A DNA stretch of 64,000 bases. Source: Bacillota bacterium. Lineage in GTDB: Bacteria > Bacillota > Clostridia > Christensenellales > Aristaeellaceae. The notes beneath the pieces were generated by a model. It searched no databases and was not told the origin of the DNA. It saw only the letters and a program-made list of their open reading frames with translations. Positions 1-64,000 of this stretch are shown here, piece after piece; within the stretch, counting starts at the first letter, position 1, and every line of letters starts with the position of its first letter. The position numbers were made by a program, and so were the translations under genes. Where the stretch lies: positions 2,496 through 66,495 of the forward strand of contig JAEWRJ010000015.1 of the NCBI GenBank assembly GCA_023460055.1. The letters are read 5' to 3'.

Positions 1-219
1 AGCTCGGAGGACATGCTGGAGCAAAACGACAACCAGCTGGACGGCATCATCAACAACCTGCCTTCCGACTCGGCGCAGCACACAGCTGAGAAACACATGT
101 CGATTGCGCGGGAACGCCAAGAGACAGCGCCAAGGCGGTCAGTGCTGGAGCAAATCAAGGGATCAACGCCGCAGCCTGCGCTGGCAAAGGCAGCCGCGCC
201 GCTGCAGGAGCCGCGTTAA
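1..219 (+). CDS. 3' end of an upstream ICE gene, product unknown (partial)
   Basis: The frame is open from the window edge to TAA at 217-219. No motif recognised. Confidence 0.35.
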   Translation, partial: SSEDMLEQNDNQLDGIINNLPSDSAQHTAEKHMSIARERQETAPRRSVLEQIKGSTPQPALAKAAAPLQEPR

Positions 220-284
220 TAGGAGCCATCCTGGATCATAATATCACGGTCTGCTAAGCTGTCAAAAACGAAAGGAGATACCCG

Positions 285-527
285 ATGACACAGATCATAA
301 AGCCCCGGAACCTGAGCGTTGATGAACAGCGCATGATAAGCATCTATTCCGCTGAAGCGGACACACGAGAGGAGACCATTGCGATGCTGGAAAAAGTGAC
401 CCGGCATCTGGAAGCGGACGAGGAGGAGCTGATGGCCCTGTGCCAAAGCACACTGGGCAAGCTGAGGGCTATGTCTGATGAAGAATACGCTCTTATTGAT
501 CCTTCTCCGATCATGTCAGGCATCTGA
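285..527 (+). CDS. Transposon-transfer assisting protein (TTAP-like small ICE protein)
   Basis: 80 aa with an SD (AAAGGAGA) upstream. The pattern LSVDEQRMISIY...LEK...LGKLRAMSDEEYALID resembles the small TTAP family of Firmicutes conjugative transposons, recalled from memory. Confidence 0.55.
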   Translation: MTQIIKPRNLSVDEQRMISIYSAEADTREETIAMLEKVTRHLEADEEELMALCQSTLGKLRAMSDEEYALIDPSPIMSGI

Positions 528-610
528 TATCCGCCTGAAACCTGAATAGACTTCACAGACAGCGGCAGGCATAGCGCTTGCCGCTGTCCGCTATCCAAAT
601 ATAAGGAGGG

Positions 611-3600
611 ATGCCTTTGGTCATCACCATGATGCGGTTTGTGGATATAACGAAGGATGCTGCCGGTGAACTGACAAGGAGTCACCGCAGCTGGACGGCG
701 TATCTGCAGGCAGCCGGACGTTTATACACTTTTACCTTTCCACAGCAGCTGGCGATCTATGCGCAAAGGCCGGAGGCGACGGCCTGTACTTCCTATGACG
801 GATGGCTTGCCCATGACCGGCAGGTCAAATATCGAGCAAAAGGCATTGCGCTGATGGATGACCATCATCTGTATCCGCGCTTGCGCTATGTATTTGACGT
901 ATCCGATACCTATGCCTTGGACCGTTCACCCGCTCCCACACCCTGGACAATATCGGAGGATGCGCAACCCGTGGTAGCCGAAGCCATATATGAACGTTAC
1001 GGCGTTAACCTTGGCAAGGGCCTCCTGGCGCAGCTGGACGCGCTGGCGCATCAGGAAGTTCAGGCGTACTGGGAAGATTTCCGCTCGGACATTCTCCGCA
1101 TCGTTGACGGTTCAGCGCTTGACGACTACGATCATATCAGCATTGAGCAGCGGTTCAAGGCAGCCGCAAGCGCAAGCCTGGCCTATACCCTGATGGATCG
1201 ATGCGGGCTGGAACCTGACAGGTACTTTGAGCCGGAGGACTTCGCCGCCGTGTATGACTTTGACGCAAAGTCGGTCACGGCGCTGGGATCGGCCATCAGC
1301 CGAATCAGCGGCGAAGTGCTCAGGGGCATCGCGGAGATTATCAAGGACGAGGGGCAACGCAAAAGCGCGGAAAGGACGGAAGACAATGAAAGAGCTGAGC
1401 TACAGGCGGGAAGGGGCGTATCTGGTACCGAATCTGATGCCGGACGCGCAGATGGCGGAAGCGATAGGCAGGTACGGCCTGATGCGCAGGACGCATTTGG
1501 AGAACAACAGGCCCCTGATCTACGACCAGATGATAATGGAGGGGACGCTGTACGCGCACCTGGCGGAGATCGACAAGCAGGCGGAGGAGCGTCTGGAACT
1601 GATGATGCGCCGGGGGAAGGCCCGGATGAACCTGAGCGAGGAACTCAAGGACAAAGACCCGATGGCCTGGGTAGGGCTGATGAACAACCTGAAAGCGCAG
1701 GCGGAAGAAGTCATTCTGGAGGATCTGATCTACAGCTGAACCAGCAACTGAACCTATTTGAATCCCCGGAGATGACGGCGGGAGCTGTCCAGCAGGCGGA
1801 GCGCGGATCATTTTCGCACTTCGCCTTTTCATATGCGGAGGAAGAGACAGACCATATCCTGCGGCTTGGCGGAAATGAGCGTCAGTCCAGGGAGCGGATA
1901 GCCGATCAGTACATGATGTCCAAGCCCTTGGAAGAGATCGCCGCGTTTCTGAGCCGTGAGTATGTGGGCGGCAGCGGGCTTGTCACGGATAAAGGCAGGC
2001 TGTCTGCCTGGTACGCAGAGGACGGCATTCATATCGCCAGAGGGAATGCTGCCCGGTATATCAGCTCGGCGCAGGTCATGACCTGGCAGGAAGCGGCCGC
2101 TCGAATCGGGGAACTGCTGGACGAAGGACGCTTCGCAAGCCATGCGGAGCTGGCCGAAGCGAACAATCATGTGCGCAGGCGGCTGGCGGATTCTCTTCTG
2201 TTTTTATATCAGGACTTGTCAGACACGGCTCACCAGTACGGACATCTTACATCCATAAAAGTCTATCATGCCATGAACCATGGCGAACGCACGGCCCGCT
2301 TAGCGGAGGCACTGGCCGAACCGCGGTTTCTCAGGGACTTCACGACCGAGTATCAGCGGTTCTTGAACCTGTATAAGGATCAGCCCGACTTGCTCCGCTT
2401 TCACCATCATCGGACGGACGAGCTGCCTGCCCGTCTGCGCGATCTTGCCCTGCCTCGGCAGGCCTATACAAGCGATATGGCCGATGTTCCGCAGACAGGG
2501 CGCTTCATCACCGAGGACGAAATCGACAGCAACCTTGCGGTGCGCGCAAGCGCCAAGGAAGGCAGCAAGGAGCGCATATACCACTACTTCATACAGAAGC
2601 GCTCGCTTAACGAACGGGCTGCCTTTTTGAAAGCGGAATATGGCACAGGGGGGTACAATCACGCCTTGCCGGGTTCGTTTCACAGCGGGATGGACTACAG
2701 CCCCAAGGGCATATACCTCAAGAAACCGGAGTGCCCTGATGTGGTGATGACCTGGAATCAAGCTGCCAGGCGCGTCGATGATCTGATCCTGCACAAGCGA
2801 TACCCCATCCCCAGAACGCTGGATGATCCTGCGCGGACGGTGACAGCGGACGATATTGACGAAGCCCTCAGGGAAGGGAACAGCAGTACAAACAGCCAAG
2901 ACAATGCGGTTGATATCATACCGGATATTCGGGACGATGAGGATGATGTTATTGACGTAGAGGCCCTCAAAGAAAGATTGGCTCAGCGTGGTTTTCATAA
3001 CGGTGAGTTCACTGACCCGGAGGCGCTTGACAACGATCCTTTCATTCGTATGGTTCAAGCAACGGTAGACCAAATCGCTGAGCGGGAGGACCGGCTTAGG
3101 CAGGAAGCGGAGAAAGTACGTGATCCGCTCACACCCCCATATAAAACAGGCGACAGCGTATACCTGGAGCACAAGGCGTTCGTGATCGAGAACATAAGCG
3201 ACCATCATGTCGAGCTGCGCAATCCCGCTCAGGTCTACCCCATCTTCCGAACGGAGAGCAGACAGCGCTTTGAACAGATGCTGTATCAGGACGGGCGCAA
3301 CGGGCATATCACGGAGTTCCTGCCTGCCGATTTGAACCTGACCGATAATGACCTGCAGGATGTCCTGACCTCTGAGGGCGGCCTGCTGATCCAGCGCGAT
3401 AAGGACTATATCTCCGGCTGGATTCGGTCGGGCGAGGGAAATACCCGCGTGGCGCAGAAATTGTCGGAGATTTATGCGAAGACTGCGGAAACAATGAACC
3501 TGGTCAGCGGCGAAACCATAGACTATTTTGCCTCGGCAACTGGGCTGGAGATAGACTTTCAAGAAGATTCGGTCATGAAGCTTTCCTTCTCATGGAGGGA

Positions 3601-6600
3601 GATAGCCGCTGTGCTGCGCGCCATGTATCTGCGGGAGCGCGACGGCTTCTTTCAGGAAGCGCCTGAAAGAGAGGCTGTGCGTCTGGCGGGGGAGCCTGTC
3701 TATAAGCTCGGCGATCGGGTTGGTTTTCCCGGTCATGACAGGGATATCAGCGGCACCATCGTCTATATCGGCGACAAAGACATTCGCATTCATACAGGCC
3801 CCTATTCCTGGAGCGATGAAGTGGTCAGCAGGGCCTTTTTTGAGGAAGCTATCCGGCAGGATGAGCGCAATCGGGCGCTCTTCATTGTTCCTGAGGACAA
3901 GCCCGCTCCTGTCATCACTGCGCAAACTGTTGCTGTCCATCCGGCCATCCAGAATGGTTTGCCCTATGATATTGTGTTCGAAACCCTTCACATCGATCAG
4001 CCGGAGCCGCACCTTGCGTCCATGCAGGCCAGGGACGCCGCGCAAAAAGCTGAGAATTACCGCATCACCGATGACGCGCTGGGCCGGGGGGGCGCTAAGG
4101 CGAAGTACGGCTATAACATCGAAGCGATCAGGACGCTCAAAAAAATAGAAGCCGAGGGGAGAAGCGCCTCGCCGCAGGAGCAGGATGTTCTCTCACGCTA
4201 TGTGGGCTGGGGCGCGTTATCTCAGGTCTTTGATAAAAATGCTCAGTCATGGGAAAAAGAATATCAGGAACTGAGCGATCTGCTCAGTCCAGAAGAGTTC
4301 AAGGCAGCGCGATCTTCCACACTCAACGCGCACTATACCTCTCCTGTGGTCATACGGGCCATCTATACGGCCATCGAAGCCATGGGCTTTGACGGCGGGA
4401 ATATCCTGGAGCCGTCGATGGGCGTCGGCAACTTCTTCGGCCTGCTCCCTGAGAGCCTGCGCGCGAGCAGGCTGTACGGCGTAGAGCTGGATCAGCTGAC
4501 CGGGCGGATCGCGCGGCAGCTGTACCCGCGGGCTGACATCACCATCGCGGGCTTTGAATCGACCGACAGGCGCGATTTCTATGACCTGGCCATCAGCAAT
4601 GTGCCCTTCGGGAATTATAAGGTATCTGACCACGCCTATGACAAGCTGAACTACAGCATTCACGATTACTTCTTCGCCAAGGCCCTGGATCAGGTGCGGC
4701 CGGGCGGTCTGATCGCTTTCATTACCTCCCACTTTACGCTGGATAAGCAGTCCGATGAGGTCCGCGCGTACATTGCCCGCAGAGCCGAGTTCTTGGGGGC
4801 TGTACGCCTGCCCAATACGGCTTTCCTGCGCAATGCCGGTACGGAGGTCACGAGCGATATTATCTTCCTCAAGCGCCGTGAACAGCCGCTTGAGATAGCG
4901 CCCGATTGGCTGCAGCTGGGACAAACTGATGAGGGCGTTCCCCTTAACCGCTACTTCCTTGAGCATCCAGAGATGGTGCTGGGGAAGATGGAGATGATTT
5001 CAGGCTTATACGGCAAGGAAGCCGCCTGCGTTCCCGTTCCCGGTCAGGAGCTGGCGGAACAGCTGCAGGCGGCCATGCGGAACATTCGTGGTGAGTATGA
5101 AAAAGCCCAGCCGATTGAGCAGGGCGATGCGGGGATACAGGATGACATACCTGCCGATCCGGATGTCAGGAACTATGCCTATACCATCCACAGGGGGGAG
5201 GTCTATTACCGGGAAAACGCGCGCATGCGCAGGCCGGAGATCAGCGCCAATGCCAAGGACAGAATCCGCGGCCTGATTGCGCTGCGTGAAAGTGTACACC
5301 GCTTGATCGATCTGCAGATGAGCGACGGCGCGCCGGAGGAGGGGATGCAGGCGGCGCGCAAGGAACTGAACCGCCTGTATGATGCCTTTTCCGGACGGTA
5401 CGGTCTGATCAACGACCGGGCCAACGCCAAGGCGTTTTCGGGAGATTCGTCCTTCTATCTGCTCTGCTCCCTGGAGGTATTGGATGAGGAGAACAGGCTT
5501 AAGCGCAAGGCTGATATGTTTACAAAGCGAACCATCCGTCCGCATCAGGTGGCGACTTCCGTCGATACGGCGACGGAGGCCTTGGCGATTTCGATTGCCG
5601 AACGGGCCGGGGTGGATATGCCCTATATGAGCGGCTTGACAGGCAAGGATGAGGATACGCTTTACCGGGAGCTGACTGGCGTGATCTATAAGGATTTCAT
5701 CGATCCTGTGAACGGGCTGTCCCTCTATCGAACAGCGGATGATTTCCTGTCGGGGAATGTCCGCCTGAAGCTTAAAAAGTATAAGGAACTTGTGGATCGG
5801 CTGCCGCAGGAGCACCATGACCTGCCTGCGCTGCGTGTGAATGTGGAAGCCCTTGAAGCCGTACAGCCGGCTGATCTGGAGGCAACGGACATTGAGGTAA
5901 GGCTGGGCGCGACATGGATAGATCCCGCTGTCATTCAAAAGTTCATGTTTGAAACTTTCCTGCCCTCGCCCTATCTTCGCTTCGGCGGCTTGGAGGTGCA
6001 TTACGCCCCTATGACGGCTGAATGGTCAATCTCGGGCAAAAATCATGTCAACTTCAATGACGTCAATGCCTATACCAACTACGGCACAGAGCGGGTCAGC
6101 GCCTATAAGATACTGGAAGAGAGCCTGAACCTGCGGGACGTGCGCGTCTATGATAGCTATGAGGATGAACACGGCAATAAGAAACGGGTGCTGAACCAGA
6201 ATGAAACGACTTTGGCGCAGACCAAGCAGCAAGTCATCAAGAATGCTTTTGTTGATTGGCTGTGGAAGGACGCTGATCGGCGGCGGGAGCTGGTTGAAAC
6301 CTACAACGTGTTATTCAACAGCCTGCGCCCCCGTGAGTATGACGGGCAGCATCTGCGCCTGGCGGGCGCTAACCCAGAAATCAGGCTGCGGGATCATCAG
6401 CTCAACGCCATCGCGCATATCCTCTACGGAGAGAATGTGCTGCTGGCGCATGAGGTCGGCGCGGGCAAAACCTTTGAAATGGTGGCTGCCGCGATGGAGT
6501 CCAGGCGTCTGGGTCTGTGCAGCAAGTCCCTGATCGTCGTGCCCAACCACCTGACGGAGCAGTGGGCCGCGGAATTTCTGTACCTCTATCCGGCGGCCAA

Positions 6601-9016
6601 TATACTGGTCGCGACCAAGAAAGACTTTGAAAAGAAGAGCCGGAAGCGTTTCGTTTCACGCATCGCCACAGGCGATTATGATGCCATCATCATGGGACAC
6701 AGCCAGTTTGAAAAGATACCGGTGTCCGCTGAGCGTCAGGAGCGCTTCCTTCAGGAACAGATTGATGAGATCAACGACGGCATTGAGGAGCTGAAGTCAT
6801 CGCGCGGTGAGCGGTTTACCATCAAGCAGATGGAGCGCACCCGAAAGCAATTGGAGGCCCGGCTGGATAAGCTGCATAAGGCTGAGCGCAAAGATGATGT
6901 CATCAGTTTTGAGCAGCTGGGAGTTGACAGGCTGTTTGTCGATGAGGCGCATCACTATAAAAATCTGTTCCTGTATACCAAGATGCGCAATGTCGCCGGG
7001 CTTTCCGCCACGGAGGCGCAGAAATCATCGGATATGCTGCTCAAGTGCAGGTATCTCGATGAGATCACAGGGGGCAAGGGGATTGTGTTCGCGACAGGTA
7101 CGCCTGTGTCCAACTCCATGACCGAGATGTACACCATGATGAGGTACCTGCAGCACGATACGCTTCTCAGGCATGGCCTGACGCATTTTGATGCCTGGGC
7201 CAGTACCTACGGCGAGACGCAGACGGTCATTGAGCTGGCTCCGGAGGGGACAGGCTATCGCGCGCGGACACGCTTCGCCAAGTTCTTCAACCTTCCTGAG
7301 CTGATGACGATGTTCAAGGGGGCAGCGGACATCAAGGTGAAGGATCAGCTGGATCTGCCTACGCCGGATGCGGTTTTCCATAATGTCATCGCGGAGCCGA
7401 CTGAGCATCAGAAGATGCTGGTCGGCGAGTTGTCAAAGCGGGCGGCTGAAGTTCACGGGAGGCAGGTCGATCCCAAGGAGGACAACATGCTCAAGATCAC
7501 CTCTGACGGCAGGAAGCTGGGGCTTGATCAGCGCATCATCAATCCGCTCTTGCCGGATGATCCCGGCAGTAAGCTTAACCTGTGTGTGGACAATGTGTTC
7601 AGGATATGGGATGAGTCGCAAGCCGACAGGCTGACGCAGCTGATTTTCTGTGATATCAGCACACCGCGCAAGAAGAGTTCAAAGGAGGAGAGTACCGCCG
7701 CGCAGGAGGATGAGCAGGGGACAGATGGCGTTGATGTGCGTGACTTGGATGCCCTGATGGATCATCATTCGGATACGGGCAATGGTTTCTGTGTCTATGA
7801 TGATATCCGGGCCAAGCTGATTGCCCGAGGCGTTCCCGCTGATGAGATTGCCTTCATTCATGACGCCAATACCGAGCTTCGAAAGAAAGAGCTGTTCGCC
7901 AGGGTGCGCTCCGGGCAGGTTCGTGTATTGCTTGGCAGTACCTTCAAAATGGGCAGCGGCACGAATGTGCAGGACAGACTGGTCGCCTTGCATGATCTGG
8001 ATTGCCCCTGGCGGCCGGGTGACTTGGAGCAGCGCGCCGGCAGGATCGTTCGTCAGGGCAACCTGAATGAACAGGTGCATATCTACAGGTATGCGACCAA
8101 CGGCACCTTTGACAGCTACCTGTGGCAAACAGTGGAGAATAAGCAGAAGTTCATCGGCCAGATCATGACGTCCCGCAGCCCGGTCAGAACCTGTGAGGAT
8201 ATAGATGAGACGGCGCTGTCCTATGCTGAGATCAAGGCCCTGTGCGCCGGGGATGAGCGGATCAAGGAAAAGATGGATTTGGATATGTCGGTGTCGAGGC
8301 TGAAGCTGCTGAAGTCGAATCACCTGAGCCAGCAGTTCAAGCTGGAAGACAGCCTGATGAAAAGGTTTCCTGAGCAGATCGTTCTGACCAAGGAGTATAT
8401 TGCCGGGTTTGAGCGCGATATAGCGGCCTTATCGTCGCATCCCTTGCCCGCAGAGGGTTTTGTTGGGATGAGGATAGGAGCGCTTGTCTATGAGGATAAG
8501 GAAAAGGCAGGTGTGGCCCTTCTGGAGGCTTGCGCGCGGCTGAGCGTCACGGGCGCTGAGCCCATCGGGCAGTACAGGGGTTTGGATATGTTTCTCGCGC
8601 TGGAGAACTTCGCGGCAACGTATCGGCTGACGCTCAAGGGCGCGATGGCGCATCCGGTGGAGCTGGGGCAGGATGCCAGGGGGAATATCACGCGCATCGA
8701 CAATGCCTTGGCGCAGGCGCAGGATAAGCTGGCGTTCCAAAGGGCGGCGCTGGATGATCTTTATATGCAGATAGAGTCTGCCAAGGCGGAAATAGGAAAG
8801 CCCTTTGCGCAGGAGGAGGAGCTGCGCGAAAAAATGGCCCGCCTGACGGAGCTGAATAGTTTGCTCAACATGGACGGCGCGCCTGCGCCCGTGCTCGCGG
8901 AGGCGGAGGAGGTCGTGGCGAAGTCTGTCAGACCGTCTGTCCTTCAGCAGCTGAGGCCGTCTGTTCCAGCTATCAGAACCGGGGAGGATCATAGGCCCCA
9001 TGAGGCGGTGAGGTAA
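611..9016 (+). CDS. Giant polyvalent conjugative-element protein: ArdC-N-like N-terminus, low-complexity linker, helical LPD-type modules, N6-adenine DNA methyltransferase and SNF2/DEAD-like helicase
   Basis: Single 2801-aa ORF. Methyltransferase motifs are ILEPSMGVGNFFG (SAM motif I) and ISNVPFG (NPPY-type motif IV). Helicase motifs are LAHEVGAGKT (Walker A), FVDEAHHYKN (DEAH box) and EQRAGRIVRQGN (motif VI). The N-terminus (SYDGWLAHDRQVKYRAKGIALMD) looks ArdC-N-like. The stop overlaps the mobC ATG (TAATG). Confidence 0.85.
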   Translation: MPLVITMMRFVDITKDAAGELTRSHRSWTAYLQAAGRLYTFTFPQQLAIYAQRPEATACTSYDGWLAHDRQVKYRAKGIALMDDHHLYPRLRYVFDVSDTYALDRSPAPTPWTISEDAQPVVAEAIYERYGVNLGKGLLAQLDALAHQEVQAYWEDFRSDILRIVDGSALDDYDHISIEQRFKAAASASLAYTLMDRCGLEPDRYFEPEDFAAVYDFDAKSVTALGSAISRISGEVLRGIAEIIKDEGQRKSAERTEDNERAELQAGRGVSGTESDAGRADGGSDRQVRPDAQDAFGEQQAPDLRPDDNGGDAVRAPGGDRQAGGGASGTDDAPGEGPDEPERGTQGQRPDGLGRADEQPESAGGRSHSGGSDLQLNQQLNLFESPEMTAGAVQQAERGSFSHFAFSYAEEETDHILRLGGNERQSRERIADQYMMSKPLEEIAAFLSREYVGGSGLVTDKGRLSAWYAEDGIHIARGNAARYISSAQVMTWQEAAARIGELLDEGRFASHAELAEANNHVRRRLADSLLFLYQDLSDTAHQYGHLTSIKVYHAMNHGERTARLAEALAEPRFLRDFTTEYQRFLNLYKDQPDLLRFHHHRTDELPARLRDLALPRQAYTSDMADVPQTGRFITEDEIDSNLAVRASAKEGSKERIYHYFIQKRSLNERAAFLKAEYGTGGYNHALPGSFHSGMDYSPKGIYLKKPECPDVVMTWNQAARRVDDLILHKRYPIPRTLDDPARTVTADDIDEALREGNSSTNSQDNAVDIIPDIRDDEDDVIDVEALKERLAQRGFHNGEFTDPEALDNDPFIRMVQATVDQIAEREDRLRQEAEKVRDPLTPPYKTGDSVYLEHKAFVIENISDHHVELRNPAQVYPIFRTESRQRFEQMLYQDGRNGHITEFLPADLNLTDNDLQDVLTSEGGLLIQRDKDYISGWIRSGEGNTRVAQKLSEIYAKTAETMNLVSGETIDYFASATGLEIDFQEDSVMKLSFSWREIAAVLRAMYLRERDGFFQEAPEREAVRLAGEPVYKLGDRVGFPGHDRDISGTIVYIGDKDIRIHTGPYSWSDEVVSRAFFEEAIRQDERNRALFIVPEDKPAPVITAQTVAVHPAIQNGLPYDIVFETLHIDQPEPHLASMQARDAAQKAENYRITDDALGRGGAKAKYGYNIEAIRTLKKIEAEGRSASPQEQDVLSRYVGWGALSQVFDKNAQSWEKEYQELSDLLSPEEFKAARSSTLNAHYTSPVVIRAIYTAIEAMGFDGGNILEPSMGVGNFFGLLPESLRASRLYGVELDQLTGRIARQLYPRADITIAGFESTDRRDFYDLAISNVPFGNYKVSDHAYDKLNYSIHDYFFAKALDQVRPGGLIAFITSHFTLDKQSDEVRAYIARRAEFLGAVRLPNTAFLRNAGTEVTSDIIFLKRREQPLEIAPDWLQLGQTDEGVPLNRYFLEHPEMVLGKMEMISGLYGKEAACVPVPGQELAEQLQAAMRNIRGEYEKAQPIEQGDAGIQDDIPADPDVRNYAYTIHRGEVYYRENARMRRPEISANAKDRIRGLIALRESVHRLIDLQMSDGAPEEGMQAARKELNRLYDAFSGRYGLINDRANAKAFSGDSSFYLLCSLEVLDEENRLKRKADMFTKRTIRPHQVATSVDTATEALAISIAERAGVDMPYMSGLTGKDEDTLYRELTGVIYKDFIDPVNGLSLYRTADDFLSGNVRLKLKKYKELVDRLPQEHHDLPALRVNVEALEAVQPADLEATDIEVRLGATWIDPAVIQKFMFETFLPSPYLRFGGLEVHYAPMTAEWSISGKNHVNFNDVNAYTNYGTERVSAYKILEESLNLRDVRVYDSYEDEHGNKKRVLNQNETTLAQTKQQVIKNAFVDWLWKDADRRRELVETYNVLFNSLRPREYDGQHLRLAGANPEIRLRDHQLNAIAHILYGENVLLAHEVGAGKTFEMVAAAMESRRLGLCSKSLIVVPNHLTEQWAAEFLYLYPAANILVATKKDFEKKSRKRFVSRIATGDYDAIIMGHSQFEKIPVSAERQERFLQEQIDEINDGIEELKSSRGERFTIKQMERTRKQLEARLDKLHKAERKDDVISFEQLGVDRLFVDEAHHYKNLFLYTKMRNVAGLSATEAQKSSDMLLKCRYLDEITGGKGIVFATGTPVSNSMTEMYTMMRYLQHDTLLRHGLTHFDAWASTYGETQTVIELAPEGTGYRARTRFAKFFNLPELMTMFKGAADIKVKDQLDLPTPDAVFHNVIAEPTEHQKMLVGELSKRAAEVHGRQVDPKEDNMLKITSDGRKLGLDQRIINPLLPDDPGSKLNLCVDNVFRIWDESQADRLTQLIFCDISTPRKKSSKEESTAAQEDEQGTDGVDVRDLDALMDHHSDTGNGFCVYDDIRAKLIARGVPADEIAFIHDANTELRKKELFARVRSGQVRVLLGSTFKMGSGTNVQDRLVALHDLDCPWRPGDLEQRAGRIVRQGNLNEQVHIYRYATNGTFDSYLWQTVENKQKFIGQIMTSRSPVRTCEDIDETALSYAEIKALCAGDERIKEKMDLDMSVSRLKLLKSNHLSQQFKLEDSLMKRFPEQIVLTKEYIAGFERDIAALSSHPLPAEGFVGMRIGALVYEDKEKAGVALLEACARLSVTGAEPIGQYRGLDMFLALENFAATYRLTLKGAMAHPVELGQDARGNITRIDNALAQAQDKLAFQRAALDDLYMQIESAKAEIGKPFAQEEELREKMARLTELNSLLNMDGAPAPVLAEAEEVVAKSVRPSVLQQLRPSVPAIRTGEDHRPHEAVR
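1386..1739 (+). CDS. tnpV: TnpV-like protein, ORF nested out of frame inside the polyvalent-protein gene
   Basis: 117-aa ORF in another frame of the 611-9016 gene, with ATG at 1386 preceded by AAGGA. MKELSYRREGAYLVPNL...IGRYGLMRRTHLENNRPLIY...LYAHLAEIDKQAEERLE...DPMAWVGLMNNLKAQAEEVILEDLIYS follows the TnpV family pattern as I remember it. The host frame is Gly/Asp/Arg/Pro low-complexity over exactly this interval. Confidence 0.5.
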   Translation: MKELSYRREGAYLVPNLMPDAQMAEAIGRYGLMRRTHLENNRPLIYDQMIMEGTLYAHLAEIDKQAEERLELMMRRGKARMNLSEELKDKDPMAWVGLMNNLKAQAEEVILEDLIYS

Positions 9017-9354
9017 TGGCCAACAGGCAAAGAGCTTGCCAGATAAAGTTCCGTGTGACTGAGGATGAGCTTGATTTGATCGAGCGGAAGATGGCACAGC
9101 TGGGGACGCGTAACAGGGAGGCGTATCTCAGGAAGATGGCCATAGACGGACTGGTGGTCAAGCTGAACCTGCCGGAGTTGAAGGAAATGATCTCTCTGCT
9201 TCGCCGGGCGAATCACAATATCAATCAGATTGCCAGACGGGCAAACGAGTCAGGCAGTATCTATGAGCAGGATATGGAAGATATCAAGGGGCATTTGGAT
9301 GAGATTTGGCAGGCCGCCAATCAGGTGCTGTCTTCTTTGGCGGCCCTGGATTAA
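9016..9354 (+). CDS. mobC: MobC-family relaxosome accessory protein (ribbon-helix-helix)
   Basis: 112 aa. IKFRVTEDELDLIERKMAQLG..NREAYLRKMAIDG...LLRRANHNINQIARRAN is the typical MobC (bacterial mobilisation protein) pattern. Confidence 0.8.
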   Translation: MANRQRACQIKFRVTEDELDLIERKMAQLGTRNREAYLRKMAIDGLVVKLNLPELKEMISLLRRANHNINQIARRANESGSIYEQDMEDIKGHLDEIWQAANQVLSSLAALD

Positions 9355-9360
9355 CACTGG

Positions 9361-9392
9361 CCCGGAGGGCAGGCGCATGCCTTCCCTTCGGG
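9361..9392 (+). terminator. Long GC-rich hairpin immediately after mobC (terminator-like, weak U-tract)
   Basis: CCCGGAGGGCAGGC-gcat-GCCTTCCCTTCGGG forms about 13 bp with one mismatch. It coincides with the left edge of the AT-rich cargo. Confidence 0.35.
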
Positions 9393-9414
9393 TGCTATTT
9401 CAGAAAGGAAAAGT

Positions 9415-10356
9415 ATGAGTAAAAGATTAAGAATCATGGGATTGATATTGATGCTGGTATTTGTTGTCATATGTATCTTCATCAGCTGGGAATACTATGT
9501 AGAAACTGAGGAAATGAATACCTTCGCTTCCCTGGCTGAGATGGTCGAAGAACAACGAAAGCTTGATACAAGCAATGAAGGATCGTCATCAAATAGCTCA
9601 GAAAATCAGCCTGTTATATCAAGGCAAGCGGAGAACCAAAATGTTCAGCAGAAGTTGTTGCTGAACAAGGCTATGCAGATAGCCTCTACCGGTCCGATAA
9701 GCGGTGCGGGGATGCGCAGTACTCTATCTACTGAGCAGGATTATCTGGTCAGCGATGAGAATGGCATAGAAGAGAAGCGGATTCTTCCGCAGTATGAGGA
9801 TCTACACGAGCAGAATCCGCATCTGTATGGTTGGATACGTATCGATGGTACCAAGATTAACTATCCAATTATGTTTTCACCTGATGAACCTGAGAGATAC
9901 CTTGATAAGGACTTCTATGGAAAGAAAGCGAAATATGGTGTTCCTTTTATCGATGGGATAACTGATATTCAAGGTAGCCGTCATCTCCTTATCCATGGTC
10001 ACAATGCTCGAAGTGGCATTCTTTTTGGTGATCTGGATAGATATGGAAAAAAGTCCTTTTGGAAGGAGCACCGATACATCCGGTTTGACACCTTGTACGA
10101 GGAAAGGTTGTATGAGATTGTGGCGGTATGTCGTACAAGTACTTCAGAAAAAAAAGACGGACAAATAAGGTTTTTCGACTTTACAAATATATGGGATGAA
10201 GCTGCTATGATAGCATACATACAGTTTCTGTCGGAAAATGCAATGTATGATACTGGATTAACCATTGAACCTGACAGAGAGTTGATTACACTATCTACTT
10301 GTTCATATCATTCTGAAAATGGAAGGTTAATTATTATCGCAAAACAATCTAAGTGA
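9415..10356 (+). CDS. srtB: Class B sortase
   Basis: N-terminal TM segment, NPHLYGWIRIDGTKINYPIM, LIHGHNARSGILFGDLDRY and the catalytic ITLSTCSY (TLxTC) motif. SD AAAGGAAAAG upstream. Confidence 0.8.
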   Translation: MSKRLRIMGLILMLVFVVICIFISWEYYVETEEMNTFASLAEMVEEQRKLDTSNEGSSSNSSENQPVISRQAENQNVQQKLLLNKAMQIASTGPISGAGMRSTLSTEQDYLVSDENGIEEKRILPQYEDLHEQNPHLYGWIRIDGTKINYPIMFSPDEPERYLDKDFYGKKAKYGVPFIDGITDIQGSRHLLIHGHNARSGILFGDLDRYGKKSFWKEHRYIRFDTLYEERLYEIVAVCRTSTSEKKDGQIRFFDFTNIWDEAAMIAYIQFLSENAMYDTGLTIEPDRELITLSTCSYHSENGRLIIIAKQSK

Positions 10357-10520
10357 ATATTAAAGCAGAATAATATATGAGATGAAGCCACACTCCAAAC
10401 GAAAGCGCTATTGAAAGCATTATTCTTTCGCCTTAATAGTATTCTATCGACTAGTTAATCAAAATGGTATATAATTGGGATATATTCACTGGACTCGACT
10501 TTGTTTGAGGAGAAAAGGTA

Positions 10521-12596
10521 ATGAAACTAAAGACAATCCATATATCCAATTACCGAAAAATATATGATGTACAACTAAATATGGAAGATAGCATAACCAT
10601 TATTGCTGGAGCGAATAATAGTGGGAAAACCTCTCTTGTTGAGCTGCTTAAATCAGTTTTTGGGAGCGGAAAGTGCAAATTCGAGAGTGATGATTTTTCT
10701 GCTATAGAATGTCAAAAGTGGAGCAATAAAGTCTATCCTATGTGTCGTTCTGCATTTACTAATGGAAAACAAAAAGAAGAAATCGTAACAGAAATATGTG
10801 AAATAATTACCCAGGATGAGAAACCCGAAGATGCTATTATAATACCGCCAATTGAAGTGAAAATTCAAATTGATTATAATGAAAAAGAGGATGACATTCG
10901 CCATTTTGCTGATTATATTATGGAGCTTGACTCGAGCAATACAAGCTTTTACTTTATCTACCGTTACGGATTAAATAGGGATAGATTTTGGAAAAGCATA
11001 GATGCTGAGTACGAAAAGCTCTCTGTCCGATTCAGTAAGCTATCCGAAGACGAAGACAAGAACAAGGATATCGTTCGTGTTGTCAAAGAAATGCTCATAT
11101 CCCTATATGCAGGTTCATGCGAAGAAATGGCATACTTCTCTGATAAATTATATAAAAATAGAGTTGCTATGGATATATCATCATTTAAGAATCTATTTAA
11201 TTATAATAATATTATGGCCGGCCGAACTTTAGATGATGAAAATACCGATAGAACAAGAATTCTAAGCAAAAGCATGGTTGATATCGCCAGCCAAGAAGAG
11301 AGCTGGCAGGATTTGCTTTGCCGCCTTCCGGATCAAATTATTCAGCCTATTCAGCAAGCAAGGATTCAGGAAAGAGTTCGAGAAGCATCGCTTGATTCTT
11401 TACGTGTTACAATGGAGGCAGTTTCCAGAACCAACGGGGGACATGCCGGAAATATTGTAATTGACATGAACGTAACTGAAGATGCTGTCCATGCATTGCT
11501 GAAAAGTATAACTTCTGCAAAATATCAAGCGGATGACCACTATTTGAGAGAGTCTTCGCAAGGGTTAGGATATAGCAATCTTATCTATATCCATCTTCAA
11601 TTAGAGAGGTTCAAGAGAAGCATAGACCCTCTTCTTGTAAATATATTTATAATCGAAGAACCGGAAGCACATATGCATCCTCAAATGCAGAACGTTTTTG
11701 CCCAATACTTATTTGAGTATTACAATCAAGGCATAGGTATACAAGGGGTGCTCACAACGCACTCGCATGAGGTAGTTCGTTCTGCGAAAATCTCCCAGCT
11801 CAGGGTATTGCGTCAGGAAGAGCCTTTCAGATGCAGAATGTTTGACTTGCGCGAATTTCAAAACTCAATTGCATCATGTAAGGAGCTTCTTGAATTCTAT
11901 GATTTTTTCTACGCAGTCAATTTCCCTGATATTATTTTCGCTGACAAAATCATTATGTATGAAGGTGATACAGAACGAATGCTTATAAAAAGTGCATTGT
12001 GCTTAAAAGACTTTGAGTTTATAAGAGGACAGTACGTTTCTTTCGTTCAGGTTGGCGGAGCGTATGCTTATAACTATAAGTCTATTATTGACTTTTTGGG
12101 TATAAAGACTGTTTTGATAACGGATTTGGACTATGACAATGATTCATCAAGCGATACTGATGTCTTGGCCTCTACCACGACAAATTCAACGATTAATAAG
12201 TTTTCTAGAAGCGAACTAAATCAATCAAATCCAACTATACAAAAACTATATGATTGGCAAAATAAATTCGCTCCAATTGTAGTGGGGAGCATTTATCTTG
12301 CTTTTCAAGGGGAAAATGATCATTTTTCAAGGACTCTCGAAGAAGCAATGCTTGCAAAATACTACGGGGTTTCGGCATTAGATAAAAGGTCCGCGAATGA
12401 ATGGAAAAAGAATCGAGGAAAGGACAAACTTATATTCACCATTCCTAGGAAAGAAGAAACTTGCAGTATTCATGATATTGTTGAGCACACATCAAATAGA
12501 AAGACGGATTTTATGTATTCGGTTATCCTCAATAACTTGGTAAATGCAATGCTTCCAGCTTATATAAGGGAGGCATTGTTATGGCTAGCAAACTAA
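10521..12596 (+). CDS. gajA: OLD-family ATPase/Toprim nuclease (GajA-like, class 2 OLD)
   Basis: Walker A GANNSGKTS, signature-like SQGLGYSN, Walker B IFIIEEPEAHMHP and TTHSHE. C-terminal Toprim has MYEGDTE and ITDLDYD (DxD). SD GAGGAG upstream. The 3' end overlaps the next gene by 16 nt. Confidence 0.8.
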   Translation: MKLKTIHISNYRKIYDVQLNMEDSITIIAGANNSGKTSLVELLKSVFGSGKCKFESDDFSAIECQKWSNKVYPMCRSAFTNGKQKEEIVTEICEIITQDEKPEDAIIIPPIEVKIQIDYNEKEDDIRHFADYIMELDSSNTSFYFIYRYGLNRDRFWKSIDAEYEKLSVRFSKLSEDEDKNKDIVRVVKEMLISLYAGSCEEMAYFSDKLYKNRVAMDISSFKNLFNYNNIMAGRTLDDENTDRTRILSKSMVDIASQEESWQDLLCRLPDQIIQPIQQARIQERVREASLDSLRVTMEAVSRTNGGHAGNIVIDMNVTEDAVHALLKSITSAKYQADDHYLRESSQGLGYSNLIYIHLQLERFKRSIDPLLVNIFIIEEPEAHMHPQMQNVFAQYLFEYYNQGIGIQGVLTTHSHEVVRSAKISQLRVLRQEEPFRCRMFDLREFQNSIASCKELLEFYDFFYAVNFPDIIFADKIIMYEGDTERMLIKSALCLKDFEFIRGQYVSFVQVGGAYAYNYKSIIDFLGIKTVLITDLDYDNDSSSDTDVLASTTTNSTINKFSRSELNQSNPTIQKLYDWQNKFAPIVVGSIYLAFQGENDHFSRTLEEAMLAKYYGVSALDKRSANEWKKNRGKDKLIFTIPRKEETCSIHDIVEHTSNRKTDFMYSVILNNLVNAMLPAYIREALLWLAN

Positions 12597-14563
12597 ATAA
12601 TTGTTTTCTAATTAACGCCCCTGCAGGAAGTGGAAAGACGACACAGATAAAGGCAATGGTGCAAAAATATATTGTTGAGATGCCCGGAGATAACATTCTG
12701 TGTATTACTTACACCAACCGTGCTGCAGAAGAGCTGTCAAATGGAATTGAATCAAAAAATGTGTATATCGGTACTATACATTCTTTCCTTCATGCATTTA
12801 TGAAGCGGTATTTTACTCACCAAGATATTCTTGATTTATATTATGAAGTATATGGTGACCAAATTAAGGGACGCATTGAAAACCTTGAACAGACTGATTA
12901 TGTTGCAGATAGCAATAGTAAATATGTAGAAAAATATGGTGAGCTTAGCTACGAAGCAATTCGAAAAAATATAAAGACTCTTTCATATAATGAATCTCCA
13001 TTCAACTCTCTATATTATGGGGGGCTATCCCATGATGACTTAATAAGTTTTTCAAAACATATTTTTGATCGATATTCCATTATTGGGAAAATGATATCTT
13101 CAAAGTATCAGCATATTTTCATTGATGAATACCAGGATACAATGGCGGATGTTTTGAAAATATTTTATAAAAGTGTTGCTGGATCGAACACACATTTATA
13201 CTTGTTTGGGGATCGAATGCAGCAGATTTATAGGAATTATGATGGTTCTTTTGAAGAGCAATTTGAATTATTTGACACTACGCAGTCACTATTGATTAAT
13301 CATCGATCAGTGACGGCCATTGTGAAACTATTAAATAAAATATGTAATGATCCATCTTTTGATCAAGATAATTCGCGCAAAATGAAGTCAGTAAGCGCGG
13401 ATTTTTTACCGCGCATTGTTATTAGCGACAACATTGATGAATCGATTAATGGAATAAAAGAATCTGATTCAAGTGCCTTGGTGCTGTATCTTCTGAACAG
13501 AGAGCGCTTTGGCTATATTGGTGCCCTTAACCTTTATCAAGCATTTTCTGGGATGGATAAGTACTCATTTGGTAAAACCTATACAGCAGTGGATGTACTA
13601 ACAACGCCCTATGATGTAAACCCAGATCCTTTGATAAAAGTATTATACTGCATTGTTCATATGGCAGACTGCTATCAGAAGGAGCAGTATGGCTCAATTA
13701 TTCAGACGTTAAAAACATATAAGTCAATGTTCTGTAAGGACAGCTGGTATATCAAAACGCATGATGACAAGAAAAAACTGCTTAGCAAATTGAAGAAAGT
13801 GTTTGCGGGTTTTAAGGATGAGAATAAAACAATAGCTGATTTGCTAACTATGCTTTTAGATACTTCAATAGCGGAAAACACTTATGTGGAAGGTATTTAT
13901 GCCGATAGAGATTATCACCAGGTATTCGATGTGCCTGTTATTGAATTAAAGCGAGTTATCGAATATCTGGGAAATCCTAAAGTATCAACGCAGCATGGAG
14001 TGAAGGGGGAAAGCCATGATAGCGTGGTGTTTGTCGCAGATAACTGTAGTACTAATCCCGTAGTCCATATGTATCGGTTTTTTGACATGTGGGGAAATTT
14101 CTCGGTTTCATTAAAGCCATTTAGCCAGTTTTATTACAGCTATATTACTGAATTGGCTGATTTACAGTACACTATTGGTATAAAAATAAGTGATCTAAAA
14201 AAGGACACTTATACTCAGCACGAAAAGGCAATCAGTGAAAAAATCGCTACAATAATTGACAAGTTTACGAATAATTCATATTTTATGTATCTGTGTATGG
14301 AAAAATATGACCAATACTTAAAAAAACCGGGAGTGACAAAAGCCAAAGACTGTTTGAAAGAGAGCACTGTATTCGGTGTGCTAAGTGCTTATAAACTGTT
14401 TTATGTTGGATGTTCACGAGCAAGAAAAAATCTCACTATTCTTTTGGATCGATCAAAGGTCATAGGAGATTTTGAAAGACAGAAACGCAGATTTATTGAA
14501 ATAGGATTTACAATCTTACAGGCTGATTCTACATTCAATTCAATATCGGAGGGCGGTCAATAA
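12581..14563 (+). CDS. gajB: UvrD/PcrA-like superfamily 1 helicase (GajB-like)
   Basis: APAGSGKTT (Walker A), IFIDEYQDT (motif II), LINHRS, TQHGVKGESHDSVVFV and LFYVGCSRARKNL (motif VI). SD GGGAGG upstream. Translationally coupled to the OLD gene. Confidence 0.8.
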   Translation: MASKLNNCFLINAPAGSGKTTQIKAMVQKYIVEMPGDNILCITYTNRAAEELSNGIESKNVYIGTIHSFLHAFMKRYFTHQDILDLYYEVYGDQIKGRIENLEQTDYVADSNSKYVEKYGELSYEAIRKNIKTLSYNESPFNSLYYGGLSHDDLISFSKHIFDRYSIIGKMISSKYQHIFIDEYQDTMADVLKIFYKSVAGSNTHLYLFGDRMQQIYRNYDGSFEEQFELFDTTQSLLINHRSVTAIVKLLNKICNDPSFDQDNSRKMKSVSADFLPRIVISDNIDESINGIKESDSSALVLYLLNRERFGYIGALNLYQAFSGMDKYSFGKTYTAVDVLTTPYDVNPDPLIKVLYCIVHMADCYQKEQYGSIIQTLKTYKSMFCKDSWYIKTHDDKKKLLSKLKKVFAGFKDENKTIADLLTMLLDTSIAENTYVEGIYADRDYHQVFDVPVIELKRVIEYLGNPKVSTQHGVKGESHDSVVFVADNCSTNPVVHMYRFFDMWGNFSVSLKPFSQFYYSYITELADLQYTIGIKISDLKKDTYTQHEKAISEKIATIIDKFTNNSYFMYLCMEKYDQYLKKPGVTKAKDCLKESTVFGVLSAYKLFYVGCSRARKNLTILLDRSKVIGDFERQKRRFIEIGFTILQADSTFNSISEGGQ

Positions 14564-14721
14564 TTTATGTTATGAGATTAGTCTTTAGGCACTTAAAAGA
14601 CGCTGAAAAACGAAATGTTGGAGGGAGAGTTATGGAACGGTGGTACACTCTTCGATAAGATAAACGTATACTGCACATTAGCTAGAAGACTATGGGAAAT
14701 AATATATAGGAGGGATGATAC

Positions 14722-16281
14722 ATGCTTCTAACAGTTGGATCGTCGGTTAAGGGAGAAGGAAACGATTTTTATGTGCTAGATGAGATTATTGGGAAAGGTA
14801 GCTTTGGCTATGTTTTCAAGGCTCGTCGAAAAAAAGATGACGCAGTTTTTGCTGTGAAAGCAATGCTCCCGTCGTTTGGTGATTCTTATTCAGCAGCAAG
14901 CTTCAAAAATGAGATGCGTTTAGCTGAAGCAGTCAAAGGTGATAATATTATTCAATATGAGTTTGTCCATTCAGGCGAAGCATATCCTGAGTTACCGCCA
15001 TACATAGTGATGGAATATGCTGATGGAGGGACGTTGACGCAACAATTGAAGCACAGGCAACAAATAGGAAAGCCTCTGGAACTGGTGGAATTATTAGATA
15101 TATTTAGGCAGCTTGCTCATGGGATGGATGAAATAAACCGTACTCTTGTTCATCGGGATATAAAGCCTGACAATATCTTATTATGCGGGAACACCCTGAA
15201 AATTTCTGATTTTGGTTTGTCAAGAATTGCAATTGAAGGAACTCGGATGTTGACATTTAAAGGTTGGGGTACTCCGCTTTATATGGCTCCAGAGGCATGG
15301 GATTATGGCAAGAATACTATTCAGATGGATATCTATTCAATGGGTATTATCTTTTACGAATTGGCAACATTTAGATACCCTTATTTGCCAGTTCCAAAGA
15401 CCGATGATGACTGCAAAAGCGCTCACCTACACTCAGCAATACAGAATCTTAATAGTGTCAGTAGTTTTTTGACTCCAAGCCTTATCTCTGTTATCAACCG
15501 AATGTTAGAAAAATCCACACAACGGCGGTTTGATAATTGGAAGGATATTATCCGACTGATTGAAGAACAAAAAGAACCTGATTCTATGATTGACAAGTTA
15601 GTTACTGCTACCATTACAGCAAAAAATGCAGAAGACATTGCTCGGCAGGAGAGGGAGAGTAACATTCGACAGACAGTAAAGGAAAAAGATGATTTTTGCA
15701 AATTAGTTCGTTCGCAGTTTGATAATACGATTGTTGCATCGATCACCAGTTATATTGAAAAGGTTAATGAAAAATATGCAGGAAATGAAAAAATCACCTT
15801 CTCGAAAAGTAATGGAGTAGGGTATCAAGCAGAACGCTTTACTTGGGAAATGATTATTCCACCTGACAATGTAATTTCGATTAAGATGGAAGCCATTCTT
15901 AAAGAGAACTATAAGCGGAAAGTCAGAACTAATAGGTTTTGGGGAGAAGAGGGAGTACGAACTGAAAATTACATCCCACAATTCAGTGGGAGGAATATAC
16001 ATGCTTGGGGAGAGGTGAAAAACAAAGCGGGTTATGGTTTCAATTTGTTGTTGATAGATAGTGGTGAAATATATGGAGATTGGCACATAATGAATAATAA
16101 AAATAACCTTAGCTATATGAATAACAAGGAGCGTCGTGAGCCTTTCTCCTTTAGTTTGAATGAACTTCCAGAAGAGATAGACAGGGTGCAAATAACGCAT
16201 CTCTATAGAGCAGTATTTGAGCCTTTTAGTGAGTCATCATTGTTAGATATAATCTCGAAATTAATTTATGAACTAAAATAA
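14722..16281 (+). CDS. Hanks-type Ser/Thr protein kinase with a roughly 240-aa C-terminal domain of unknown type
   Basis: GKGSFGYVFKA glycine loop, FAVKAM lysine, HRDIKPDNILL catalytic loop, ISDFGLSR and YMAPE. SD GGAGGG upstream. I recognise no motif in the C-terminal half. Confidence 0.85.
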   Translation: MLLTVGSSVKGEGNDFYVLDEIIGKGSFGYVFKARRKKDDAVFAVKAMLPSFGDSYSAASFKNEMRLAEAVKGDNIIQYEFVHSGEAYPELPPYIVMEYADGGTLTQQLKHRQQIGKPLELVELLDIFRQLAHGMDEINRTLVHRDIKPDNILLCGNTLKISDFGLSRIAIEGTRMLTFKGWGTPLYMAPEAWDYGKNTIQMDIYSMGIIFYELATFRYPYLPVPKTDDDCKSAHLHSAIQNLNSVSSFLTPSLISVINRMLEKSTQRRFDNWKDIIRLIEEQKEPDSMIDKLVTATITAKNAEDIARQERESNIRQTVKEKDDFCKLVRSQFDNTIVASITSYIEKVNEKYAGNEKITFSKSNGVGYQAERFTWEMIIPPDNVISIKMEAILKENYKRKVRTNRFWGEEGVRTENYIPQFSGRNIHAWGEVKNKAGYGFNLLLIDSGEIYGDWHIMNNKNNLSYMNNKERREPFSFSLNELPEEIDRVQITHLYRAVFEPFSESSLLDIISKLIYELK

Positions 16282-16504
16282 ACACTCTCACCAAAATGGT
16301 GTGATCGGTTCGTCTGGTTTTTGTATTTATGAATAAAATATAGTTAGCAGCGAGTTTTCATATTGCTATGCAAGCTGTGCGGTCTTGTTGTCGCTTGTTC
16401 TTGGCATTTTCAAATTATCAAGAAGTTGTCTAATTGTCAAAAAACAGTTGAAGCATCATGTTTGACGCTTACACATCAAACGATGATATGAATCTGTTTT
16501 TTTA

Positions 16505-16933
16505 CTACTTGCCCAGAATAAACTTATCTAACCTATCTTTGTCTCTGATCTGGAGGCCTGCCAACTCAGCAAGATAACATTTTTGCAGGTATTCTTCACG
16601 AGAATCAACAGCATCACTTATTGTTACTTCTATATTATCTGGCCATATTAGATTAAGCCATCCGGTTCTCAAGAAGCGGCTTAGTATATGTTTTCCACGA
16701 TACTCTTCTTTGATTATCCAGTGAACATCAAAATTTCCATATCTCAAAATGATTCCTGCTTTACTCCTGCAATGGATAAGTACAATAACCTCATAAACGC
16801 TGGACTGAGTAATACAGGATGAGTCTGGCTCTTGAAACATTTGAAAGCAGTGATATGCTTTATCAGGTATAAGAACTTTGCCAGCAGCCACATCGCACTC
16901 ATTAAGTAAAGCAAGTAAGGATTCATTTGTCAT
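16505..16933 (-). CDS. Small hypothetical protein, possibly GNAT-like, convergent with the kinase gene
   Basis: 142 aa counted from the ATG with SD GGGAGG (MTNESLL...). IIKEEYRGKHILSRFL weakly resembles GNAT motif A. Confidence 0.45.
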   Translation of the reverse strand: MTNESLLALLNECDVAAGKVLIPDKAYHCFQMFQEPDSSCITQSSVYEVIVLIHCRSKAGIILRYGNFDVHWIIKEEYRGKHILSRFLRTGWLNLIWPDNIEVTISDAVDSREEYLQKCYLAELAGLQIRDKDRLDKFILGK

Positions 16934-17330
16934 AAGGATACCTCCCATTTACGATTTTCGACACCATATACATATCTGGAGATTAAGCTTTAATGCTGAT
17001 TTACATTCTATTCCAGTATTGCAATTCTATCATACATGGCAATGAAGGACTACATAAATACAGTGTCAATACGTTGAGAAATAACCTGGCAGTTTGCACA
17101 CCAGCTATGTATGGTTCACTAAGGATTTTCGTCGGGCAATCCAATAGATTTAATGGCCTCCCCCGTCGCCATAGTGATAGAGTACCCGATAGGACAGGCT
17201 GAAAACTGTCGAAATCGAAAAGTGGTGAATTTTGACCAGGGGAACACCTTCATGCTCAGAAACCTTGTTTCTGCTGTGTTCTGATGCTTTGTTTGTGTAA
17301 GGAGAGTCGGGAGACAACAATATATAGCGG

Positions 17331-17359
17331 TTGCGCAATTAAATCATGTGGATTATAAT
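17331..17359 (+). promoter_or_regulatory. Sigma-A-type promoter of the polymerase module
   Basis: TTGCGC (17331-17336), a 17-nt spacer, then TATAAT (17354-17359). Confidence 0.55.
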
Positions 17360-17370
17360 TCATCTCATAA

Positions 17371-17390
17371 ATGAGAACAATAGTTCTCAT
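17371..17390 (+). promoter_or_regulatory. LexA (Cheo/SOS) box
   Basis: Perfect palindrome ATGAGAAC-AATA-GTTCTCAT containing GAAC-N4-GTTC, the Gram-positive LexA operator core. It lies between the -10 box and the SD of the polymerase gene. Confidence 0.7.
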
Positions 17391-17407
17391 TTGAAAGGAG
17401 GGGTTGT

Positions 17408-18685
17408 GTGGATCGCGTCATACTGCATTGCGACGCCAATAGCTTCTACGCATCGTGCGAGCTGGTGTATCATCCTGAGCTGCGCGGATTGCCAATGTCT
17501 GTTGCGGGCGATGGAGATCAGCGGCATGGCATTATCCTTGCATCCACGCCTGAAGCCAAACGTTGCGGCATTAAGACCGGCATGGTGACTTGGGAGGCGA
17601 AGAAGTTATGCCCTAATTTGATCACGATGCCTGCAAACTTCGAAAGATATCAAAATTTTTCACGCCGTCTCCGGGCAATGTTCCGTGAGTATACGCCTAA
17701 TGTAACGCCATACGGCTTAGATGAAGCCTGGGTTGATCTGACTGGCAGGGGTGTCACCATCGATGATGGCACTATGATTGCCCAGACCCTGCGGCAAAGA
17801 GCCAAAGATGAGCTTGGATTGACCCTTTCAGCAGGAATTTCATTTACGTATTGCTTTTCGAAATTGGGGTCTGACATGAAGAAGCCCGATGCCTCAACGA
17901 TTATCTCACGGGAGAACTATCAGCAGCTGGTCTGGCCGCTGCCGGCGGGCGATCTCCTGTTTGTTGGACCCCACACCGTGCCGAAATTGGCCGCATGCGG
18001 CATCCGCACCATCGGGGACATTGCCAACGCTCCTGAAGGACTCTTAGAATCTTTGTTTGGAAAAGTGGGGCTGATGCACGTCCGTCACGCTACAGGGCAG
18101 TACGACAAACCGCCTATCCCGCCGGAAGAGATGGAGTCTGTAGGTCACTCTGTCACTGCTCCCAGGGATATGGAATCCATCTCGGATGTCAGGTGCGTGT
18201 ATACAGCCTTGGCGGAGGCAGTCTCTATGCGGATGCGTCATTCGGGTGTGGTCGGCCGATGCATCAACATTCATGTCCGCGACAGCAAGCTCAATGTCAG
18301 AGGATGCCAGAAAACCATTGGGTATCACACATCCCTTAGCCGAGAAATTGTTCATGTTGCGATGGAACTTTTTTCCGCCAAACAGTATGAACGAATGCTT
18401 CCGCTCCGCTCTATCGGCGTTAGTGTCTCATCACTACGACACGCGACAGATCCCGTTCAGCTTGACATCTTCGGTGACGAAAAGCGCAGGCAAAAGGAAA
18501 TCAGCCTTGCAGGAACCGTTGATGAGCTTCGGAGCCGCTTTGGAACGATGATGATTCGGCGCGGAAATGTTCTGGCAAGTCCCTCTTTTGCGAATATCAA
18601 TGCATTTGATGATCACACGATATACCCTGGCGGTGATCGTGAGAAGAAAGGTGGAAGCAGATGCAAAAACTACCTCGGCCATTAG
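17408..18685 (+). CDS. Y-family (DinB/UmuC-like) translesion DNA polymerase
   Basis: GTG start after SD AAAGGAGGGG. VILHCDANSFYASCE and the following palm motifs are typical of the ImpB/MucB/SamB family. Confidence 0.85.
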   Translation: MDRVILHCDANSFYASCELVYHPELRGLPMSVAGDGDQRHGIILASTPEAKRCGIKTGMVTWEAKKLCPNLITMPANFERYQNFSRRLRAMFREYTPNVTPYGLDEAWVDLTGRGVTIDDGTMIAQTLRQRAKDELGLTLSAGISFTYCFSKLGSDMKKPDASTIISRENYQQLVWPLPAGDLLFVGPHTVPKLAACGIRTIGDIANAPEGLLESLFGKVGLMHVRHATGQYDKPPIPPEEMESVGHSVTAPRDMESISDVRCVYTALAEAVSMRMRHSGVVGRCINIHVRDSKLNVRGCQKTIGYHTSLSREIVHVAMELFSAKQYERMLPLRSIGVSVSSLRHATDPVQLDIFGDEKRRQKEISLAGTVDELRSRFGTMMIRRGNVLASPSFANINAFDDHTIYPGGDREKKGGSRCKNYLGH

Positions 18686-18954
18686 CGATCAGACAGAATG
18701 TCAAGGTTGATGTTGAGATCGATGAGGACGGAGAGATTGTACCTAAAAGGATATTCTGGCCTGGGCGTGAAGGGGGATGGCGAGAAGTCGAGAAAGGGTT
18801 CAAATCCGGACCGGGTGTCGCGCGTAAGGCGGGCGGTGCTGGTCTGCGCTTTGAAGTTCGCATAGAGAACTATATCTTCGAGCTCTTCCTTGTGGATGGC
18901 ATATTCTTCTTCGAGCGAACCCAGCAGGGTATAATACCCTTACGACAAGCTTAA
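18661..18954 (+). CDS. Small conserved-looking protein coupled to the polymerase, function unknown
   Basis: 97 aa with SD AAAGGTGGAAG. It overlaps the polymerase 3' end by 25 nt. ...ARKAGGAGLRFEVRIENYIFELFL resembles a small family I recall next to Clostridial Y-polymerases. Confidence 0.5.
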   Translation: MQKLPRPLAIRQNVKVDVEIDEDGEIVPKRIFWPGREGGWREVEKGFKSGPGVARKAGGAGLRFEVRIENYIFELFLVDGIFFFERTQQGIIPLRQA

Positions 18955-18964
18955 GGAGGCTTCT

Positions 18965-19531
18965 ATGTGCGGACGATTCTACGCGCCCCCCATTACCATC
19001 GAGGAGCTGCGCTCAGTTGTTAAGGACATCGAGGAAGAGCTGGCGCGCAAGCAGCAGACAGGCGAATACGGGAAGGAATCATTCATCGTTCCCACTTTGC
19101 CGACAATGGCCATTACAGCCGAAGGAGCCAAAGTAATGACTTTCGGATGGAAGAAGGCGCAAAAAGACATGATGCTGAATGCCAGGTGTGAAACCTTGAC
19201 GGGAAAGCCTATGTTTGTGCCTGCTTTTCGAGCAGGGAAGCGCTGTATTCTTCCTGCGACGCGGTTCTTTGAAAAAAAGGGTTTATTCGCCCCCATCAAT
19301 GGTCAGCTTATGTTCATGGCGGGAATATTTGATAACATCGGTTCGCAAGAGTATGACCAGTTTCTTGTTATCACGCGGGATGCTGATCCAGTGATAGCGC
19401 CATATCACCACAGGATGCCGCTGCTGCTTCCCAGCGAGGAATTGCGCAAAGCGTGGTTACATAGTGACACACTGGCGGAAGAATTACTTGATATGCCGGT
19501 GGATATTCCGCTCAAAGATATTACTCAGTGA
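18965..19531 (+). CDS. SOS-response-associated peptidase (SRAP/YedK/HMCES family) abasic-site processing protein
   Basis: Starts MCGRF (catalytic Cys2), the hallmark of the SRAP family. 188 aa. Confidence 0.8.
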   Translation: MCGRFYAPPITIEELRSVVKDIEEELARKQQTGEYGKESFIVPTLPTMAITAEGAKVMTFGWKKAQKDMMLNARCETLTGKPMFVPAFRAGKRCILPATRFFEKKGLFAPINGQLMFMAGIFDNIGSQEYDQFLVITRDADPVIAPYHHRMPLLLPSEELRKAWLHSDTLAEELLDMPVDIPLKDITQ

Positions 19532-19547
19532 AGGGCCTGATCTGATG

Positions 19548-19572
19548 AAAGCGCTGAACCAGCGCTTTTTTT
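19548..19572 (+). terminator. Rho-independent terminator after the SRAP gene
   Basis: AAAGCGCTG-aac-CAGCGCTTT followed by TTTTT. Confidence 0.7.
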
Positions 19573-19606
19573 GTGTGTCAGTGTACAATAATGATAGGAA
19601 GCGATA

Positions 19607-21010
19607 ATGGCAACAACCAGAATCATTGCAATGCACCGCAACAAGGGCAAGTCAGTTGCACAGTGCATCAAAGACAGAACCGGGTACGCTTTCAACCCGG
19701 ACAAAACAAATGATGGAGAGCTTGTAACCTGTTATGAATGCGATATCAAATCTGTCGATGCGGAGTTTGCTTTATCTAAACGCGAATATCAGCAAATAAC
19801 AGGTAGGGTGCAGCAGAGTGATGTGATTGCCTATCAAATCAGGCAATCATTCAAGCCTGGGGAGATAAGCGCTGATGATACAAACCACATTGGCTATAAG
19901 CTTGCCATGCGCTTTTTGAAAGGACATCATGCCTTTTTTGTAGCAACTCATGTTGATAAAGCGCACATTCATAATCATATCATATGGAACTCAACGTCTT
20001 TGGACTGTACATACAAGTTCAGAGATTTTCTTGGTTCCGGCAGGGCAGTCGCAAGGCTGAGCGATTTGATCTGTACAGAACACCAGCTATCTGTTGTTGA
20101 TAATCCGCAAGAAAGCGGCATGAAATACAACAAGTGGCTCGGAAATCGGGCTGTCCCCTCTCATCGTGATGAACTGCGGGCTATCATTAATGAGGCATTG
20201 TCACACCAGATAAAAGATATTGACGGTATGTTAGATTTTCTGTGCGTAGCAGGCTGGGAAGTGAAGCGCGGGAAGGACATCAGTTGCCGCGGCTCTGGGC
20301 ATAAAAGATTCATCAGGCTCCATACACTTGGCGATGGTTATGATGTGGACGGCCTCAGCAGACTCCTGAAGGGTAAGCATAGACCGGCATCGTCAAGTCG
20401 AAAGACTGAAAATATCAGATCAGAGCGGATGCAGCTGTTAATAGACATTCAAGCGAAACTCTCACAAGGCAAGAGTAAAGGCTTTGGGCGATGGTCGAAA
20501 ATCTCAAATTTGAAACAGATGGCTAAAGCACTGAATTATCTGACAGAGCATGGATTGACTGATTACGATAAGCTGCGTGAGCAGGCGAAGGAAGTGACTG
20601 AGCATTATCATACACTCTCGGCCGGCTTAAAGGAGCTTGAAGCGCGTCTGGCCGATATTGGCATACTGAAAACGCATGTCATCAACTACGTGAAGACGCG
20701 GGATATCTATGTGGCATACAGGAAAGCTGGCTATTCCAAGCGGTTTGCTGCTGAGCATCAACAGGAGATCGCTTTGCATAAAGCAGCCAAGCAAGCCTTC
20801 GACGCCCTGGGCACGAAAAGAATACCGACAGTGCGCAGTCTTCAAGATGAATACGCGGTCTTGCTGCAAAAAAAGAAGGATGCTTATGCGGCGTATCGGT
20901 CTGTAAGAGATAGGATGAGAACGATAAACACTGTCAAAGCAAACATTGACACGATTCTGCACAGCGAAGGCCAAGTGTCCGCTACCCAAAGGGGCAGGTC
21001 TGAACGATAG
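19607..21010 (+). CDS. MobA/VirD2-family relaxase
   Basis: Relaxase/mobilisation nuclease pattern, with the N-terminal Tyr region (YAFNPDK, CYECD) and the histidine triad THVDKAHIHNHIIWNS. Confidence 0.8.
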   Translation: MATTRIIAMHRNKGKSVAQCIKDRTGYAFNPDKTNDGELVTCYECDIKSVDAEFALSKREYQQITGRVQQSDVIAYQIRQSFKPGEISADDTNHIGYKLAMRFLKGHHAFFVATHVDKAHIHNHIIWNSTSLDCTYKFRDFLGSGRAVARLSDLICTEHQLSVVDNPQESGMKYNKWLGNRAVPSHRDELRAIINEALSHQIKDIDGMLDFLCVAGWEVKRGKDISCRGSGHKRFIRLHTLGDGYDVDGLSRLLKGKHRPASSSRKTENIRSERMQLLIDIQAKLSQGKSKGFGRWSKISNLKQMAKALNYLTEHGLTDYDKLREQAKEVTEHYHTLSAGLKELEARLADIGILKTHVINYVKTRDIYVAYRKAGYSKRFAAEHQQEIALHKAAKQAFDALGTKRIPTVRSLQDEYAVLLQKKKDAYAAYRSVRDRMRTINTVKANIDTILHSEGQVSATQRGRSER

Positions 21011-21053
21011 TTGTAGGCAAGTTAGTTATAGATGAATAGGCTTTGACCTCAGT

Positions 21054-21092
21054 GTACGGCGCGATGGGGATGAAATGGATCGCCGTACTTTT
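21054..21092 (+). terminator. Terminator after the relaxase gene
   Basis: GTACGGCG ... CGCCGTAC (8-bp stem, large loop) followed by TTTT. Confidence 0.5.
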
Positions 21093-21390
21093 CAAGCGCC
21101 TTTCCCCCATGAACCATACCTGAGCTGTTACTGACAAAGTTTTCCAGCCTGTTAGGTGAATAAATCTAAGCATGGAATCAGCATTACAGATGACACCCGG
21201 TTCAAGGGATCGGATGCTTCAAATCGCTATGCCCTTCAGCGCAGAACACAGGGCGGCGGCATTTACGCATCCCTGTGACGGAGGGTTATGAATGGACGAA
21301 TATAAAGACACATGCAGGCGGATAGATGCCCGAATGGCCAATACTGATGACTTTCCTTGACCCAGAGTTGTGATAGAAAGGAGAAATACT

Positions 21391-23511
21391 GTGGCAAGAA
21401 AAATAAAGCATGAAGATTTCGGTGAAAAGATCGGCGGCGCAAAAAAGGACCTGTGGAGAGAGCGTGGCCTGATTGCCAGCGACCTGACTTCGATGAATGA
21501 GCGAGAAGCGGATAAATACGTTAAAAAGGATAACATCTGGAAGCCAAACTATGAGGCCATGATTGACGGAGGAATTCCAGTTGACGTGGCCTATTATATA
21601 AAATCGGTGCGGGATAGCCTGCCTGCTTCCCCGGTGTTTATCTGGGAGGACAGATCTTCCGAAAAGCGCCTTGCCCGGCAGGCGGAATATATTGATACCG
21701 TGCGGGAGGTTCGGAACGCTATGGATGGCGTGAGAACCAAAGTGGATGTCATGGCGGCATTTGACCGTTTTTTTATTGATGGCGGTTACATCGAGCGTAT
21801 TGGGAACAGTCAGCGCCTTTCATGGACTGTAAAGGGCAAAGACAACCCCGCAATCACGGAAAAACTTCTCTACGCCATGCACATATCTTCCGAGGGTGCT
21901 TATCTGCACGATGTTATCAAGAAAGCTGAGCAACAGCAGTTCGGCGTTTCCAAAGAAGAGAAAGTACCGCGCGGCTATGAAATACGCTTTTTCGACGGAA
22001 AGAACGCCTACTCGCGAAACGACGATTGGATGCCGAACACTTATTTTGTCTTAAAAAACCATTCTATACTTGAAAAGAATTTTGCCACGAAAACAGAAGC
22101 CTTGAGTTGGATGCAGGACTACGCTAAACAGCGAGGCAAGAGTGGGAAAAAGAGGTATGTGCCAGAACAGCTGATGCATGTGCGGCGTGAGGGTTTGCCG
22201 AATTACCGCAGAGGCAGGGATGTCAAAGGTCAGGATTATCTTGATACCTTCGGCTTCAAGGGCGGCGAGTTCGGAAACTGGGTGAACCAGAACGAACGGC
22301 AGGTTTCGTTGAACATGGGCTTTGACGCACTGATGGATTTAGCGGCTGCCTTGAAAATTTCGTGCAGGGATATTTCCTATCAGGGCGCACTCTCTATTGC
22401 GTTCGGCGCTCGGGGCAGCGGAAACGCTGTTGCACATTATGAACCGCTGCGCCATGTCATCAACCTCACCAAAATGAAGGGCGCCGGTTCGCTGGCTCAT
22501 GAGTGGTGGCATGGACTGGATGATTATTTAGGAACCAAGCTGGGCCTAAAGGGGATGCTGTCGGAGAATCCGCGAAAGCATCCCCTTTTTGAAAAGCTGA
22601 TACACACCATCAAGTACAAGTCTGAAACCACGGAGCAGGCTGCGGTCCGGGCTAAAGCGCGTGACGCGCAGACAAGGCGAAGCGCGGAGAGATACCTTGA
22701 AATGGACGTTGGGAATGTTCTTAAACGCAACGGAGATGATAAGATACACGCAGTATACGAAACACTGAAAACAACGTTTTTATCCGGCGAGCCTGGCACT
22801 GTAGACAAACTCAATGAGCTTAACAAGAGTATGACTGGCCGCATAATTCCCAAGGAAGCCAGGGATCGGCTGCTGACCTATGAGAAGATTCTTCATACTA
22901 TGGGTGAGAGTCCTGAGCCAACCATCGGCCAGGTGATGACAGACTTTTATAGAAATTCAAAGCGCATGGGTGAAATCAATGAGAAGGATGGTGACTATTG
23001 GGACAGCAACACGGAGATGACGGCGCGCGCGTTCGCAACCTATGTAATGGACAGTCTGGCCGGCCGATCAGATTATCTGGCGGGACACGCTCAGTGTGCT
23101 GTTGCACAGGTTACGGACAAGGCGGGGAACACAGCTATGTTGAAATCCTACCCGGAGGGGGAGGAGCGCAAGGCCATCAATGCTGTGTTCGATGAGATCG
23201 TGGCGGAGCTGAAGAAAGAGAAGTACCTGACTCATGATGAACATGCGCAGCCTGAGCCGATTTTACCTCTTCAGGTATCGACACTCGATGCGCCAATTGT
23301 TGAGCAAAGCTTTGGACGGCAGCAGCCCGGTGAACAGCTTTCCTTTGCCCTGTTACTTGGTGCAGAGAAGGAGAGGGCTATCCGGCCTTCGGTCATGGAT
23401 AAGCTGGATGCCGCAAAGAAATCCAATGAAAAGGCGTGTCCAAAAAGTCCATCGGGAATTTCAGATGAGAGGCTGAAAAGGTCAAACTTACTGAGTATGG
23501 AGTCACTGTAG
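21391..23511 (+). CDS. Large ICE protein with a zincin-like HEWWH motif (LPD-type polyvalent-associated domain protein)
   Basis: GTG at 21391 follows SD GAAAGGAGA; the ORF track starts at 21370. SLAHEWWHGLDDY is an HExxH-like motif. The product call is tentative. Confidence 0.65.
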   Translation: MARKIKHEDFGEKIGGAKKDLWRERGLIASDLTSMNEREADKYVKKDNIWKPNYEAMIDGGIPVDVAYYIKSVRDSLPASPVFIWEDRSSEKRLARQAEYIDTVREVRNAMDGVRTKVDVMAAFDRFFIDGGYIERIGNSQRLSWTVKGKDNPAITEKLLYAMHISSEGAYLHDVIKKAEQQQFGVSKEEKVPRGYEIRFFDGKNAYSRNDDWMPNTYFVLKNHSILEKNFATKTEALSWMQDYAKQRGKSGKKRYVPEQLMHVRREGLPNYRRGRDVKGQDYLDTFGFKGGEFGNWVNQNERQVSLNMGFDALMDLAAALKISCRDISYQGALSIAFGARGSGNAVAHYEPLRHVINLTKMKGAGSLAHEWWHGLDDYLGTKLGLKGMLSENPRKHPLFEKLIHTIKYKSETTEQAAVRAKARDAQTRRSAERYLEMDVGNVLKRNGDDKIHAVYETLKTTFLSGEPGTVDKLNELNKSMTGRIIPKEARDRLLTYEKILHTMGESPEPTIGQVMTDFYRNSKRMGEINEKDGDYWDSNTEMTARAFATYVMDSLAGRSDYLAGHAQCAVAQVTDKAGNTAMLKSYPEGEERKAINAVFDEIVAELKKEKYLTHDEHAQPEPILPLQVSTLDAPIVEQSFGRQQPGEQLSFALLLGAEKERAIRPSVMDKLDAAKKSNEKACPKSPSGISDERLKRSNLLSMESL

Positions 23512-23680
23512 TATGATACTTACATTGGACAAGATTGTCTGATAAAAGCGCTTTGCAGAAGCGCGCAGCCGTGTGATGAAATCGCACGATTAAGGGGGAT
23601 TGGGGGCGTTGCCACCAACAAGCATCGAGCCTGTGGGGGACCACAGGCCCTGCTTGCCGGTTGCAAGTTGTAAGGCTCTA

Positions 23681-23709
23681 TATAACGATAAAAAACTGAA
23701 TCTGTCTCA
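23681..23709 (-). promoter_or_regulatory. ECF-type promoter copy (TGAGAC-N16-CGTTATA) pointing leftwards, with no obvious gene downstream
   Basis: The minus strand reads TGAGAC (23709-23704), 16 nt, then CGTTATA (23687-23681). The architecture matches the sites at 32585 and 43965. Confidence 0.4.
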
Positions 23710-23822
23710 TTTTTTATGTAAAATTTCCGAACGTCATGTTTCTGTTGCATGAAAACACACGTTATCTTCGTTATACTAAGTGAACAGTGGAATCACTGTA
23801 GCTTCCTCATGGAGATGCCAAG

Positions 23823-24854
23823 ATGAAAAAGTTCGTTCTATGTTGTATTTTGCTCACGTCGCTGCTCTTGATACTGGGGCTGTATCTGGCAGGCCATGTA
23901 TGGAAACGTGAAAATCACGCTGCCCGTTCTGACTCCCCTGAACAGATCATTGACAACAGAACCCCGGAAATGCTTTTGCCTAAAGCATATTTTAGAGATG
24001 CTTCAGGAACGGTCCTGTTTATTAACAGCATAAATATCGAAGAGGGGGCGCTTATATCCGCTGCACCAAGTTCAGATGGCGAACCGCTTGGAAGACTGCC
24101 AAACGGAGAACAATGTTCTTTGATTTCCTTGATCGATGATTGGGCATATGTTAGAGCATCTATTAATGGTAAAAAGCAAGATGTCTATGCCATGACATCC
24201 GATTTAACGCCTTTAGATGGATCATATGGACTATATCCCGCCGGAGGCGGGGCCTATCTCGAGAATAATGCTTATCACTTCGGTAATATGCTTCCCCCTG
24301 CTCTATCCCAAACATTTACCGGAACCGAGCTGGAGGACTATCACCCTATGTTAGGGATGATCATTGCTGATGGAAGTAAAAATGCCTTTGTTATTCTCAG
24401 CAAAGACGGGCATAATGTGCTTTGTGTTTTAGAGCGGATTGAAGAAAGATGGGTCATCAAAGAAATAGGGCGTCAACTGCTATATCAGGGCGACCTGCTG
24501 CCGGAGTATTTTTACTATTCAAAGTATAATGATCAAGTCGTCTATTACTATCCTATAGATGGTAATAATCTTCAGGAGAGCTTTGGGTTACAATGTGATG
24601 CTGACGGACAATACTACTTGTCTCATTACTACTATGGCCCGGGAGATATTACCTTGAGTACCAACAAGGAAAACAACTATGCGGCAGATGTTCAAGGCGA
24701 TTTACTGATCATTTCAGATAATACAGGGAAGATGCTCAGCACTTATGGTATCAAGACGACAGTATCAATCGATAAAAATGATTTCAAAGTCTCAAATCTC
24801 GACCTGCAATGTACTCTGAACCTCTTTTTCCAATACAGGGAAAGGCCTTTCTAG
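23823..24854 (+). CDS. Membrane-anchored or secreted protein with an SH3b-like module
   Basis: N-terminal hydrophobic segment MKKFVLCCILLTSLLLILGLYLAG. SH3b-like LISLIDDWAYVRASINGKKQDVYAMTSDL. Confidence 0.7.
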   Translation: MKKFVLCCILLTSLLLILGLYLAGHVWKRENHAARSDSPEQIIDNRTPEMLLPKAYFRDASGTVLFINSINIEEGALISAAPSSDGEPLGRLPNGEQCSLISLIDDWAYVRASINGKKQDVYAMTSDLTPLDGSYGLYPAGGGAYLENNAYHFGNMLPPALSQTFTGTELEDYHPMLGMIIADGSKNAFVILSKDGHNVLCVLERIEERWVIKEIGRQLLYQGDLLPEYFYYSKYNDQVVYYYPIDGNNLQESFGLQCDADGQYYLSHYYYGPGDITLSTNKENNYAADVQGDLLIISDNTGKMLSTYGIKTTVSIDKNDFKVSNLDLQCTLNLFFQYRERPF

Positions 24855-24869
24855 TAGACAAACAGAAAA

Positions 24870-24896
24870 GACCTCCCTGCGTAATGCAGAGAGGTC
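24870..24896. terminator. Hairpin shared by a convergent gene pair
   Basis: GACCTCcCTGC-gtaat-GCAGaGAGGTC with an A-run upstream. Confidence 0.55.
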
Positions 24897-24939
24897 CCTT
24901 CAGCAAGTGTTTTCTTAGGTATAACTACATGAATTATTC

Positions 24940-26190
24940 TTAGCCGTTGCCATAATAAGGTTTACCAAAGCCGACAATATCTGAGTTAAACCTCTTACCG
25001 GGTACGTCCGGTCCAAGAGGGGGTTGGATAAAGACCTTATTGTTTCCAATCGCTTGGCTTCCCTTGGCTGATGCATTGCCTTCAATAGAAGTAATTGTCG
25101 TTCCGTTGCTACTTACATCGATTACAACACCTACATGTCGGCTTATTTTGGTGGTATCGTCTATTCTGAAGTACACATAGTCACCAATTTCTGCTCTGTA
25201 ATTCATCTCTGCGTTGGTGAGTTCCGCTTGGCTCATAAATTCTTTCAAATCAGAAAATCCATAGGCTTTTACCTTATCTTCCGCATGTACAAAATAGAAT
25301 GAATCACTTTGCAAGAAGAAACTGATACCATTCCTAACATTTGACTCCTGAGGTATATTTAAATCACCATCGAACGGCCATAAGCAATGGCATGTAATCC
25401 AATCAGCAAACCAGTGACACCAATCACCATTATTATCCAATTCCTTATTATAGTACTTTGGATTGCCGTTATGTTGGGCATTCACTTCTTGATTTGCGAC
25501 ATTTACTAGAATATAGCGTTCCATGTCTTCATTAGCAGTAGGGGGCGATAGTGTTGTCCCTAAAATGTAGGCATCTTTGTTTTTCCAACGGCATTTGAAC
25601 CAGCCATTTCCAGCATCTTTTATGACTGCACGTCTACCTTTAGGATAGTAGCCGACAATGCTGCCCGAAGTTGACGGCGTATCTCTAAGCCGCACATCAT
25701 TCTGTATTACATTTGCATATAGCCACCCGTCATACGGGCTTTCATACTCAGATTCATCCACCATAAGTGACACATTATCAAACAACGCCACGCCTTCGGC
25801 TGATCCAGCAATCAATCTAATCTCAACATTTTGCATGCCATAACCCGTAGCAGCAAATGTGTAAGATAATTCAGTGAATGATGATGTCAGTTGGGGAATA
25901 AAGGATGGGCTATACTTCCATGCGCCGTTTACATATAACATTATCCACACGTCAACGTCACCAATGATTCTTTTTACATTAAATTTTAATGTATGAGAAC
26001 CAGGCATTACACTCGCGTGAGTATATATATGGCTCTGTCCTTTTTCAGCAGGAACAGTCAGCTTTACGCATTTGCCATTGTCTATGCCTCCGGTGGCTTG
26101 ATGTTCAACTTTGTTCCCCGAATACCAGCCGTAAATGCTCCACTCGTCCATTCCACTTTCAAATCCGGGATTCTTTATTGCATTAACCAT
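24940..26190 (-). CDS. Leaderless cell-wall hydrolase: CBM4_9-like, SH3b and CHAP-like (NlpC/P60 superfamily) domains
   Basis: ATG at 26190 with SD AAGGAGAA (MVNAIKNPGFESG...); the ORF track extends to 26292. NPGFESG..W and FDNVSL are CBM-like. SH3b shows RLRDTPSTSGSIVGYYPKG..WFKCRW. CHAP-like Cys in GDWCHWFADW and His in SRHVGVVIDV...IEGN. No signal peptide. Confidence 0.75.
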   Translation of the reverse strand: MVNAIKNPGFESGMDEWSIYGWYSGNKVEHQATGGIDNGKCVKLTVPAEKGQSHIYTHASVMPGSHTLKFNVKRIIGDVDVWIMLYVNGAWKYSPSFIPQLTSSFTELSYTFAATGYGMQNVEIRLIAGSAEGVALFDNVSLMVDESEYESPYDGWLYANVIQNDVRLRDTPSTSGSIVGYYPKGRRAVIKDAGNGWFKCRWKNKDAYILGTTLSPPTANEDMERYILVNVANQEVNAQHNGNPKYYNKELDNNGDWCHWFADWITCHCLWPFDGDLNIPQESNVRNGISFFLQSDSFYFVHAEDKVKAYGFSDLKEFMSQAELTNAEMNYRAEIGDYVYFRIDDTTKISRHVGVVIDVSSNGTTITSIEGNASAKGSQAIGNNKVFIQPPLGPDVPGKRFNSDIVGFGKPYYGNG

Positions 26191-26247
26191 TTTTCTTCTC
26201 CTTCTTCTTCGCTTTAAGTTTCTGGCCAGAACTCTTAAGCTGCTTTG

Positions 26248-26282
26248 AGTATAGTATTCTCTCCACTCCAATAGCAGTGACA
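26248..26282 (-). promoter_or_regulatory. CTTCACT-N22-TAnnnT motif (variant TGTCACT ... TATACT) upstream of hydrolase gene 24940-26190
   Basis: The minus strand reads TGTCACT (26282-26276), 22 nt, then TATACT (26253-26248). Confidence 0.35.
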
Positions 26283-26795
26283 AAACAGACAAGAAAGGTG
26301 CAGGAAATAATCAGTCTTCAATAACGACTATGATCCGGTGCCTATCTATGTAAGCTTAGGTGAATGGAAAGAAGAAAAAGTGCTTTGTCCCAGAGCTGTA
26401 GAACAGAGCCTATATTGGCTTTGCTGTATACAACGTTTCCAAAATATGCACTTCACCGTCAATTGGTAAGTATCGTATAAAAGCTGTCGTTTCAGGTGGC
26501 GGGGAGACAGCGACAGCTTACTCTGCATCCATAAAGAAGTAGTGCTTTCCGGAAATTTGCTGTCGAGTAGACAGGCGGCCTTACGGCCCCTGCCCCTCAC
26601 AGAACCGTACTTGCCCTATTAAGGAATACGGTTTTTCAAACAGTCTTTGGGATCCAAATGTCAACATAAATACGGGGTGGCGTCACATATTCTTTTCAAA
26701 TCTGTCTGAACAGTTCAATGTATGAGTTTCGCCCAGTGTTTGTGCAGATTACGGGCTGATCCATCTGTCAAATGTTTCCTATTTCGTGCTGGTTT

Positions 26796-26830
26796 CTTCA
26801 CTACTTACTGAGATGCGTGTCTATTAGTAT
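26796..26830 (+). promoter_or_regulatory. CTTCACT-N22-TAnnnT motif upstream of hydrolase gene 26895-28835
   Basis: CTTCACT (26796-26802), 22 nt, then TAGTAT (26825-26830). Confidence 0.45.
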
Positions 26831-26894
26831 TGCGGTAGAGAAGAACAGAAAATAAAGTCTGCACATTCTCATAATTTATAGGAGGAAACATAAA

Positions 26895-28835
26895 ATGGCA
26901 GAACTACTAAAAAATGGCAATTTTGAAGGATCTAGCCCAATCTGGCAACTTAATGGGTCGGCAGCAATTGTAAGTGATGGACATGCTATGAATAATAGTC
27001 AGAAGTGTCTTCGCTTTATAAATCCAGCGCAAGGAGGAGAGCATTATGCGTCGCAGCCAATAAAGATACAGCCTGGAACGTATGGTCATGTAATTCTATG
27101 GGCAAAAAGAACAGGGAATATGGACCTCTGGGCATCAATTAAGATTGTAAAATCAGGCATGACAGAGTATCTTAAGAGCCCGATTATGTCTGATTATGTC
27201 AATGATACATACAGAACTATGCTCTGGAATTTCGATATCCCAGCCTCAGCAAGCCCTGATGCTGAGGTCAGAATATATGCTAAAGGAATGTCTGGGGCTG
27301 CAGGAACAACATGGGTAGACTATGTGTCGTGTAACGGATCGGAGTATGTACCACTCCCCGATCCCGGCCCGCATCCCTCAGGTATTGACCACCTCGAAAA
27401 TCCCAGTTTTGAGTCTGGCACGTCTCCTTGGACCTTTAGACAGCCGTCTCAGGTTATAACGGATAGCGTCAATGCGAAGAAAGGCAGCAAAGTCCTGAAG
27501 TTTCCTTATAAAGAAATCGCTGGTATGCAAGGCGCGTATCAAACGGTTAGGCTTGTACCCGGCAAAACATATATTTTTTCATTCTACGCAAAAAGAAGCG
27601 GTCGAATGGATATCTGGGCAGCATACTCATATTATGATGCCAGCGGTGCTTACCAAGTTGTGCATGGGCCTTCGCTGTTGAATGCTATACCTGATACCAA
27701 CACCTACAGGAGACAGGAGTACCGATTTACTGTGCCTGAAAGCGCTAAAGGACCATACAGCATATTCATCAATGGAGGAAACACGCCAGGTGATTCTGGT
27801 GTCGTTGGTTATGTTGATGATGCGATTCTTGTGAATACTGATGGCTCTGCACCTCCGTATAAGGAAAAGAATGGCTGGGTAGTTAACGTCAACAGTGATG
27901 GACTAAAAATCAGACATACAGCTAATGGAAGTGAAAAATTCAAGCTTTCCTATGGGGAAAAGGTTCGTATTGTAAATGAGACTCAAGTTGGCGCTGTTAC
28001 CTGGTACAACATTATTGATAGGAGAGATCGGGACGGCTGGGCAGATGGTAGCTATATTTCATTCACCGATCCGTTTCTTGCGCCTGGATTAACATATGTA
28101 CGTGTAATACGTGATAATGCTGAGGTCCTGACTTCTTCTGGCGCTATCATTGATGGCAATCATATTCTCCCCTTACACCGTATCCTGATCGCAGAGCCGT
28201 ACAATAGTGATCTCTACAAAATCAGGTATAGAGGATTAGTTCAATACATAAGGCGGTCGGATTGTGAGGTAATGCAAACTTACCTTTCAAACTGGCATGT
28301 GCCGAGAATAGCGGTGATTGCAGGTCCGGAAGAAGGAAGATCAAATAGCGTGTACTTTGATGGATATGCGGGTGTTACTTATCAATGGTGTCATCGTTTC
28401 GTGGATTGGCTTTACCTGAGCGCATATGTAAATAGGGACCTTATTCCAAACACTGCCGGAACAGCAGAAGGGATCAGATTCTTTATTGAGGAGTATGGTA
28501 GTTCAGGCGGTATAGGGAAAACATTCTGGTTTGTGAGTCAGTCTCTCAAAAACAACTTTTTAAACGAGTACACAACTATCAATGTCCCTCATGGATTAAC
28601 TGATGAAGAGAGAAACTTTATTCCACAGGAGGGCGATTATATATACTTCAAGTTTAACAATGGTGTGAATGAGGTGGTAAGCCACGTGGGATATGTGACG
28701 GGTGTTACCTCGACTCATGTTAATACGATTCAGGGAAATGTCAACAACATGGTCGTTAGAAGGGGATATAGCCTGGGAGACGTTACTATTTTGGGATATG
28801 GACGTCCTAAGGTAGGATATCAAGATCTGGGTTGA
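26895..28835 (+). CDS. Leaderless cell-wall hydrolase: two CBM4_9-like modules, SH3b modules and a C-terminal CHAP-like domain
   Basis: MAELLKNGNFEGS..W and ENPSFESGTSPW start two CBM-like modules. SH3b shows GLKIRHTANGSE...WYNII and YVRVIRDNAEV. CHAP-like YQWCHRFVDW ... SHVGYVTGV...IQGN. SD AGGAGGAA upstream. No signal peptide. Confidence 0.75.
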   Translation: MAELLKNGNFEGSSPIWQLNGSAAIVSDGHAMNNSQKCLRFINPAQGGEHYASQPIKIQPGTYGHVILWAKRTGNMDLWASIKIVKSGMTEYLKSPIMSDYVNDTYRTMLWNFDIPASASPDAEVRIYAKGMSGAAGTTWVDYVSCNGSEYVPLPDPGPHPSGIDHLENPSFESGTSPWTFRQPSQVITDSVNAKKGSKVLKFPYKEIAGMQGAYQTVRLVPGKTYIFSFYAKRSGRMDIWAAYSYYDASGAYQVVHGPSLLNAIPDTNTYRRQEYRFTVPESAKGPYSIFINGGNTPGDSGVVGYVDDAILVNTDGSAPPYKEKNGWVVNVNSDGLKIRHTANGSEKFKLSYGEKVRIVNETQVGAVTWYNIIDRRDRDGWADGSYISFTDPFLAPGLTYVRVIRDNAEVLTSSGAIIDGNHILPLHRILIAEPYNSDLYKIRYRGLVQYIRRSDCEVMQTYLSNWHVPRIAVIAGPEEGRSNSVYFDGYAGVTYQWCHRFVDWLYLSAYVNRDLIPNTAGTAEGIRFFIEEYGSSGGIGKTFWFVSQSLKNNFLNEYTTINVPHGLTDEERNFIPQEGDYIYFKFNNGVNEVVSHVGYVTGVTSTHVNTIQGNVNNMVVRRGYSLGDVTILGYGRPKVGYQDLG

Positions 28836-28852
28836 TTATAACAGGTAGATAA

Positions 28853-28893
28853 ACAGGCCCTGATGGTAATAGCTTGTTACCATCAGGGCCTGT
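28853..28893. terminator. Perfect 17-bp hairpin shared by a convergent pair
   Basis: ACAGGCCCTGATGGTAA-tagcttg-TTACCATCAGGGCCTGT. Confidence 0.7.
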
Positions 28894-28895
28894 AA

Positions 28896-29657
28896 TCATT
28901 CAATATACATCTGCATGATGAAGCAAACGAAACCGTTTGGGTACCTGATTTCATACCATCCATCCAGAACAGCAATACACTCTACATACGGATTTTTCAT
29001 GGTCTTAGGCGAATCACTTCCTTCAGTAGGAGAGGAAAGAGATGGATATGAATGAAGGAAGTACGTCCATAAACTTTGATCGAATTTTATTTTACCGATT
29101 GTGGGGAAATTGAAATAATTGCCATACATATCATTTAGCAGAGTATCCTTCTTCATAATAAAGCCATTTACATTTCCGAGTTCAATATAGAACCAATTAT
29201 CAATTTCACCATAAATGCCAAGAATTGTACCATCGAGATAGGTAGCAATGACCTCAGCCTTTTCATCAGCTACATCATATACTTTGATCTCACCGGATTT
29301 ATCGAAGGCTGAAACAGTCGCAATGGGGGTCTCTTGTTTAACATCTAAGTACTTCACTTGATCCATATTTACATCGTCCCGACGCATATAACCGCTAATA
29401 TCGCTTAGTTTTGTGTCAAAGTATTCGGAGCTTCGGAAAATAATGTAAACCCAATCATCTAACTCATCATAGATACCGAAAGTAAACCCGTTAAACAAGT
29501 TGAGCGTGATGTCAGATTTAACGTTTGGGGCCTTATAAAGAGGGGCTGTCGACGAGTTCTCGACCTCGACCGATCCCAAAGACATTCCAGCCGATAGAAC
29601 ATCCGGCGCAATAGATAGAATCAAACATACTGATAAGAGGAAAGATAATGTCTTCAT
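28896..29657 (-). CDS. Secreted protein made of three SH3b-like repeats
   Basis: ATG at 29657 with SD AAGGAGAA. Signal peptide MKTLSFLLSVCLILSIAPDVLSA. Repeats end in WVYIIF.., WFYIEL.., WYEIRY... Confidence 0.7.
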   Translation of the reverse strand: MKTLSFLLSVCLILSIAPDVLSAGMSLGSVEVENSSTAPLYKAPNVKSDITLNLFNGFTFGIYDELDDWVYIIFRSSEYFDTKLSDISGYMRRDDVNMDQVKYLDVKQETPIATVSAFDKSGEIKVYDVADEKAEVIATYLDGTILGIYGEIDNWFYIELGNVNGFIMKKDTLLNDMYGNYFNFPTIGKIKFDQSLWTYFLHSYPSLSSPTEGSDSPKTMKNPYVECIAVLDGWYEIRYPNGFVCFIMQMYIE

Positions 29658-29700
29658 GTCGCTTCTCCTTAAATAATCAATGGTCATCGTTCTGCATATA

Positions 29701-29730
29701 TATAACGGGGCAACATGCTGATTTGTTGCA
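29701..29730 (-). promoter_or_regulatory. ECF-type promoter variant (TGCAAC-N17-CGTTATA) directly upstream of gene 28896-29657
   Basis: The minus strand reads TGCAAC (29730-29725), 17 nt, then CGTTATA (29707-29701). The ATG is about 45 nt downstream. Confidence 0.4.
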
Positions 29731-29848
29731 TTATTTGTTTATTTTGGTGAAAGAGCCATAACACCTAATGAAAATATAATCCTTTATCTACCATTTGGGG
29801 ACAGAAATCTGTATAACGATGGCTTATTATACCGTGCTCCGACTATTT

Positions 29849-29883
29849 CTTCACTCCCTCTCTGATTACGAATCGCTTAGCTT
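29849..29883 (+). promoter_or_regulatory. CTTCACT-N22-TAnnnT motif upstream of the pseudogene fragment and hydrolase gene 30167-31081
   Basis: CTTCACT (29849-29855), 22 nt, then TAGCTT (29878-29883). Confidence 0.45.
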
Positions 29884-29940
29884 GTAGAAGCAGAGACGCT
29901 CGGCTGGCAATGGAGATTAGACTGGAATAGGAGTAACGAG

Positions 29941-30050
29941 ATGACAGATCCAATTATCTCAGGGGTAGGCCCAAATAGTCAAGCGACTCTGCAGAATATA
30001 CATTTAGGATAGAAGTACTTTCAAAAAGACTTGAACAGCACCTTCGCATT
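29941..30050 (+). pseudogene. Truncated, nonsense-interrupted 5' copy of the PG_binding-hydrolase gene family
   Basis: About 80 percent nucleotide identity by eye to 30167-30270. It translates MTDPIISGVGPNSQATLQNIHLG*KYFQKD against MANPNISGSGPNSQATLQNIHLGQKYFQKD. TAG at 30010-30012 replaces CAA, and similarity fades after about 110 nt. Confidence 0.7.
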
Positions 30051-30166
30051 GTTGCGCCTTTTTGAGCAGCTATTACACTTCTATCACGTTCTGAGCTCAT
30101 TTATTCTTTAGTTAGCTTAAATGTGTGGCCAGCATTATAAGCAAACAATAATAAAGGTGAAATGAA

Positions 30167-31081
30167 ATGGCAAATCCAAACATCTCAGGGTCAGGACCTA
30201 ATAGTCAAGCGACTCTGCAGAACATACATCTGGGTCAAAAGTACTTTCAGAAAGATACTGCGACAGCGCATTCGCAAGTACAACTGATGCAAGATCGGCT
30301 TACTAACCTTGGCTATAATACCAAGGGAGCTGATGGCAAATTTGGCGATAACACTCTGGCAGCGGTTAAGGCATTTCAAAGCGCAAATGGTTTAACTGCT
30401 GATGGCAAGTTTGGCAGATTGAGCCTTGAAAAGCTGGAGTATTGGCTTGGTGGTCATCTTGACCCTGGGCAAGGAGGGTGTGTAGGCGGAGGTACTCCGC
30501 CTACAACAGGCAATGATACTTTTGACAGCTCTGTGCCTGAGGATAAGTATAAGGTGCTCACGTCAAGTTGCGAAAGAGTCAATAACTACTCCACGGCACT
30601 CTCTCGTATAAACAATTATATTGGTTCAAGCGGCGTTATTGTGACGCAGTATTTTCAAGAACTTGATCGAATTGCACGAGATACGAGCACTACTTACAAT
30701 ACACATGATTGTGCAGGATTTCTTTATGCTGCCAGAGGTAAAGTTGGTTATAAAGGCTCCACCTCGAATCTTTGCCTTGATAGTATTTACATGGGTTATA
30801 TTGCTGACCTTGGTGGATATAACAACCTGATTCCTGGTATGGAGATACATCAGGGGTGCCGTCATAGAACTCAGTCTTCTAAGTATTACTCCAGTCATGT
30901 CGGCGTGTACTTTGGCAAATATGACTTTGGTGACGGTAAAGGTCTCCAGCATGCTGTGTATCAATCTGGCCCCAGCTACAGTGTGTTGAAACGAAAATAC
31001 AATAAACCGGGCGGCCCTGAACTGACCAGCATGAACTCAAACTGGAACTATTGGTCATGGAATAGATACGTCACTCGTTAA
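30167..31081 (+). CDS. Leaderless PG_binding_1 plus NlpC/P60-like peptidase
   Basis: PG_binding_1: LMQDRLTNLGYNTKGADGKFGDNTLAAVKAFQSANGLTADGKFG. NlpC/P60-like HDCAGFLYAARG ... SSHVGVYFG ... HAVYQS. No signal peptide. Confidence 0.75.
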   Translation: MANPNISGSGPNSQATLQNIHLGQKYFQKDTATAHSQVQLMQDRLTNLGYNTKGADGKFGDNTLAAVKAFQSANGLTADGKFGRLSLEKLEYWLGGHLDPGQGGCVGGGTPPTTGNDTFDSSVPEDKYKVLTSSCERVNNYSTALSRINNYIGSSGVIVTQYFQELDRIARDTSTTYNTHDCAGFLYAARGKVGYKGSTSNLCLDSIYMGYIADLGGYNNLIPGMEIHQGCRHRTQSSKYYSSHVGVYFGKYDFGDGKGLQHAVYQSGPSYSVLKRKYNKPGGPELTSMNSNWNYWSWNRYVTR

Positions 31082-31094
31082 GATACCCCCTAGA

Positions 31095-31120
31095 CCACCT
31101 GCGCTTTTGCAGGTGGTTTT
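31095..31120 (+). terminator. Terminator between a convergent pair
   Basis: CCACCTGC-gctttt-GCAGGTGG followed by TTTT. Confidence 0.7.
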
Positions 31121-31135
31121 CCAATACATTTTGTA

Positions 31136-32326
31136 CTATTTTATCAGTGTGTATTTGTGCATCAAAATAGCCGCATTAGTCACCGTCTCATCTTGAGATG
31201 AAAGAATAATGAACTCATCCTTATTATTGGTTGCTACATTCGGATATCGAACTGACTTAGCTAACTCTTCAACCAACTGCATATCACCATTTTTTGTAAT
31301 ATGGTACAACTTAGGAGGATCGGTACGAGCGTAAGAATCAGTAAGGAAAACAATACCATTGTTGAGACTGATAATAGGCTTGACAATATGTTCTGAGGTG
31401 ATTGGCAACTTTGATTCATGCTTTGTCATTAAATCCAAAGAATCAATTACTGAAATGAAAATAGACTTAGTAGTGTCATAATCATTACTGAAAACAAAAA
31501 TACCATCACTACTTTCGATTGCATTTTGGAAAGTACCAGGGAGAGGAATAAGGTATGTAGCAGTCAAATCACAACGATTATCAATCAATGCAAGCATGAT
31601 TCCATCGAAAGCCATATCTCCGAAGAATAATGTGCAACCATTTTCACTTTCAATAACATTATAAAGAGTATATTCATTTTCAGTAATGTGATGAACTTTT
31701 GACTCGCCACTAAAGGTGTTTATTACTTCAAACTTCGTGGAGCGCGGTATATCTGGTTCCTTGAAAGCCTTAATGGTAAACGAAGCAGTGTAATACGAAG
31801 TACTCACATCTGCTTCATCTCGCGTTTTGATTGGACCTTGATGTAAGACTTTTCCATCATAATCGATAATGGTTTCTGTAAAGTAAGTTAATGAGGAATC
31901 ATCATACACAACCAAACGCAGCCCTTCTTTTTCAATGCTTACATCATATGACCGAAGCATATTGTCAGCTGCTTCAGTGAATAAAAAGAACTCCCACAAC
32001 AACTCGCCTCCTGCATTGATACATACCATATACTCATTAGCAAAGTTATCGTTAATCCGAATGATTGAAAATACAATGTTGCCATCTGGGAGGATGATCG
32101 GTTCTTCCATTCTGCCAAACCCATATGCGTTCACCGGCAGTTGCTTTTCTACCGAGAGCATGATTGATGAACCAATGTTAAGGATTGCATCAGAGTGATC
32201 AATGTTATTTGCTTCTGCCTGTACAGCGTATGTGCGGCCGAAAATACCACATAATATGATAAATGAAAGGACTAAACAAGCGATACTGCGAAGAATATTG
32301 GTTGAATCTGAAAGCTGTGTTATCAT
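31136..32326 (-). CDS. Secreted or anchored protein of unknown fold
   Basis: 396 aa. N-terminal hydrophobic segment IACLVLSFIILCGIFG followed by AVQA-E. SD AGGAGGAAAG upstream. No other motif recognised. Confidence 0.7.
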   Translation of the reverse strand: MITQLSDSTNILRSIACLVLSFIILCGIFGRTYAVQAEANNIDHSDAILNIGSSIMLSVEKQLPVNAYGFGRMEEPIILPDGNIVFSIIRINDNFANEYMVCINAGGELLWEFFLFTEAADNMLRSYDVSIEKEGLRLVVYDDSSLTYFTETIIDYDGKVLHQGPIKTRDEADVSTSYYTASFTIKAFKEPDIPRSTKFEVINTFSGESKVHHITENEYTLYNVIESENGCTLFFGDMAFDGIMLALIDNRCDLTATYLIPLPGTFQNAIESSDGIFVFSNDYDTTKSIFISVIDSLDLMTKHESKLPITSEHIVKPIISLNNGIVFLTDSYARTDPPKLYHITKNGDMQLVEELAKSVRYPNVATNNKDEFIILSSQDETVTNAAILMHKYTLIK

Positions 32327-32390
32327 GACTTTCCTCCTGCATTACGCTTTACAGCCATTAATTAGCTCAGCGTGAATCAAGGTTGACCCC

Positions 32391-32419
32391 ATTATAGTGT
32401 GAAGCAGGGAATGAAGCAA
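32391..32419 (-). promoter_or_regulatory. Sigma-A-type promoter for gene 31136-32326
   Basis: The minus strand reads TTGCTT (32419-32414), 17 nt, then TATAAT (32396-32391). Confidence 0.5.
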
Positions 32420-32584
32420 CATTTCGGTGAGGTGGAATATCGCTCTAACCAAGTTAAATAACAAGAAGTATCTTTCCTTTAAAAACCTATTTTCACCCAA
32501 AGATGATAAGCAATGGTGTAACGAAGATAAGGTGTGTTTTCAGGCGATAGAAACTTGACGCTCAGAAATTTTACGTTCAAAAAA

Positions 32585-32613
32585 TGAGACAAAACCAGCT
32601 TTATATCGTTATA
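32585..32613 (+). promoter_or_regulatory. ECF-type promoter (TGAGAC-N16-CGTTATA) pointing at 32779-32955 and 33077-34141
   Basis: TGAGAC (32585-32590), 16 nt, then CGTTATA (32607-32613). Confidence 0.45.
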
Positions 32614-32778
32614 TATATAGATGACATAGTCATTGACGCCGAAACAGGAAGTTAACAGATATTGCCCATACAAAAGATGGGTACATGGCATGAATCGCAC
32701 CTGAACGCGCGTTATATGATTGTGCAGGCTGATGACACGCTAAAAGAGGCGTAGTCGGTGGAAGGAGATAGTAGTTGT

Positions 32779-32955
32779 ATGTCTGAAAGATTTATCACCA
32801 GAAAACAGAAGCATAAGAGATTTGAGGAAAGGAAAGGAAAGTGTGCTGCTGCTTTGGTTATTGCTGCAGCTTTGCTTTTGACAATAGCCCAGTCCGCTCA
32901 CAGCGAGTCATTGAATAAAAGGCCGTTGCATGATTACGGATGCTCAAGGATTTGA
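32779..32955 (+). CDS. Possible small secreted-peptide precursor (58 aa)
   Basis: ATG with SD GGAAGGAGA. Basic N-terminus (KQKHKRFEERKGK), hydrophobic core AAALVIAAALLLTIA, SAHS-E cleavage-like site and a 16-17-aa tail ESLNKRPLHDYGCSRI. Confidence 0.3.
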   Translation: MSERFITRKQKHKRFEERKGKCAAALVIAAALLLTIAQSAHSESLNKRPLHDYGCSRI

Positions 32956-33076
32956 TATGAGAAGCAATTCTTGCACCCAAAGTACATTTGATGGGTCATG
33001 GTGTTAACTCTGGTATCGATGGCTAAAGGGATAGACGCATTCTCGGCATTACGCTTAAATCTAACGGAGGCTATAC

Positions 33077-34141
33077 ATGAAGAAATTGACTCAAACAATC
33101 GTGCTCCTTTTCCTCGTCAGCGTTGTGATGACCGCCTCTGCTAATCAGTTTAACGTTCACGGGGGCCTTTATGACGCCCTTGTTGAAAAGCTTAAAATAT
33201 ATGACGGCTATATGGCTGATGATAAATCACAAACATCTCCGGACAAAAACACTAACATTGCTATTCTGTTCGACTATTCCGGAAGTGATCATGCCCAGCT
33301 TTTAATTGGTAAGCAAGTTGGCAAGAAGTGGGAAATACACCATTCGTCAACAAAAGCCGTTTATCAAAAAGGGGTTAAGCCCTCAGTGGAGCTAATTAGC
33401 AGCGTAAACGGTGGTTTCATTTTAAAGTACCAAGATGAACAGTATGAGTTCCTTCCAAACGATCAAGATCAGTATATCCTGACTACTGCCGATATTGCCG
33501 CGGTTGAGTACAATCTGGACAAGACAGCTGGGATTTATCATGTTAAGAGCGCAGACCAGGCAATAGAGTGGCGCGCAGCACCGATTACTCTCGATGATTT
33601 TAACATTACACTGTTCCCAAAAAGCGTCAATGAAGCGCAGGCATACAATGCAATTTATGGCAAGCTCTCATCTTTGTCATTCTCAGCAAGAAACAGAGAA
33701 ATTCTTATGCAACATGCTGGCAGTAAAACGACCGCCGTCTATTCAGCGCCAAGTGAGCAATCCTATCGAGCGTCAAAGGGAAAAGCTGCTGTTAATTTAG
33801 AAAGTAGCTTATGGCTTCTTGGAACTGAGGGGGACTGGGTTCTGATTAGATACGCCATCAACAATAAGTCTGAGCGCATTGGTTATGTCCAATCCAGGCG
33901 ATTCGCTTATTTGCCCCCTGATATCAGCATTCTTGATGACACAGAGTTTGTAAACCTCATAGGGTCCAATGATTGTTACATGACACTTGACCCGATCAAT
34001 TCCCAATCAAAAGAAGGTATCGTATCAAAGGGGGACACCATAAAGGCTTATGGATTATATGATCCCTTCTATGTGTATGTCGAAAGTTCAATATCCGGCA
34101 AATCCGCGCGAGGCTTTGTGCCAATCAATGCCTTACAGTAG
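33077..34141 (+). CDS. Secreted protein with two C-terminal SH3b-like modules
   Basis: Signal peptide MKKLTQTIVLLFLVSVVMTASA-N. SH3b-like ...GDWVLIRYAINNKSERIGYVQS and ...FYVYVESSISGKSARGFVPINAL. SD ACGGAGG upstream. Confidence 0.75.
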   Translation: MKKLTQTIVLLFLVSVVMTASANQFNVHGGLYDALVEKLKIYDGYMADDKSQTSPDKNTNIAILFDYSGSDHAQLLIGKQVGKKWEIHHSSTKAVYQKGVKPSVELISSVNGGFILKYQDEQYEFLPNDQDQYILTTADIAAVEYNLDKTAGIYHVKSADQAIEWRAAPITLDDFNITLFPKSVNEAQAYNAIYGKLSSLSFSARNREILMQHAGSKTTAVYSAPSEQSYRASKGKAAVNLESSLWLLGTEGDWVLIRYAINNKSERIGYVQSRRFAYLPPDISILDDTEFVNLIGSNDCYMTLDPINSQSKEGIVSKGDTIKAYGLYDPFYVYVESSISGKSARGFVPINALQ

Positions 34142-34367
34142 GGATGAGCAGTGATGAAACCAATGGGATAGCTTTTGCAATTCTTGTTTACGCTTGGTTG
34201 AGCATAGTTTATGAGAACGGTAACAATGCTATTATTCATTTTAGATAACAAACATCCTTTGCTTTTGATAGCGGTTTTAAGGCTTTCTCTATATAGCAAA
34301 AGAGGTCTCTTTCCGCTAATGTCTTTTTGCACCAGATTTTCTATTGGTTTTTGCACACTAAAGCGGA

Positions 34368-34408
34368 CAAAACTGCCACAGGTTCTGTAAGAACCTGTGG
34401 CAGTTTTT
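34368..34408. terminator. Bidirectional terminator (14-bp stem) between a convergent pair
   Basis: AAAACTGCCACAGGTTC-tgtaa-GAACCTGTGGCAGTTTTT. Confidence 0.75.
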
Positions 34409-34413
34409 CTTTA

Positions 34414-35244
34414 TTAGCTAAATGCTACTTCAAATAGTTTTTGTTTTGTCTGGTTACCCGCCACACCATCTGCTAGCAAACCATGTGATTGCTGAAAGGC
34501 TTTCACTGCTCCTTCGGTTCCTGTGCCATACTTTCCGTCAGCACCAGCTGAGCCACAACTGTAACCTTCCCCAATGAGGTCTGTTTGCAGGTTTTGCACA
34601 TATGCATTGTAAGTATTTGATATCCTTAAAATGGGTGTTCCATAACGTTCCTGCCATGTTGTTGAAGGCCCAGGATTAGTAGATCCACCTTCACCCAATA
34701 GAATCGTACCATCAAATTTGCAGAGAATCGTATCGGAGAGGGTGTAATTCCATACTTCGTCATTTTTTGCCGCGCTATGCGCATATACGTAAATCGTTGT
34801 TCCAACAACACGGCTAACCATACCAACATGTTTTGCGTCACGGCTTGCCTTGTCGCCGGTCCCGCTTAGAGCGAAGACAAGGTCACCACGCTGCAATTGT
34901 CCGACTTGGCTATTAGAAAGGAATGTATAGGGCATACGAGGATACCCACTATTGTTGTACTTAATGAACAAGCGTAAACTATTAGCTCCTGCCCAGCTAC
35001 CACTCTTGCTAGTCAATGCTGCACCAGGCGTATTGTAGTACCATGAATCGTAAGGATTTACATCCGTGGTATATTTCATGGGCATTCCGCCACCTTCAAA
35101 CATGCACTGAGATACAAAGTTAGCACAGTCAGAAGTGTTGGGGTTGTTGTCATTGTCATAATCGACATAACGAGGGTTATGTCCTTTGCACCATTGTGCA
35201 GCATACGTTATCGCTCCATCACGATTGTAGGATTTCTGAGACAT
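34414..35244 (-). CDS. Leaderless Amidase_6-like (putative amidase, NlpC/P60 clan) plus C-terminal PG_binding_1 protein
   Basis: ATG at 35244 with SD AAAGGAGGA (MSQKSYNRDG...); the ORF track extends to 35310. SDCANFVSQCMFEGG ... KHVGMV. C-terminal GADGKYGTGTEGAVKAFQQSHGLLADG. No signal peptide. Confidence 0.75.
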   Translation of the reverse strand: MSQKSYNRDGAITYAAQWCKGHNPRYVDYDNDNNPNTSDCANFVSQCMFEGGGMPMKYTTDVNPYDSWYYNTPGAALTSKSGSWAGANSLRLFIKYNNSGYPRMPYTFLSNSQVGQLQRGDLVFALSGTGDKASRDAKHVGMVSRVVGTTIYVYAHSAAKNDEVWNYTLSDTILCKFDGTILLGEGGSTNPGPSTTWQERYGTPILRISNTYNAYVQNLQTDLIGEGYSCGSAGADGKYGTGTEGAVKAFQQSHGLLADGVAGNQTKQKLFEVAFS

Positions 35245-35316
35245 ATAATGTCCTCCTTTGAATAGTTTTGGTATGTGCGTTTTCCTTGCTGTCCAGCTTT
35301 GGCTTCGCACACCTAA

Positions 35317-35351
35317 AGACTACTCTCGATAAAACAATTAAGGGAGTGAAG
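35317..35351 (-). promoter_or_regulatory. CTTCACT-N22-TAnnnT motif upstream of hydrolase gene 34414-35244
   Basis: The minus strand reads CTTCACT (35351-35345), 22 nt, then TAGTCT (35322-35317). Confidence 0.45.
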
Positions 35352-35452
35352 TAATTATCATATATTGCGAAAGATATACATGCCCACTTCACATATATCA
35401 ATAGACGTAGGCGTCAAGCATTAGTAATAAATTACGAAAGCATTATTTGATA

Positions 35453-35482
35453 TGCAAGAAAGACGTATTTTCGCTCGTTATA
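35453..35482 (+). promoter_or_regulatory. ECF-type promoter variant (TGCAAG-N17-CGTTATA) pointing at gene 35635-36762
   Basis: TGCAAG (35453-35458), 17 nt, then CGTTATA (35476-35482). Confidence 0.35.
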
Positions 35483-35634
35483 TGTTGAAGGGTATTTTAG
35501 GAAAGGAGTACAATGGGGATGTGCAAGCATAGAAGCTTGTTTACTTGAGTGTTTATCGGTCATTATGAACCAGATAAAGCTCAATTGCATGTAGGGGAAA
35601 ATTCATTAACTTATATGGTAAGGGAGCGTCGAAG

Positions 35635-36762
35635 ATGAAGAAGTTGTTATTAGTAGTGACTATAGTATCAATGCTTATGAGCACTGCAACATCAGTTGCA
35701 TACTTGTCTGATGGAACATTCGGGATAGAAAACATTCCAAATGATATAGTCGAAATTATTGATGGAAGTCGGTGGAGAAAGTGGGAAGTAACGGGGTGGG
35801 TTAATCCTAGTGGGTTAAGGAAAAATAGCGCATGTGCCTTTGCAGTCGTAAAAAGAGGCAGGGAAAATGTCCTATTGGCATTTGGATGGGATAATGGTTG
35901 GAAATATAAATGGTTCAACCCGGCTGCTCTTCCTCAAGTATATGAACCTATAATGTTAGTTGACACAAGCATTGATTTACAGCGAGAAAAAGGATTCAAT
36001 ATTGGATTTATATCCTTTTACAGCGTAAATGGAGAATCGGCTGAAAAATCATGTATATGGGGACTGGAAAGCGACGGCGCATGGAGGCTGTATCATTTAA
36101 CCAGCATTGAGCCGTTTATGATGTTTGATACATCCAAAGATAATGCAATTCGTTTATATGATGTAGGATGGGTTGATGGCGAAGAAACTGATGTTTGGGT
36201 ATATGGAAGCTATCAGAAGAATTTGCGGTTTTTTAGCCTTCGAGAGTTTCCAATGTCAGTAAAGCAAGCTCAGGAGGCTTTGAGTAATCCTCCTTCTATT
36301 CCAACAGGAAACCTAACAGCGCAGAAGATTCAATTTTCTGGTGGCTTGAAGTATAAGGTATATCAGGGACCGGGTGAAGAGTATGGACAAGCGGGTAAAG
36401 GTAAGGCTGTTGTCAGCACGAACGATTGGATTCAGGTCTTTGGAGAAGAAAATGGATGGATTTTTATCCAGTATGATATAACAAGCGATCATATGCGTAT
36501 GGGATGGATAGAGGCGAGTGCATTACCTAAAAAGGCTTCTGTAAACGAGCTTTTTTACTCACCAATAAGTGCAATAACGACTCATAACACTAACCTGACC
36601 GATGATCCTTTGTTCTCGCAATCAGGTATTTCTGTGCTTCCTATATCCACTCAAGTTATTTGGTTGGCGACAATGGGCCAGTGGGCCTATGTGGAGGTTA
36701 CTGAATCACAGCCAATTCGAGGATTTGTGCATATCAATTCTCTATCTATTTATATCAAATAA
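35635..36762 (+). CDS. Secreted protein with two C-terminal SH3b-like modules; same architecture as 33077-34141
   Basis: Signal peptide MKKLLLVVTIVSMLMSTATSVA-Y. SH3b-like ...NGWIFIQYDITSDHMRMGWIEASAL and ...WAYVEVTESQPIRGFVHINSL. Confidence 0.75.
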   Translation: MKKLLLVVTIVSMLMSTATSVAYLSDGTFGIENIPNDIVEIIDGSRWRKWEVTGWVNPSGLRKNSACAFAVVKRGRENVLLAFGWDNGWKYKWFNPAALPQVYEPIMLVDTSIDLQREKGFNIGFISFYSVNGESAEKSCIWGLESDGAWRLYHLTSIEPFMMFDTSKDNAIRLYDVGWVDGEETDVWVYGSYQKNLRFFSLREFPMSVKQAQEALSNPPSIPTGNLTAQKIQFSGGLKYKVYQGPGEEYGQAGKGKAVVSTNDWIQVFGEENGWIFIQYDITSDHMRMGWIEASALPKKASVNELFYSPISAITTHNTNLTDDPLFSQSGISVLPISTQVIWLATMGQWAYVEVTESQPIRGFVHINSLSIYIK

Positions 36763-36777
36763 CCTTGATGTGAAGTT

Positions 36778-36814
36778 GGGGCCCCATCCGTTGGAGAAAC
36801 GGGTGGGGCCCTTT
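36778..36814. terminator. Long hairpin shared by a convergent pair
   Basis: GGGCCCCAtCCGTT-ggaga-AACGGgTGGGGCCC followed by TTT. Confidence 0.7.
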
Positions 36815-36861
36815 ACTATTTATACTAGTATGGCCAAATGACTCTATCAATAATACCCTGA

Positions 36862-37773
36862 TTAAATATAATAACCACCATTACCAGCTGTAGGGATATA
36901 AACTTTCTTTTCAGAACCATCACCGACAAGATTTGACTTAACTCGATAAACCCTACAATTTGCAGCAGTGAGCGCTTTAAAAGCATTGTTTTGATTATCG
37001 GTATTACCGCAGACCCTACACCCAAACTGACCGCCCACTGTAACATTACTACTCACTGCAAGCGTCACATGGGTATAAGGAGTCGGCGTTGCCGTAGCCT
37101 TGTAGGTATAGACCAAGTCACCAGGCTGTACCTGATTATACTCCACCTGCTGCACAAAGCCTTTGCTAATAAGCCGATCGAGCCCACTTTTTGTAAGTTG
37201 CCACTTACTATCAGACCATCCTGAAGGAGCGCCGGGAAGTGGATAGTACCAGCCGTTAAACATGGGAGCACCACCGGCGACAAGGCATTGATGTACAAAG
37301 TCAGCACAGTCATTATCACCGTTGATGGTTGGGAATGAGCTATTACGCTTCGGACAAGCAACGTTGCCAGAGTTGTCAGAGTGATTAAGTGCGTAGTTGA
37401 CTGCATTATTGGCACTAAATGAATATGTTTGTGTGCCCCCGCCGCCGGGAGGGTTGCCGCCACCGCAAGAGGGGTCTGAGGGGTCGAGATGGCGTCCCAT
37501 CATGTTTTCAAGAGCTTCAAGCGATTTCTTGCCGAAGTAACCGTCCGCGGTCAAGCCTCGGGAAGACTGGAAGTTGCGTACGGCGGAAGCTGTATTATTA
37601 CCATATATACCGTCAGTACCTTGTGTGCTGAAACCGCGATTTGATAATTCCTGCTGCATCAGTTTAATTTGAGAATGAGTTGTTTTGAGGTCAACTTCCC
37701 AAGAACGAGACCCGGCATGGATTTCACTCAGGGTAGTTCTACTATTATTGCCGCTACCAGTTATAGTTGCCAT
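36862..37773 (-). CDS. Leaderless PG_binding_1 plus Amidase_6-like protein; N-terminus paralogous to 30167-31081
   Basis: MATITGSGNNSRTTLSEIHAG... PG_binding_1: LMQQELSNRGFSTQGTDGIYGNNTASAVRNFQSSRGLTADG. Amidase_6-like NDCADFVHQCLVAGG ... YTHVTLAVS. SD AAAGGAGAA upstream. No signal peptide. Confidence 0.75.
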   Translation of the reverse strand: MATITGSGNNSRTTLSEIHAGSRSWEVDLKTTHSQIKLMQQELSNRGFSTQGTDGIYGNNTASAVRNFQSSRGLTADGYFGKKSLEALENMMGRHLDPSDPSCGGGNPPGGGGTQTYSFSANNAVNYALNHSDNSGNVACPKRNSSFPTINGDNDCADFVHQCLVAGGAPMFNGWYYPLPGAPSGWSDSKWQLTKSGLDRLISKGFVQQVEYNQVQPGDLVYTYKATATPTPYTHVTLAVSSNVTVGGQFGCRVCGNTDNQNNAFKALTAANCRVYRVKSNLVGDGSEKKVYIPTAGNGGYYI

Positions 37774-37831
37774 TTGAGTAATTCTCCTTTGTTTATGCTA
37801 AGGCAGTTGGCGCCCCTTGCCTTGCAATGAA

Positions 37832-37866
37832 AGAGTAAGGCAATGATGCAGTTGATGGGAGTGAAG
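37832..37866 (-). promoter_or_regulatory. CTTCACT-N22-TAnnnT motif upstream of hydrolase gene 36862-37773
   Basis: The minus strand reads CTTCACT (37866-37860), 22 nt, then TACTCT (37837-37832). Confidence 0.45.
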
Positions 37867-38071
37867 AACAGCGAAGAAATAAGTAATTTATATGAAAGAA
37901 ATATGCATTGGGGACAAGTAAAATATACAGTTACGAATACATAGGCGCTAACGGCTCTTTCAATGTACCTAACGATTATATGTACTATTAATCAGGCATT
38001 ATGCTTCTATAAAACAGGCATTATGAGTCGTTCCTGTGCATCGAGTAGAACGATAGAATGTGCTGGGGTGA

Positions 38072-38425
38072 TTGATGATGCCTGCTAAGGCAAGGGATCT
38101 CTCTGGCATTGGGGGAGTACTAAGTAATGCAAGGAGAGTTTTAGGACTATCACAGGATAAACTAAGCGAGAAATCTCGGATTAGTATTAGACACATTTCA
38201 AAGATTGAGAACGGTGATGCTGACCCGTCATGGAGCACTTTGTGCAAATTGCTTGAAGTGTTGAGAATTGACGCCAATTTACTGTTCAATCTCAATCCAG
38301 ATATTGATCTGGATGACAAGATAAAGAATGAGCTTACCTCTATTTTTGATTCTTGTAACAAACCGAATAAGCTGAGATTAATTAGGATTGCAAAATGCTT
38401 GGCTGATGAGGATTTTGGTACTTAG
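38072..38425 (+). CDS. XRE-family helix-turn-helix regulator
   Basis: LSNARRVLGLSQDKLSEKSRISIRHISKIENGDADPSWSTLCKLLEVL is a classic HTH_3 pattern. The exact start (TTG 38072, ATG 38075 or ATG 38078) is uncertain. Confidence 0.75.
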   Translation: MMMPAKARDLSGIGGVLSNARRVLGLSQDKLSEKSRISIRHISKIENGDADPSWSTLCKLLEVLRIDANLLFNLNPDIDLDDKIKNELTSIFDSCNKPNKLRLIRIAKCLADEDFGT

Positions 38426-38458
38426 CAGAGTACCTTGACTAATAAATGGAGGATATGA

Positions 38459-39022
38459 ATGCCGGGTCGGCGGGATAGGGATAATCTGATAACATCGCTC
38501 TACGAAAAGTACTATGATTACCTGGTAAGCTGCTGCTGCAATAAACTCAGTTCTTATAGCCATGAAATGCATAATATGATTGAGGACATCGTACAGGAAG
38601 CTTTTGTTGTAGCAGTTGATCGTTATGACCAGTTGCAGAACCATCCAAATAAAGTTGGTTGGCTGCTTCAGACTTGCTACTACAAGATGAAGAATGAGAA
38701 TACTGAAATTATCAAAAGGCTCAAGGCTAGTGCGTTTTCGATTGATGAAGATGAATCGCCGGACTTAGCTGATCCCAAGGACGTAATCAAGGAGCACGAT
38801 GATGAGGAAGAAACCACGGAGCTGATACAAGCCATCAAGACAACCATTTCACAAAGGGATATGCTTCTTTTTGAGGAATATTTCGTTAAAGATCATTCCG
38901 TAAGTATTACTTCTGCCAATACTGAACGCACGGAACATTCTGTTAGAAACTCTATCTATCGTATGCGTCAAAAGGCAAAGGAAATTCGCAAAAAATATTT
39001 CTCGGAAAGTGAGACTTTTTGA
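38459..39022 (+). CDS. Sigma-70-family (ECF-like) sigma factor, paralogue of 44892-45452
   Basis: Region 2-like DIVQEAFVVAVDRYDQLQNHPNKVGWLLQT. Region 4-like TERTEHSVRNSIYRMRQKAKE. SD TGGAGGA upstream. Confidence 0.7.
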   Translation: MPGRRDRDNLITSLYEKYYDYLVSCCCNKLSSYSHEMHNMIEDIVQEAFVVAVDRYDQLQNHPNKVGWLLQTCYYKMKNENTEIIKRLKASAFSIDEDESPDLADPKDVIKEHDDEEETTELIQAIKTTISQRDMLLFEEYFVKDHSVSITSANTERTEHSVRNSIYRMRQKAKEIRKKYFSESETF

Positions 39023-39076
39023 AATGCATGGAAATAGTGTATTGGGGAGGGATGCAACATTAAGGATAGCAAGCTA

Positions 39077-39925
39077 TTGCCGCAAAAATATAACCTAAAC
39101 GCTATCAATGAGATGATGAAAGACGGCCATCTGACAGAAGATGAGGCCGATGCTTTGCTTATGCAGTTAATCCAGCAAGAGGAGTTAAAATCCTATGATC
39201 AGCAAGACTTTTCAAAGCTTGCGGCATATGAAAAGATGCTTTTCGAGCTGAGGTCTGGAAGACCTCTTGCTACAAGGAAGGAGGAAGGCAGAAAGAAATT
39301 AGATAAGTATTTATCGGAACATCCTGTAAAGAAGCGTAGCTTTCAACCTGTCTATCGCATGGTGATTGTATTGGCATCAATGGCTTTGTTGGTCGCTGCC
39401 ATAGAAGTGATATTTCCTTTGGAATGGCTACATGGCAATCCGAGCAATGATCAGCAGCAGTACATCATTCAAGGCGAAAGCATTGATCCTCAAGTGATCG
39501 CTCAAGGCAAGGCGGATGAAAATACTTCTGACGATAGCATAACAACGACCAACCTTGATGAAGCGATCAATTTATTGGGATATACGCCTCAATATCCAAG
39601 ATGGATACCAGAGGGGTGGAAGATATTACAGATAGACGCTAAGCGTTCTAAAATGACAGACTATATCTCAATAGCTTATAGCATAATATCTACTGATCAG
39701 ATTCTCAGATATGATGAAATAAGGTTTAAGGATGCTGACCAAGCGATTATTGAGTTTGAGCAGAATGGCATAGGAAAAAAGATGAATGTAGCAGGACAGG
39801 ATGTATACATGACCATGAATACTGATGCGCCAGTTTGCATCTGGCAAGTTGGTTTGATAAATCGATCAGTGTTTGGACCACTAAGTGAAGAGGATATTAT
39901 TAAGATAGTAGCATCTGTAAGATAA
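39077..39925 (+). CDS. Membrane anti-sigma-like protein with a DUF4367-like extracellular domain
   Basis: Single TM MVIVLASMALLVAAIEVIF. C-terminal PRWIPEGWKIL...W..G...S..GPLSEEDIIKIVASV matches the DUF4367 pattern as I recall it. The start (TTG 39077 or ATG 39113) is uncertain. Confidence 0.6.
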   Translation: MPQKYNLNAINEMMKDGHLTEDEADALLMQLIQQEELKSYDQQDFSKLAAYEKMLFELRSGRPLATRKEEGRKKLDKYLSEHPVKKRSFQPVYRMVIVLASMALLVAAIEVIFPLEWLHGNPSNDQQQYIIQGESIDPQVIAQGKADENTSDDSITTTNLDEAINLLGYTPQYPRWIPEGWKILQIDAKRSKMTDYISIAYSIISTDQILRYDEIRFKDADQAIIEFEQNGIGKKMNVAGQDVYMTMNTDAPVCIWQVGLINRSVFGPLSEEDIIKIVASVR

Positions 39926-39937
39926 GAGGAGGTTTAT

Positions 39938-40336
39938 ATGACTAATAAACGTTTGATAATTCTAGTGGCTCTTGTAATGATTCTTTCCATTTCCGCTCCT
40001 ATAAACAATATATACGCATCAGGAGCCGAGCCATATGCAAGTCCAGTTTTTGCTTCAGCTTCTGTTAGGCTATATAGTGATTTTTCCGTTAATTTTTACG
40101 CTAGTACGCGAGTTGTATGTACTATCTCGGTCACTAGTTGCGTTATGCAAAGAGAAATTAACGGTAGTTGGTCTGATTTCAAAGCCCTCGAGGTTCCTGA
40201 CGGAAAAAGTAATGCAATTACGTATGATGTAGACAAAGACTATGATTCACCATCTAGCGGGAAATATCGTATCAAAGCTGTTTTCTCAGGTGGAGGTGAG
40301 ACAGTAACGAGATATTCGTTAGCTATAACAAAATAA
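39938..40336 (+). CDS. Small secreted protein (Ig-like?)
   Basis: Signal peptide MTNKRLIILVALVMILSISAPINNIYA-S. SD AGAGGAGG upstream. Last gene of the XRE-sigma-antisigma operon. Confidence 0.65.
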   Translation: MTNKRLIILVALVMILSISAPINNIYASGAEPYASPVFASASVRLYSDFSVNFYASTRVVCTISVTSCVMQREINGSWSDFKALEVPDGKSNAITYDVDKDYDSPSSGKYRIKAVFSGGGETVTRYSLAITK

Positions 40337-40701
40337 TAGCTTAGTGGATATCCGGCTTTATTGTAAGAATACAATAAAGTCTTTTTTATTGCACGAAATG
40401 ACTATTGAGCTACGTACTATATAGTGCTATGGTATTTGACTTTTGTAAAAGAGTGATCGAGGCTGAGCAAAAGCTCGATTTCTCATGCTGTAAAGTTGTT
40501 TACCTTCTTTATGCATGCAATGATGCTATGTTATCTAACCGCTTCTGCGGACTATATAATCGAACCAAACGATAAAGACTCATCTGGTCAGGAAGCCTTG
40601 TACGTTGCAGAGTATGAGTTCCAACAGTTATATGCAAGATCACAGGCTGAGTTTTCTAGCGTTCCGCCGTACTCTTTTACTTATCACTTGATATACTCTG
40701 A

Positions 40702-41330
40702 AGAGAAAACGCAAATGTATGGGTATATAGCTTTTTCAGGTATCCTTCTGATGAGTTTATTGCCAGGCGTGACTGGCGGAGGCTTGCCCGTGACCGAAAG
40801 CCAAGGCGATATAAGATACGCAAAGCGCTTCGGCAGCAGTTGAACTATGTCAGGCGTAACCTTAGTTATCTGGAAACAATCCTGAACATTCACCCGGAAG
40901 CGCTGAGTGTGAAAGGCCTGGATTGCTTTTTATGTGATACAGACGATGTATGAGCAGATATACAAAATAATGAAATTGTTGAGCTGAATTTAACGGGATA
41001 TTATGATGATATGTTCATTGAGTTTGTTAACTGCATTGTGTGGGATGATGGAGGAGAAGACTAAATCACTTTCTTATTATATTTAATAATCATTAGAGAA
41101 TGTCGATTCGGTACGGGCTTGATCTGCGCTTACACAGCTGGAACGTAGCAACGAAATGGACATCCATGCCACTGTTCTGAACTGCGGCTTGATCCGGGGG
41201 ACCCAATGGGATTTGACTTTGACCCTTAGAATCATATGATGTGTTAATCTCAAGTAAGCTTGGCCCCTCCGGATTTGCTGATACAAATACCTGGAAGAAC
41301 TAATTCTCTCCAAACACAAATAACCGAAAT
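40702..41330. mobile_element. Degenerate IS5/IS1182-like transposase remnants: two frameshifted fragments in opposite orientation
   Basis: Plus-strand frame 40702-40953 reads ...ARRDWRRLARDRKPRRYKIRKALRQQLNYVRRNLSYLETIL...LS, continuing after a frameshift as YEQIYKIM. Minus-strand fragments read ...LPGICISKSGGAKL and ...PRIKPQFRTVAWMSISLL. Both resemble the middle and C-terminal parts of IS1182-type transposases from memory. No intact ORF. Confidence 0.4.
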
Positions 41331-41368
41331 GATGCTTTCAGATCCTCAATAGATGAACCCCGCACAGT

Positions 41369-42406
41369 TCATTGTATCAGATTAGCCTCTCCCGTTCCCG
41401 CATTTACAGACATGCGATACACCACTGTATCACCCTCATAGTACCTCACCTCATACACAGGGGCCTCTCCTTCGTCCCGGAAGAACATAACGCTGCGTTT
41501 AAGGGAATTATGTGCATCAATATTTACATTTCCTAATGCATACATAACTTGATCAGCCGCTTGCTTTGCCTCATGCACTTGTACTTCATCCTCCCGAGGC
41601 AGGCTATGCCTATGAGATAGGATCGTCTTAGCAAACGGGGGAAGCTCACCATACTTTTCTAACTCACGCTGATAATTGCTTATGAGCACATCATAAAATG
41701 ATTGCTGATCTTCAAGCGGCCAATATCTAAACAGGATTTGATTCCGCTCAGCTCTCCATTGAGCATAGATATTGTACATGCTGCTGACATCATCGCATGA
41801 TACTTGAACATATGTTTCATTAAATATTTCGGCGCTAAAAACCGGGACGCGGGGATAATCATCATGATAAAAGCTTATCGTCCATAGGGGCGAGGGGTCA
41901 TGCCGCACATACATTGCTTTCGCGGTACATTCATCCAGCATACTGATATCACAAGGCAGAAGACCTGCGCTGTATTGCTCAATGATCCCTTCTCGTGCCA
42001 TAGCAACTGCTTCTTCTTCACTTAATCCGTCCTCAGGCGGCAATAGATATGATACTTGATTTTCCAACCCGCTTTCAAAGGCCGCTACACTATACCGATG
42101 GCTTTGTTCCAGTGTCCAATAGCGGTTAGGGCCATATGCCGCCTCACATATCGCGAAAAAGGCAGAGATTGGCGATGACCATTGATATTCATTCAATTCA
42201 TCCTTTTCTGCGATCAAGCCGTGCTTTTGAGAAAGTTGTAAGAATACGCTCTGTTCATTCTCGCCCCATGTTTCAATGCTGATTTGGCTTGTCAGCTTAT
42301 TCAGATCGGTAAAGAATCCTTCAATATCTTTAGTCGATGTATCCGAATATGCGATGGAATACGTAAGGATCATCGCCATGACCAGGCAAACCACTCTTTT
42401 CACCAC
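41369..42406 (-). CDS. Secreted protein with a C-terminal PepSY-like module; third gene of the ECF operon
   Basis: Signal peptide MVKRVVCLVMAMILTYSIAYS. The C-terminus ...EAPVYEVRYYEGDTVVYRMSVNAGTGEANLIQ is PepSY-like. The start overlaps the anti-sigma stop. Confidence 0.65.
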   Translation of the reverse strand: MVKRVVCLVMAMILTYSIAYSDTSTKDIEGFFTDLNKLTSQISIETWGENEQSVFLQLSQKHGLIAEKDELNEYQWSSPISAFFAICEAAYGPNRYWTLEQSHRYSVAAFESGLENQVSYLLPPEDGLSEEEAVAMAREGIIEQYSAGLLPCDISMLDECTAKAMYVRHDPSPLWTISFYHDDYPRVPVFSAEIFNETYVQVSCDDVSSMYNIYAQWRAERNQILFRYWPLEDQQSFYDVLISNYQRELEKYGELPPFAKTILSHRHSLPREDEVQVHEAKQAADQVMYALGNVNIDAHNSLKRSVMFFRDEGEAPVYEVRYYEGDTVVYRMSVNAGTGEANLIQ

Positions 42407-43440
42407 GTTCCGTTCCCTCCCTCATTTTTCTCGAGGACATATAGTCCTTCCCGTCTGATAAATAGCAATCGCTCCATAACCTCCCCTGTATCTATATCGA
42501 CAAGCTCCGCACGGATATTTTGCGGGAAAGCCTGCCCGTACTCTTGGTAAGGCTGAATGACTGCTCCATCCTGATCATAAAATATCACATCCAGATTCCG
42601 TACGGCAAATGGCAGGGTTTGGTACCGTGTATCGACCTCTATGTCCGCATAGGTCCGCAATGCTGTCTTTTCAAAGCCTAACCGTGTTATTACAATATTG
42701 GAATGCTCAAAATGGATCGGCTCCTGTATGTGTACAATGTCTATCACATCTGTGATATCAACGGTGAAAGGTATCTGCAGCTTCTCACGGATGATAGTCT
42801 CTCCCTTTAAGTAAACAACCGCGACATTCATGGCTGCATCAACAGCAGCGGAGTGTGACTGATGTCTAAGTTCAGCAAGGAAGATCATCTCTCCTTCGCC
42901 AGGCTTTTGTAAATGATAAAACTCATGGTTACCCGCCCCGCTTACCAACTCAGCCGTAACCATATACACAGGGTCAGAGCTCTGCTTATCACGAGCATGA
43001 CGTTCAAGATCAATGCTATCATCATAAAAATCAATCTGCGCGCGCGCTTCGGTTGTTATAATTCTAAGCCCTGCGGTGAGTACACGCGCATCAGCAATGG
43101 CTTCAAACAGCTCGATACGCATGCTGATGCCTTGCAGATCCGCGGCGACAAGGCTCTTATTGCTTTCAAGATCATTATCCTGATGATAGGACATGCTCAT
43201 AGAATCAAATCGGTCTGCAAGCCACGCGCTTATAGCGGATCGATGATACCAGGCAAGCGCAGATCCGGTTACAGTCAGTATGAATACGACCAGCACGGCA
43301 ACCAATACACGTTTTTTTCTGTAATGGCGCGTTGGTCTTATTGATTGCCGAACGATATCTCTGCTGCTCTCTTTGAAAACAACCTCTGATAATGATCCGT
43401 CAATTGTATTTGTTACTCTGTATCTCATATTATTATCCAT
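42400..43440 (-). CDS. Membrane anti-sigma-like protein
   Basis: 346 aa with a single TM VLVAVLVVFILTVTGSALAWY after a short cytoplasmic N-terminus. The start overlaps the sigma stop by 8 nt. Confidence 0.6.
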   Translation of the reverse strand: MDNNMRYRVTNTIDGSLSEVVFKESSRDIVRQSIRPTRHYRKKRVLVAVLVVFILTVTGSALAWYHRSAISAWLADRFDSMSMSYHQDNDLESNKSLVAADLQGISMRIELFEAIADARVLTAGLRIITTEARAQIDFYDDSIDLERHARDKQSSDPVYMVTAELVSGAGNHEFYHLQKPGEGEMIFLAELRHQSHSAAVDAAMNVAVVYLKGETIIREKLQIPFTVDITDVIDIVHIQEPIHFEHSNIVITRLGFEKTALRTYADIEVDTRYQTLPFAVRNLDVIFYDQDGAVIQPYQEYGQAFPQNIRAELVDIDTGEVMERLLFIRREGLYVLEKNEGGNGTW

Positions 43441-43945
43441 TACTAATCACCTCCTTTATTAAGGATTCAGCCTTTTTAATTCGGCGTTGTACTGTTGAGT
43501 GCGATACCCGGATAACACCGGCAACTTCACGTATTGTGAGGCCCTGGTAATAATGGAGAAGGATAACGTCTTTATATCTTATTGGTAAGTTGACAATGCA
43601 GGAAAAGAGAGAATCTCTATCTATAATTGCGTCAAGGTCATGGTTAGCATCCTCCAGCTGCATCGTATGAACAGGTATATTCATTCTCTCTTTGCGGTAC
43701 CATGAGGATCGGAGAATGTCTTTACATGTATTTACGGCAATGCGCATGATCCATGCTCGCTCAAAATCAATGACCGGCAGTTTATCAATGTTTGCGGCAA
43801 CTTTTACAAAAGTATCCTGAGACGCATCTTCAGCCAGCCCCCGATCACGCAAATAGACACAGCATACCCGGGCAACAGAGTTCCCGTATACACTCATAAT
43901 TCTCTCAATTTCCACGTTTACATTAACTTCATGTTTTTGCGTCAA
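43433..43945 (-). CDS. ECF sigma factor
   Basis: TTG start after SD GTGGAGGG. Region 2 AEDASQDTFVKVAANIDKL...WIMRIAVNTCKDILR. Region 4 LHYYQGLTIREVAGVIRVSHSTVQRRIKKA. Confidence 0.8.
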   Translation of the reverse strand: MTQKHEVNVNVEIERIMSVYGNSVARVCCVYLRDRGLAEDASQDTFVKVAANIDKLPVIDFERAWIMRIAVNTCKDILRSSWYRKERMNIPVHTMQLEDANHDLDAIIDRDSLFSCIVNLPIRYKDVILLHYYQGLTIREVAGVIRVSHSTVQRRIKKAESLIKEVISNG

Positions 43946-43964
43946 TTACATTGCCCTCCACTTA

Positions 43965-43993
43965 TATAACGAAATAAAACCGGCTTTGTCTCA
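43965..43993 (-). promoter_or_regulatory. ECF-type, presumably autoregulated promoter of the sigma/anti-sigma/PepSY operon
   Basis: The minus strand reads TGAGAC (43993-43988), 16 nt, then CGTTATA (43971-43965). It sits about 10 nt upstream of the SD of the ECF sigma gene. AAC-like -35 and CGT -10 with a 16-nt spacer is the canonical ECF geometry. Confidence 0.55.
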
Positions 43994-44052
43994 TTTTCTG
44001 AAATGTTTTTTGTCTGTATAGCTTCGGGTTTTTGCGTGTAATATGTTTATTC

Positions 44053-44087
44053 CTTCACTCCTAACAAACGTTGTAAGCGAATATACT
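44053..44087 (+). promoter_or_regulatory. CTTCACT-N22-TAnnnT motif upstream of gene 44145-44585
   Basis: CTTCACT (44053-44059), 22 nt, then TATACT (44082-44087). Confidence 0.45.
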
Positions 44088-44144
44088 TCAGTCGTGGAGC
44101 AAGCCGGCCAGCATTCTACAAAATAATTAACTACGGAGGTAATT

Positions 44145-44585
44145 ATGATTTACGAAAAAGGCAAAGTAAGGTATGGCATCTTGAACATGAGATCTCAACC
44201 TTCCACTACATCCACGCGAGTGGCATCAATTCCCGATGGAACTGAGCTTGTTGTCAACAACAACCCTCCCGGTGACTGGTGCTATACTTACTATGGTATG
44301 AATCAAGGATATGTAGACGGTTACTATGTCAATAGGTCCGGCCCTGCAGAATACTGGGAGTATATGCTGGGCTTGAAGAACCTTTACAAAGGTTGTTCTA
44401 ATAGCCTGTTTGTAAAAAATCTGCAAACTGAGCTTAACCGAGCCGGCTATCCCTGTGGGACCGCTGATGGTATCTTTGGCGATAATACTGATATTGCGGT
44501 GAGAAACTTTCAGCGGGCTTCTGGTATTCGTGATGACGGGATTGCCGGTCCCCAGACAAAATCTCTCTTTTATCCCGAACCGTAA
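44145..44585 (+). CDS. Leaderless SH3b plus PG_binding_1 wall-binding protein with no catalytic domain
   Basis: SH3b: GILNMRSQPSTTSTRVASIPDGTELVV...GYVDGYYV. PG_binding_1: LQTELNRAGYPCGTADGIFGDNTDIAVRNFQRASGIRDDGIAGPQT. SD ACGGAGG upstream. Confidence 0.75.
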   Translation: MIYEKGKVRYGILNMRSQPSTTSTRVASIPDGTELVVNNNPPGDWCYTYYGMNQGYVDGYYVNRSGPAEYWEYMLGLKNLYKGCSNSLFVKNLQTELNRAGYPCGTADGIFGDNTDIAVRNFQRASGIRDDGIAGPQTKSLFYPEP

Positions 44586-44891
44586 ACAGCATCGACTGAC
44601 AATTGACTTTCCTTATAGCATATAATTGGACTTTTGTGATAAAAGCGCCTGAGATAGTCTAAAAAGAAAAGTCAAAAGAAAAGACAGGAGCAAATCCTAG
44701 TGAGGAAGCTCCTGTTTTGTTATAGGCTGAGCTGAGGTATCCATTTTTGAAACGCAAGACAAACTGAGATACTTTTTAGATCATATTTACCATCAATAGA
44801 TAGCTGTGAATCTTATAGTCTAGCTCTTTCAACATTATCGCTAAGGAGAAAATCAAAATTTTCCTTGCATTGAAGGAATTTATATACATAT

Positions 44892-45452
44892 ATGGCTATA
44901 TCTTGTAGGCAGTGTAACTATGCCGATTTGAGTAACCTTTATGACGAACATTATTCTTATATTGTTAGTTGTTGTATCAGGTATGTCGATAGATATGATG
45001 AAGGTATACAATCGCTTGTTGAGGATGCTGTGCAGAATGCTTTCATGAAAGCGATTGACAAATACGATGATTTCCTGGGTCATCCCAATAAACTGGGATG
45101 GCTCATTACTGTGAGTAAAAACGAGCTTAAGAACATTTCATCGAAAGATAGGCGGCATAGAAGAATCAATGCTATGATCTGTGATTCGCAGAATATGAAG
45201 AATCAGGATGATCCAATTACTTATGTTATTGAACAAGAGAAAACATATGAACTGCAAGAAATTATTGGAGAGATAAGGAAAGTTATAACTCAAAGCGAGA
45301 CTGAGGTTTTTACAGAATATTTTCTTAAAAATCATACCACGCAAGAATCAGCTGAGAATATTGGTGTGACTAAGTCCGCTATAAAGAACGCGGTATATCG
45401 TATAAGAAATAAGGCGAAATCAGTATTAAAAGCTCTGTTTGACAAAAAATGA
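44892..45452 (+). CDS. Orphan sigma-70-family sigma factor, paralogue of 38459-39022
   Basis: Shares YSYIVSCC, ..DAVQNAFMKAIDKYDDFLGHPNKLGWL.. and the C-terminal SAIKNAVYRIRNKAK with the 38459 protein. No anti-sigma ORF follows. Confidence 0.65.
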   Translation: MAISCRQCNYADLSNLYDEHYSYIVSCCIRYVDRYDEGIQSLVEDAVQNAFMKAIDKYDDFLGHPNKLGWLITVSKNELKNISSKDRRHRRINAMICDSQNMKNQDDPITYVIEQEKTYELQEIIGEIRKVITQSETEVFTEYFLKNHTTQESAENIGVTKSAIKNAVYRIRNKAKSVLKALFDKK

Positions 45453-45718
45453 GACTTTTTCCGGAATAATGAAATAGGTCATTGGAGAGACCGACGAAGC
45501 ACTAAGACAGAATTATTACTGTTTTTTTGTAGATGCGGATTCGCCAATACTTCGCTTCTTTAGCACGAAAGATGTGAAACTAAAGAAGCTCTATCATGGA
45601 GGGGAGCGATCTTGATATTGGTGAAATACTCTTTAAGTTTTACTTGGGAGCACTATAAAGCTCACTACCCATAAAACATCATTTGATTTACGGATTATAA
45701 GATAATGAGGTTTGCCCC

Positions 45719-46267
45719 ATGTCACAATATATTAAGAGTGATTATGCTATCAATGTAAGAAGCCAGGGTATTATGTACCAATGCGCGGATGGTACAAAGT
45801 GTATAGATCTCAATAGCTTTCTTTCAGAAAATCCTACTTTATCAGAGGATGATTTCGGGAAATGGAAGCAGATATCAGACGACATGTATCTTGATGAAAG
45901 TAGAGCCGATTGGCGCAACACACATAAAGCAATTAGTTTTGAACAAAAGGGATTAGAACATGTGTTGTCAGGCCCCTCAGCAGAAGATGAGTACATTGAG
46001 GATATCGATCGTACGGAAGCGATGATATTCAAGCAGAAGCGACTTGAGCTGATTAACCAAGCATTACGCACGCTTAACAAAGTTCAACGGCGGCGTTTTT
46101 GGTTGCATGTTGTAAAGAGAATGACAGTAAGACGGATAGCTCGTTTGGAAGGCAATGTATCCTATCAGAGTATCCATAGATCAATTAGGAGGGCATACGC
46201 CAGCATCCATTATTATGTTGAGACAATGGGCGGCGGGGTGACAAAACCTGATAATTCGCACATATGA
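45719..46267 (+). CDS. Sigma-70 region-4-type HTH protein (Tn916 Orf7-like ICE regulator)
   Basis: C-terminal LNKVQRRRFWLHVVKRMTVRRIARLEGNVSYQSIHRSIRRA is a sigma-r4-like HTH. It lies upstream of xis-int, as in Tn916-type elements. Confidence 0.5.
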   Translation: MSQYIKSDYAINVRSQGIMYQCADGTKCIDLNSFLSENPTLSEDDFGKWKQISDDMYLDESRADWRNTHKAISFEQKGLEHVLSGPSAEDEYIEDIDRTEAMIFKQKRLELINQALRTLNKVQRRRFWLHVVKRMTVRRIARLEGNVSYQSIHRSIRRAYASIHYYVETMGGGVTKPDNSHI

Positions 46268-46349
46268 TGAAGGCAAAAAAATTTGTCGGTACTTATCCGG
46301 CGTGTGACCTTCCATGCACCTTGACAAGTTCAGAATCAAGCATCAAATA

Positions 46350-46680
46350 CATTCCGCGGTGGGTGGGTAGTCACCAGCCCATTCATGAGGTACGCCATGA
46401 CCCTGTGTTCAGGCGAGCGAATAATACCTGCTGATAAATATAGGTTGCTCCTATATGGCCACGAAACACCGCAGGGATAATGATACTCTTACCCAGCCAC
46501 AGGTCGAGCGTGATAATAACCGTCGCAACCAATGGGGGTAACTCGGGCGGAGCCGGAGGGGTGAAATAACCCGTGGAGCAAGTCAGCAGCTTGCCGTTTG
46601 ATACTTCCCTATCCATCCAGGGGGTCGAGGACGAATGTGGATGGACTCGGCGGGCAGCCTTGGCAACTGCCCGTCGAGAA
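46350..46680. ncRNA. Candidate structured RNA or DNA element in the sigma-r4/xis intergenic region (class unknown)
   Basis: A GC-richer, non-coding-looking roughly 550-nt gap. An adjacent 8-bp hairpin (46612-46619 / 46638-46645) and 12-bp hairpin (46646-46657 / 46667-46678) are present. Further stems lie at 46438-46456 and 46578-46594, and a 9/10 long-range pairing joins 46360-46369 with 46490-46499. Confidence 0.25.
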
Positions 46681-46839
46681 GTATCAGAATAAATGTAATT
46701 TATATGATGCGGGCATAGGAGCTGCGTCATTTTTTATATATTTTGATTATCGGCAAACTTGCGCAGATAAAGGACTTCTGGATATAGTATAGGTGAAACA
46801 GCTGTTGTCCTGGGTTGAATGCGCAAGGAAAGGAGGCTT

Positions 46840-47055
46840 ATGGATACCGGAGTCGACAGTAGGACGGTAAATGTTTTGAACAACAGTTGTACTCGACGCG
46901 CATACAAGGTTGAGGAAATAGCGGAGATGCTTGGCATAGGCCGCACAGCGGCCTATAACCTTATCCATAGCGGAAAACTCAAGGTTGTGCGCATCGGGAC
47001 ATCAATCCGAGTACCCAAGCATTCCTTTGATGCGTGGTTGGAGAGCCAGAATTAA
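46840..47055 (+). CDS. xis: Excisionase (MerR/Xis-type HTH)
   Basis: ATG at 46840 after SD AAAGGAGG. YKVEEIAEMLGIGRTAAYNLIHSGKLKVVRIGTSIRVPKHSFDAWL is the typical excisionase HTH_17 pattern. Confidence 0.75.
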   Translation: MDTGVDSRTVNVLNNSCTRRAYKVEEIAEMLGIGRTAAYNLIHSGKLKVVRIGTSIRVPKHSFDAWLESQN

Positions 47056-47075
47056 CAAACAGGAGGGTTAATTAC

Positions 47076-48470
47076 ATGGCATCCATCATTAAGCGCAAAA
47101 AATCATACTCACTGGTCTACAACTATACGAATGAGAAAGGCGAGACAAAACAGAAGTGGGAGACCTGGCACAGCCACAAGGAGGTGTTAAAGAGAAAGGC
47201 TGAGGTGGAAGGCGGTATACTCAGCGGAGACTTTAAGCCTCCATCGGATCAGACGATTGAGGAGTTTCTGTACGATTTTGTTATCATGTATGGTGAACGC
47301 AAGTGGGGTGTCACCTCATACGACAGTAATATGGCATTGATGGCTAACTACATCAATCCTATCATCGGACAGCAAAAGATCAGAGGATTCAATGCGTACT
47401 CTGCGGAGAAGTACATCACTGTCCTGCGTGAAACCGTTCCTGTATCCACGAAGTACAGGAAAACGAAAAAGACCGAACTGCCGGATAAGACAATTGAGAG
47501 AATCGTCAGGCTGCTGAACTGCGCCTTTGAGCGTGCCTGTCGTTGGGGGGTTATCACAAAGAATCCTTTTAAGGAAGTGGATCTTCCCAAATCAAAATAC
47601 CAGCAGCGACCCATGTGGAATGCTGAGCTGATTGCCAAAGCACTTGATGCATGTACAGATACAAAGCTCTATGTCGCTATGAACATCGCTTTCGCCTGTT
47701 CCTGCCGATTGGGAGAGATATGCGGGCTAACCTGGGATAAGGTCCATATATCAGATGATGCCATCGCAAGGGATGATGCCTTCATCTATATAGACAAGGA
47801 ACTTGAGCGTGTATCCATGCGGGCCGTTGAAAAGCTGAAAGAAAAGGAAATCATGTTCATCTTTCCTTCCCTGCTGGCCAATACAAGCACACGGCTGGTT
47901 TTGAAGCTGCCCAAGACAGAATCAAGTATCCGAAAGATCTGGCTGCCTAAAACCCTGGCCTTGATTTTAAGGAAATGGAAGGAATCCCAGGATGAAATCA
48001 AGTCCTACCTCGGAGATGAGTATGTGGACTACAATCTTGTAATTGCCTTGCCCAATGGACGCCCCTGTGAGGGAAGAATCATCAATAAGGCCTTCGTCGA
48101 CTTGAAAAAGGAGGCGGATATGCCCAACGTAACCTTCCATAGCTTGCGTTCATCATCAACGACATATAAGCTCAAACTCAACAATGGGGACATCAAGGCG
48201 ACGCAGGGCGATACGGGACACACAGAAACTGACATGATCACGAGGGTGTACGCACACATATTGGACGAGGATCGAAAGGTCAACGCGCAAAAGTTTGAAA
48301 CCGCATTCTATGCTAACCCTGATCTTCGCAATGTTCAGCCTGTTCCCGAACCGGCACCGGCGCAACTTGATCTCAACACACTGGTCGCTCAGCTTCAGGA
48401 AAATCCCGAACTTCTGGCAACACTCTCACAGCTGCTTGGCGGCAATCAGGTTATCCGGGCAGCGGTTTAG
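47076..48470 (+). CDS. int: Tyrosine site-specific integrase (Tn916-Int-like architecture)
   Basis: ATG at 47076 after SD AGGAGGG. N-terminal MASIIKRKKSYSLVYNY... is an arm-binding-type domain. Catalytic region FHSLRSSSTTY ... GHTETDMITRVYAH (R..H..RxxH..Y). Confidence 0.85.
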   Translation: MASIIKRKKSYSLVYNYTNEKGETKQKWETWHSHKEVLKRKAEVEGGILSGDFKPPSDQTIEEFLYDFVIMYGERKWGVTSYDSNMALMANYINPIIGQQKIRGFNAYSAEKYITVLRETVPVSTKYRKTKKTELPDKTIERIVRLLNCAFERACRWGVITKNPFKEVDLPKSKYQQRPMWNAELIAKALDACTDTKLYVAMNIAFACSCRLGEICGLTWDKVHISDDAIARDDAFIYIDKELERVSMRAVEKLKEKEIMFIFPSLLANTSTRLVLKLPKTESSIRKIWLPKTLALILRKWKESQDEIKSYLGDEYVDYNLVIALPNGRPCEGRIINKAFVDLKKEADMPNVTFHSLRSSSTTYKLKLNNGDIKATQGDTGHTETDMITRVYAHILDEDRKVNAQKFETAFYANPDLRNVQPVPEPAPAQLDLNTLVAQLQENPELLATLSQLLGGNQVIRAAV

Positions 48471-48472
48471 CC

Positions 48473-48494
48473 AGTCTTAGCAAAGTCTTAGCAA
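48473..48494 (+). repeat. Perfect tandem 11-bp direct repeat AGTCTTAGCAA x2; candidate integrase arm sites
   Basis: It starts 3 nt after the int stop. A third TTAGCAAA copy lies at 48530-48537, between int and the tRNA. Confidence 0.6.
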
Positions 48495-48637
48495 ACCTAT
48501 GTACGTGGTGAAATACGGTTCAAAACGAATTAGCAAAATGGGTATCAAGGTCAGCTGTTACGCAAGCGATACGACGGGGTATGATTGACGATCGGCCGAA
48601 TAAAAAAGCTGCAAAGTCATTGACTTTACAGCGATTG

Positions 48638-48713
48638 TGGCACTCCCGGGCAGAGTCGAACTGCCGACCCCTCGCTTAGGAGGCGAGTGCTCTTTCCACT
48701 GAGCTACGGGAGT
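48638..48713 (-). tRNA. tRNA-Arg (anticodon CCT), CCA encoded
   Basis: Hand-folded cloverleaf: ACTCCCG TA GCTC AGTGGAAA GAGC A CTCGC CTCCTAA GCGAG GGGTC GGCAG TTCGACT CTGCC CGGGAGT G CCA (76 nt). Confidence 0.85.
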
Positions 48714-48745
48714 AAGGAGTAAATTGGCGGAAGGTCGTCCGACGA

Positions 48746-48784
48746 TTAGGAGGCGAACGCTCTATCCTGCTGAGCTACGGGGAC
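48746..48784 (-). pseudogene. Truncated tRNA-Arg(CCT) 5' half, ending exactly after the anticodon loop
   Basis: GTCCCCG TA GCTC AGCAGGATA GAGC G TTCGC CTCCTAA, then unrelated TCGTCGGACGACC. No 3' anticodon-stem strand, T-arm or acceptor 3' strand is present. The palindrome TCGTC-N-GACGA sits at the breakpoint. Confidence 0.65.
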
Positions 48785-48846
48785 AAGACCTCTGACATTT
48801 TAGCACAGCGGAGGCTTTCACGCAAGGTGAGGAATGGCCGTATTTC

Positions 48847-48875
48847 TTGACAAAGCATAGGGGCCTCAGTATGAT
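48847..48875 (+). promoter_or_regulatory. Sigma-A-type promoter of glyQS
   Basis: TTGACA (48847-48852), 17 nt, then TATGAT (48870-48875). Confidence 0.5.
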
Positions 48876-48904
48876 GGGCTGTGAGAAACGGAGGCTTTTT
48901 AACT

Positions 48905-50293
48905 ATGCCGGAGAAGTTGACAATGGACAAGCTGACCGCGCTGTGCAAGGTGCGCGGCTACATTTTCGCGGGATCGGAAATTTACGGGGGACTGGCCAAT
49001 ACCTGGGATTATGGCCCCCTTGGCGTTGAATTTAAGAATAACATCAAAAAGGCCTGGTGGAAGAAATTTGTGCAGGAGAGCCGCACCAACGTGGGGCTGG
49101 ATTCCTCCATCCTGATGAACCGCCAGGTGTGGGTGGCCTCGGGCCACGTAGGCAATTTCAATGACCCGCTGATGGATTGCAAGGCCTGCAAGGCCCGCTT
49201 CCGCGCGGATCAGCTGATTGAAGATTATGCTATGAAGCAGGGCGAGCCCGTGCGCGCCGACGGCTGGAGCAATGAGGAGCTGGAGAGCTACATCAATGAG
49301 CGCGCCATTCACTGCCCCATCTGCGGCAAGCACGATTTTACGGGCATCCGCAAGTTCAACATGATGTTTAAGACCCATCAGGGCGTCACGGAGGACAGTG
49401 CTGCGGAGATCTACCTGCGGCCGGAGACCGCGCAGGGCATCTTTGTCAACTTCAAGAATATCGTGCGCTCCACGCGCCGCAAGCTGCCCATGGGCGTATG
49501 CCAGATCGGCAAGAGCTTCCGCAACGAGATCACGCCCGGCAACTTCATCTTCCGCACACGCGAGTTTGAGCAGATGGAGATGGAATTCTTCTGCAAGCCC
49601 GGCGAGGATATGCAGTGGTTTGAGTACTGGCGCGGCTTCTGCCGCGACTGGCTGCTGAGCCTCGGCATCAAGGAAGACAACCTGCGCCTGCGCGATCACA
49701 AAGCGGAGGAGCTGAGCCACTACTCCAAGGCGACGACGGATTTTGAGTTCCAATTTCCCTTTGGCTGGGGCGAGCTGTGGGGCATTGCCGACAGGACGGA
49801 TTTTGACCTGAAGGCGCACGAGGCCACCAGCGGCGAGAGCATGGAGTATATCGATCCCCTCACCAACGAGCGCTTCATCCCCTATGTGGTGGAGCCCTCC
49901 GTGGGCGTGGAGCGCCTGGCGCTCAGCTTCCTGTGCAACGCCTATGAGGAGCAGGAGCTGGAAAACGACAGCCGCGTGGTGCTGCACCTGCACCCGGCGC
50001 TGGCGCCCTACAAGGCCGCCGTGCTGCCGCTGCAAAAGAACAAGCTGGGCGAACAAGCCCTGGCTGTTTACGAAGATTTGAGCCGCCGCTTCATGGTGGA
50101 TTATGACGAGACCGGTTCCATCGGCAAGCGCTACCGCAGGCAGGATGAGATCGGCACACCGCTGTGCGTCACGGTGGACTTTGAAACCGAAGAAACCGGG
50201 AGCGTCACCGTGCGCGACCGCGACACCATGCTGCAGGAGCGCGTGCCGCTGAGCGAATTGGTGAGCTATATTGAAGGGAAGCTTCGGTTCTGA
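48905..50293 (+). CDS. glyQS: Glycine--tRNA ligase (single-chain GlyQS type)
   Basis: [40 protein letters not shown]... is the conserved GlyRS2 N-terminus. Class II motifs run throughout. Confidence 0.9.
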
Positions 50294-50328
50294 CCGCGCC
50301 CATGGCGCTGTAAAGGGGACTAACTGTC

Positions 50329-53157
50329 ATGACGAATGATCCGTATCAAATAAAGGGACAGCCGCGCCGCCGGCGCTCCGAGCGGCACGGCAACGTGCCC
50401 GCCGCCCGGCCGCCTGAGATGAAGGCTGCCTACCAGCCGGATGAGACCGCGCCGCTGCCGCTGGGCAGCGAGACCCGCGTGGTGCCGGTGGCGCCCCAGC
50501 CGCTGCCGCCGCCCCGGCAGGCGCCGGCCACCTATGACTATGACCGCTTTTCCGGGACCGCGTCCAACCGCTATGTTGAAGACGAGGAATATGATGACGA
50601 TGACGCGCCGCGCCTATGGCCCAAGCTGCTGGCGCTGGCGCTGGGCCTGCTGCTGATCCTGTCGGCCGGGCTTTACTTCCTTGTGCCGGTGAATACAGAC
50701 GGCATTCTGGGCACCGTACGCGGCGGCCTGGAAACGGTGGTCGAAAAGGCCAAGAGCCTGCTGGGCCTGGCGGAGGAAAAGAAACCCACGCTCATCAAGT
50801 TTGAGACCCCGGACGCTGTGGGCGAGATCGGTGTGCGCACCGTGTTCACCTTCACGGCCGATATGCCGGTTGACAGCGTGCGCATGGTGGACGAGGTGGG
50901 CAGCGAAGTCATCGGCCAGCTGGCGAAGATCGACCCGCAGGGCACTGTGTGGACGGTGAGCGTCGTGTTTGACGAGCCCTTCAACGGCACCTTCCGCGGG
51001 GACTTGCTGGTCGGGGACACCTGGTATCAGGGCGACAAATTGATCCAATTCATGACCGCCGCGGAGACCCCGACCCCCTCCATCGAGCCGGTTTTGACGC
51101 CCGAACCCACGGCGGAGCCATCATTCCAGCCTTCGTTTGAGCCGTTTACAGAGCCCGCTGCGGAAGTGACCGAGGCGCCTCTTGCGATAGCCGCCGCCGA
51201 TCCCTTCGCGCAGACGGAGATAGCAGGCGATCCGGACGATGGCTGGTTCATCGTCGACGACCCGGTGGAAACTTTTACCGATGACGGCCTGGGCCTTGAA
51301 GAGCCAACCGATGAACCGGCGGTTGAAATCGCCGCAAGCTCCGAGCCCTTTGTGGTGGCGCGGACCACGCCCCAGACGCAGCCGACCGCAGAGCCTTCAG
51401 CAGCCCCGCAGCTGGCCGAGGCGACTGGGGAGCCGCTTCTGGCTGATACGGCTGCCAATGATGAGTGGGATGAGCCCGCTGAGACAACCCAAGCGGCTGA
51501 TGACCTGGCAGGTGATGCCGCGGCCCAGAGCGAGTGGGATGAGATCCCGCCCGAGGCCCAGCAGGCAGCCGACGCCGCGCAGACCGCTGGCGATACCGCG
51601 TCGGCCTCCATGACGATGCTTTCGATGGAGCCCGACGAGTCGGCCCTGCCCTCTGTACTCAAGATCAAGGATGATGTATACGATAAAGCCAAGAGGGTGA
51701 CCGAGCTGGAGCGCGGCCTGTCGATTGATATGCCCGGCCCCGGCAGCTATGTCAGCTATGAAGGCGGCGTCTTCACCTTCCGCGGCGATGCCTTCCGCGG
51801 CAACGCGGCCTTCGGCACGGCGGATATGCCCCTGCAACAGATGTCCATCCTGTGGAAAGCCCCCCTGGGCAGCCTGCGGACGGACGAAGGCACGCTCTGG
51901 GGCCTTGGCTGGACAAGCCAGCCCGCCATCGTCAAGTGGTCCGTAGAGCTGCGCCAGATGATGAACATCGCGGAGGCCAAGAAGGATGTAAAGGCCCTCA
52001 AGGAAGTCATCGTCGGCGGGCAGGATGGCAAGGTCTACTTCTTTGACCTCAACGACGGCGTCGCCACCCGCGAGCCGATCGACATCAAGTACCCGCTGAA
52101 GGGCTCCGTCTCCCTGGATACGCAGGGCCGCCCGATGCTGGCGGTGGGCCAGGGCATTTCCAAGATGCCCGGCGGCAAGACCGGCCCCATCGGCCTGCAT
52201 GTATACGGCCTGATCGACCAGCAGGAATTAATGTTCCTCAACGGCCGCAAGACCAAGCAGCAGACCCAGTATTCGACCAACGGCGCCTTTGACGGCACCG
52301 CCCTGTTTGACAGGAACACCGATACCATGATCGTGTCGGGTGAAAACGGCCTGCTGTACACGGTGGCGCTGAACACGGCGTTTGATTACATCGATACGCA
52401 CACCATCAAGGTGAACCCGGCGATCACCTACCAAAAGAGCAAGGCGGGCGGGCAGAAGGACATGTCCGTCAGCAATGAGGCCAGCGTGGCCATGTATGGC
52501 AAGTATGCCTATACGGCGGACAGGCAGGGCATTATCAAGGCCGTGGATACCGACAGCATGAAGACCCAGTGGGCCTTCGACGCGGGCGACAACACGGACG
52601 CCACCCCGGCCCTGGGCTTTGATGAGGATGGCAGCCTGGGCCTCTATACCGGCACAACGGTATTCTCCCGCACCCGCAAGACCGGCATCGCTTTCATCCG
52701 CCGCCTGGACGCGATGAGCGGCCGGGAGGTATGGAAGAAGGAAGTCCCCGCCAGCTACAGCGATGACGAGCGCGCGGGCGTGAAGGCCAGCCCGGTGGTA
52801 GGCGAAAACAGGCTGAGCGACCTGGTGATCTTTACAGTCAACCGCACGAATGACGGCAAGGACGCGACCGTCTACGCGCTGAACAAGCAGACCGGCGAAG
52901 AGGTCTGGAGCTTCATGCTTAACAGCCCGACCGTATCCTCCCCCGTGGCGGTCTACACCTCGGGCGGCGATGGCTACATCGTTCAGGCTGACGAAAAGGG
53001 CGTGCTGTATCTCTTGAACGGCTTGACGGGCGAACAGCTGCACACCCTGGAGCTGGGCTCCGCGGTCGATGCCTCCCCCGCCGTGTACAACGACGTGCTG
53101 GTCATCGGCAGCAGCGAAAAAGATAACAGCTACCTCTACGGGATCAGGCTGGAATAG
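50329..53157 (+). CDS. Membrane-anchored protein with a Pro/Ala/Glu-rich low-complexity region and C-terminal PQQ-like beta-propeller repeats
   Basis: TM LWPKLLALALGLLLILSAGLYFLV. Acidic low-complexity segment roughly over aa 230-410. Repeated ...G.VYA.D..TG...W motifs at the C-terminus. Confidence 0.7.
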   Translation: MTNDPYQIKGQPRRRRSERHGNVPAARPPEMKAAYQPDETAPLPLGSETRVVPVAPQPLPPPRQAPATYDYDRFSGTASNRYVEDEEYDDDDAPRLWPKLLALALGLLLILSAGLYFLVPVNTDGILGTVRGGLETVVEKAKSLLGLAEEKKPTLIKFETPDAVGEIGVRTVFTFTADMPVDSVRMVDEVGSEVIGQLAKIDPQGTVWTVSVVFDEPFNGTFRGDLLVGDTWYQGDKLIQFMTAAETPTPSIEPVLTPEPTAEPSFQPSFEPFTEPAAEVTEAPLAIAAADPFAQTEIAGDPDDGWFIVDDPVETFTDDGLGLEEPTDEPAVEIAASSEPFVVARTTPQTQPTAEPSAAPQLAEATGEPLLADTAANDEWDEPAETTQAADDLAGDAAAQSEWDEIPPEAQQAADAAQTAGDTASASMTMLSMEPDESALPSVLKIKDDVYDKAKRVTELERGLSIDMPGPGSYVSYEGGVFTFRGDAFRGNAAFGTADMPLQQMSILWKAPLGSLRTDEGTLWGLGWTSQPAIVKWSVELRQMMNIAEAKKDVKALKEVIVGGQDGKVYFFDLNDGVATREPIDIKYPLKGSVSLDTQGRPMLAVGQGISKMPGGKTGPIGLHVYGLIDQQELMFLNGRKTKQQTQYSTNGAFDGTALFDRNTDTMIVSGENGLLYTVALNTAFDYIDTHTIKVNPAITYQKSKAGGQKDMSVSNEASVAMYGKYAYTADRQGIIKAVDTDSMKTQWAFDAGDNTDATPALGFDEDGSLGLYTGTTVFSRTRKTGIAFIRRLDAMSGREVWKKEVPASYSDDERAGVKASPVVGENRLSDLVIFTVNRTNDGKDATVYALNKQTGEEVWSFMLNSPTVSSPVAVYTSGGDGYIVQADEKGVLYLLNGLTGEQLHTLELGSAVDASPAVYNDVLVIGSSEKDNSYLYGIRLE

Positions 53158-53188
53158 CCTCCCCGACCGGAACCGATAACAACCATCA

Positions 53189-53229
53189 GACGCCGATATC
53201 ATCCAATGTGATTGGTATCGGCGTTTTCT
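53189..53229 (+). terminator. Rho-independent terminator
   Basis: ACGCCGATA ... TATCGGCGT with an inner CCAAT/ATTGG pairing, followed by TTTTC. Confidence 0.65.
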
Positions 53230-53252
53230 ATAGAACAGAAAGGAATAGAAAT

Positions 53253-53777
53253 ATGGAGTTATGGGATGTTTTAGACCGGGACCGCCGCCTGACGGGGCGG
53301 ACCATACGGCGCGGGGACGAGATGGCGGCGGGCGATTACCACCTGGTCGTGCATGTGTGCCTGTTCAATGCTGATGGAGAGATGCTCATCCAGCAGCGCC
53401 AGCCTTTTAAGCAGGGCTGGTCAGGCCTGTGGGATGTGTCTGTCGGCGGCAGCGCCGTGGCAGGTGACTCAAGCCAAAGCGCCGCGGAGCGGGAGACTTT
53501 GGAGGAGATCGGCCACAGGCTTGATCTGGGGGACATCCAGCCGCAGCTGACGATCAACTTTCCGGCCGGCTTTGATGATTATTATCTGATAGAGGCCGGT
53601 GATCTTGATATCGGCAAGCTGAAGCTTCAGTATGAGGAAGTGAAGCAGGTGAAATGGGCCTCCCGGGAGGAGATCATGCGGCTGATCGGTACCAATGAAT
53701 TCATCCCCTATCACAGGAGCCTGATCGATCTGATGTTCCATATGCGGCGGGGATATGGGGCGATCGCGGGCAGGTGA
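53253..53777 (+). CDS. Nudix hydrolase
   Basis: Nudix box GGSAVAGDSSQSAAERETLEEIG. The ATG at 53253 lies downstream of the terminator hairpin; the ORF-track start at 53208 lies inside it. Confidence 0.8.
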   Translation: MELWDVLDRDRRLTGRTIRRGDEMAAGDYHLVVHVCLFNADGEMLIQQRQPFKQGWSGLWDVSVGGSAVAGDSSQSAAERETLEEIGHRLDLGDIQPQLTINFPAGFDDYYLIEAGDLDIGKLKLQYEEVKQVKWASREEIMRLIGTNEFIPYHRSLIDLMFHMRRGYGAIAGR

Positions 53778-53887
53778 GGGAGCTGATATGCTCTTTGTCA
53801 CGTTTTGACCGCAAACAATTCACAAAGCCCGGGTTTTATGGTATGTTGAAGGCCGAATGATATTGATGTTTGACCATGGAGGCTTGT

Positions 53888-55387
53888 ATGAACAGACGGT
53901 ATATTGTCGCGCTTGATCAGGGGACTACTTCGTCGCGGGCGGTGGTTTTTACGCCGGAAGGCAGCATCGTCAGCTCCGCCGCGATGGAGTTCAAGCAGCA
54001 TTATCCCCAGCCCGGCTGGGTGGAACATGACCCGGACGATATTTTGTCCACGCAGGTGGAATCGCTGCGCGCGGCGGTGCGCAAGGCGGGCATTTCAGCA
54101 TCAGAGATCGCGGCGGTCGGCATCACCAACCAGCGCGAGACCACGATATTGTGGGAGAAATCGAGCGGCAGGCCGGTGCACCGGGCGATCGTGTGGCAGT
54201 GCCGCCGCACGGCCGGCTATGTGGATAAGCTGAAGGCCGCGGGATATACGGACATGATCCGGGAAAAGACCGGCCTTGTGCCGGATGCCTATTTTTCGGG
54301 CACCAAGCTGCAGTGGCTGCTGGATCACCTGAACCTGCGCGAGCGGGCGAGGAAGGGCGAGCTGTGCTTCGGCACGGTGGACAGCTACCTGGCCTGGCAT
54401 CTGGTGAAGGGACATCCCCATGTGACGGACGCGACCAACGCGGGCCGCACGATGCTGTTCAACCTGGCCAGACAGCAGTGGGATGACGAGTTGCTGGATA
54501 TCATGGATATCCCGCGCGAGGTGCTGCCCACGGTGGTGGATACTGCCCGCATCGTCGGCATGCTGGATGAGGACATCCTGGGCGCGCCGATCCCCGTTGC
54601 TTCCCTGGTCGGTGACCAGCACGCGGCGCTGTTCGGCCAGGCCTGCATCAACAAGGGCATGGCGAAAAACACCTACGGCACAGGCTGCTTTATGCTGATG
54701 AACATCGGCAATGAGTTTCGGCTGTCCCAGGCGGGCCTGTTGACCACGATGGCCTGGCGGCTGGACGGCAAGCCCACCTATGCCTTTGAGGGCAGCGTGT
54801 TCATGGGCGGCGCCGCCATCCAATGGCTGCGCGATGAGATGAAACTGATCAGATCGGCGGCGGACAGCGAAGCGCTGGCCCGCTCTGTGCCCACCTCGGG
54901 CGACTGCTACCTGGTGCCCGCGTTTACGGGCCTTGGCGCGCCCTACTGGGATATGTACGCCAGGGGTACCCTGGTCGGGATGACGCGGGGCACAGGGGCG
55001 GCGCATGTGGTGCGCGCGGCGCTTGAATCCATCGCCTATCAATCAGCCGACCTGCTCGCCGCCATGACCAAGGACGCGGGCTGCAGGCCCCAGTCCCTGC
55101 GCGTGGATGGCGGCGCCAGCGCCAATGGCTTTTTGATGCAGTTCCAGTCGGATATCATGGATATGCCCATCACCAGGCCCGCGGTGCTGGAGACGACCGC
55201 TCTTGGCGCGGCCCTGCTGGCCGGGCTGGCCGCCGGCGTCTACCCGGATGTCAATTCCACCGCGATCGGCTGGCATGTGGATTCCACCTTTGAGCCGCAG
55301 ATGACGGAGGGCGACAGGGAAAAGGCGCTCAAGGGCTGGCGGCGGGCTGTGGGCGCGGCGCTGTACTGGGCCGGGAAGAGGGATTAA
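53888..55387 (+). CDS. glpK: Glycerol kinase
   Basis: YIVALDQGTTSSRAVVF, GITNQRETT and FGTVDSYLAW are canonical GlpK motifs. SD GGAGG lies before the ATG at 53888. Confidence 0.9.
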   Translation: MNRRYIVALDQGTTSSRAVVFTPEGSIVSSAAMEFKQHYPQPGWVEHDPDDILSTQVESLRAAVRKAGISASEIAAVGITNQRETTILWEKSSGRPVHRAIVWQCRRTAGYVDKLKAAGYTDMIREKTGLVPDAYFSGTKLQWLLDHLNLRERARKGELCFGTVDSYLAWHLVKGHPHVTDATNAGRTMLFNLARQQWDDELLDIMDIPREVLPTVVDTARIVGMLDEDILGAPIPVASLVGDQHAALFGQACINKGMAKNTYGTGCFMLMNIGNEFRLSQAGLLTTMAWRLDGKPTYAFEGSVFMGGAAIQWLRDEMKLIRSAADSEALARSVPTSGDCYLVPAFTGLGAPYWDMYARGTLVGMTRGTGAAHVVRAALESIAYQSADLLAAMTKDAGCRPQSLRVDGGASANGFLMQFQSDIMDMPITRPAVLETTALGAALLAGLAAGVYPDVNSTAIGWHVDSTFEPQMTEGDREKALKGWRRAVGAALYWAGKRD

Positions 55388-55447
55388 GATAAGATTGCTT
55401 TTTCGGGTACAATCTCTACCCGCCATGAAGCGCGCAAGCCGCGGCGG

Positions 55448-55476
55448 TTGAAGCTGAACCTATAGCGTGATATAAT
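55448..55476 (+). promoter_or_regulatory. Sigma-A-type promoter with an extended -10
   Basis: TTGAAG (55448-55453), 17 nt ending in TGA, then TATAAT (55471-55476). Confidence 0.5.
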
Positions 55477-55507
55477 CTATCCCTGCTTCAGGCAGGAAAG
55501 GGGCTTC

Positions 55508-56374
55508 ATGTATTTAGCGGACGAGTGGCAGGATTTTGAGGTGCTGGACACCGGGGACGGGTACAAGCTGGAGCGCTGGGGCGATGTGATGCTTGCCCGG
55601 CCCGACCCGCAGGTTATCTGGCCCAAGGCGCGGCCTGAGCTGTGGGAGAAGGCGGACGCCCTGTACAGCCGAAGCCGGGAAGGCGGCGGGAACTGGAACT
55701 TCAGCCGCAAGCTGCCCGAGCGCTGGGCGATCGGCTACAAGGGCCTGCGCTTTTTTGTGCGGCCCACCGGCTTCAAGCACACGGGCCTTTTTCCCGAGCA
55801 GGCGGCCAACTGGGATTGGATGCGCAGCGCGCTTGAGGGCAAGGGAAACGCCAAGGTGCTGAATCTCTTTGCCTATACCGGCGGGGCGACCCTGGCCTGC
55901 ATGCAGGCAGGCGCTGATGTCACCCATGTGGACGCGGCCAAGGGCATGAACCAGTGGGCGAAGGAAAACCGGGACCTGTCAGGCCTGCGCCAGGACGGTT
56001 GCCGCTTTATCGTGGAGGACGCGATGGCCTTTTTGCGCCGTGAGATCCGCCGGGGCAGCACCTACGAGGGCATCCTGATGGATCCGCCAAGCTACGGCCG
56101 CGGCCCTTCGGGGGAGGTCTGGAAGCTGGAGGATGAGCTGTATACCCTGGTGGATACCGCGGCGCAGCTTTTGAGCGGACGGGCGGCCTTCTTCCTGGTC
56201 AACAGCTACACGACCGGCTTTCAGCCGACCGTGATCCGCAATATCATCGAAAAGACAGTATGCGCGCGCCATGGGGGAAAAGCGGAAGCGGATGAGCTGA
56301 CGCTGCCGATCACATCCGGCGGGCTGCTGCCCTGCGGCTGTTCGGGCCGCTGGACGGCGGGAGAGGATAAATAA
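55508..56374 (+). CDS. Class I SAM-dependent (rRNA-type, RlmI/RlmK-like) methyltransferase
   Basis: VLNLFAYTGGATLA (SAM motif I) and ILMDPPSYGRG (motif IV, DPP). Confidence 0.7.
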   Translation: MYLADEWQDFEVLDTGDGYKLERWGDVMLARPDPQVIWPKARPELWEKADALYSRSREGGGNWNFSRKLPERWAIGYKGLRFFVRPTGFKHTGLFPEQAANWDWMRSALEGKGNAKVLNLFAYTGGATLACMQAGADVTHVDAAKGMNQWAKENRDLSGLRQDGCRFIVEDAMAFLRREIRRGSTYEGILMDPPSYGRGPSGEVWKLEDELYTLVDTAAQLLSGRAAFFLVNSYTTGFQPTVIRNIIEKTVCARHGGKAEADELTLPITSGGLLPCGCSGRWTAGEDK

Positions 56375-56377
56375 GCG

Positions 56378-59066
<2,689 letters not shown>

Positions 59067-59083
<17 letters not shown>

Positions 59084-59930
59084 GGGACTCAGCCACACCT
59101 ATCAGGGGGGCAGCCCCTTCCAGTCGACCGCGCTGCACGATGTCAATCTGGTGATCGAGGACCGTGACCTGCTGGCGCTGATCGGCCATACGGGCAGCGG
59201 CAAGTCCACGCTGGCGCAGCACCTGAATGGCCTGCTTCAGCCGACGTCCGGCCGCGTGCTGCTGGACGGGCAGGATATCAACGAAAAATCCAGCGACAAG
59301 CGCGCCCTGCGCTTTGCCGTGGGCCTTGTTTTCCAGTATCCCGAACACCAGCTGTTTGAGGAGACTGTTAAAAAGGATATCGGCTTCGGCCCGCGCAACA
59401 TGGGCCTGGGAGAGGCCGAGGTGGACGCGCGCGTGCGGGAGGCGATGGACAAGATCGGCCTGCCCTATGATGAGATCGCCGAAAAATCGCCCTTTGAGCT
59501 CTCCGGCGGGCAGATGCGCCGGGTGGCGCTGGCGGGTGTGCTCGCGATGCGCCCGCGCATTCTGGTGCTGGATGAGCCGACGGCGGGGCTTGATCCCAGG
59601 GCAAGGGACTTTTTGTTAAACGATGTGCGAAGATTGCACGCAGAGGGCACCAGCGTGGTGATGATCTCCCACAGCATGGACGACGTGGCCAGGCTGGCCA
59701 CCCGCGTGGCGGTGCTTGAGAAGGGCCGCCTGGTCATGCAGGGCAGCCCGGGGGAGATATTCGCTCAGGTGGACAAGCTGTCGGCTATGGGGCTTGATGT
59801 GCCCCAGGCCAGCAGGCTGCGCTATCTGCTGGCTGAGTCCGGCATCGAGCTGCCCGAGTGCTATCAGCTGGAGGAGCTGGCGGACAGCCTGGCGGCTTAT
59901 CTGAAAGGGGGTGCCGGCCATGCTTCGTGA
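59067..59930 (+). CDS. ecfA2: Energy-coupling-factor transporter ATPase EcfA2
   Basis: TTG start after SD GGGAGGTG. GHTGSGKST, LSGGQMRR and VLDEPTAGLD. Confidence 0.85.
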
Positions 59931-60723
59931 TATCACGCTGGGGCAGTATTACCCCGTACAAAGCCCTGTGCACCGCATGGATCCGCGCGTCAAGATCACG
60001 CTGACTGTGGCCTTCATCGTCTGCGTGTTCCTGGTGGGCTCGCCGCTTGGCTACATCCCGATCGCCCTGTATACGGCGCTGGCCTGTTGGGCTTCCAACC
60101 TGCCCTTTAAGATGATGCTGCGCTCCCTGCGGCCGCTGCGCATCCTGCTGATTTTTACCTTTATCCTCAACCTGTTCTTTGGCAGCGGGCAGACGGAGAT
60201 CTTCCGCCTGTGGTTCATCCGCGTGAGCGCGGAGGGGCTGAATAACGCCATTCATTTTTCGCTGCGCCTGGTTTTTCTGGTGATGGGCAGCAGCGTCATG
60301 ACCCTGACCACGCCGCCCGTTACCCTGACTGACGGCCTGGAAAGCCTGGTCTCCCCGCTGAAGATCATCAAATTTCCGGCGCACGAGATGGCCATGATGA
60401 TGACCATTGCCCTGCGCTTCATCCCCACCCTGGCCGAGGAGGCCGATAAGATCATGAAGGCGCAGAGCGCCAGGGGGGCCGATTTTACCTCGGGCTCCCT
60501 GCGCCAGCGCGCCAAGGCGCTGATCCCCCTGCTGGTGCCGCTGTTTGTCAGCGCCTTCCGCCGGGCCGGGGACCTCGCGATGGCGATGGAAAGCCGCTGC
60601 TACCGGGGCGGCGAGGGCCGGACCAAGCTGCATATATTAAAGGCGGGGCGCCGGGACCTGTTCGCTGCGCTGTCGATGGCCGCCCTCTTTGCCATTGTGC
60701 TTTTGATGGCGCGCTATGTCTAA
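59920..60723 (+). CDS. ecfT: Energy-coupling-factor transporter transmembrane protein EcfT
   Basis: MLRDITLGQYYPVQSPVHRMDPRVK is the typical EcfT N-terminus. Polytopic. Position matches the canonical ecfA1-A2-T-truA arrangement. Confidence 0.85.
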   Translation: MLRDITLGQYYPVQSPVHRMDPRVKITLTVAFIVCVFLVGSPLGYIPIALYTALACWASNLPFKMMLRSLRPLRILLIFTFILNLFFGSGQTEIFRLWFIRVSAEGLNNAIHFSLRLVFLVMGSSVMTLTTPPVTLTDGLESLVSPLKIIKFPAHEMAMMMTIALRFIPTLAEEADKIMKAQSARGADFTSGSLRQRAKALIPLLVPLFVSAFRRAGDLAMAMESRCYRGGEGRTKLHILKAGRRDLFAALSMAALFAIVLLMARYV

Positions 60724-61465
60724 ACGGATCCTGCTGACCATCGAGTACGACGGCAGCGCCTACTGCGGCTGGCAGCGGCAATTGAACGGCCCCAGCGTGC
60801 AGCAAAAGGTGGAAGAAGCCCTCTTTAAGGTGACAGGCGAGCGCATCGGCATCATAGGCGCCAGCCGCACCGACGCGGGCGTGCATGCCCTCGGGCAGCG
60901 CGCCCATTTTGATATGGAATCAACTATCCCGGCCGACAAGGTTCCCTTTGCCTTGAATGCAAAACTGCCGCGCGATATCCGCGTGACGGCGGGGCGGGAG
61001 ATTGACGGGCGTTTTCATGCCCGCTTTGACGCCGCCGGCAAGGAATACAGCTACCTGATCTATAACCGCCGCCATCCCAGCGCCCTGCTGCGAGACCTCA
61101 GCGCCCATGTATCGGTGCCGCTGGATGTTGGTGCCATGGAACGCGCCTGCCGGTATCTGCCAGGTACGCACGACTTCGCGGCCTTTCAGGCGGCGGGCGG
61201 CACGGCCAAGACGACCATCCGCCGCATCGACAGCGTGAGTGTCGGGAGGCAGGGGGATGAGATCCGCCTGGTGATCTACGGCACGGCCTTTTTATACAAC
61301 ATGGTGCGCATCATCGCGGGCACCTTGATCTATGTGGGTCAGGGGCGTCTGCCGGAAGACGTGTTCGCCCGGGCGATTGAGACGGGCGATCGGCTGCAGC
61401 TGGGCCCGACGGCCCCTCCGCAGGGCTTGTGCCTGAACCGGGTGGATTACGGAGGCGGCGTGTGA
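60716..61465 (+). CDS. truA: tRNA pseudouridine(38-40) synthase
   Basis: ILLTIEYDGSAYCGWQRQ and GASRTDAGVHALGQ (catalytic Asp). Confidence 0.9.
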   Translation: MSKRILLTIEYDGSAYCGWQRQLNGPSVQQKVEEALFKVTGERIGIIGASRTDAGVHALGQRAHFDMESTIPADKVPFALNAKLPRDIRVTAGREIDGRFHARFDAAGKEYSYLIYNRRHPSALLRDLSAHVSVPLDVGAMERACRYLPGTHDFAAFQAAGGTAKTTIRRIDSVSVGRQGDEIRLVIYGTAFLYNMVRIIAGTLIYVGQGRLPEDVFARAIETGDRLQLGPTAPPQGLCLNRVDYGGGV

Positions 61466-63759
61466 GCGAGGAAAAAAAGCGGCAGGCAAAATCACCCGCG
61501 GCGGTCAGGCTGTCGGTACGCGCGCTGGTCGCTTTTTCTGTTTTTCCCGCGGACATCATGCCATTCTCCTCCGCCTTGATGGAGGAGGGCAGGCAGGCCC
61601 ACCTCAGCCGGCAGGAAAAGAGCGGCGCCAGGCGCGAGCTGGGGCTGAAGTACCGGGGCCGCCGACTTGGGATAGAGGTTGACATCTCCGGGCGGATGGA
61701 TCTTTATGACGAGAATACCCTGCCGCCCCTGATCGAGGAGATCAAACTGTCGCCGGGCGTGCCGCCTGAGGAGGCTAAAAAGGAACACCTCTATCAGGCG
61801 CTGTGCTACGGCTATATGCTCTGCCTGCGGGACAGCATCAGCGAAGTCTCTGTCCGCGTCAGCTATGCCGATATCCGCGGGGAGCTGACCGCGCAGTTTG
61901 AGCGCGTCTACGGTATGAGCGAGCTGGAGGCGCTCTTTTTTGAGCTGCTGGATAAATATATCGTCTGGCACAAGCGCATGGAGCGCCACCGCGCCAGGCG
62001 CGACAAGAGCATAGAAGCCCTCCCCTTTCCCTACCCCGCCTACAGGGGCGGCCAGCGGGAGATGGCAGGGCAGGTGTATACCGCGATCCTCAGGCGCAGG
62101 CGGCTGTATGCCGTTATGCCCACCGGCACGGGCAAAAGCGCCGCGGTGCTCTACCCCGCGCTGAAGGCACTGGGGCTTGGGCACACCGCGCAGATCTATT
62201 GTCTGACTGCCCGCACGACGGCCCGCCGCGCGATGGAGCAGGAGTTTCAGCGCATGCGGGCCCACGGCCTGAAGCTCAAAACGCTCACGCTCAACGCGCG
62301 GGAGAAGATCTGCCCCATGGCGGAGGTGCGCTGCGACCCGGACTTCTGTCCCCGCGCCAGAGGCCACTATCTCAGGCAGGAACAGGGCCTGCTGGCCGCC
62401 ATGAAGGCGCCCTGCTGGGACACGGAGACGGTGATAAAGATCGCAGACCGGCATGAGCTGTGCCCTTTTGAGTTCAGCCTGGCGCTGTGCGAGCTGGCGG
62501 ACGCCGTGGTCTGCGACTATAACTACGCCTTTGATCCGCGCGTGCGCATCAAGCGCATATTTGAAAATCCGGGCGATTTGACCCTGCTGGCGGATGAGGC
62601 GCACAATCTGCCCGACCGCCTGCGCGATACGCTGTCAGGCGGATTATCAGGTGCGATGCTTGCCGAGTTTCGCAGGGAGGCGGGCAAGCGCTTTGGCAGA
62701 AAGCATCCTGTCTACAAGCAGGCGGCTAAGCTGCTCCTTGCCCTGCGGGAACTTGAAGAGAAAGAACCAGCTTTAAAGGGCCTGTATCTGCTGGCGGATG
62801 AACTGCTCGGCCTATTCCGCCAGTACCCGGAGGCGGCGGGGGACGGAAGCCTCTCCCGGGAGCTGCTGGGCTTTTATGACGCGCTGGGGCGGCAATTGGC
62901 GGAGCCGGCGCAGTACAGGCTGCTGATCAGGCGGGAAGGCCGCGAGCAGGCGGTTCGCCTGCTGTGCCTTGATTTTACGCCCTATCTGAAAAAGGCGACC
63001 GAGAAGCTCTGCGGATTTGTCTGCTACTCGGCCACCCTGTCGCCCCTGCCCCAGATGAGCAAATTGCTTGGCGGCGATGAGGAGGACGCGTGTTTTGAGC
63101 TGCCCTCCCCCTTCCCGCCGGAGCACTTGCTGTGCCTGCATGTGCCGCTCAACACCCGCTATCAGCAGCGCGAGGCGACGGCCGCCGCCGTGGCTGATGC
63201 CGTCCGGGCCATGTTTATGGGAAAGGCGGGCAAATACGCCGTGTTCTTCCCCTCTTATCTCTATATGGGCATGGTGGCGGAGCAGCTCTCCGGCCTGCCC
63301 CTGATGGTGCAGGAGACGGGCATGGATGAAGAGAAACGGGCGGACTTTATCGGGGCCTTTACGCGCGACGAGCAGTCGCTGCTTGCCCTGTGCGTGCTGG
63401 GCGGCATCTTTGCCGAGGGCATCGACCTGCCGGGCCGCGCCCTGATCGGCGTGTGCGTGGTGGGGGTCGGCCTGCCCCAGATCGGACCTGAGCGGGAGGC
63501 CATCCGAGAGCAGGCGGAAAGCAGCGGCCATAATGGGTTTGACATCGCCTACCGCTACCCCGGCATGCACAAGGTGCTGCAGGCGGCCGGCCGCCTGATC
63601 CGCTCGGACAGCGACCGGGGTGTTCTCTTGCTGTGCGATGACCGCTACGGCCAGCCGGGCTACTCAGGCCTTTTGCCGCCCCATTACCGCGTGACCAGGG
63701 CGCGTGGGAGTGAGATCGAGGGGCATATCAAAGAATTCTGGGGCCGTGAACAAAGCTAA
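61462..63759 (+). CDS. DinG/XPD-family ATP-dependent DNA helicase with an N-terminal PD-(D/E)XK-like module
   Basis: GTG overlaps the truA stop (GTGA); the ORF track starts at 61429. AVMPTGTGKS Walker A, a Cys cluster CPMAEVRCDPDFCPRA (Fe-S type), LLADEAHNL (DEAH) and QAAGRLIRS. N-terminal GRMDL...IEEIK looks nuclease-like. Confidence 0.8.
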   Translation: MSEEKKRQAKSPAAVRLSVRALVAFSVFPADIMPFSSALMEEGRQAHLSRQEKSGARRELGLKYRGRRLGIEVDISGRMDLYDENTLPPLIEEIKLSPGVPPEEAKKEHLYQALCYGYMLCLRDSISEVSVRVSYADIRGELTAQFERVYGMSELEALFFELLDKYIVWHKRMERHRARRDKSIEALPFPYPAYRGGQREMAGQVYTAILRRRRLYAVMPTGTGKSAAVLYPALKALGLGHTAQIYCLTARTTARRAMEQEFQRMRAHGLKLKTLTLNAREKICPMAEVRCDPDFCPRARGHYLRQEQGLLAAMKAPCWDTETVIKIADRHELCPFEFSLALCELADAVVCDYNYAFDPRVRIKRIFENPGDLTLLADEAHNLPDRLRDTLSGGLSGAMLAEFRREAGKRFGRKHPVYKQAAKLLLALRELEEKEPALKGLYLLADELLGLFRQYPEAAGDGSLSRELLGFYDALGRQLAEPAQYRLLIRREGREQAVRLLCLDFTPYLKKATEKLCGFVCYSATLSPLPQMSKLLGGDEEDACFELPSPFPPEHLLCLHVPLNTRYQQREATAAAVADAVRAMFMGKAGKYAVFFPSYLYMGMVAEQLSGLPLMVQETGMDEEKRADFIGAFTRDEQSLLALCVLGGIFAEGIDLPGRALIGVCVVGVGLPQIGPEREAIREQAESSGHNGFDIAYRYPGMHKVLQAAGRLIRSDSDRGVLLLCDDRYGQPGYSGLLPPHYRVTRARGSEIEGHIKEFWGREQS

Positions 63760-63790
63760 AAGCCATGCTGAAAAACGGCATGGCTTTTAG
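63758..63790. terminator. Bidirectional terminator
   Basis: AAAAGCCATGC-tgaaaaacg-GCATGGCTTTT between convergent genes. Confidence 0.7.
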
Positions 63791-63809
63791 ATTCAGCGAT
63801 AATTCCCGC

Positions 63810-64000
63810 TCATGACGCCTTGGGCGGCATCACCGTCGCCTCGCCGACGATCACCGGCTCCCCCTGGGGATTCACCGCCAGGCACTCGAAGACGGCGCGG
63901 TTGCGCTCCTCGTTAAGCTCCTTGACGGTCACGCTGGCTGTGATTTCCTCGCCAAAGTGGACGGGGCGGGTAAATTTGAGCGTCTGGCCTGTATAGATGG
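63810..64000 (-). CDS. 3' end of a MaoC-like/hot-dog-fold dehydratase gene (partial)
   Basis: The minus strand reads ...YTGQTLKFTRPVHFGEEITASVTVKELNEERNRAVFECLAVNPQGEPVIVGEATVMPPKAS*, which is the MaoC dehydratase pattern. Confidence 0.45.
   Translation of the reverse strand, partial: IYTGQTLKFTRPVHFGEEITASVTVKELNEERNRAVFECLAVNPQGEPVIVGEATVMPPKAS

Follow-up and report, generated by a model that had tools for sequence, protein, structure and literature searches.

Why would a mobile element of a gut Clostridia bacterium carry five different cell-wall hydrolases without an export signal, each paired with a protein that has one? The window, i.e., the whole 64-kb stretch of DNA analysed here, has ten open reading frames at 23823-37773 that an initial annotation had arranged in five convergent pairs on an integrative conjugative element (ICE). 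We found all of them, with plausible ribosome-binding sites upstream of all ten, and the assignment to an ICE holds. The array has a low GC content and is accessory cargo, outside the core chromosome and the conjugation module. Each pair is made of one leaderless peptidoglycan hydrolase (H) and one protein with a Sec-type N-terminus (A), with a terminator hairpin between them.

Composition of the array

The genes are the following (N-terminal hydrophobicity on the Kyte-Doolittle scale).

A1, 23823..24854, + strand: exported or membrane-anchored, 343 aa; N-terminal hydrophobicity 3.07; weak SH3_3 (E = 0.034)
H1, 24940..26190, - strand: leaderless hydrolase; domains CBM-like (N-terminal), SH3b and CHAP-like
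H2, 26895..28835, + strand: leaderless hydrolase, 646 aa; domains CBM_4_9-like (two), SH3b and CHAP-like
A2, 28896..29657, - strand: signal peptide and SH3b repeats; N-terminal hydrophobicity 2.41
H3, 30167..31081, + strand: leaderless; PG_binding_1 (4e-16) and a Cys/His domain
A3, 31136..32326, - strand: signal-peptide protein, 396 aa, ORFan; N-terminal hydrophobicity 2.99
A4, 33077..34141, + strand: signal-peptide protein; C-terminal half homologous to the tandem-SH3b half of A5
H4, 34414..35244, - strand: leaderless; Amidase_6 (2e-27) and PG_binding_1 (6e-16) by Pfam
A5, 35635..36762, + strand: signal-peptide protein; N-domain all-beta, followed by two SH3b domains; 702 homologues
H5, 36862..37773, - strand: leaderless; PG_binding_1 (1e-14) and Amidase_6 (4e-10) by Pfam
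W6, 44145..44585, + strand: leaderless SH3_3 and PG_binding_1 protein without catalytic domain, as had been proposed; last gene of the conserved cassette

The stop codons of pairs 1 to 5 are 85, 60, 54, 272, and 99 nt apart, in line with the annotated range of 54-272 nt, and every one of the five gaps contains a hairpin with a stem of 8-18 bp. These hairpins are ordinary bidirectional terminators. The divergent neighbours along the array are H-H, A-H, A-A, and H-A.

A1/H1 hairpin, 24865..24901: 16 bp
H2/A2 hairpin, 28853..28893: about 16 bp, bidirectional terminator, from sequence
H3/A3 hairpin, 31094..31117: 8-9 bp, from sequence
A4/H4 hairpin, 34369..34407: 18 bp
A5/H5 hairpin, 36778..36812: 15 bp

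All five hydrolases had been assigned modules of the NlpC/P60 superfamily. The Pfam search bears this out for H4 and H5, whereas CHAP remains under the gathering score in H1 (4e-5 on the isolated domain, with SH3_3 at 7e-5 also under it) and in H2 (8e-5 on the isolated domain, SH3_3 again under it, CBM_4_9 at 5e-17). H1 and H2 are homologous to each other. The C-terminal domain of H3 had no match in the Pfam search. A profile of 46 relatives of this domain has Spr (NlpC/P60) as its top PDB match, at a non-significant E = 0.53 with Cys and His aligned, and the domain is probably NlpC/P60-like, an assignment by motif only. The AlphaFold2 model of H4 (pLDDT 89) has an endolysin-like architecture, and in H5 the Cys (in DCADFVHQC) and His (in THVT) are conserved. 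None of the H proteins has a hydrophobic 15-mer above 1.3 (Kyte-Doolittle), in agreement with the claim that they lack a signal peptide, and the leaderless state is family-wide: a signal was found in 0 of 33 H4 relatives and 0 of 46 relatives of the H3 domain. The catalytic domains have no close relatives among GenBank phages or IMG/VR, and the hydrolases are not phage endolysins.

The N-terminal segments of all five partners score 2.3-3.1, consistent with the proposed signal peptides or anchors, and SH3b-like domains are present in four of the five, as annotated. They are above threshold in A2 (SH3_4 6e-7, SH3_3 3e-6), weak in A1, assigned by homology in A4 (4e-22 against the A5 C-terminal profile), and by model in A5 (AlphaFold2, pLDDT 88), where tandem SH3b domains match the C-terminal half; Foldseek returned only such matches for this model and no known inhibitor fold. 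A3 lacks SH3b and any Pfam match, and a homologue search of 5.8 billion proteins returned A3 alone. A signal is present in 27 of 28 A5 relatives. The partners are large and multi-domain (253-396 aa), unlike most immunity proteins.

Conservation of the pairs in other contexts

Taken alone, the occurrence of one H and one A gene in all five pairs has a chance of p = 32/252 = 0.13. The array could thus be a cargo island of unrelated cell-wall genes without functional coupling, in which alternating orientation and pairing arose by chance or by cassette assembly; the divergent neighbours listed above fit such a view. The relatives of the array argue against it. Close relatives of H4 and H5 (52-66% identity) occur in eight other, independent contexts, with an adjacent signal-peptide gene in all eight, convergent in seven. 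The H5 catalytic domain has four relatives in metagenomes (57-66% identity), all with a convergent A5-type gene, and three of these four have three SH3_3 domains instead of PG_binding_1 and retain the A5-type partner. Judged from these sequences, the A5 type stays with the H5-type catalytic domain when the wall-binding module is exchanged. More pairs are known with other catalytic domains. Locus L104 has an extra convergent pair, in which a leaderless gene with three SH3_3 domains and Phage_lysozyme2 faces an SH3_3 signal protein. Locus L105 has two: a 147-aa signal protein converges with a SpoIID and PG_binding_1 gene, and one of 285 aa with an H4-like gene.

The conservation of the pairing has exceptions: A3 has no relatives, and in 4/4 contexts of H4 relatives the neighbouring signal-peptide proteins all belong to one family, to which A4 is unrelated. 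The absence of A4 from this family fits uncoupled genes, and it is not predicted by a strict co-evolving toxin/immunity pair. Around 70 of 80 genomic A5 relatives adjoin no hydrolase and at least 15 sit in ECF sigma - DUF4367 - A5-like operons, so the A5 family has a broader cell-envelope role. With a different partner family beside the H4 relatives and no adjacent hydrolase for most A5 relatives, the partner, as judged from homology, is not a strictly cognate family. The effector/immunity logic proposed initially thus survives in part: catalytic-domain/partner pairs are co-inherited across unrelated contexts and the H3 domain occurs in RHS toxins (see below), but strict cognacy does not hold. 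Locus L021 has A5-like and A2-like genes and no hydrolase, a situation reminiscent of that seen for immunity genes.

Upstream motif, holins, and RHS toxins

The leaderless genes are preceded, at a distance of 79-109 nt, by an 11-nt motif, TTCTTCACTCC, which is absent upstream of four of the five partner genes, where no match is better than 4 mismatches. With at most one mismatch, there are six matches in 64 kb, five of which are upstream of leaderless-gene starts in the correct orientation. Four of these five (H2, H4, H5, W6) precede an intact start codon by 94-109 nt.

26274..26285, - strand: degenerate motif TTTTGTCACTGC, from sequence, 95 nt ahead of the H1 start codon; a weaker copy than the others
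26794..26804, + strand: TTCTTCACTAC, 101 nt upstream of H2
29847..29857, + strand: exact TTCTTCACTCC, 95 nt ahead of a truncated H3/H5-type start; distance to H3 about 320 nt
29942..30013, + strand: truncated H3/H5-type 5' end, 23 codons
35343..35353, - strand: TACTTCACTCC, 109 nt upstream of H4
37858..37868, - strand: exact TTCTTCACTCC, 95 nt upstream of H5
44051..44061, + strand: TCCTTCACTCC, 94 nt upstream of W6

A T/A-rich hexamer follows TTCTTCACTCC after 17-20 nt, and the two may form a shared promoter-like element. The truncated start is part of a tandem duplication of 226 nt (29929-30029 and 30155-30255). Such a duplicated gene start, together with sigma-promoter remnants, shows recombinational assembly, which fits uncoupled genes. 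Still, because the pairs are conserved elsewhere and because of the placement of the motif, the pairing pattern is clearly non-random, and we regard a lack of functional coupling as very improbable.

The cassette also has two sets of regulatory genes.

38072..40336, + strand: regulatory operon of four genes
38072-38425, + strand: HTH repressor-like gene
38459-39022, + strand: ECF-type sigma
39077-39925, + strand: DUF4367 membrane protein, probably anti-sigma
39938-40336, + strand: small signal-peptide protein
41369..43945, - strand: second sigma cluster
43433-43945, - strand: second ECF sigma
42400-43440, - strand: membrane protein
41369-42406, - strand: exported PepSY-like protein

The initial annotation noted the absence of a holin. 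This is true of the 64-kb window, where we found no holin gene, but not of its sister copies. Contigs in which BhlA modules come after W6 share the cassette (26849-44908) at 99% identity. Homology to these copies stops at 44908, and just past this position they have BhlA-family holin genes, preceded by the motif that also precedes the hydrolase genes; in locus L001, exact TTCTTCACTCC precedes both BhlA holin units. Since the holin module is missing, the window copy may be crippled, or reliant on a holin encoded elsewhere. Relatives of the H genes in other contexts also adjoin BhlA or TcdE-type holins, with Phage_holin_4_1 genes in L101 and L104 and BhlA genes in L107 and L109. In L109, the same HTH-sigma-DUF4367 module precedes an H4-like gene with the motif (two mismatches) upstream. 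In L107, an H4-like gene has a signal-peptide protein as its immediate neighbour on one side and a BhlA holin on the other, and a giant RHS/YD toxin gene comes next. RHS/YD proteins also contain the H3-type catalytic domain, as a C-terminal toxin domain that comes after the end of the RHS core in P0219 and P0226, two RHS fragments with TEN_YD-shell on record. H3 differs from these polymorphic toxins in being a free-standing PG_binding_1 fusion without the RHS shell.

These associations could be read as holin/endolysin-type machinery, in which the hydrolases open the producer's own wall (by lysis or in a manner similar to type 10 secretion) to release another toxin or ICE-related material, and the exported partners keep this activity in check or in place, unless they are surface proteins with no link to it. 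The gene order of L107, the motif common to holin and hydrolase genes, and the endolysin-like architecture of H4 are in line with this, as are the Bcn5 and large-clostridial-toxin loci, which join a holin with an accessory amidase or endolysin (PMC9527704). However, five different, consecutive hydrolases in a cassette that has no further leaderless cargo are excessive for an accessory role, every hydrolase retains its own exported neighbour, and the H3-type domain is the toxin tip of RHS proteins. We consider release through the producer's own wall unlikely.

Possible function and closest known systems

The hydrolases could also be autolysins whose target is the wall or spore of the host itself, for instance expressed in the mother cell, as are YhbB and CwlC of B. 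subtilis, or serving as a mating aid, with partners that are wall-bound regulators (IseA-like inhibitors or localisation factors as YpeB is for SleB). The wall-targeting chaperones offered initially as an alternative correspond to this reading. Amidase_6 has a link to sporulation (YhbB of Bacillus subtilis, in the sigE regulon; COG5877), which also counts against the reading that we favour. Leaderless wall hydrolases are normal for enzymes expressed in the mother cell, the broad A5 family occurs in ECF sigma/anti-sigma operons typical of envelope homeostasis, and the array is on an ICE. Yet it belongs neither to the core chromosome nor to the conjugation module, the hydrolases of conjugation known to us are single and membrane-anchored, and the link to holins and RHS toxins points outward. 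Moreover, a distant stand-alone Amidase_6 in Pusillibacter has no partner gene; pairing is therefore specific to mobile subfamilies. Such self-directed remodelling seems doubtful to us.

The explanation we favour, to which we would give slightly less than an even chance, is that the array encodes holin-released bacteriolysins (peptidoglycan hydrolases used as antibacterial toxins), each with its own exported immunity-like protein, carried as ICE cargo. H1-H5 and W6 would be switched on together via the TTCTTCACTCC-hexamer element, on which one of the ECF-type sigma/anti-sigma modules of the cassette probably acts. In the complete element, BhlA-family holin genes would be under the same control, and the holin would let the folded, signal-less enzymes cross the membrane, non-lytically or through lysis of a subpopulation. 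Outside the cell, SH3b, PG_binding_1 or CBM modules would dock the enzymes on the peptidoglycan of neighbours, to be cut by the Cys/His catalytic domains. The partners, read from the opposite strand and in four of five cases without the motif, would be Sec-exported and mostly held at the wall by their SH3b domains. Co-regulation by a sigma factor, holin-dependent export, killing, and immunity by binding are the steps that we infer.

The closest known system is the bcn locus of Clostridium perfringens pIP404, with the UviA sigma, the BhlA-family holin UviB, an amidase, and the leaderless bacteriocin Bcn5; holin-mediated release was proposed for Bcn5 (UviA/UviB) and for large clostridial toxins (TcdE/TpeE) (PMC9527704). 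The array shares with the bcn and TcdR/TcdE/TpeE loci signal-less secreted cargo, a hydrolase in the locus, a mobile element, a neighbouring alternative sigma, and a holin of the BhlA or TcdE family, which for the array is present in sister copies and relatives. It differs in that hydrolases are its main and multiple cargo, each with an opposite-strand exported partner, and in that the holin is absent from this window. Its sigmas are ECF-type with membrane anti-sigma partners, and their membership in the TcdR/UviA group is putative.

A wall-targeting enzyme without Sec signal beside an exported protein acting at the same site is also found in the T6SS pairs Tae/Tai and Tse1/Tsi1 and in the T7SS pair TelC/TipC of Streptococcus intermedius, where TipC is described as an extracytoplasmic immunity protein, a Gram-positive precedent (PMC6193138). 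Genes of a T6SS or T7SS were not found here, nor were LXG, WXG or PAAR domains. The partners of the array are larger, with SH3b anchors, its pairs are convergent rather than co-directional, and its export is probably by holin.

The convergent layout was initially listed among the features that match no known system, but it has a precedent. In pore-forming colicin operons, the immunity gene has its own promoter and converges on the toxin gene from the opposite strand, and the toxin and lysis genes are under one inducible promoter. These are, however, single pairs on Gram-negative plasmids, with pore formers and inner-membrane immunity proteins.

Modular hydrolases with a wall-targeting domain act against other bacteria in class III bacteriocins or bacteriolysins (lysostaphin, zoocin A, enterolysin A) and in LysL/LysP of Lactococcus lactis, reported as bacteriocin-like prophage lysins that resemble phage lysins (PMC10377672, PMC11370637). 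Unlike the array, classical bacteriolysins have Sec signals and FemABX-type wall-modification immunity, of which no gene was found in the array; LysL/LysP differ from it by their phage relationship. Finally, the partners resemble IseA (YoeB) of Bacillus subtilis, a secreted inhibitor of DL-endopeptidases that is not encoded beside its targets, in being exported, wall-associated candidate inhibitors of NlpC/P60-type enzymes, and A5 relatives occur in envelope-stress-type sigma operons; no sequence or fold similarity between IseA and A5 was detected.

Because the enzyme genes share a promoter-like motif with the holin genes of the sister copies, the array is probably a new form of bacterial killing-and-self-protection kit. 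By neutralising the catalytic domain of the adjacent enzyme, the partners would protect ICE carriers and new transconjugants.

Layout and domains of the convergent pairs

The array consists of five convergent gene pairs, each made of a peptidoglycan hydrolase without signal peptide (H1 to H5) and a partner with a Sec-type N-terminus (A1 to A5). The ten open reading frames reported by the initial annotation are present at exactly the following coordinates, with acceptable ribosome-binding sites.

23823-24854 (+): A1, exported partner, pair 1
24940-26190 (-): H1, hydrolase, pair 1
26895-28835 (+): H2, hydrolase, pair 2
28896-29657 (-): A2, exported partner, pair 2
30167-31081 (+): H3, hydrolase, pair 3
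31136-32326 (-): A3, exported partner, pair 3
33077-34141 (+): A4, exported partner, pair 4
34414-35244 (-): H4, hydrolase, pair 4
35635-36762 (+): A5, exported partner, pair 5
36862-37773 (-): H5, hydrolase, pair 5

The stop codons of pairs 1 to 5 are separated by 85, 60, 54, 272, and 99 nt, and all five gaps contain one hairpin of 8-18 bp. As ordinary bidirectional terminators, these hairpins call for no special explanation. The unusually long gap of 272 nt between A4 and H4 (34142-34413) is overlapped, besides its terminal hairpin, by a reverse ORF of 95 aa (34069-34356).

Pfam searches identified Amidase_6 together with PG_binding_1 in H4 (Amidase_6 at 2e-27; 96.5 bits against a cut-off of 23.2) and in H5 (4e-10; 40.6 bits against a cut-off of 23.2), and CBM_4_9 in H2 (5e-17). 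In H1 and H2, SH3_3 and CHAP fall slightly under the Pfam gathering scores; on the isolated domains, CHAP reaches 4e-5 in H1 and 8e-5 in H2 (22.9-24.5 bits against a cut-off of 26). PG_binding_1 is the sole Pfam match of H3; for its C-terminal domain, Pfam gave nothing even at E < 5. An exhaustive HMMER search gave a small family of 46 relatives of this domain. The top PDB sequence for the family profile is the NlpC/P60 enzyme Spr/MepS, with a non-significant E-value of 0.53 and the catalytic Cys and His aligned, and an NlpC/P60-like assignment is plausible but not established. The Cys and His are invariant in the family alignments of H4 (C39, H138), H5, and the H3 domain (C77, H139), and were read from the sequences of H1 and H2 as WCHWF...RHVG and WCHRF...SHVG, respectively. 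W6 (44145-44585), a sixth leaderless wall-binding protein, has SH3_3 and PG_binding_1 and lacks a catalytic domain.

The hydrolases had been described as lacking signal peptides, and indeed none of them has a hydrophobic stretch (maximum of 1.3 over Kyte-Doolittle 15-mers). An N-terminal hydrophobic segment was found in 0/33 relatives of H4 and 0/46 relatives of the H3 domain, against 27/28 relatives of A5. Since it is absent family-wide, the leaderless state is not a start-codon artefact. We rejected a leader of the double-glycine type for H3 and H5, in the conserved N-terminal part (…TLxxIHxG…): this stretch continues straight into PG_binding_1, and the absence of a C39 peptidase transporter gene among the window proteins scanned also counts against it.

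All five partners have the N-terminal hydrophobic segment expected of exported proteins (2.3-3.1 on the Kyte-Doolittle scale), as initially proposed, and in A2-A5 it precedes an Ala-X-Ala-like site. The SH3b repeats attributed to the partners were found in A2 (which passes SH3 models), A5 (structural model), and A4 (homology); they are weak in A1 and absent from A3, an ORFan for which 5.8 billion proteins yielded no relative. For A5, an AlphaFold2 model (pLDDT 88) predicts an all-beta N-domain without PDB counterpart and two C-terminal domains that match the tandem SH3b domains of Trichomonas NlpC proteins; Foldseek searches of this model against the PDB gave the SH3b pair only, and no known inhibitor fold. 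A4 and A5 are homologous in their C-terminal halves, and a profile of the A5 N-domain has only marginal matches, to A1 (1e-3 in an 11-sequence database) and A4 (0.08).

Conservation of the pairing

The probability of finding by chance one H and one A protein in each of the five pairs is 32/252 = 0.13, and therefore the window by itself is weak evidence for the pairing. The comparative data are stronger, and in these sequence comparisons the signal is consistent from the side of the enzymes and mixed from the side of the partners. All 4 relatives of the H5 catalytic domain from metagenomes (57-66% identity) have a convergent A5-type gene. Three of them have three SH3_3 domains in place of the PG_binding_1 of H5; since the partner is kept despite this swap, it tracks the catalytic domain and not the wall-binding module. 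Relatives of H4 (52-60% identity) have a neighbour with a signal peptide in the 4 contexts examined, convergent in three and co-directional in one. These four partners are mutually homologous (1e-22, 7e-17, 2e-6), with no detectable homology to A4. Partner families are to a degree exchangeable. Two further convergent pairs were found in related loci: in L104, a protein with three SH3_3 and Phage_lysozyme2 faces an SH3_3 signal protein, and in L105, a SpoIID and PG_binding_1 protein faces a signal protein of 147 aa. Together with the contexts of the H4 and H5 relatives, these pairs show that arrays of leaderless hydrolases and signal proteins are a recurrent design in the mobile DNA of gut Clostridia. 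Adjacency by chance, which the window alone does little to disfavour, is very improbable alongside these loci. Among plasmids, we found no relatives of H1 and only distant Amidase_6 or PG_binding_1 matches of H4; the one locus inspected from the H4 search (Pusillibacter) has no partner gene.

Relatives of A5 occur in about 80 genomic loci, in MAGs of Oscillospiraceae and Christensenellales. Only the closest ones (54-57% identity, L020 and L023) adjoin an H5-type enzyme, and most (34-50% identity, about 500 aa) do not. Many lie in operons, found in many Clostridia MAGs, that encode an ECF sigma factor of about 185 aa, a DUF4367 membrane protein of about 280 aa, and the A5-like protein of about 500 aa; these are loci L025, L041, L045, L049, L052, L062, L071, L073, L076, L077, L084, L090, L097, and L098, with the gene at about 6001-7400 in most. 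No hydrolase is found near these operons, which implies that the family has a general role tied to envelope signalling. In L021, an A5-like and an A2-like gene are adjacent with no enzyme between them.

Two of the 46 relatives of the H3 domain (P0219 and P0226) are C-terminal fragments of RHS/YD-shell proteins, with TEN_YD-shell recorded for both, in which the H3-like domain follows the end of the RHS core (…RYYDP..GRF… and a DPxG-like motif). P0226 represents an orphaned C-terminal toxin module; a first RHS toxin domain with its small membrane protein lies ahead of it, an arrangement typical of polymorphic toxins. Unlike RHS toxins, H3 has no YD repeats, and only the type of catalytic domain is common to both. 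The gene downstream of this H3-domain RHS fragment, in L114, was considered as an immunity gene. It encodes a signal peptide, and its product is unrelated to A3; we did not count it as evidence because it resembles a haem/iron-binding protein. A self-directed remodelling of the wall, with the partners as regulators, would accommodate the operons of the A5 family and is harder to reconcile with the RHS toxins; we consider it unlikely.

Upstream motif, holins, and mobile context

The 11-mer TTCTTCACTCC occurs 6 times in the 64-kb window with at most one mismatch, and 5 of these occurrences are correctly oriented upstream of leaderless genes.

26794: motif of H2, 101 nt to the start codon
29847: exact TTCTTCACTCC, motif of a truncated H3/H5-type start, 95 nt to the start codon
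35343: motif of H4, 109 nt to the start codon
37858: motif of H5, 95 nt to the start codon
44051: motif of W6, 94 nt to the start codon

H1 has a degenerate version, TTTTGTCACTGC, at -95. H3 has no motif of its own; the truncated start upstream of it still has its ribosome-binding site and begins at an ATG (29942), from which 23 codons of an H3/H5-type N-terminus run to a stop; it arose through a tandem duplication of 226 nt directly upstream of H3 (29929-30029 / 30155-30255). Every motif copy has a T/A-rich hexamer 17-20 nt after CACTCC, which makes the element promoter-like. Upstream of the partner genes, four of five have nothing better than four mismatches, and A3 has a copy with two mismatches at -92. 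W6 has the same upstream motif as the hydrolases although it is not catalytic; its candidate roles are decoy, adaptor, or remnant.

The ECF-type sigma genes number three (38459, 43433, and 44892). For the one at 43433-43945, promoter and first codons occur in three copies, 80-86% identical, at 23679-23776, 32516-32655, and 43923-44002, and contain an ECF-like TGAGAC-N16-CGTTAT. The copies at 23.7 kb and 32.5 kb are mutually inverted and flank the A1-H1-H2-A2-H3-A3 block; the copies may be recombination scars or an inversion substrate. Next to the remnant in the 750-nt spacer between A3 and A4 lies an ORF of 65 aa (32758-32955) with a basic N-terminus and one hydrophobic segment, apparently what is left of a gene for a signal-peptide or anti-sigma protein. 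The 19-mers CTATTAATCAGGCATTATG and CTATAAAACAGGCATTATG, in tandem and 22 nt apart at 37985-38025, directly precede an HTH gene (38072) and are probably operator sites. A sigma-70 promoter scan found promoter-like sites no commoner in the window than in shuffled sequence.

The absence of a holin noted by the initial annotation holds for the window, where tblastn with the BhlA and holin_4_1 proteins of related loci and a transmembrane scan of small ORFs found none, but not for its sister copies. The segment 26849-44908 is 99% identical in four other contigs (L001, L002, L004, and L008), which diverge from the window beyond 44908 and encode BhlA-family holins. L001 has two such genes, with an exact motif 79 nt upstream of one and 102 nt upstream of the small operon that holds the other. 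In L109, a motif with two mismatches lies 104 nt upstream of an H4-like gene; BhlA is encoded there too, along with the HTH - ECF sigma - DUF4367 module found after H5 in the window. L101 and L104 have TcdE-type holins (Phage_holin_4_1). The motif common to leaderless and BhlA genes makes both look like one regulon, and the window appears to be a variant of the element without the holin module.

In L107 (4151-10819), genes for a signal-peptide protein, an H4-like Amidase_6 protein, BhlA, and a giant RHS/YD toxin (over 1984 aa, containing CBM domains and lacking an obvious signal) are co-directional, and the locus may serve holin- and hydrolase-assisted RHS export. The hydrolases of the array could likewise be accessory endolysins exporting something else, a reading that fits L107 and leaves the partner that tracks the H5 catalytic domain to be accounted for; we find it improbable.

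The integrative conjugative element (ICE) context proposed initially is supported by a relaxase, an LPD1 protein, and an integrase; the window is the right-hand part of the ICE.

10521-12596: AAA_15 + OLD-TOPRIM (Pfam), overlaps the next gene
12581-14563: UvrD-type helicase (Pfam)
14722-16281: Ser/Thr protein kinase (Pfam)
19607-21010: relaxase
21370-23511: LPD1 protein
47034-48470: tyrosine integrase

The ICE part of the window has further genes for a 2801-aa SNF2 protein, a sortase, a Y-family polymerase, and SRAP. The first two genes listed above form a Gabija-like pair; this pair and the Ser/Thr kinase, identified by Pfam only, lie in an island of 36% GC (10521-16281). LPD1 is followed by the array, two ECF sigma/membrane-protein modules and W6, a third sigma-like pair, the integrase, a tRNA, and housekeeping genes with 62% GC. 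GC content is 41% in the array, whose GC3 of 0.35-0.45 is below the 0.50-0.57 of the ICE core genes; the array is therefore accessory cargo. More than 50 metagenome samples contain the cassette almost without change. Between the sigma-like gene and the excisionase/integrase genes lies an Rfam pemK RNA match (49 bits; 46477-46576), and the tRNA gene directly beyond the integrase (48641-48713) is probably the ICE attachment site. None of the ten proteins matches a known anti-phage defence system in PADLOC.

Known systems and candidate readings

The array belongs to none of the described systems with which we compared it; nearest to it are T6SS Tae/Tai and T7SS TelC/TipC, pore-forming colicin operons, and the clostridial loci for holin-dependent release of toxins and bacteriocins. 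It shares, by analogy, the logic of an exported immunity protein with T6SS Tae/Tai and T7SS TelC/TipC; the exported partner is adjacent as in these pairs, and neutralising binding is only putative here. Neither the ten proteins nor the neighbouring genes include LXG, WXG100, PAAR, VgrG, or Hcp. The convergent layout had been considered unprecedented, and yet pore-forming colicin operons have their immunity gene on the opposite strand. Classical bacteriolysins of the lysostaphin/zoocin type combine a Sec signal or pre-pro enzyme with a FemABX-like immunity gene, whereas the H proteins are signal-less and the cassette has no FemAB-like domain. Phage lysis cassettes have an endolysin and a co-directional holin within a phage module; the array is instead in an ICE, with no phage structural genes around it. 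A direct origin from phage endolysins was rejected: tblastn searches of 50,697 phage records with H5 and H2 gave only the PG_binding_1 module or two weak fragments. IMG/VR scans with H4 and H2 had no matches, and matches in PHROGs come mostly from PG_binding_1, with weak ones in the catalytic region for H1, H2, and H4 only. The architecture, seen by structure in H4, is nonetheless endolysin-like.

The C. perfringens UviA-UviB-Bcn5 and TcdR/TcdE loci bring together a sigma factor, a BhlA/TcdE holin, an amidase, and signal-less cargo (PMC9527704). Compared with this type, the holin is absent from the window and present beyond the cassette in sister copies and at the loci of relatives, leaderless and BhlA genes share a motif, and the ECF-type sigmas are not assigned to the TcdR/UviA group. 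The array would thus present themes of holin-dependent bacteriocin release and of hydrolase effector/immunity pairs in a new, still hypothetical form.

The best-supported model, and a real possibility, is that the array is ICE cargo encoding bacteriolysins released by holins and their exported, immunity-like partners. This model would explain why the enzymes consistently lack signals, have wall-binding modules, and differ in their catalytic domains; why a catalytic domain is inherited together with its exported neighbour, why the partners are transcribed separately, and why some partner genes are orphans. It would also explain the links to holins and RHS toxins. The effector/immunity reading of the initial annotation thus gains from the co-inherited pairs and from the H3-type domain in RHS toxins, while its statements on holins and on precedents for the layout do not stand. 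Weak points of the bacteriolysin model are that A4 is unlike the partner family of the H4 relatives, that the broad A5 family is found in sigma/anti-sigma operons, that A3 is an ORFan, that the partner proteins are large, and that Amidase_6 is linked to sporulation in Bacillus.

More tentatively, these elements might jointly form an undescribed Gram-positive weapon against other bacteria, spread on mobile elements among gut Clostridia. Arrays of signal-less peptidoglycan-hydrolase toxins with CHAP-like, Amidase_6, NlpC/P60-like, Phage_lysozyme2, and SpoIID modules would be exported by holins, each with a Sec-exported, wall-anchored immunity protein encoded on the opposite strand. Toxin and holin genes would form one regulon, marked by TTCTTCACTCC and controlled by an ECF sigma/anti-sigma switch encoded in the cassette. 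Being ICE cargo, the system would double as a module for addiction and spread, with cells that have lost the element turning into prey and recipients becoming immune.

To our knowledge, small peptide bacteriocins and T7SS LXG toxins aside, the ways in which Gram-positive anaerobes of the gut kill without contact are poorly mapped. Should the weapon reading prove wrong, signal-less wall hydrolases and exported SH3b proteins are still documented by this locus as genetically linked in a conserved way, and that link would need another explanation. The shared promoter motif renders the regulon testable. If the weapon reading is true, BhlA-family holins, whose role in non-lytic export is still debated (PMC9527704), would gain a concrete cargo, and the practical interest of the enzymes and inhibitors would lie in their use as narrow-spectrum lysins against Oscillospiraceae and Christensenellales. 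The cassette would then define a widespread set of lytic enzymes borne by ICEs, together with exported immunity proteins of a new type.
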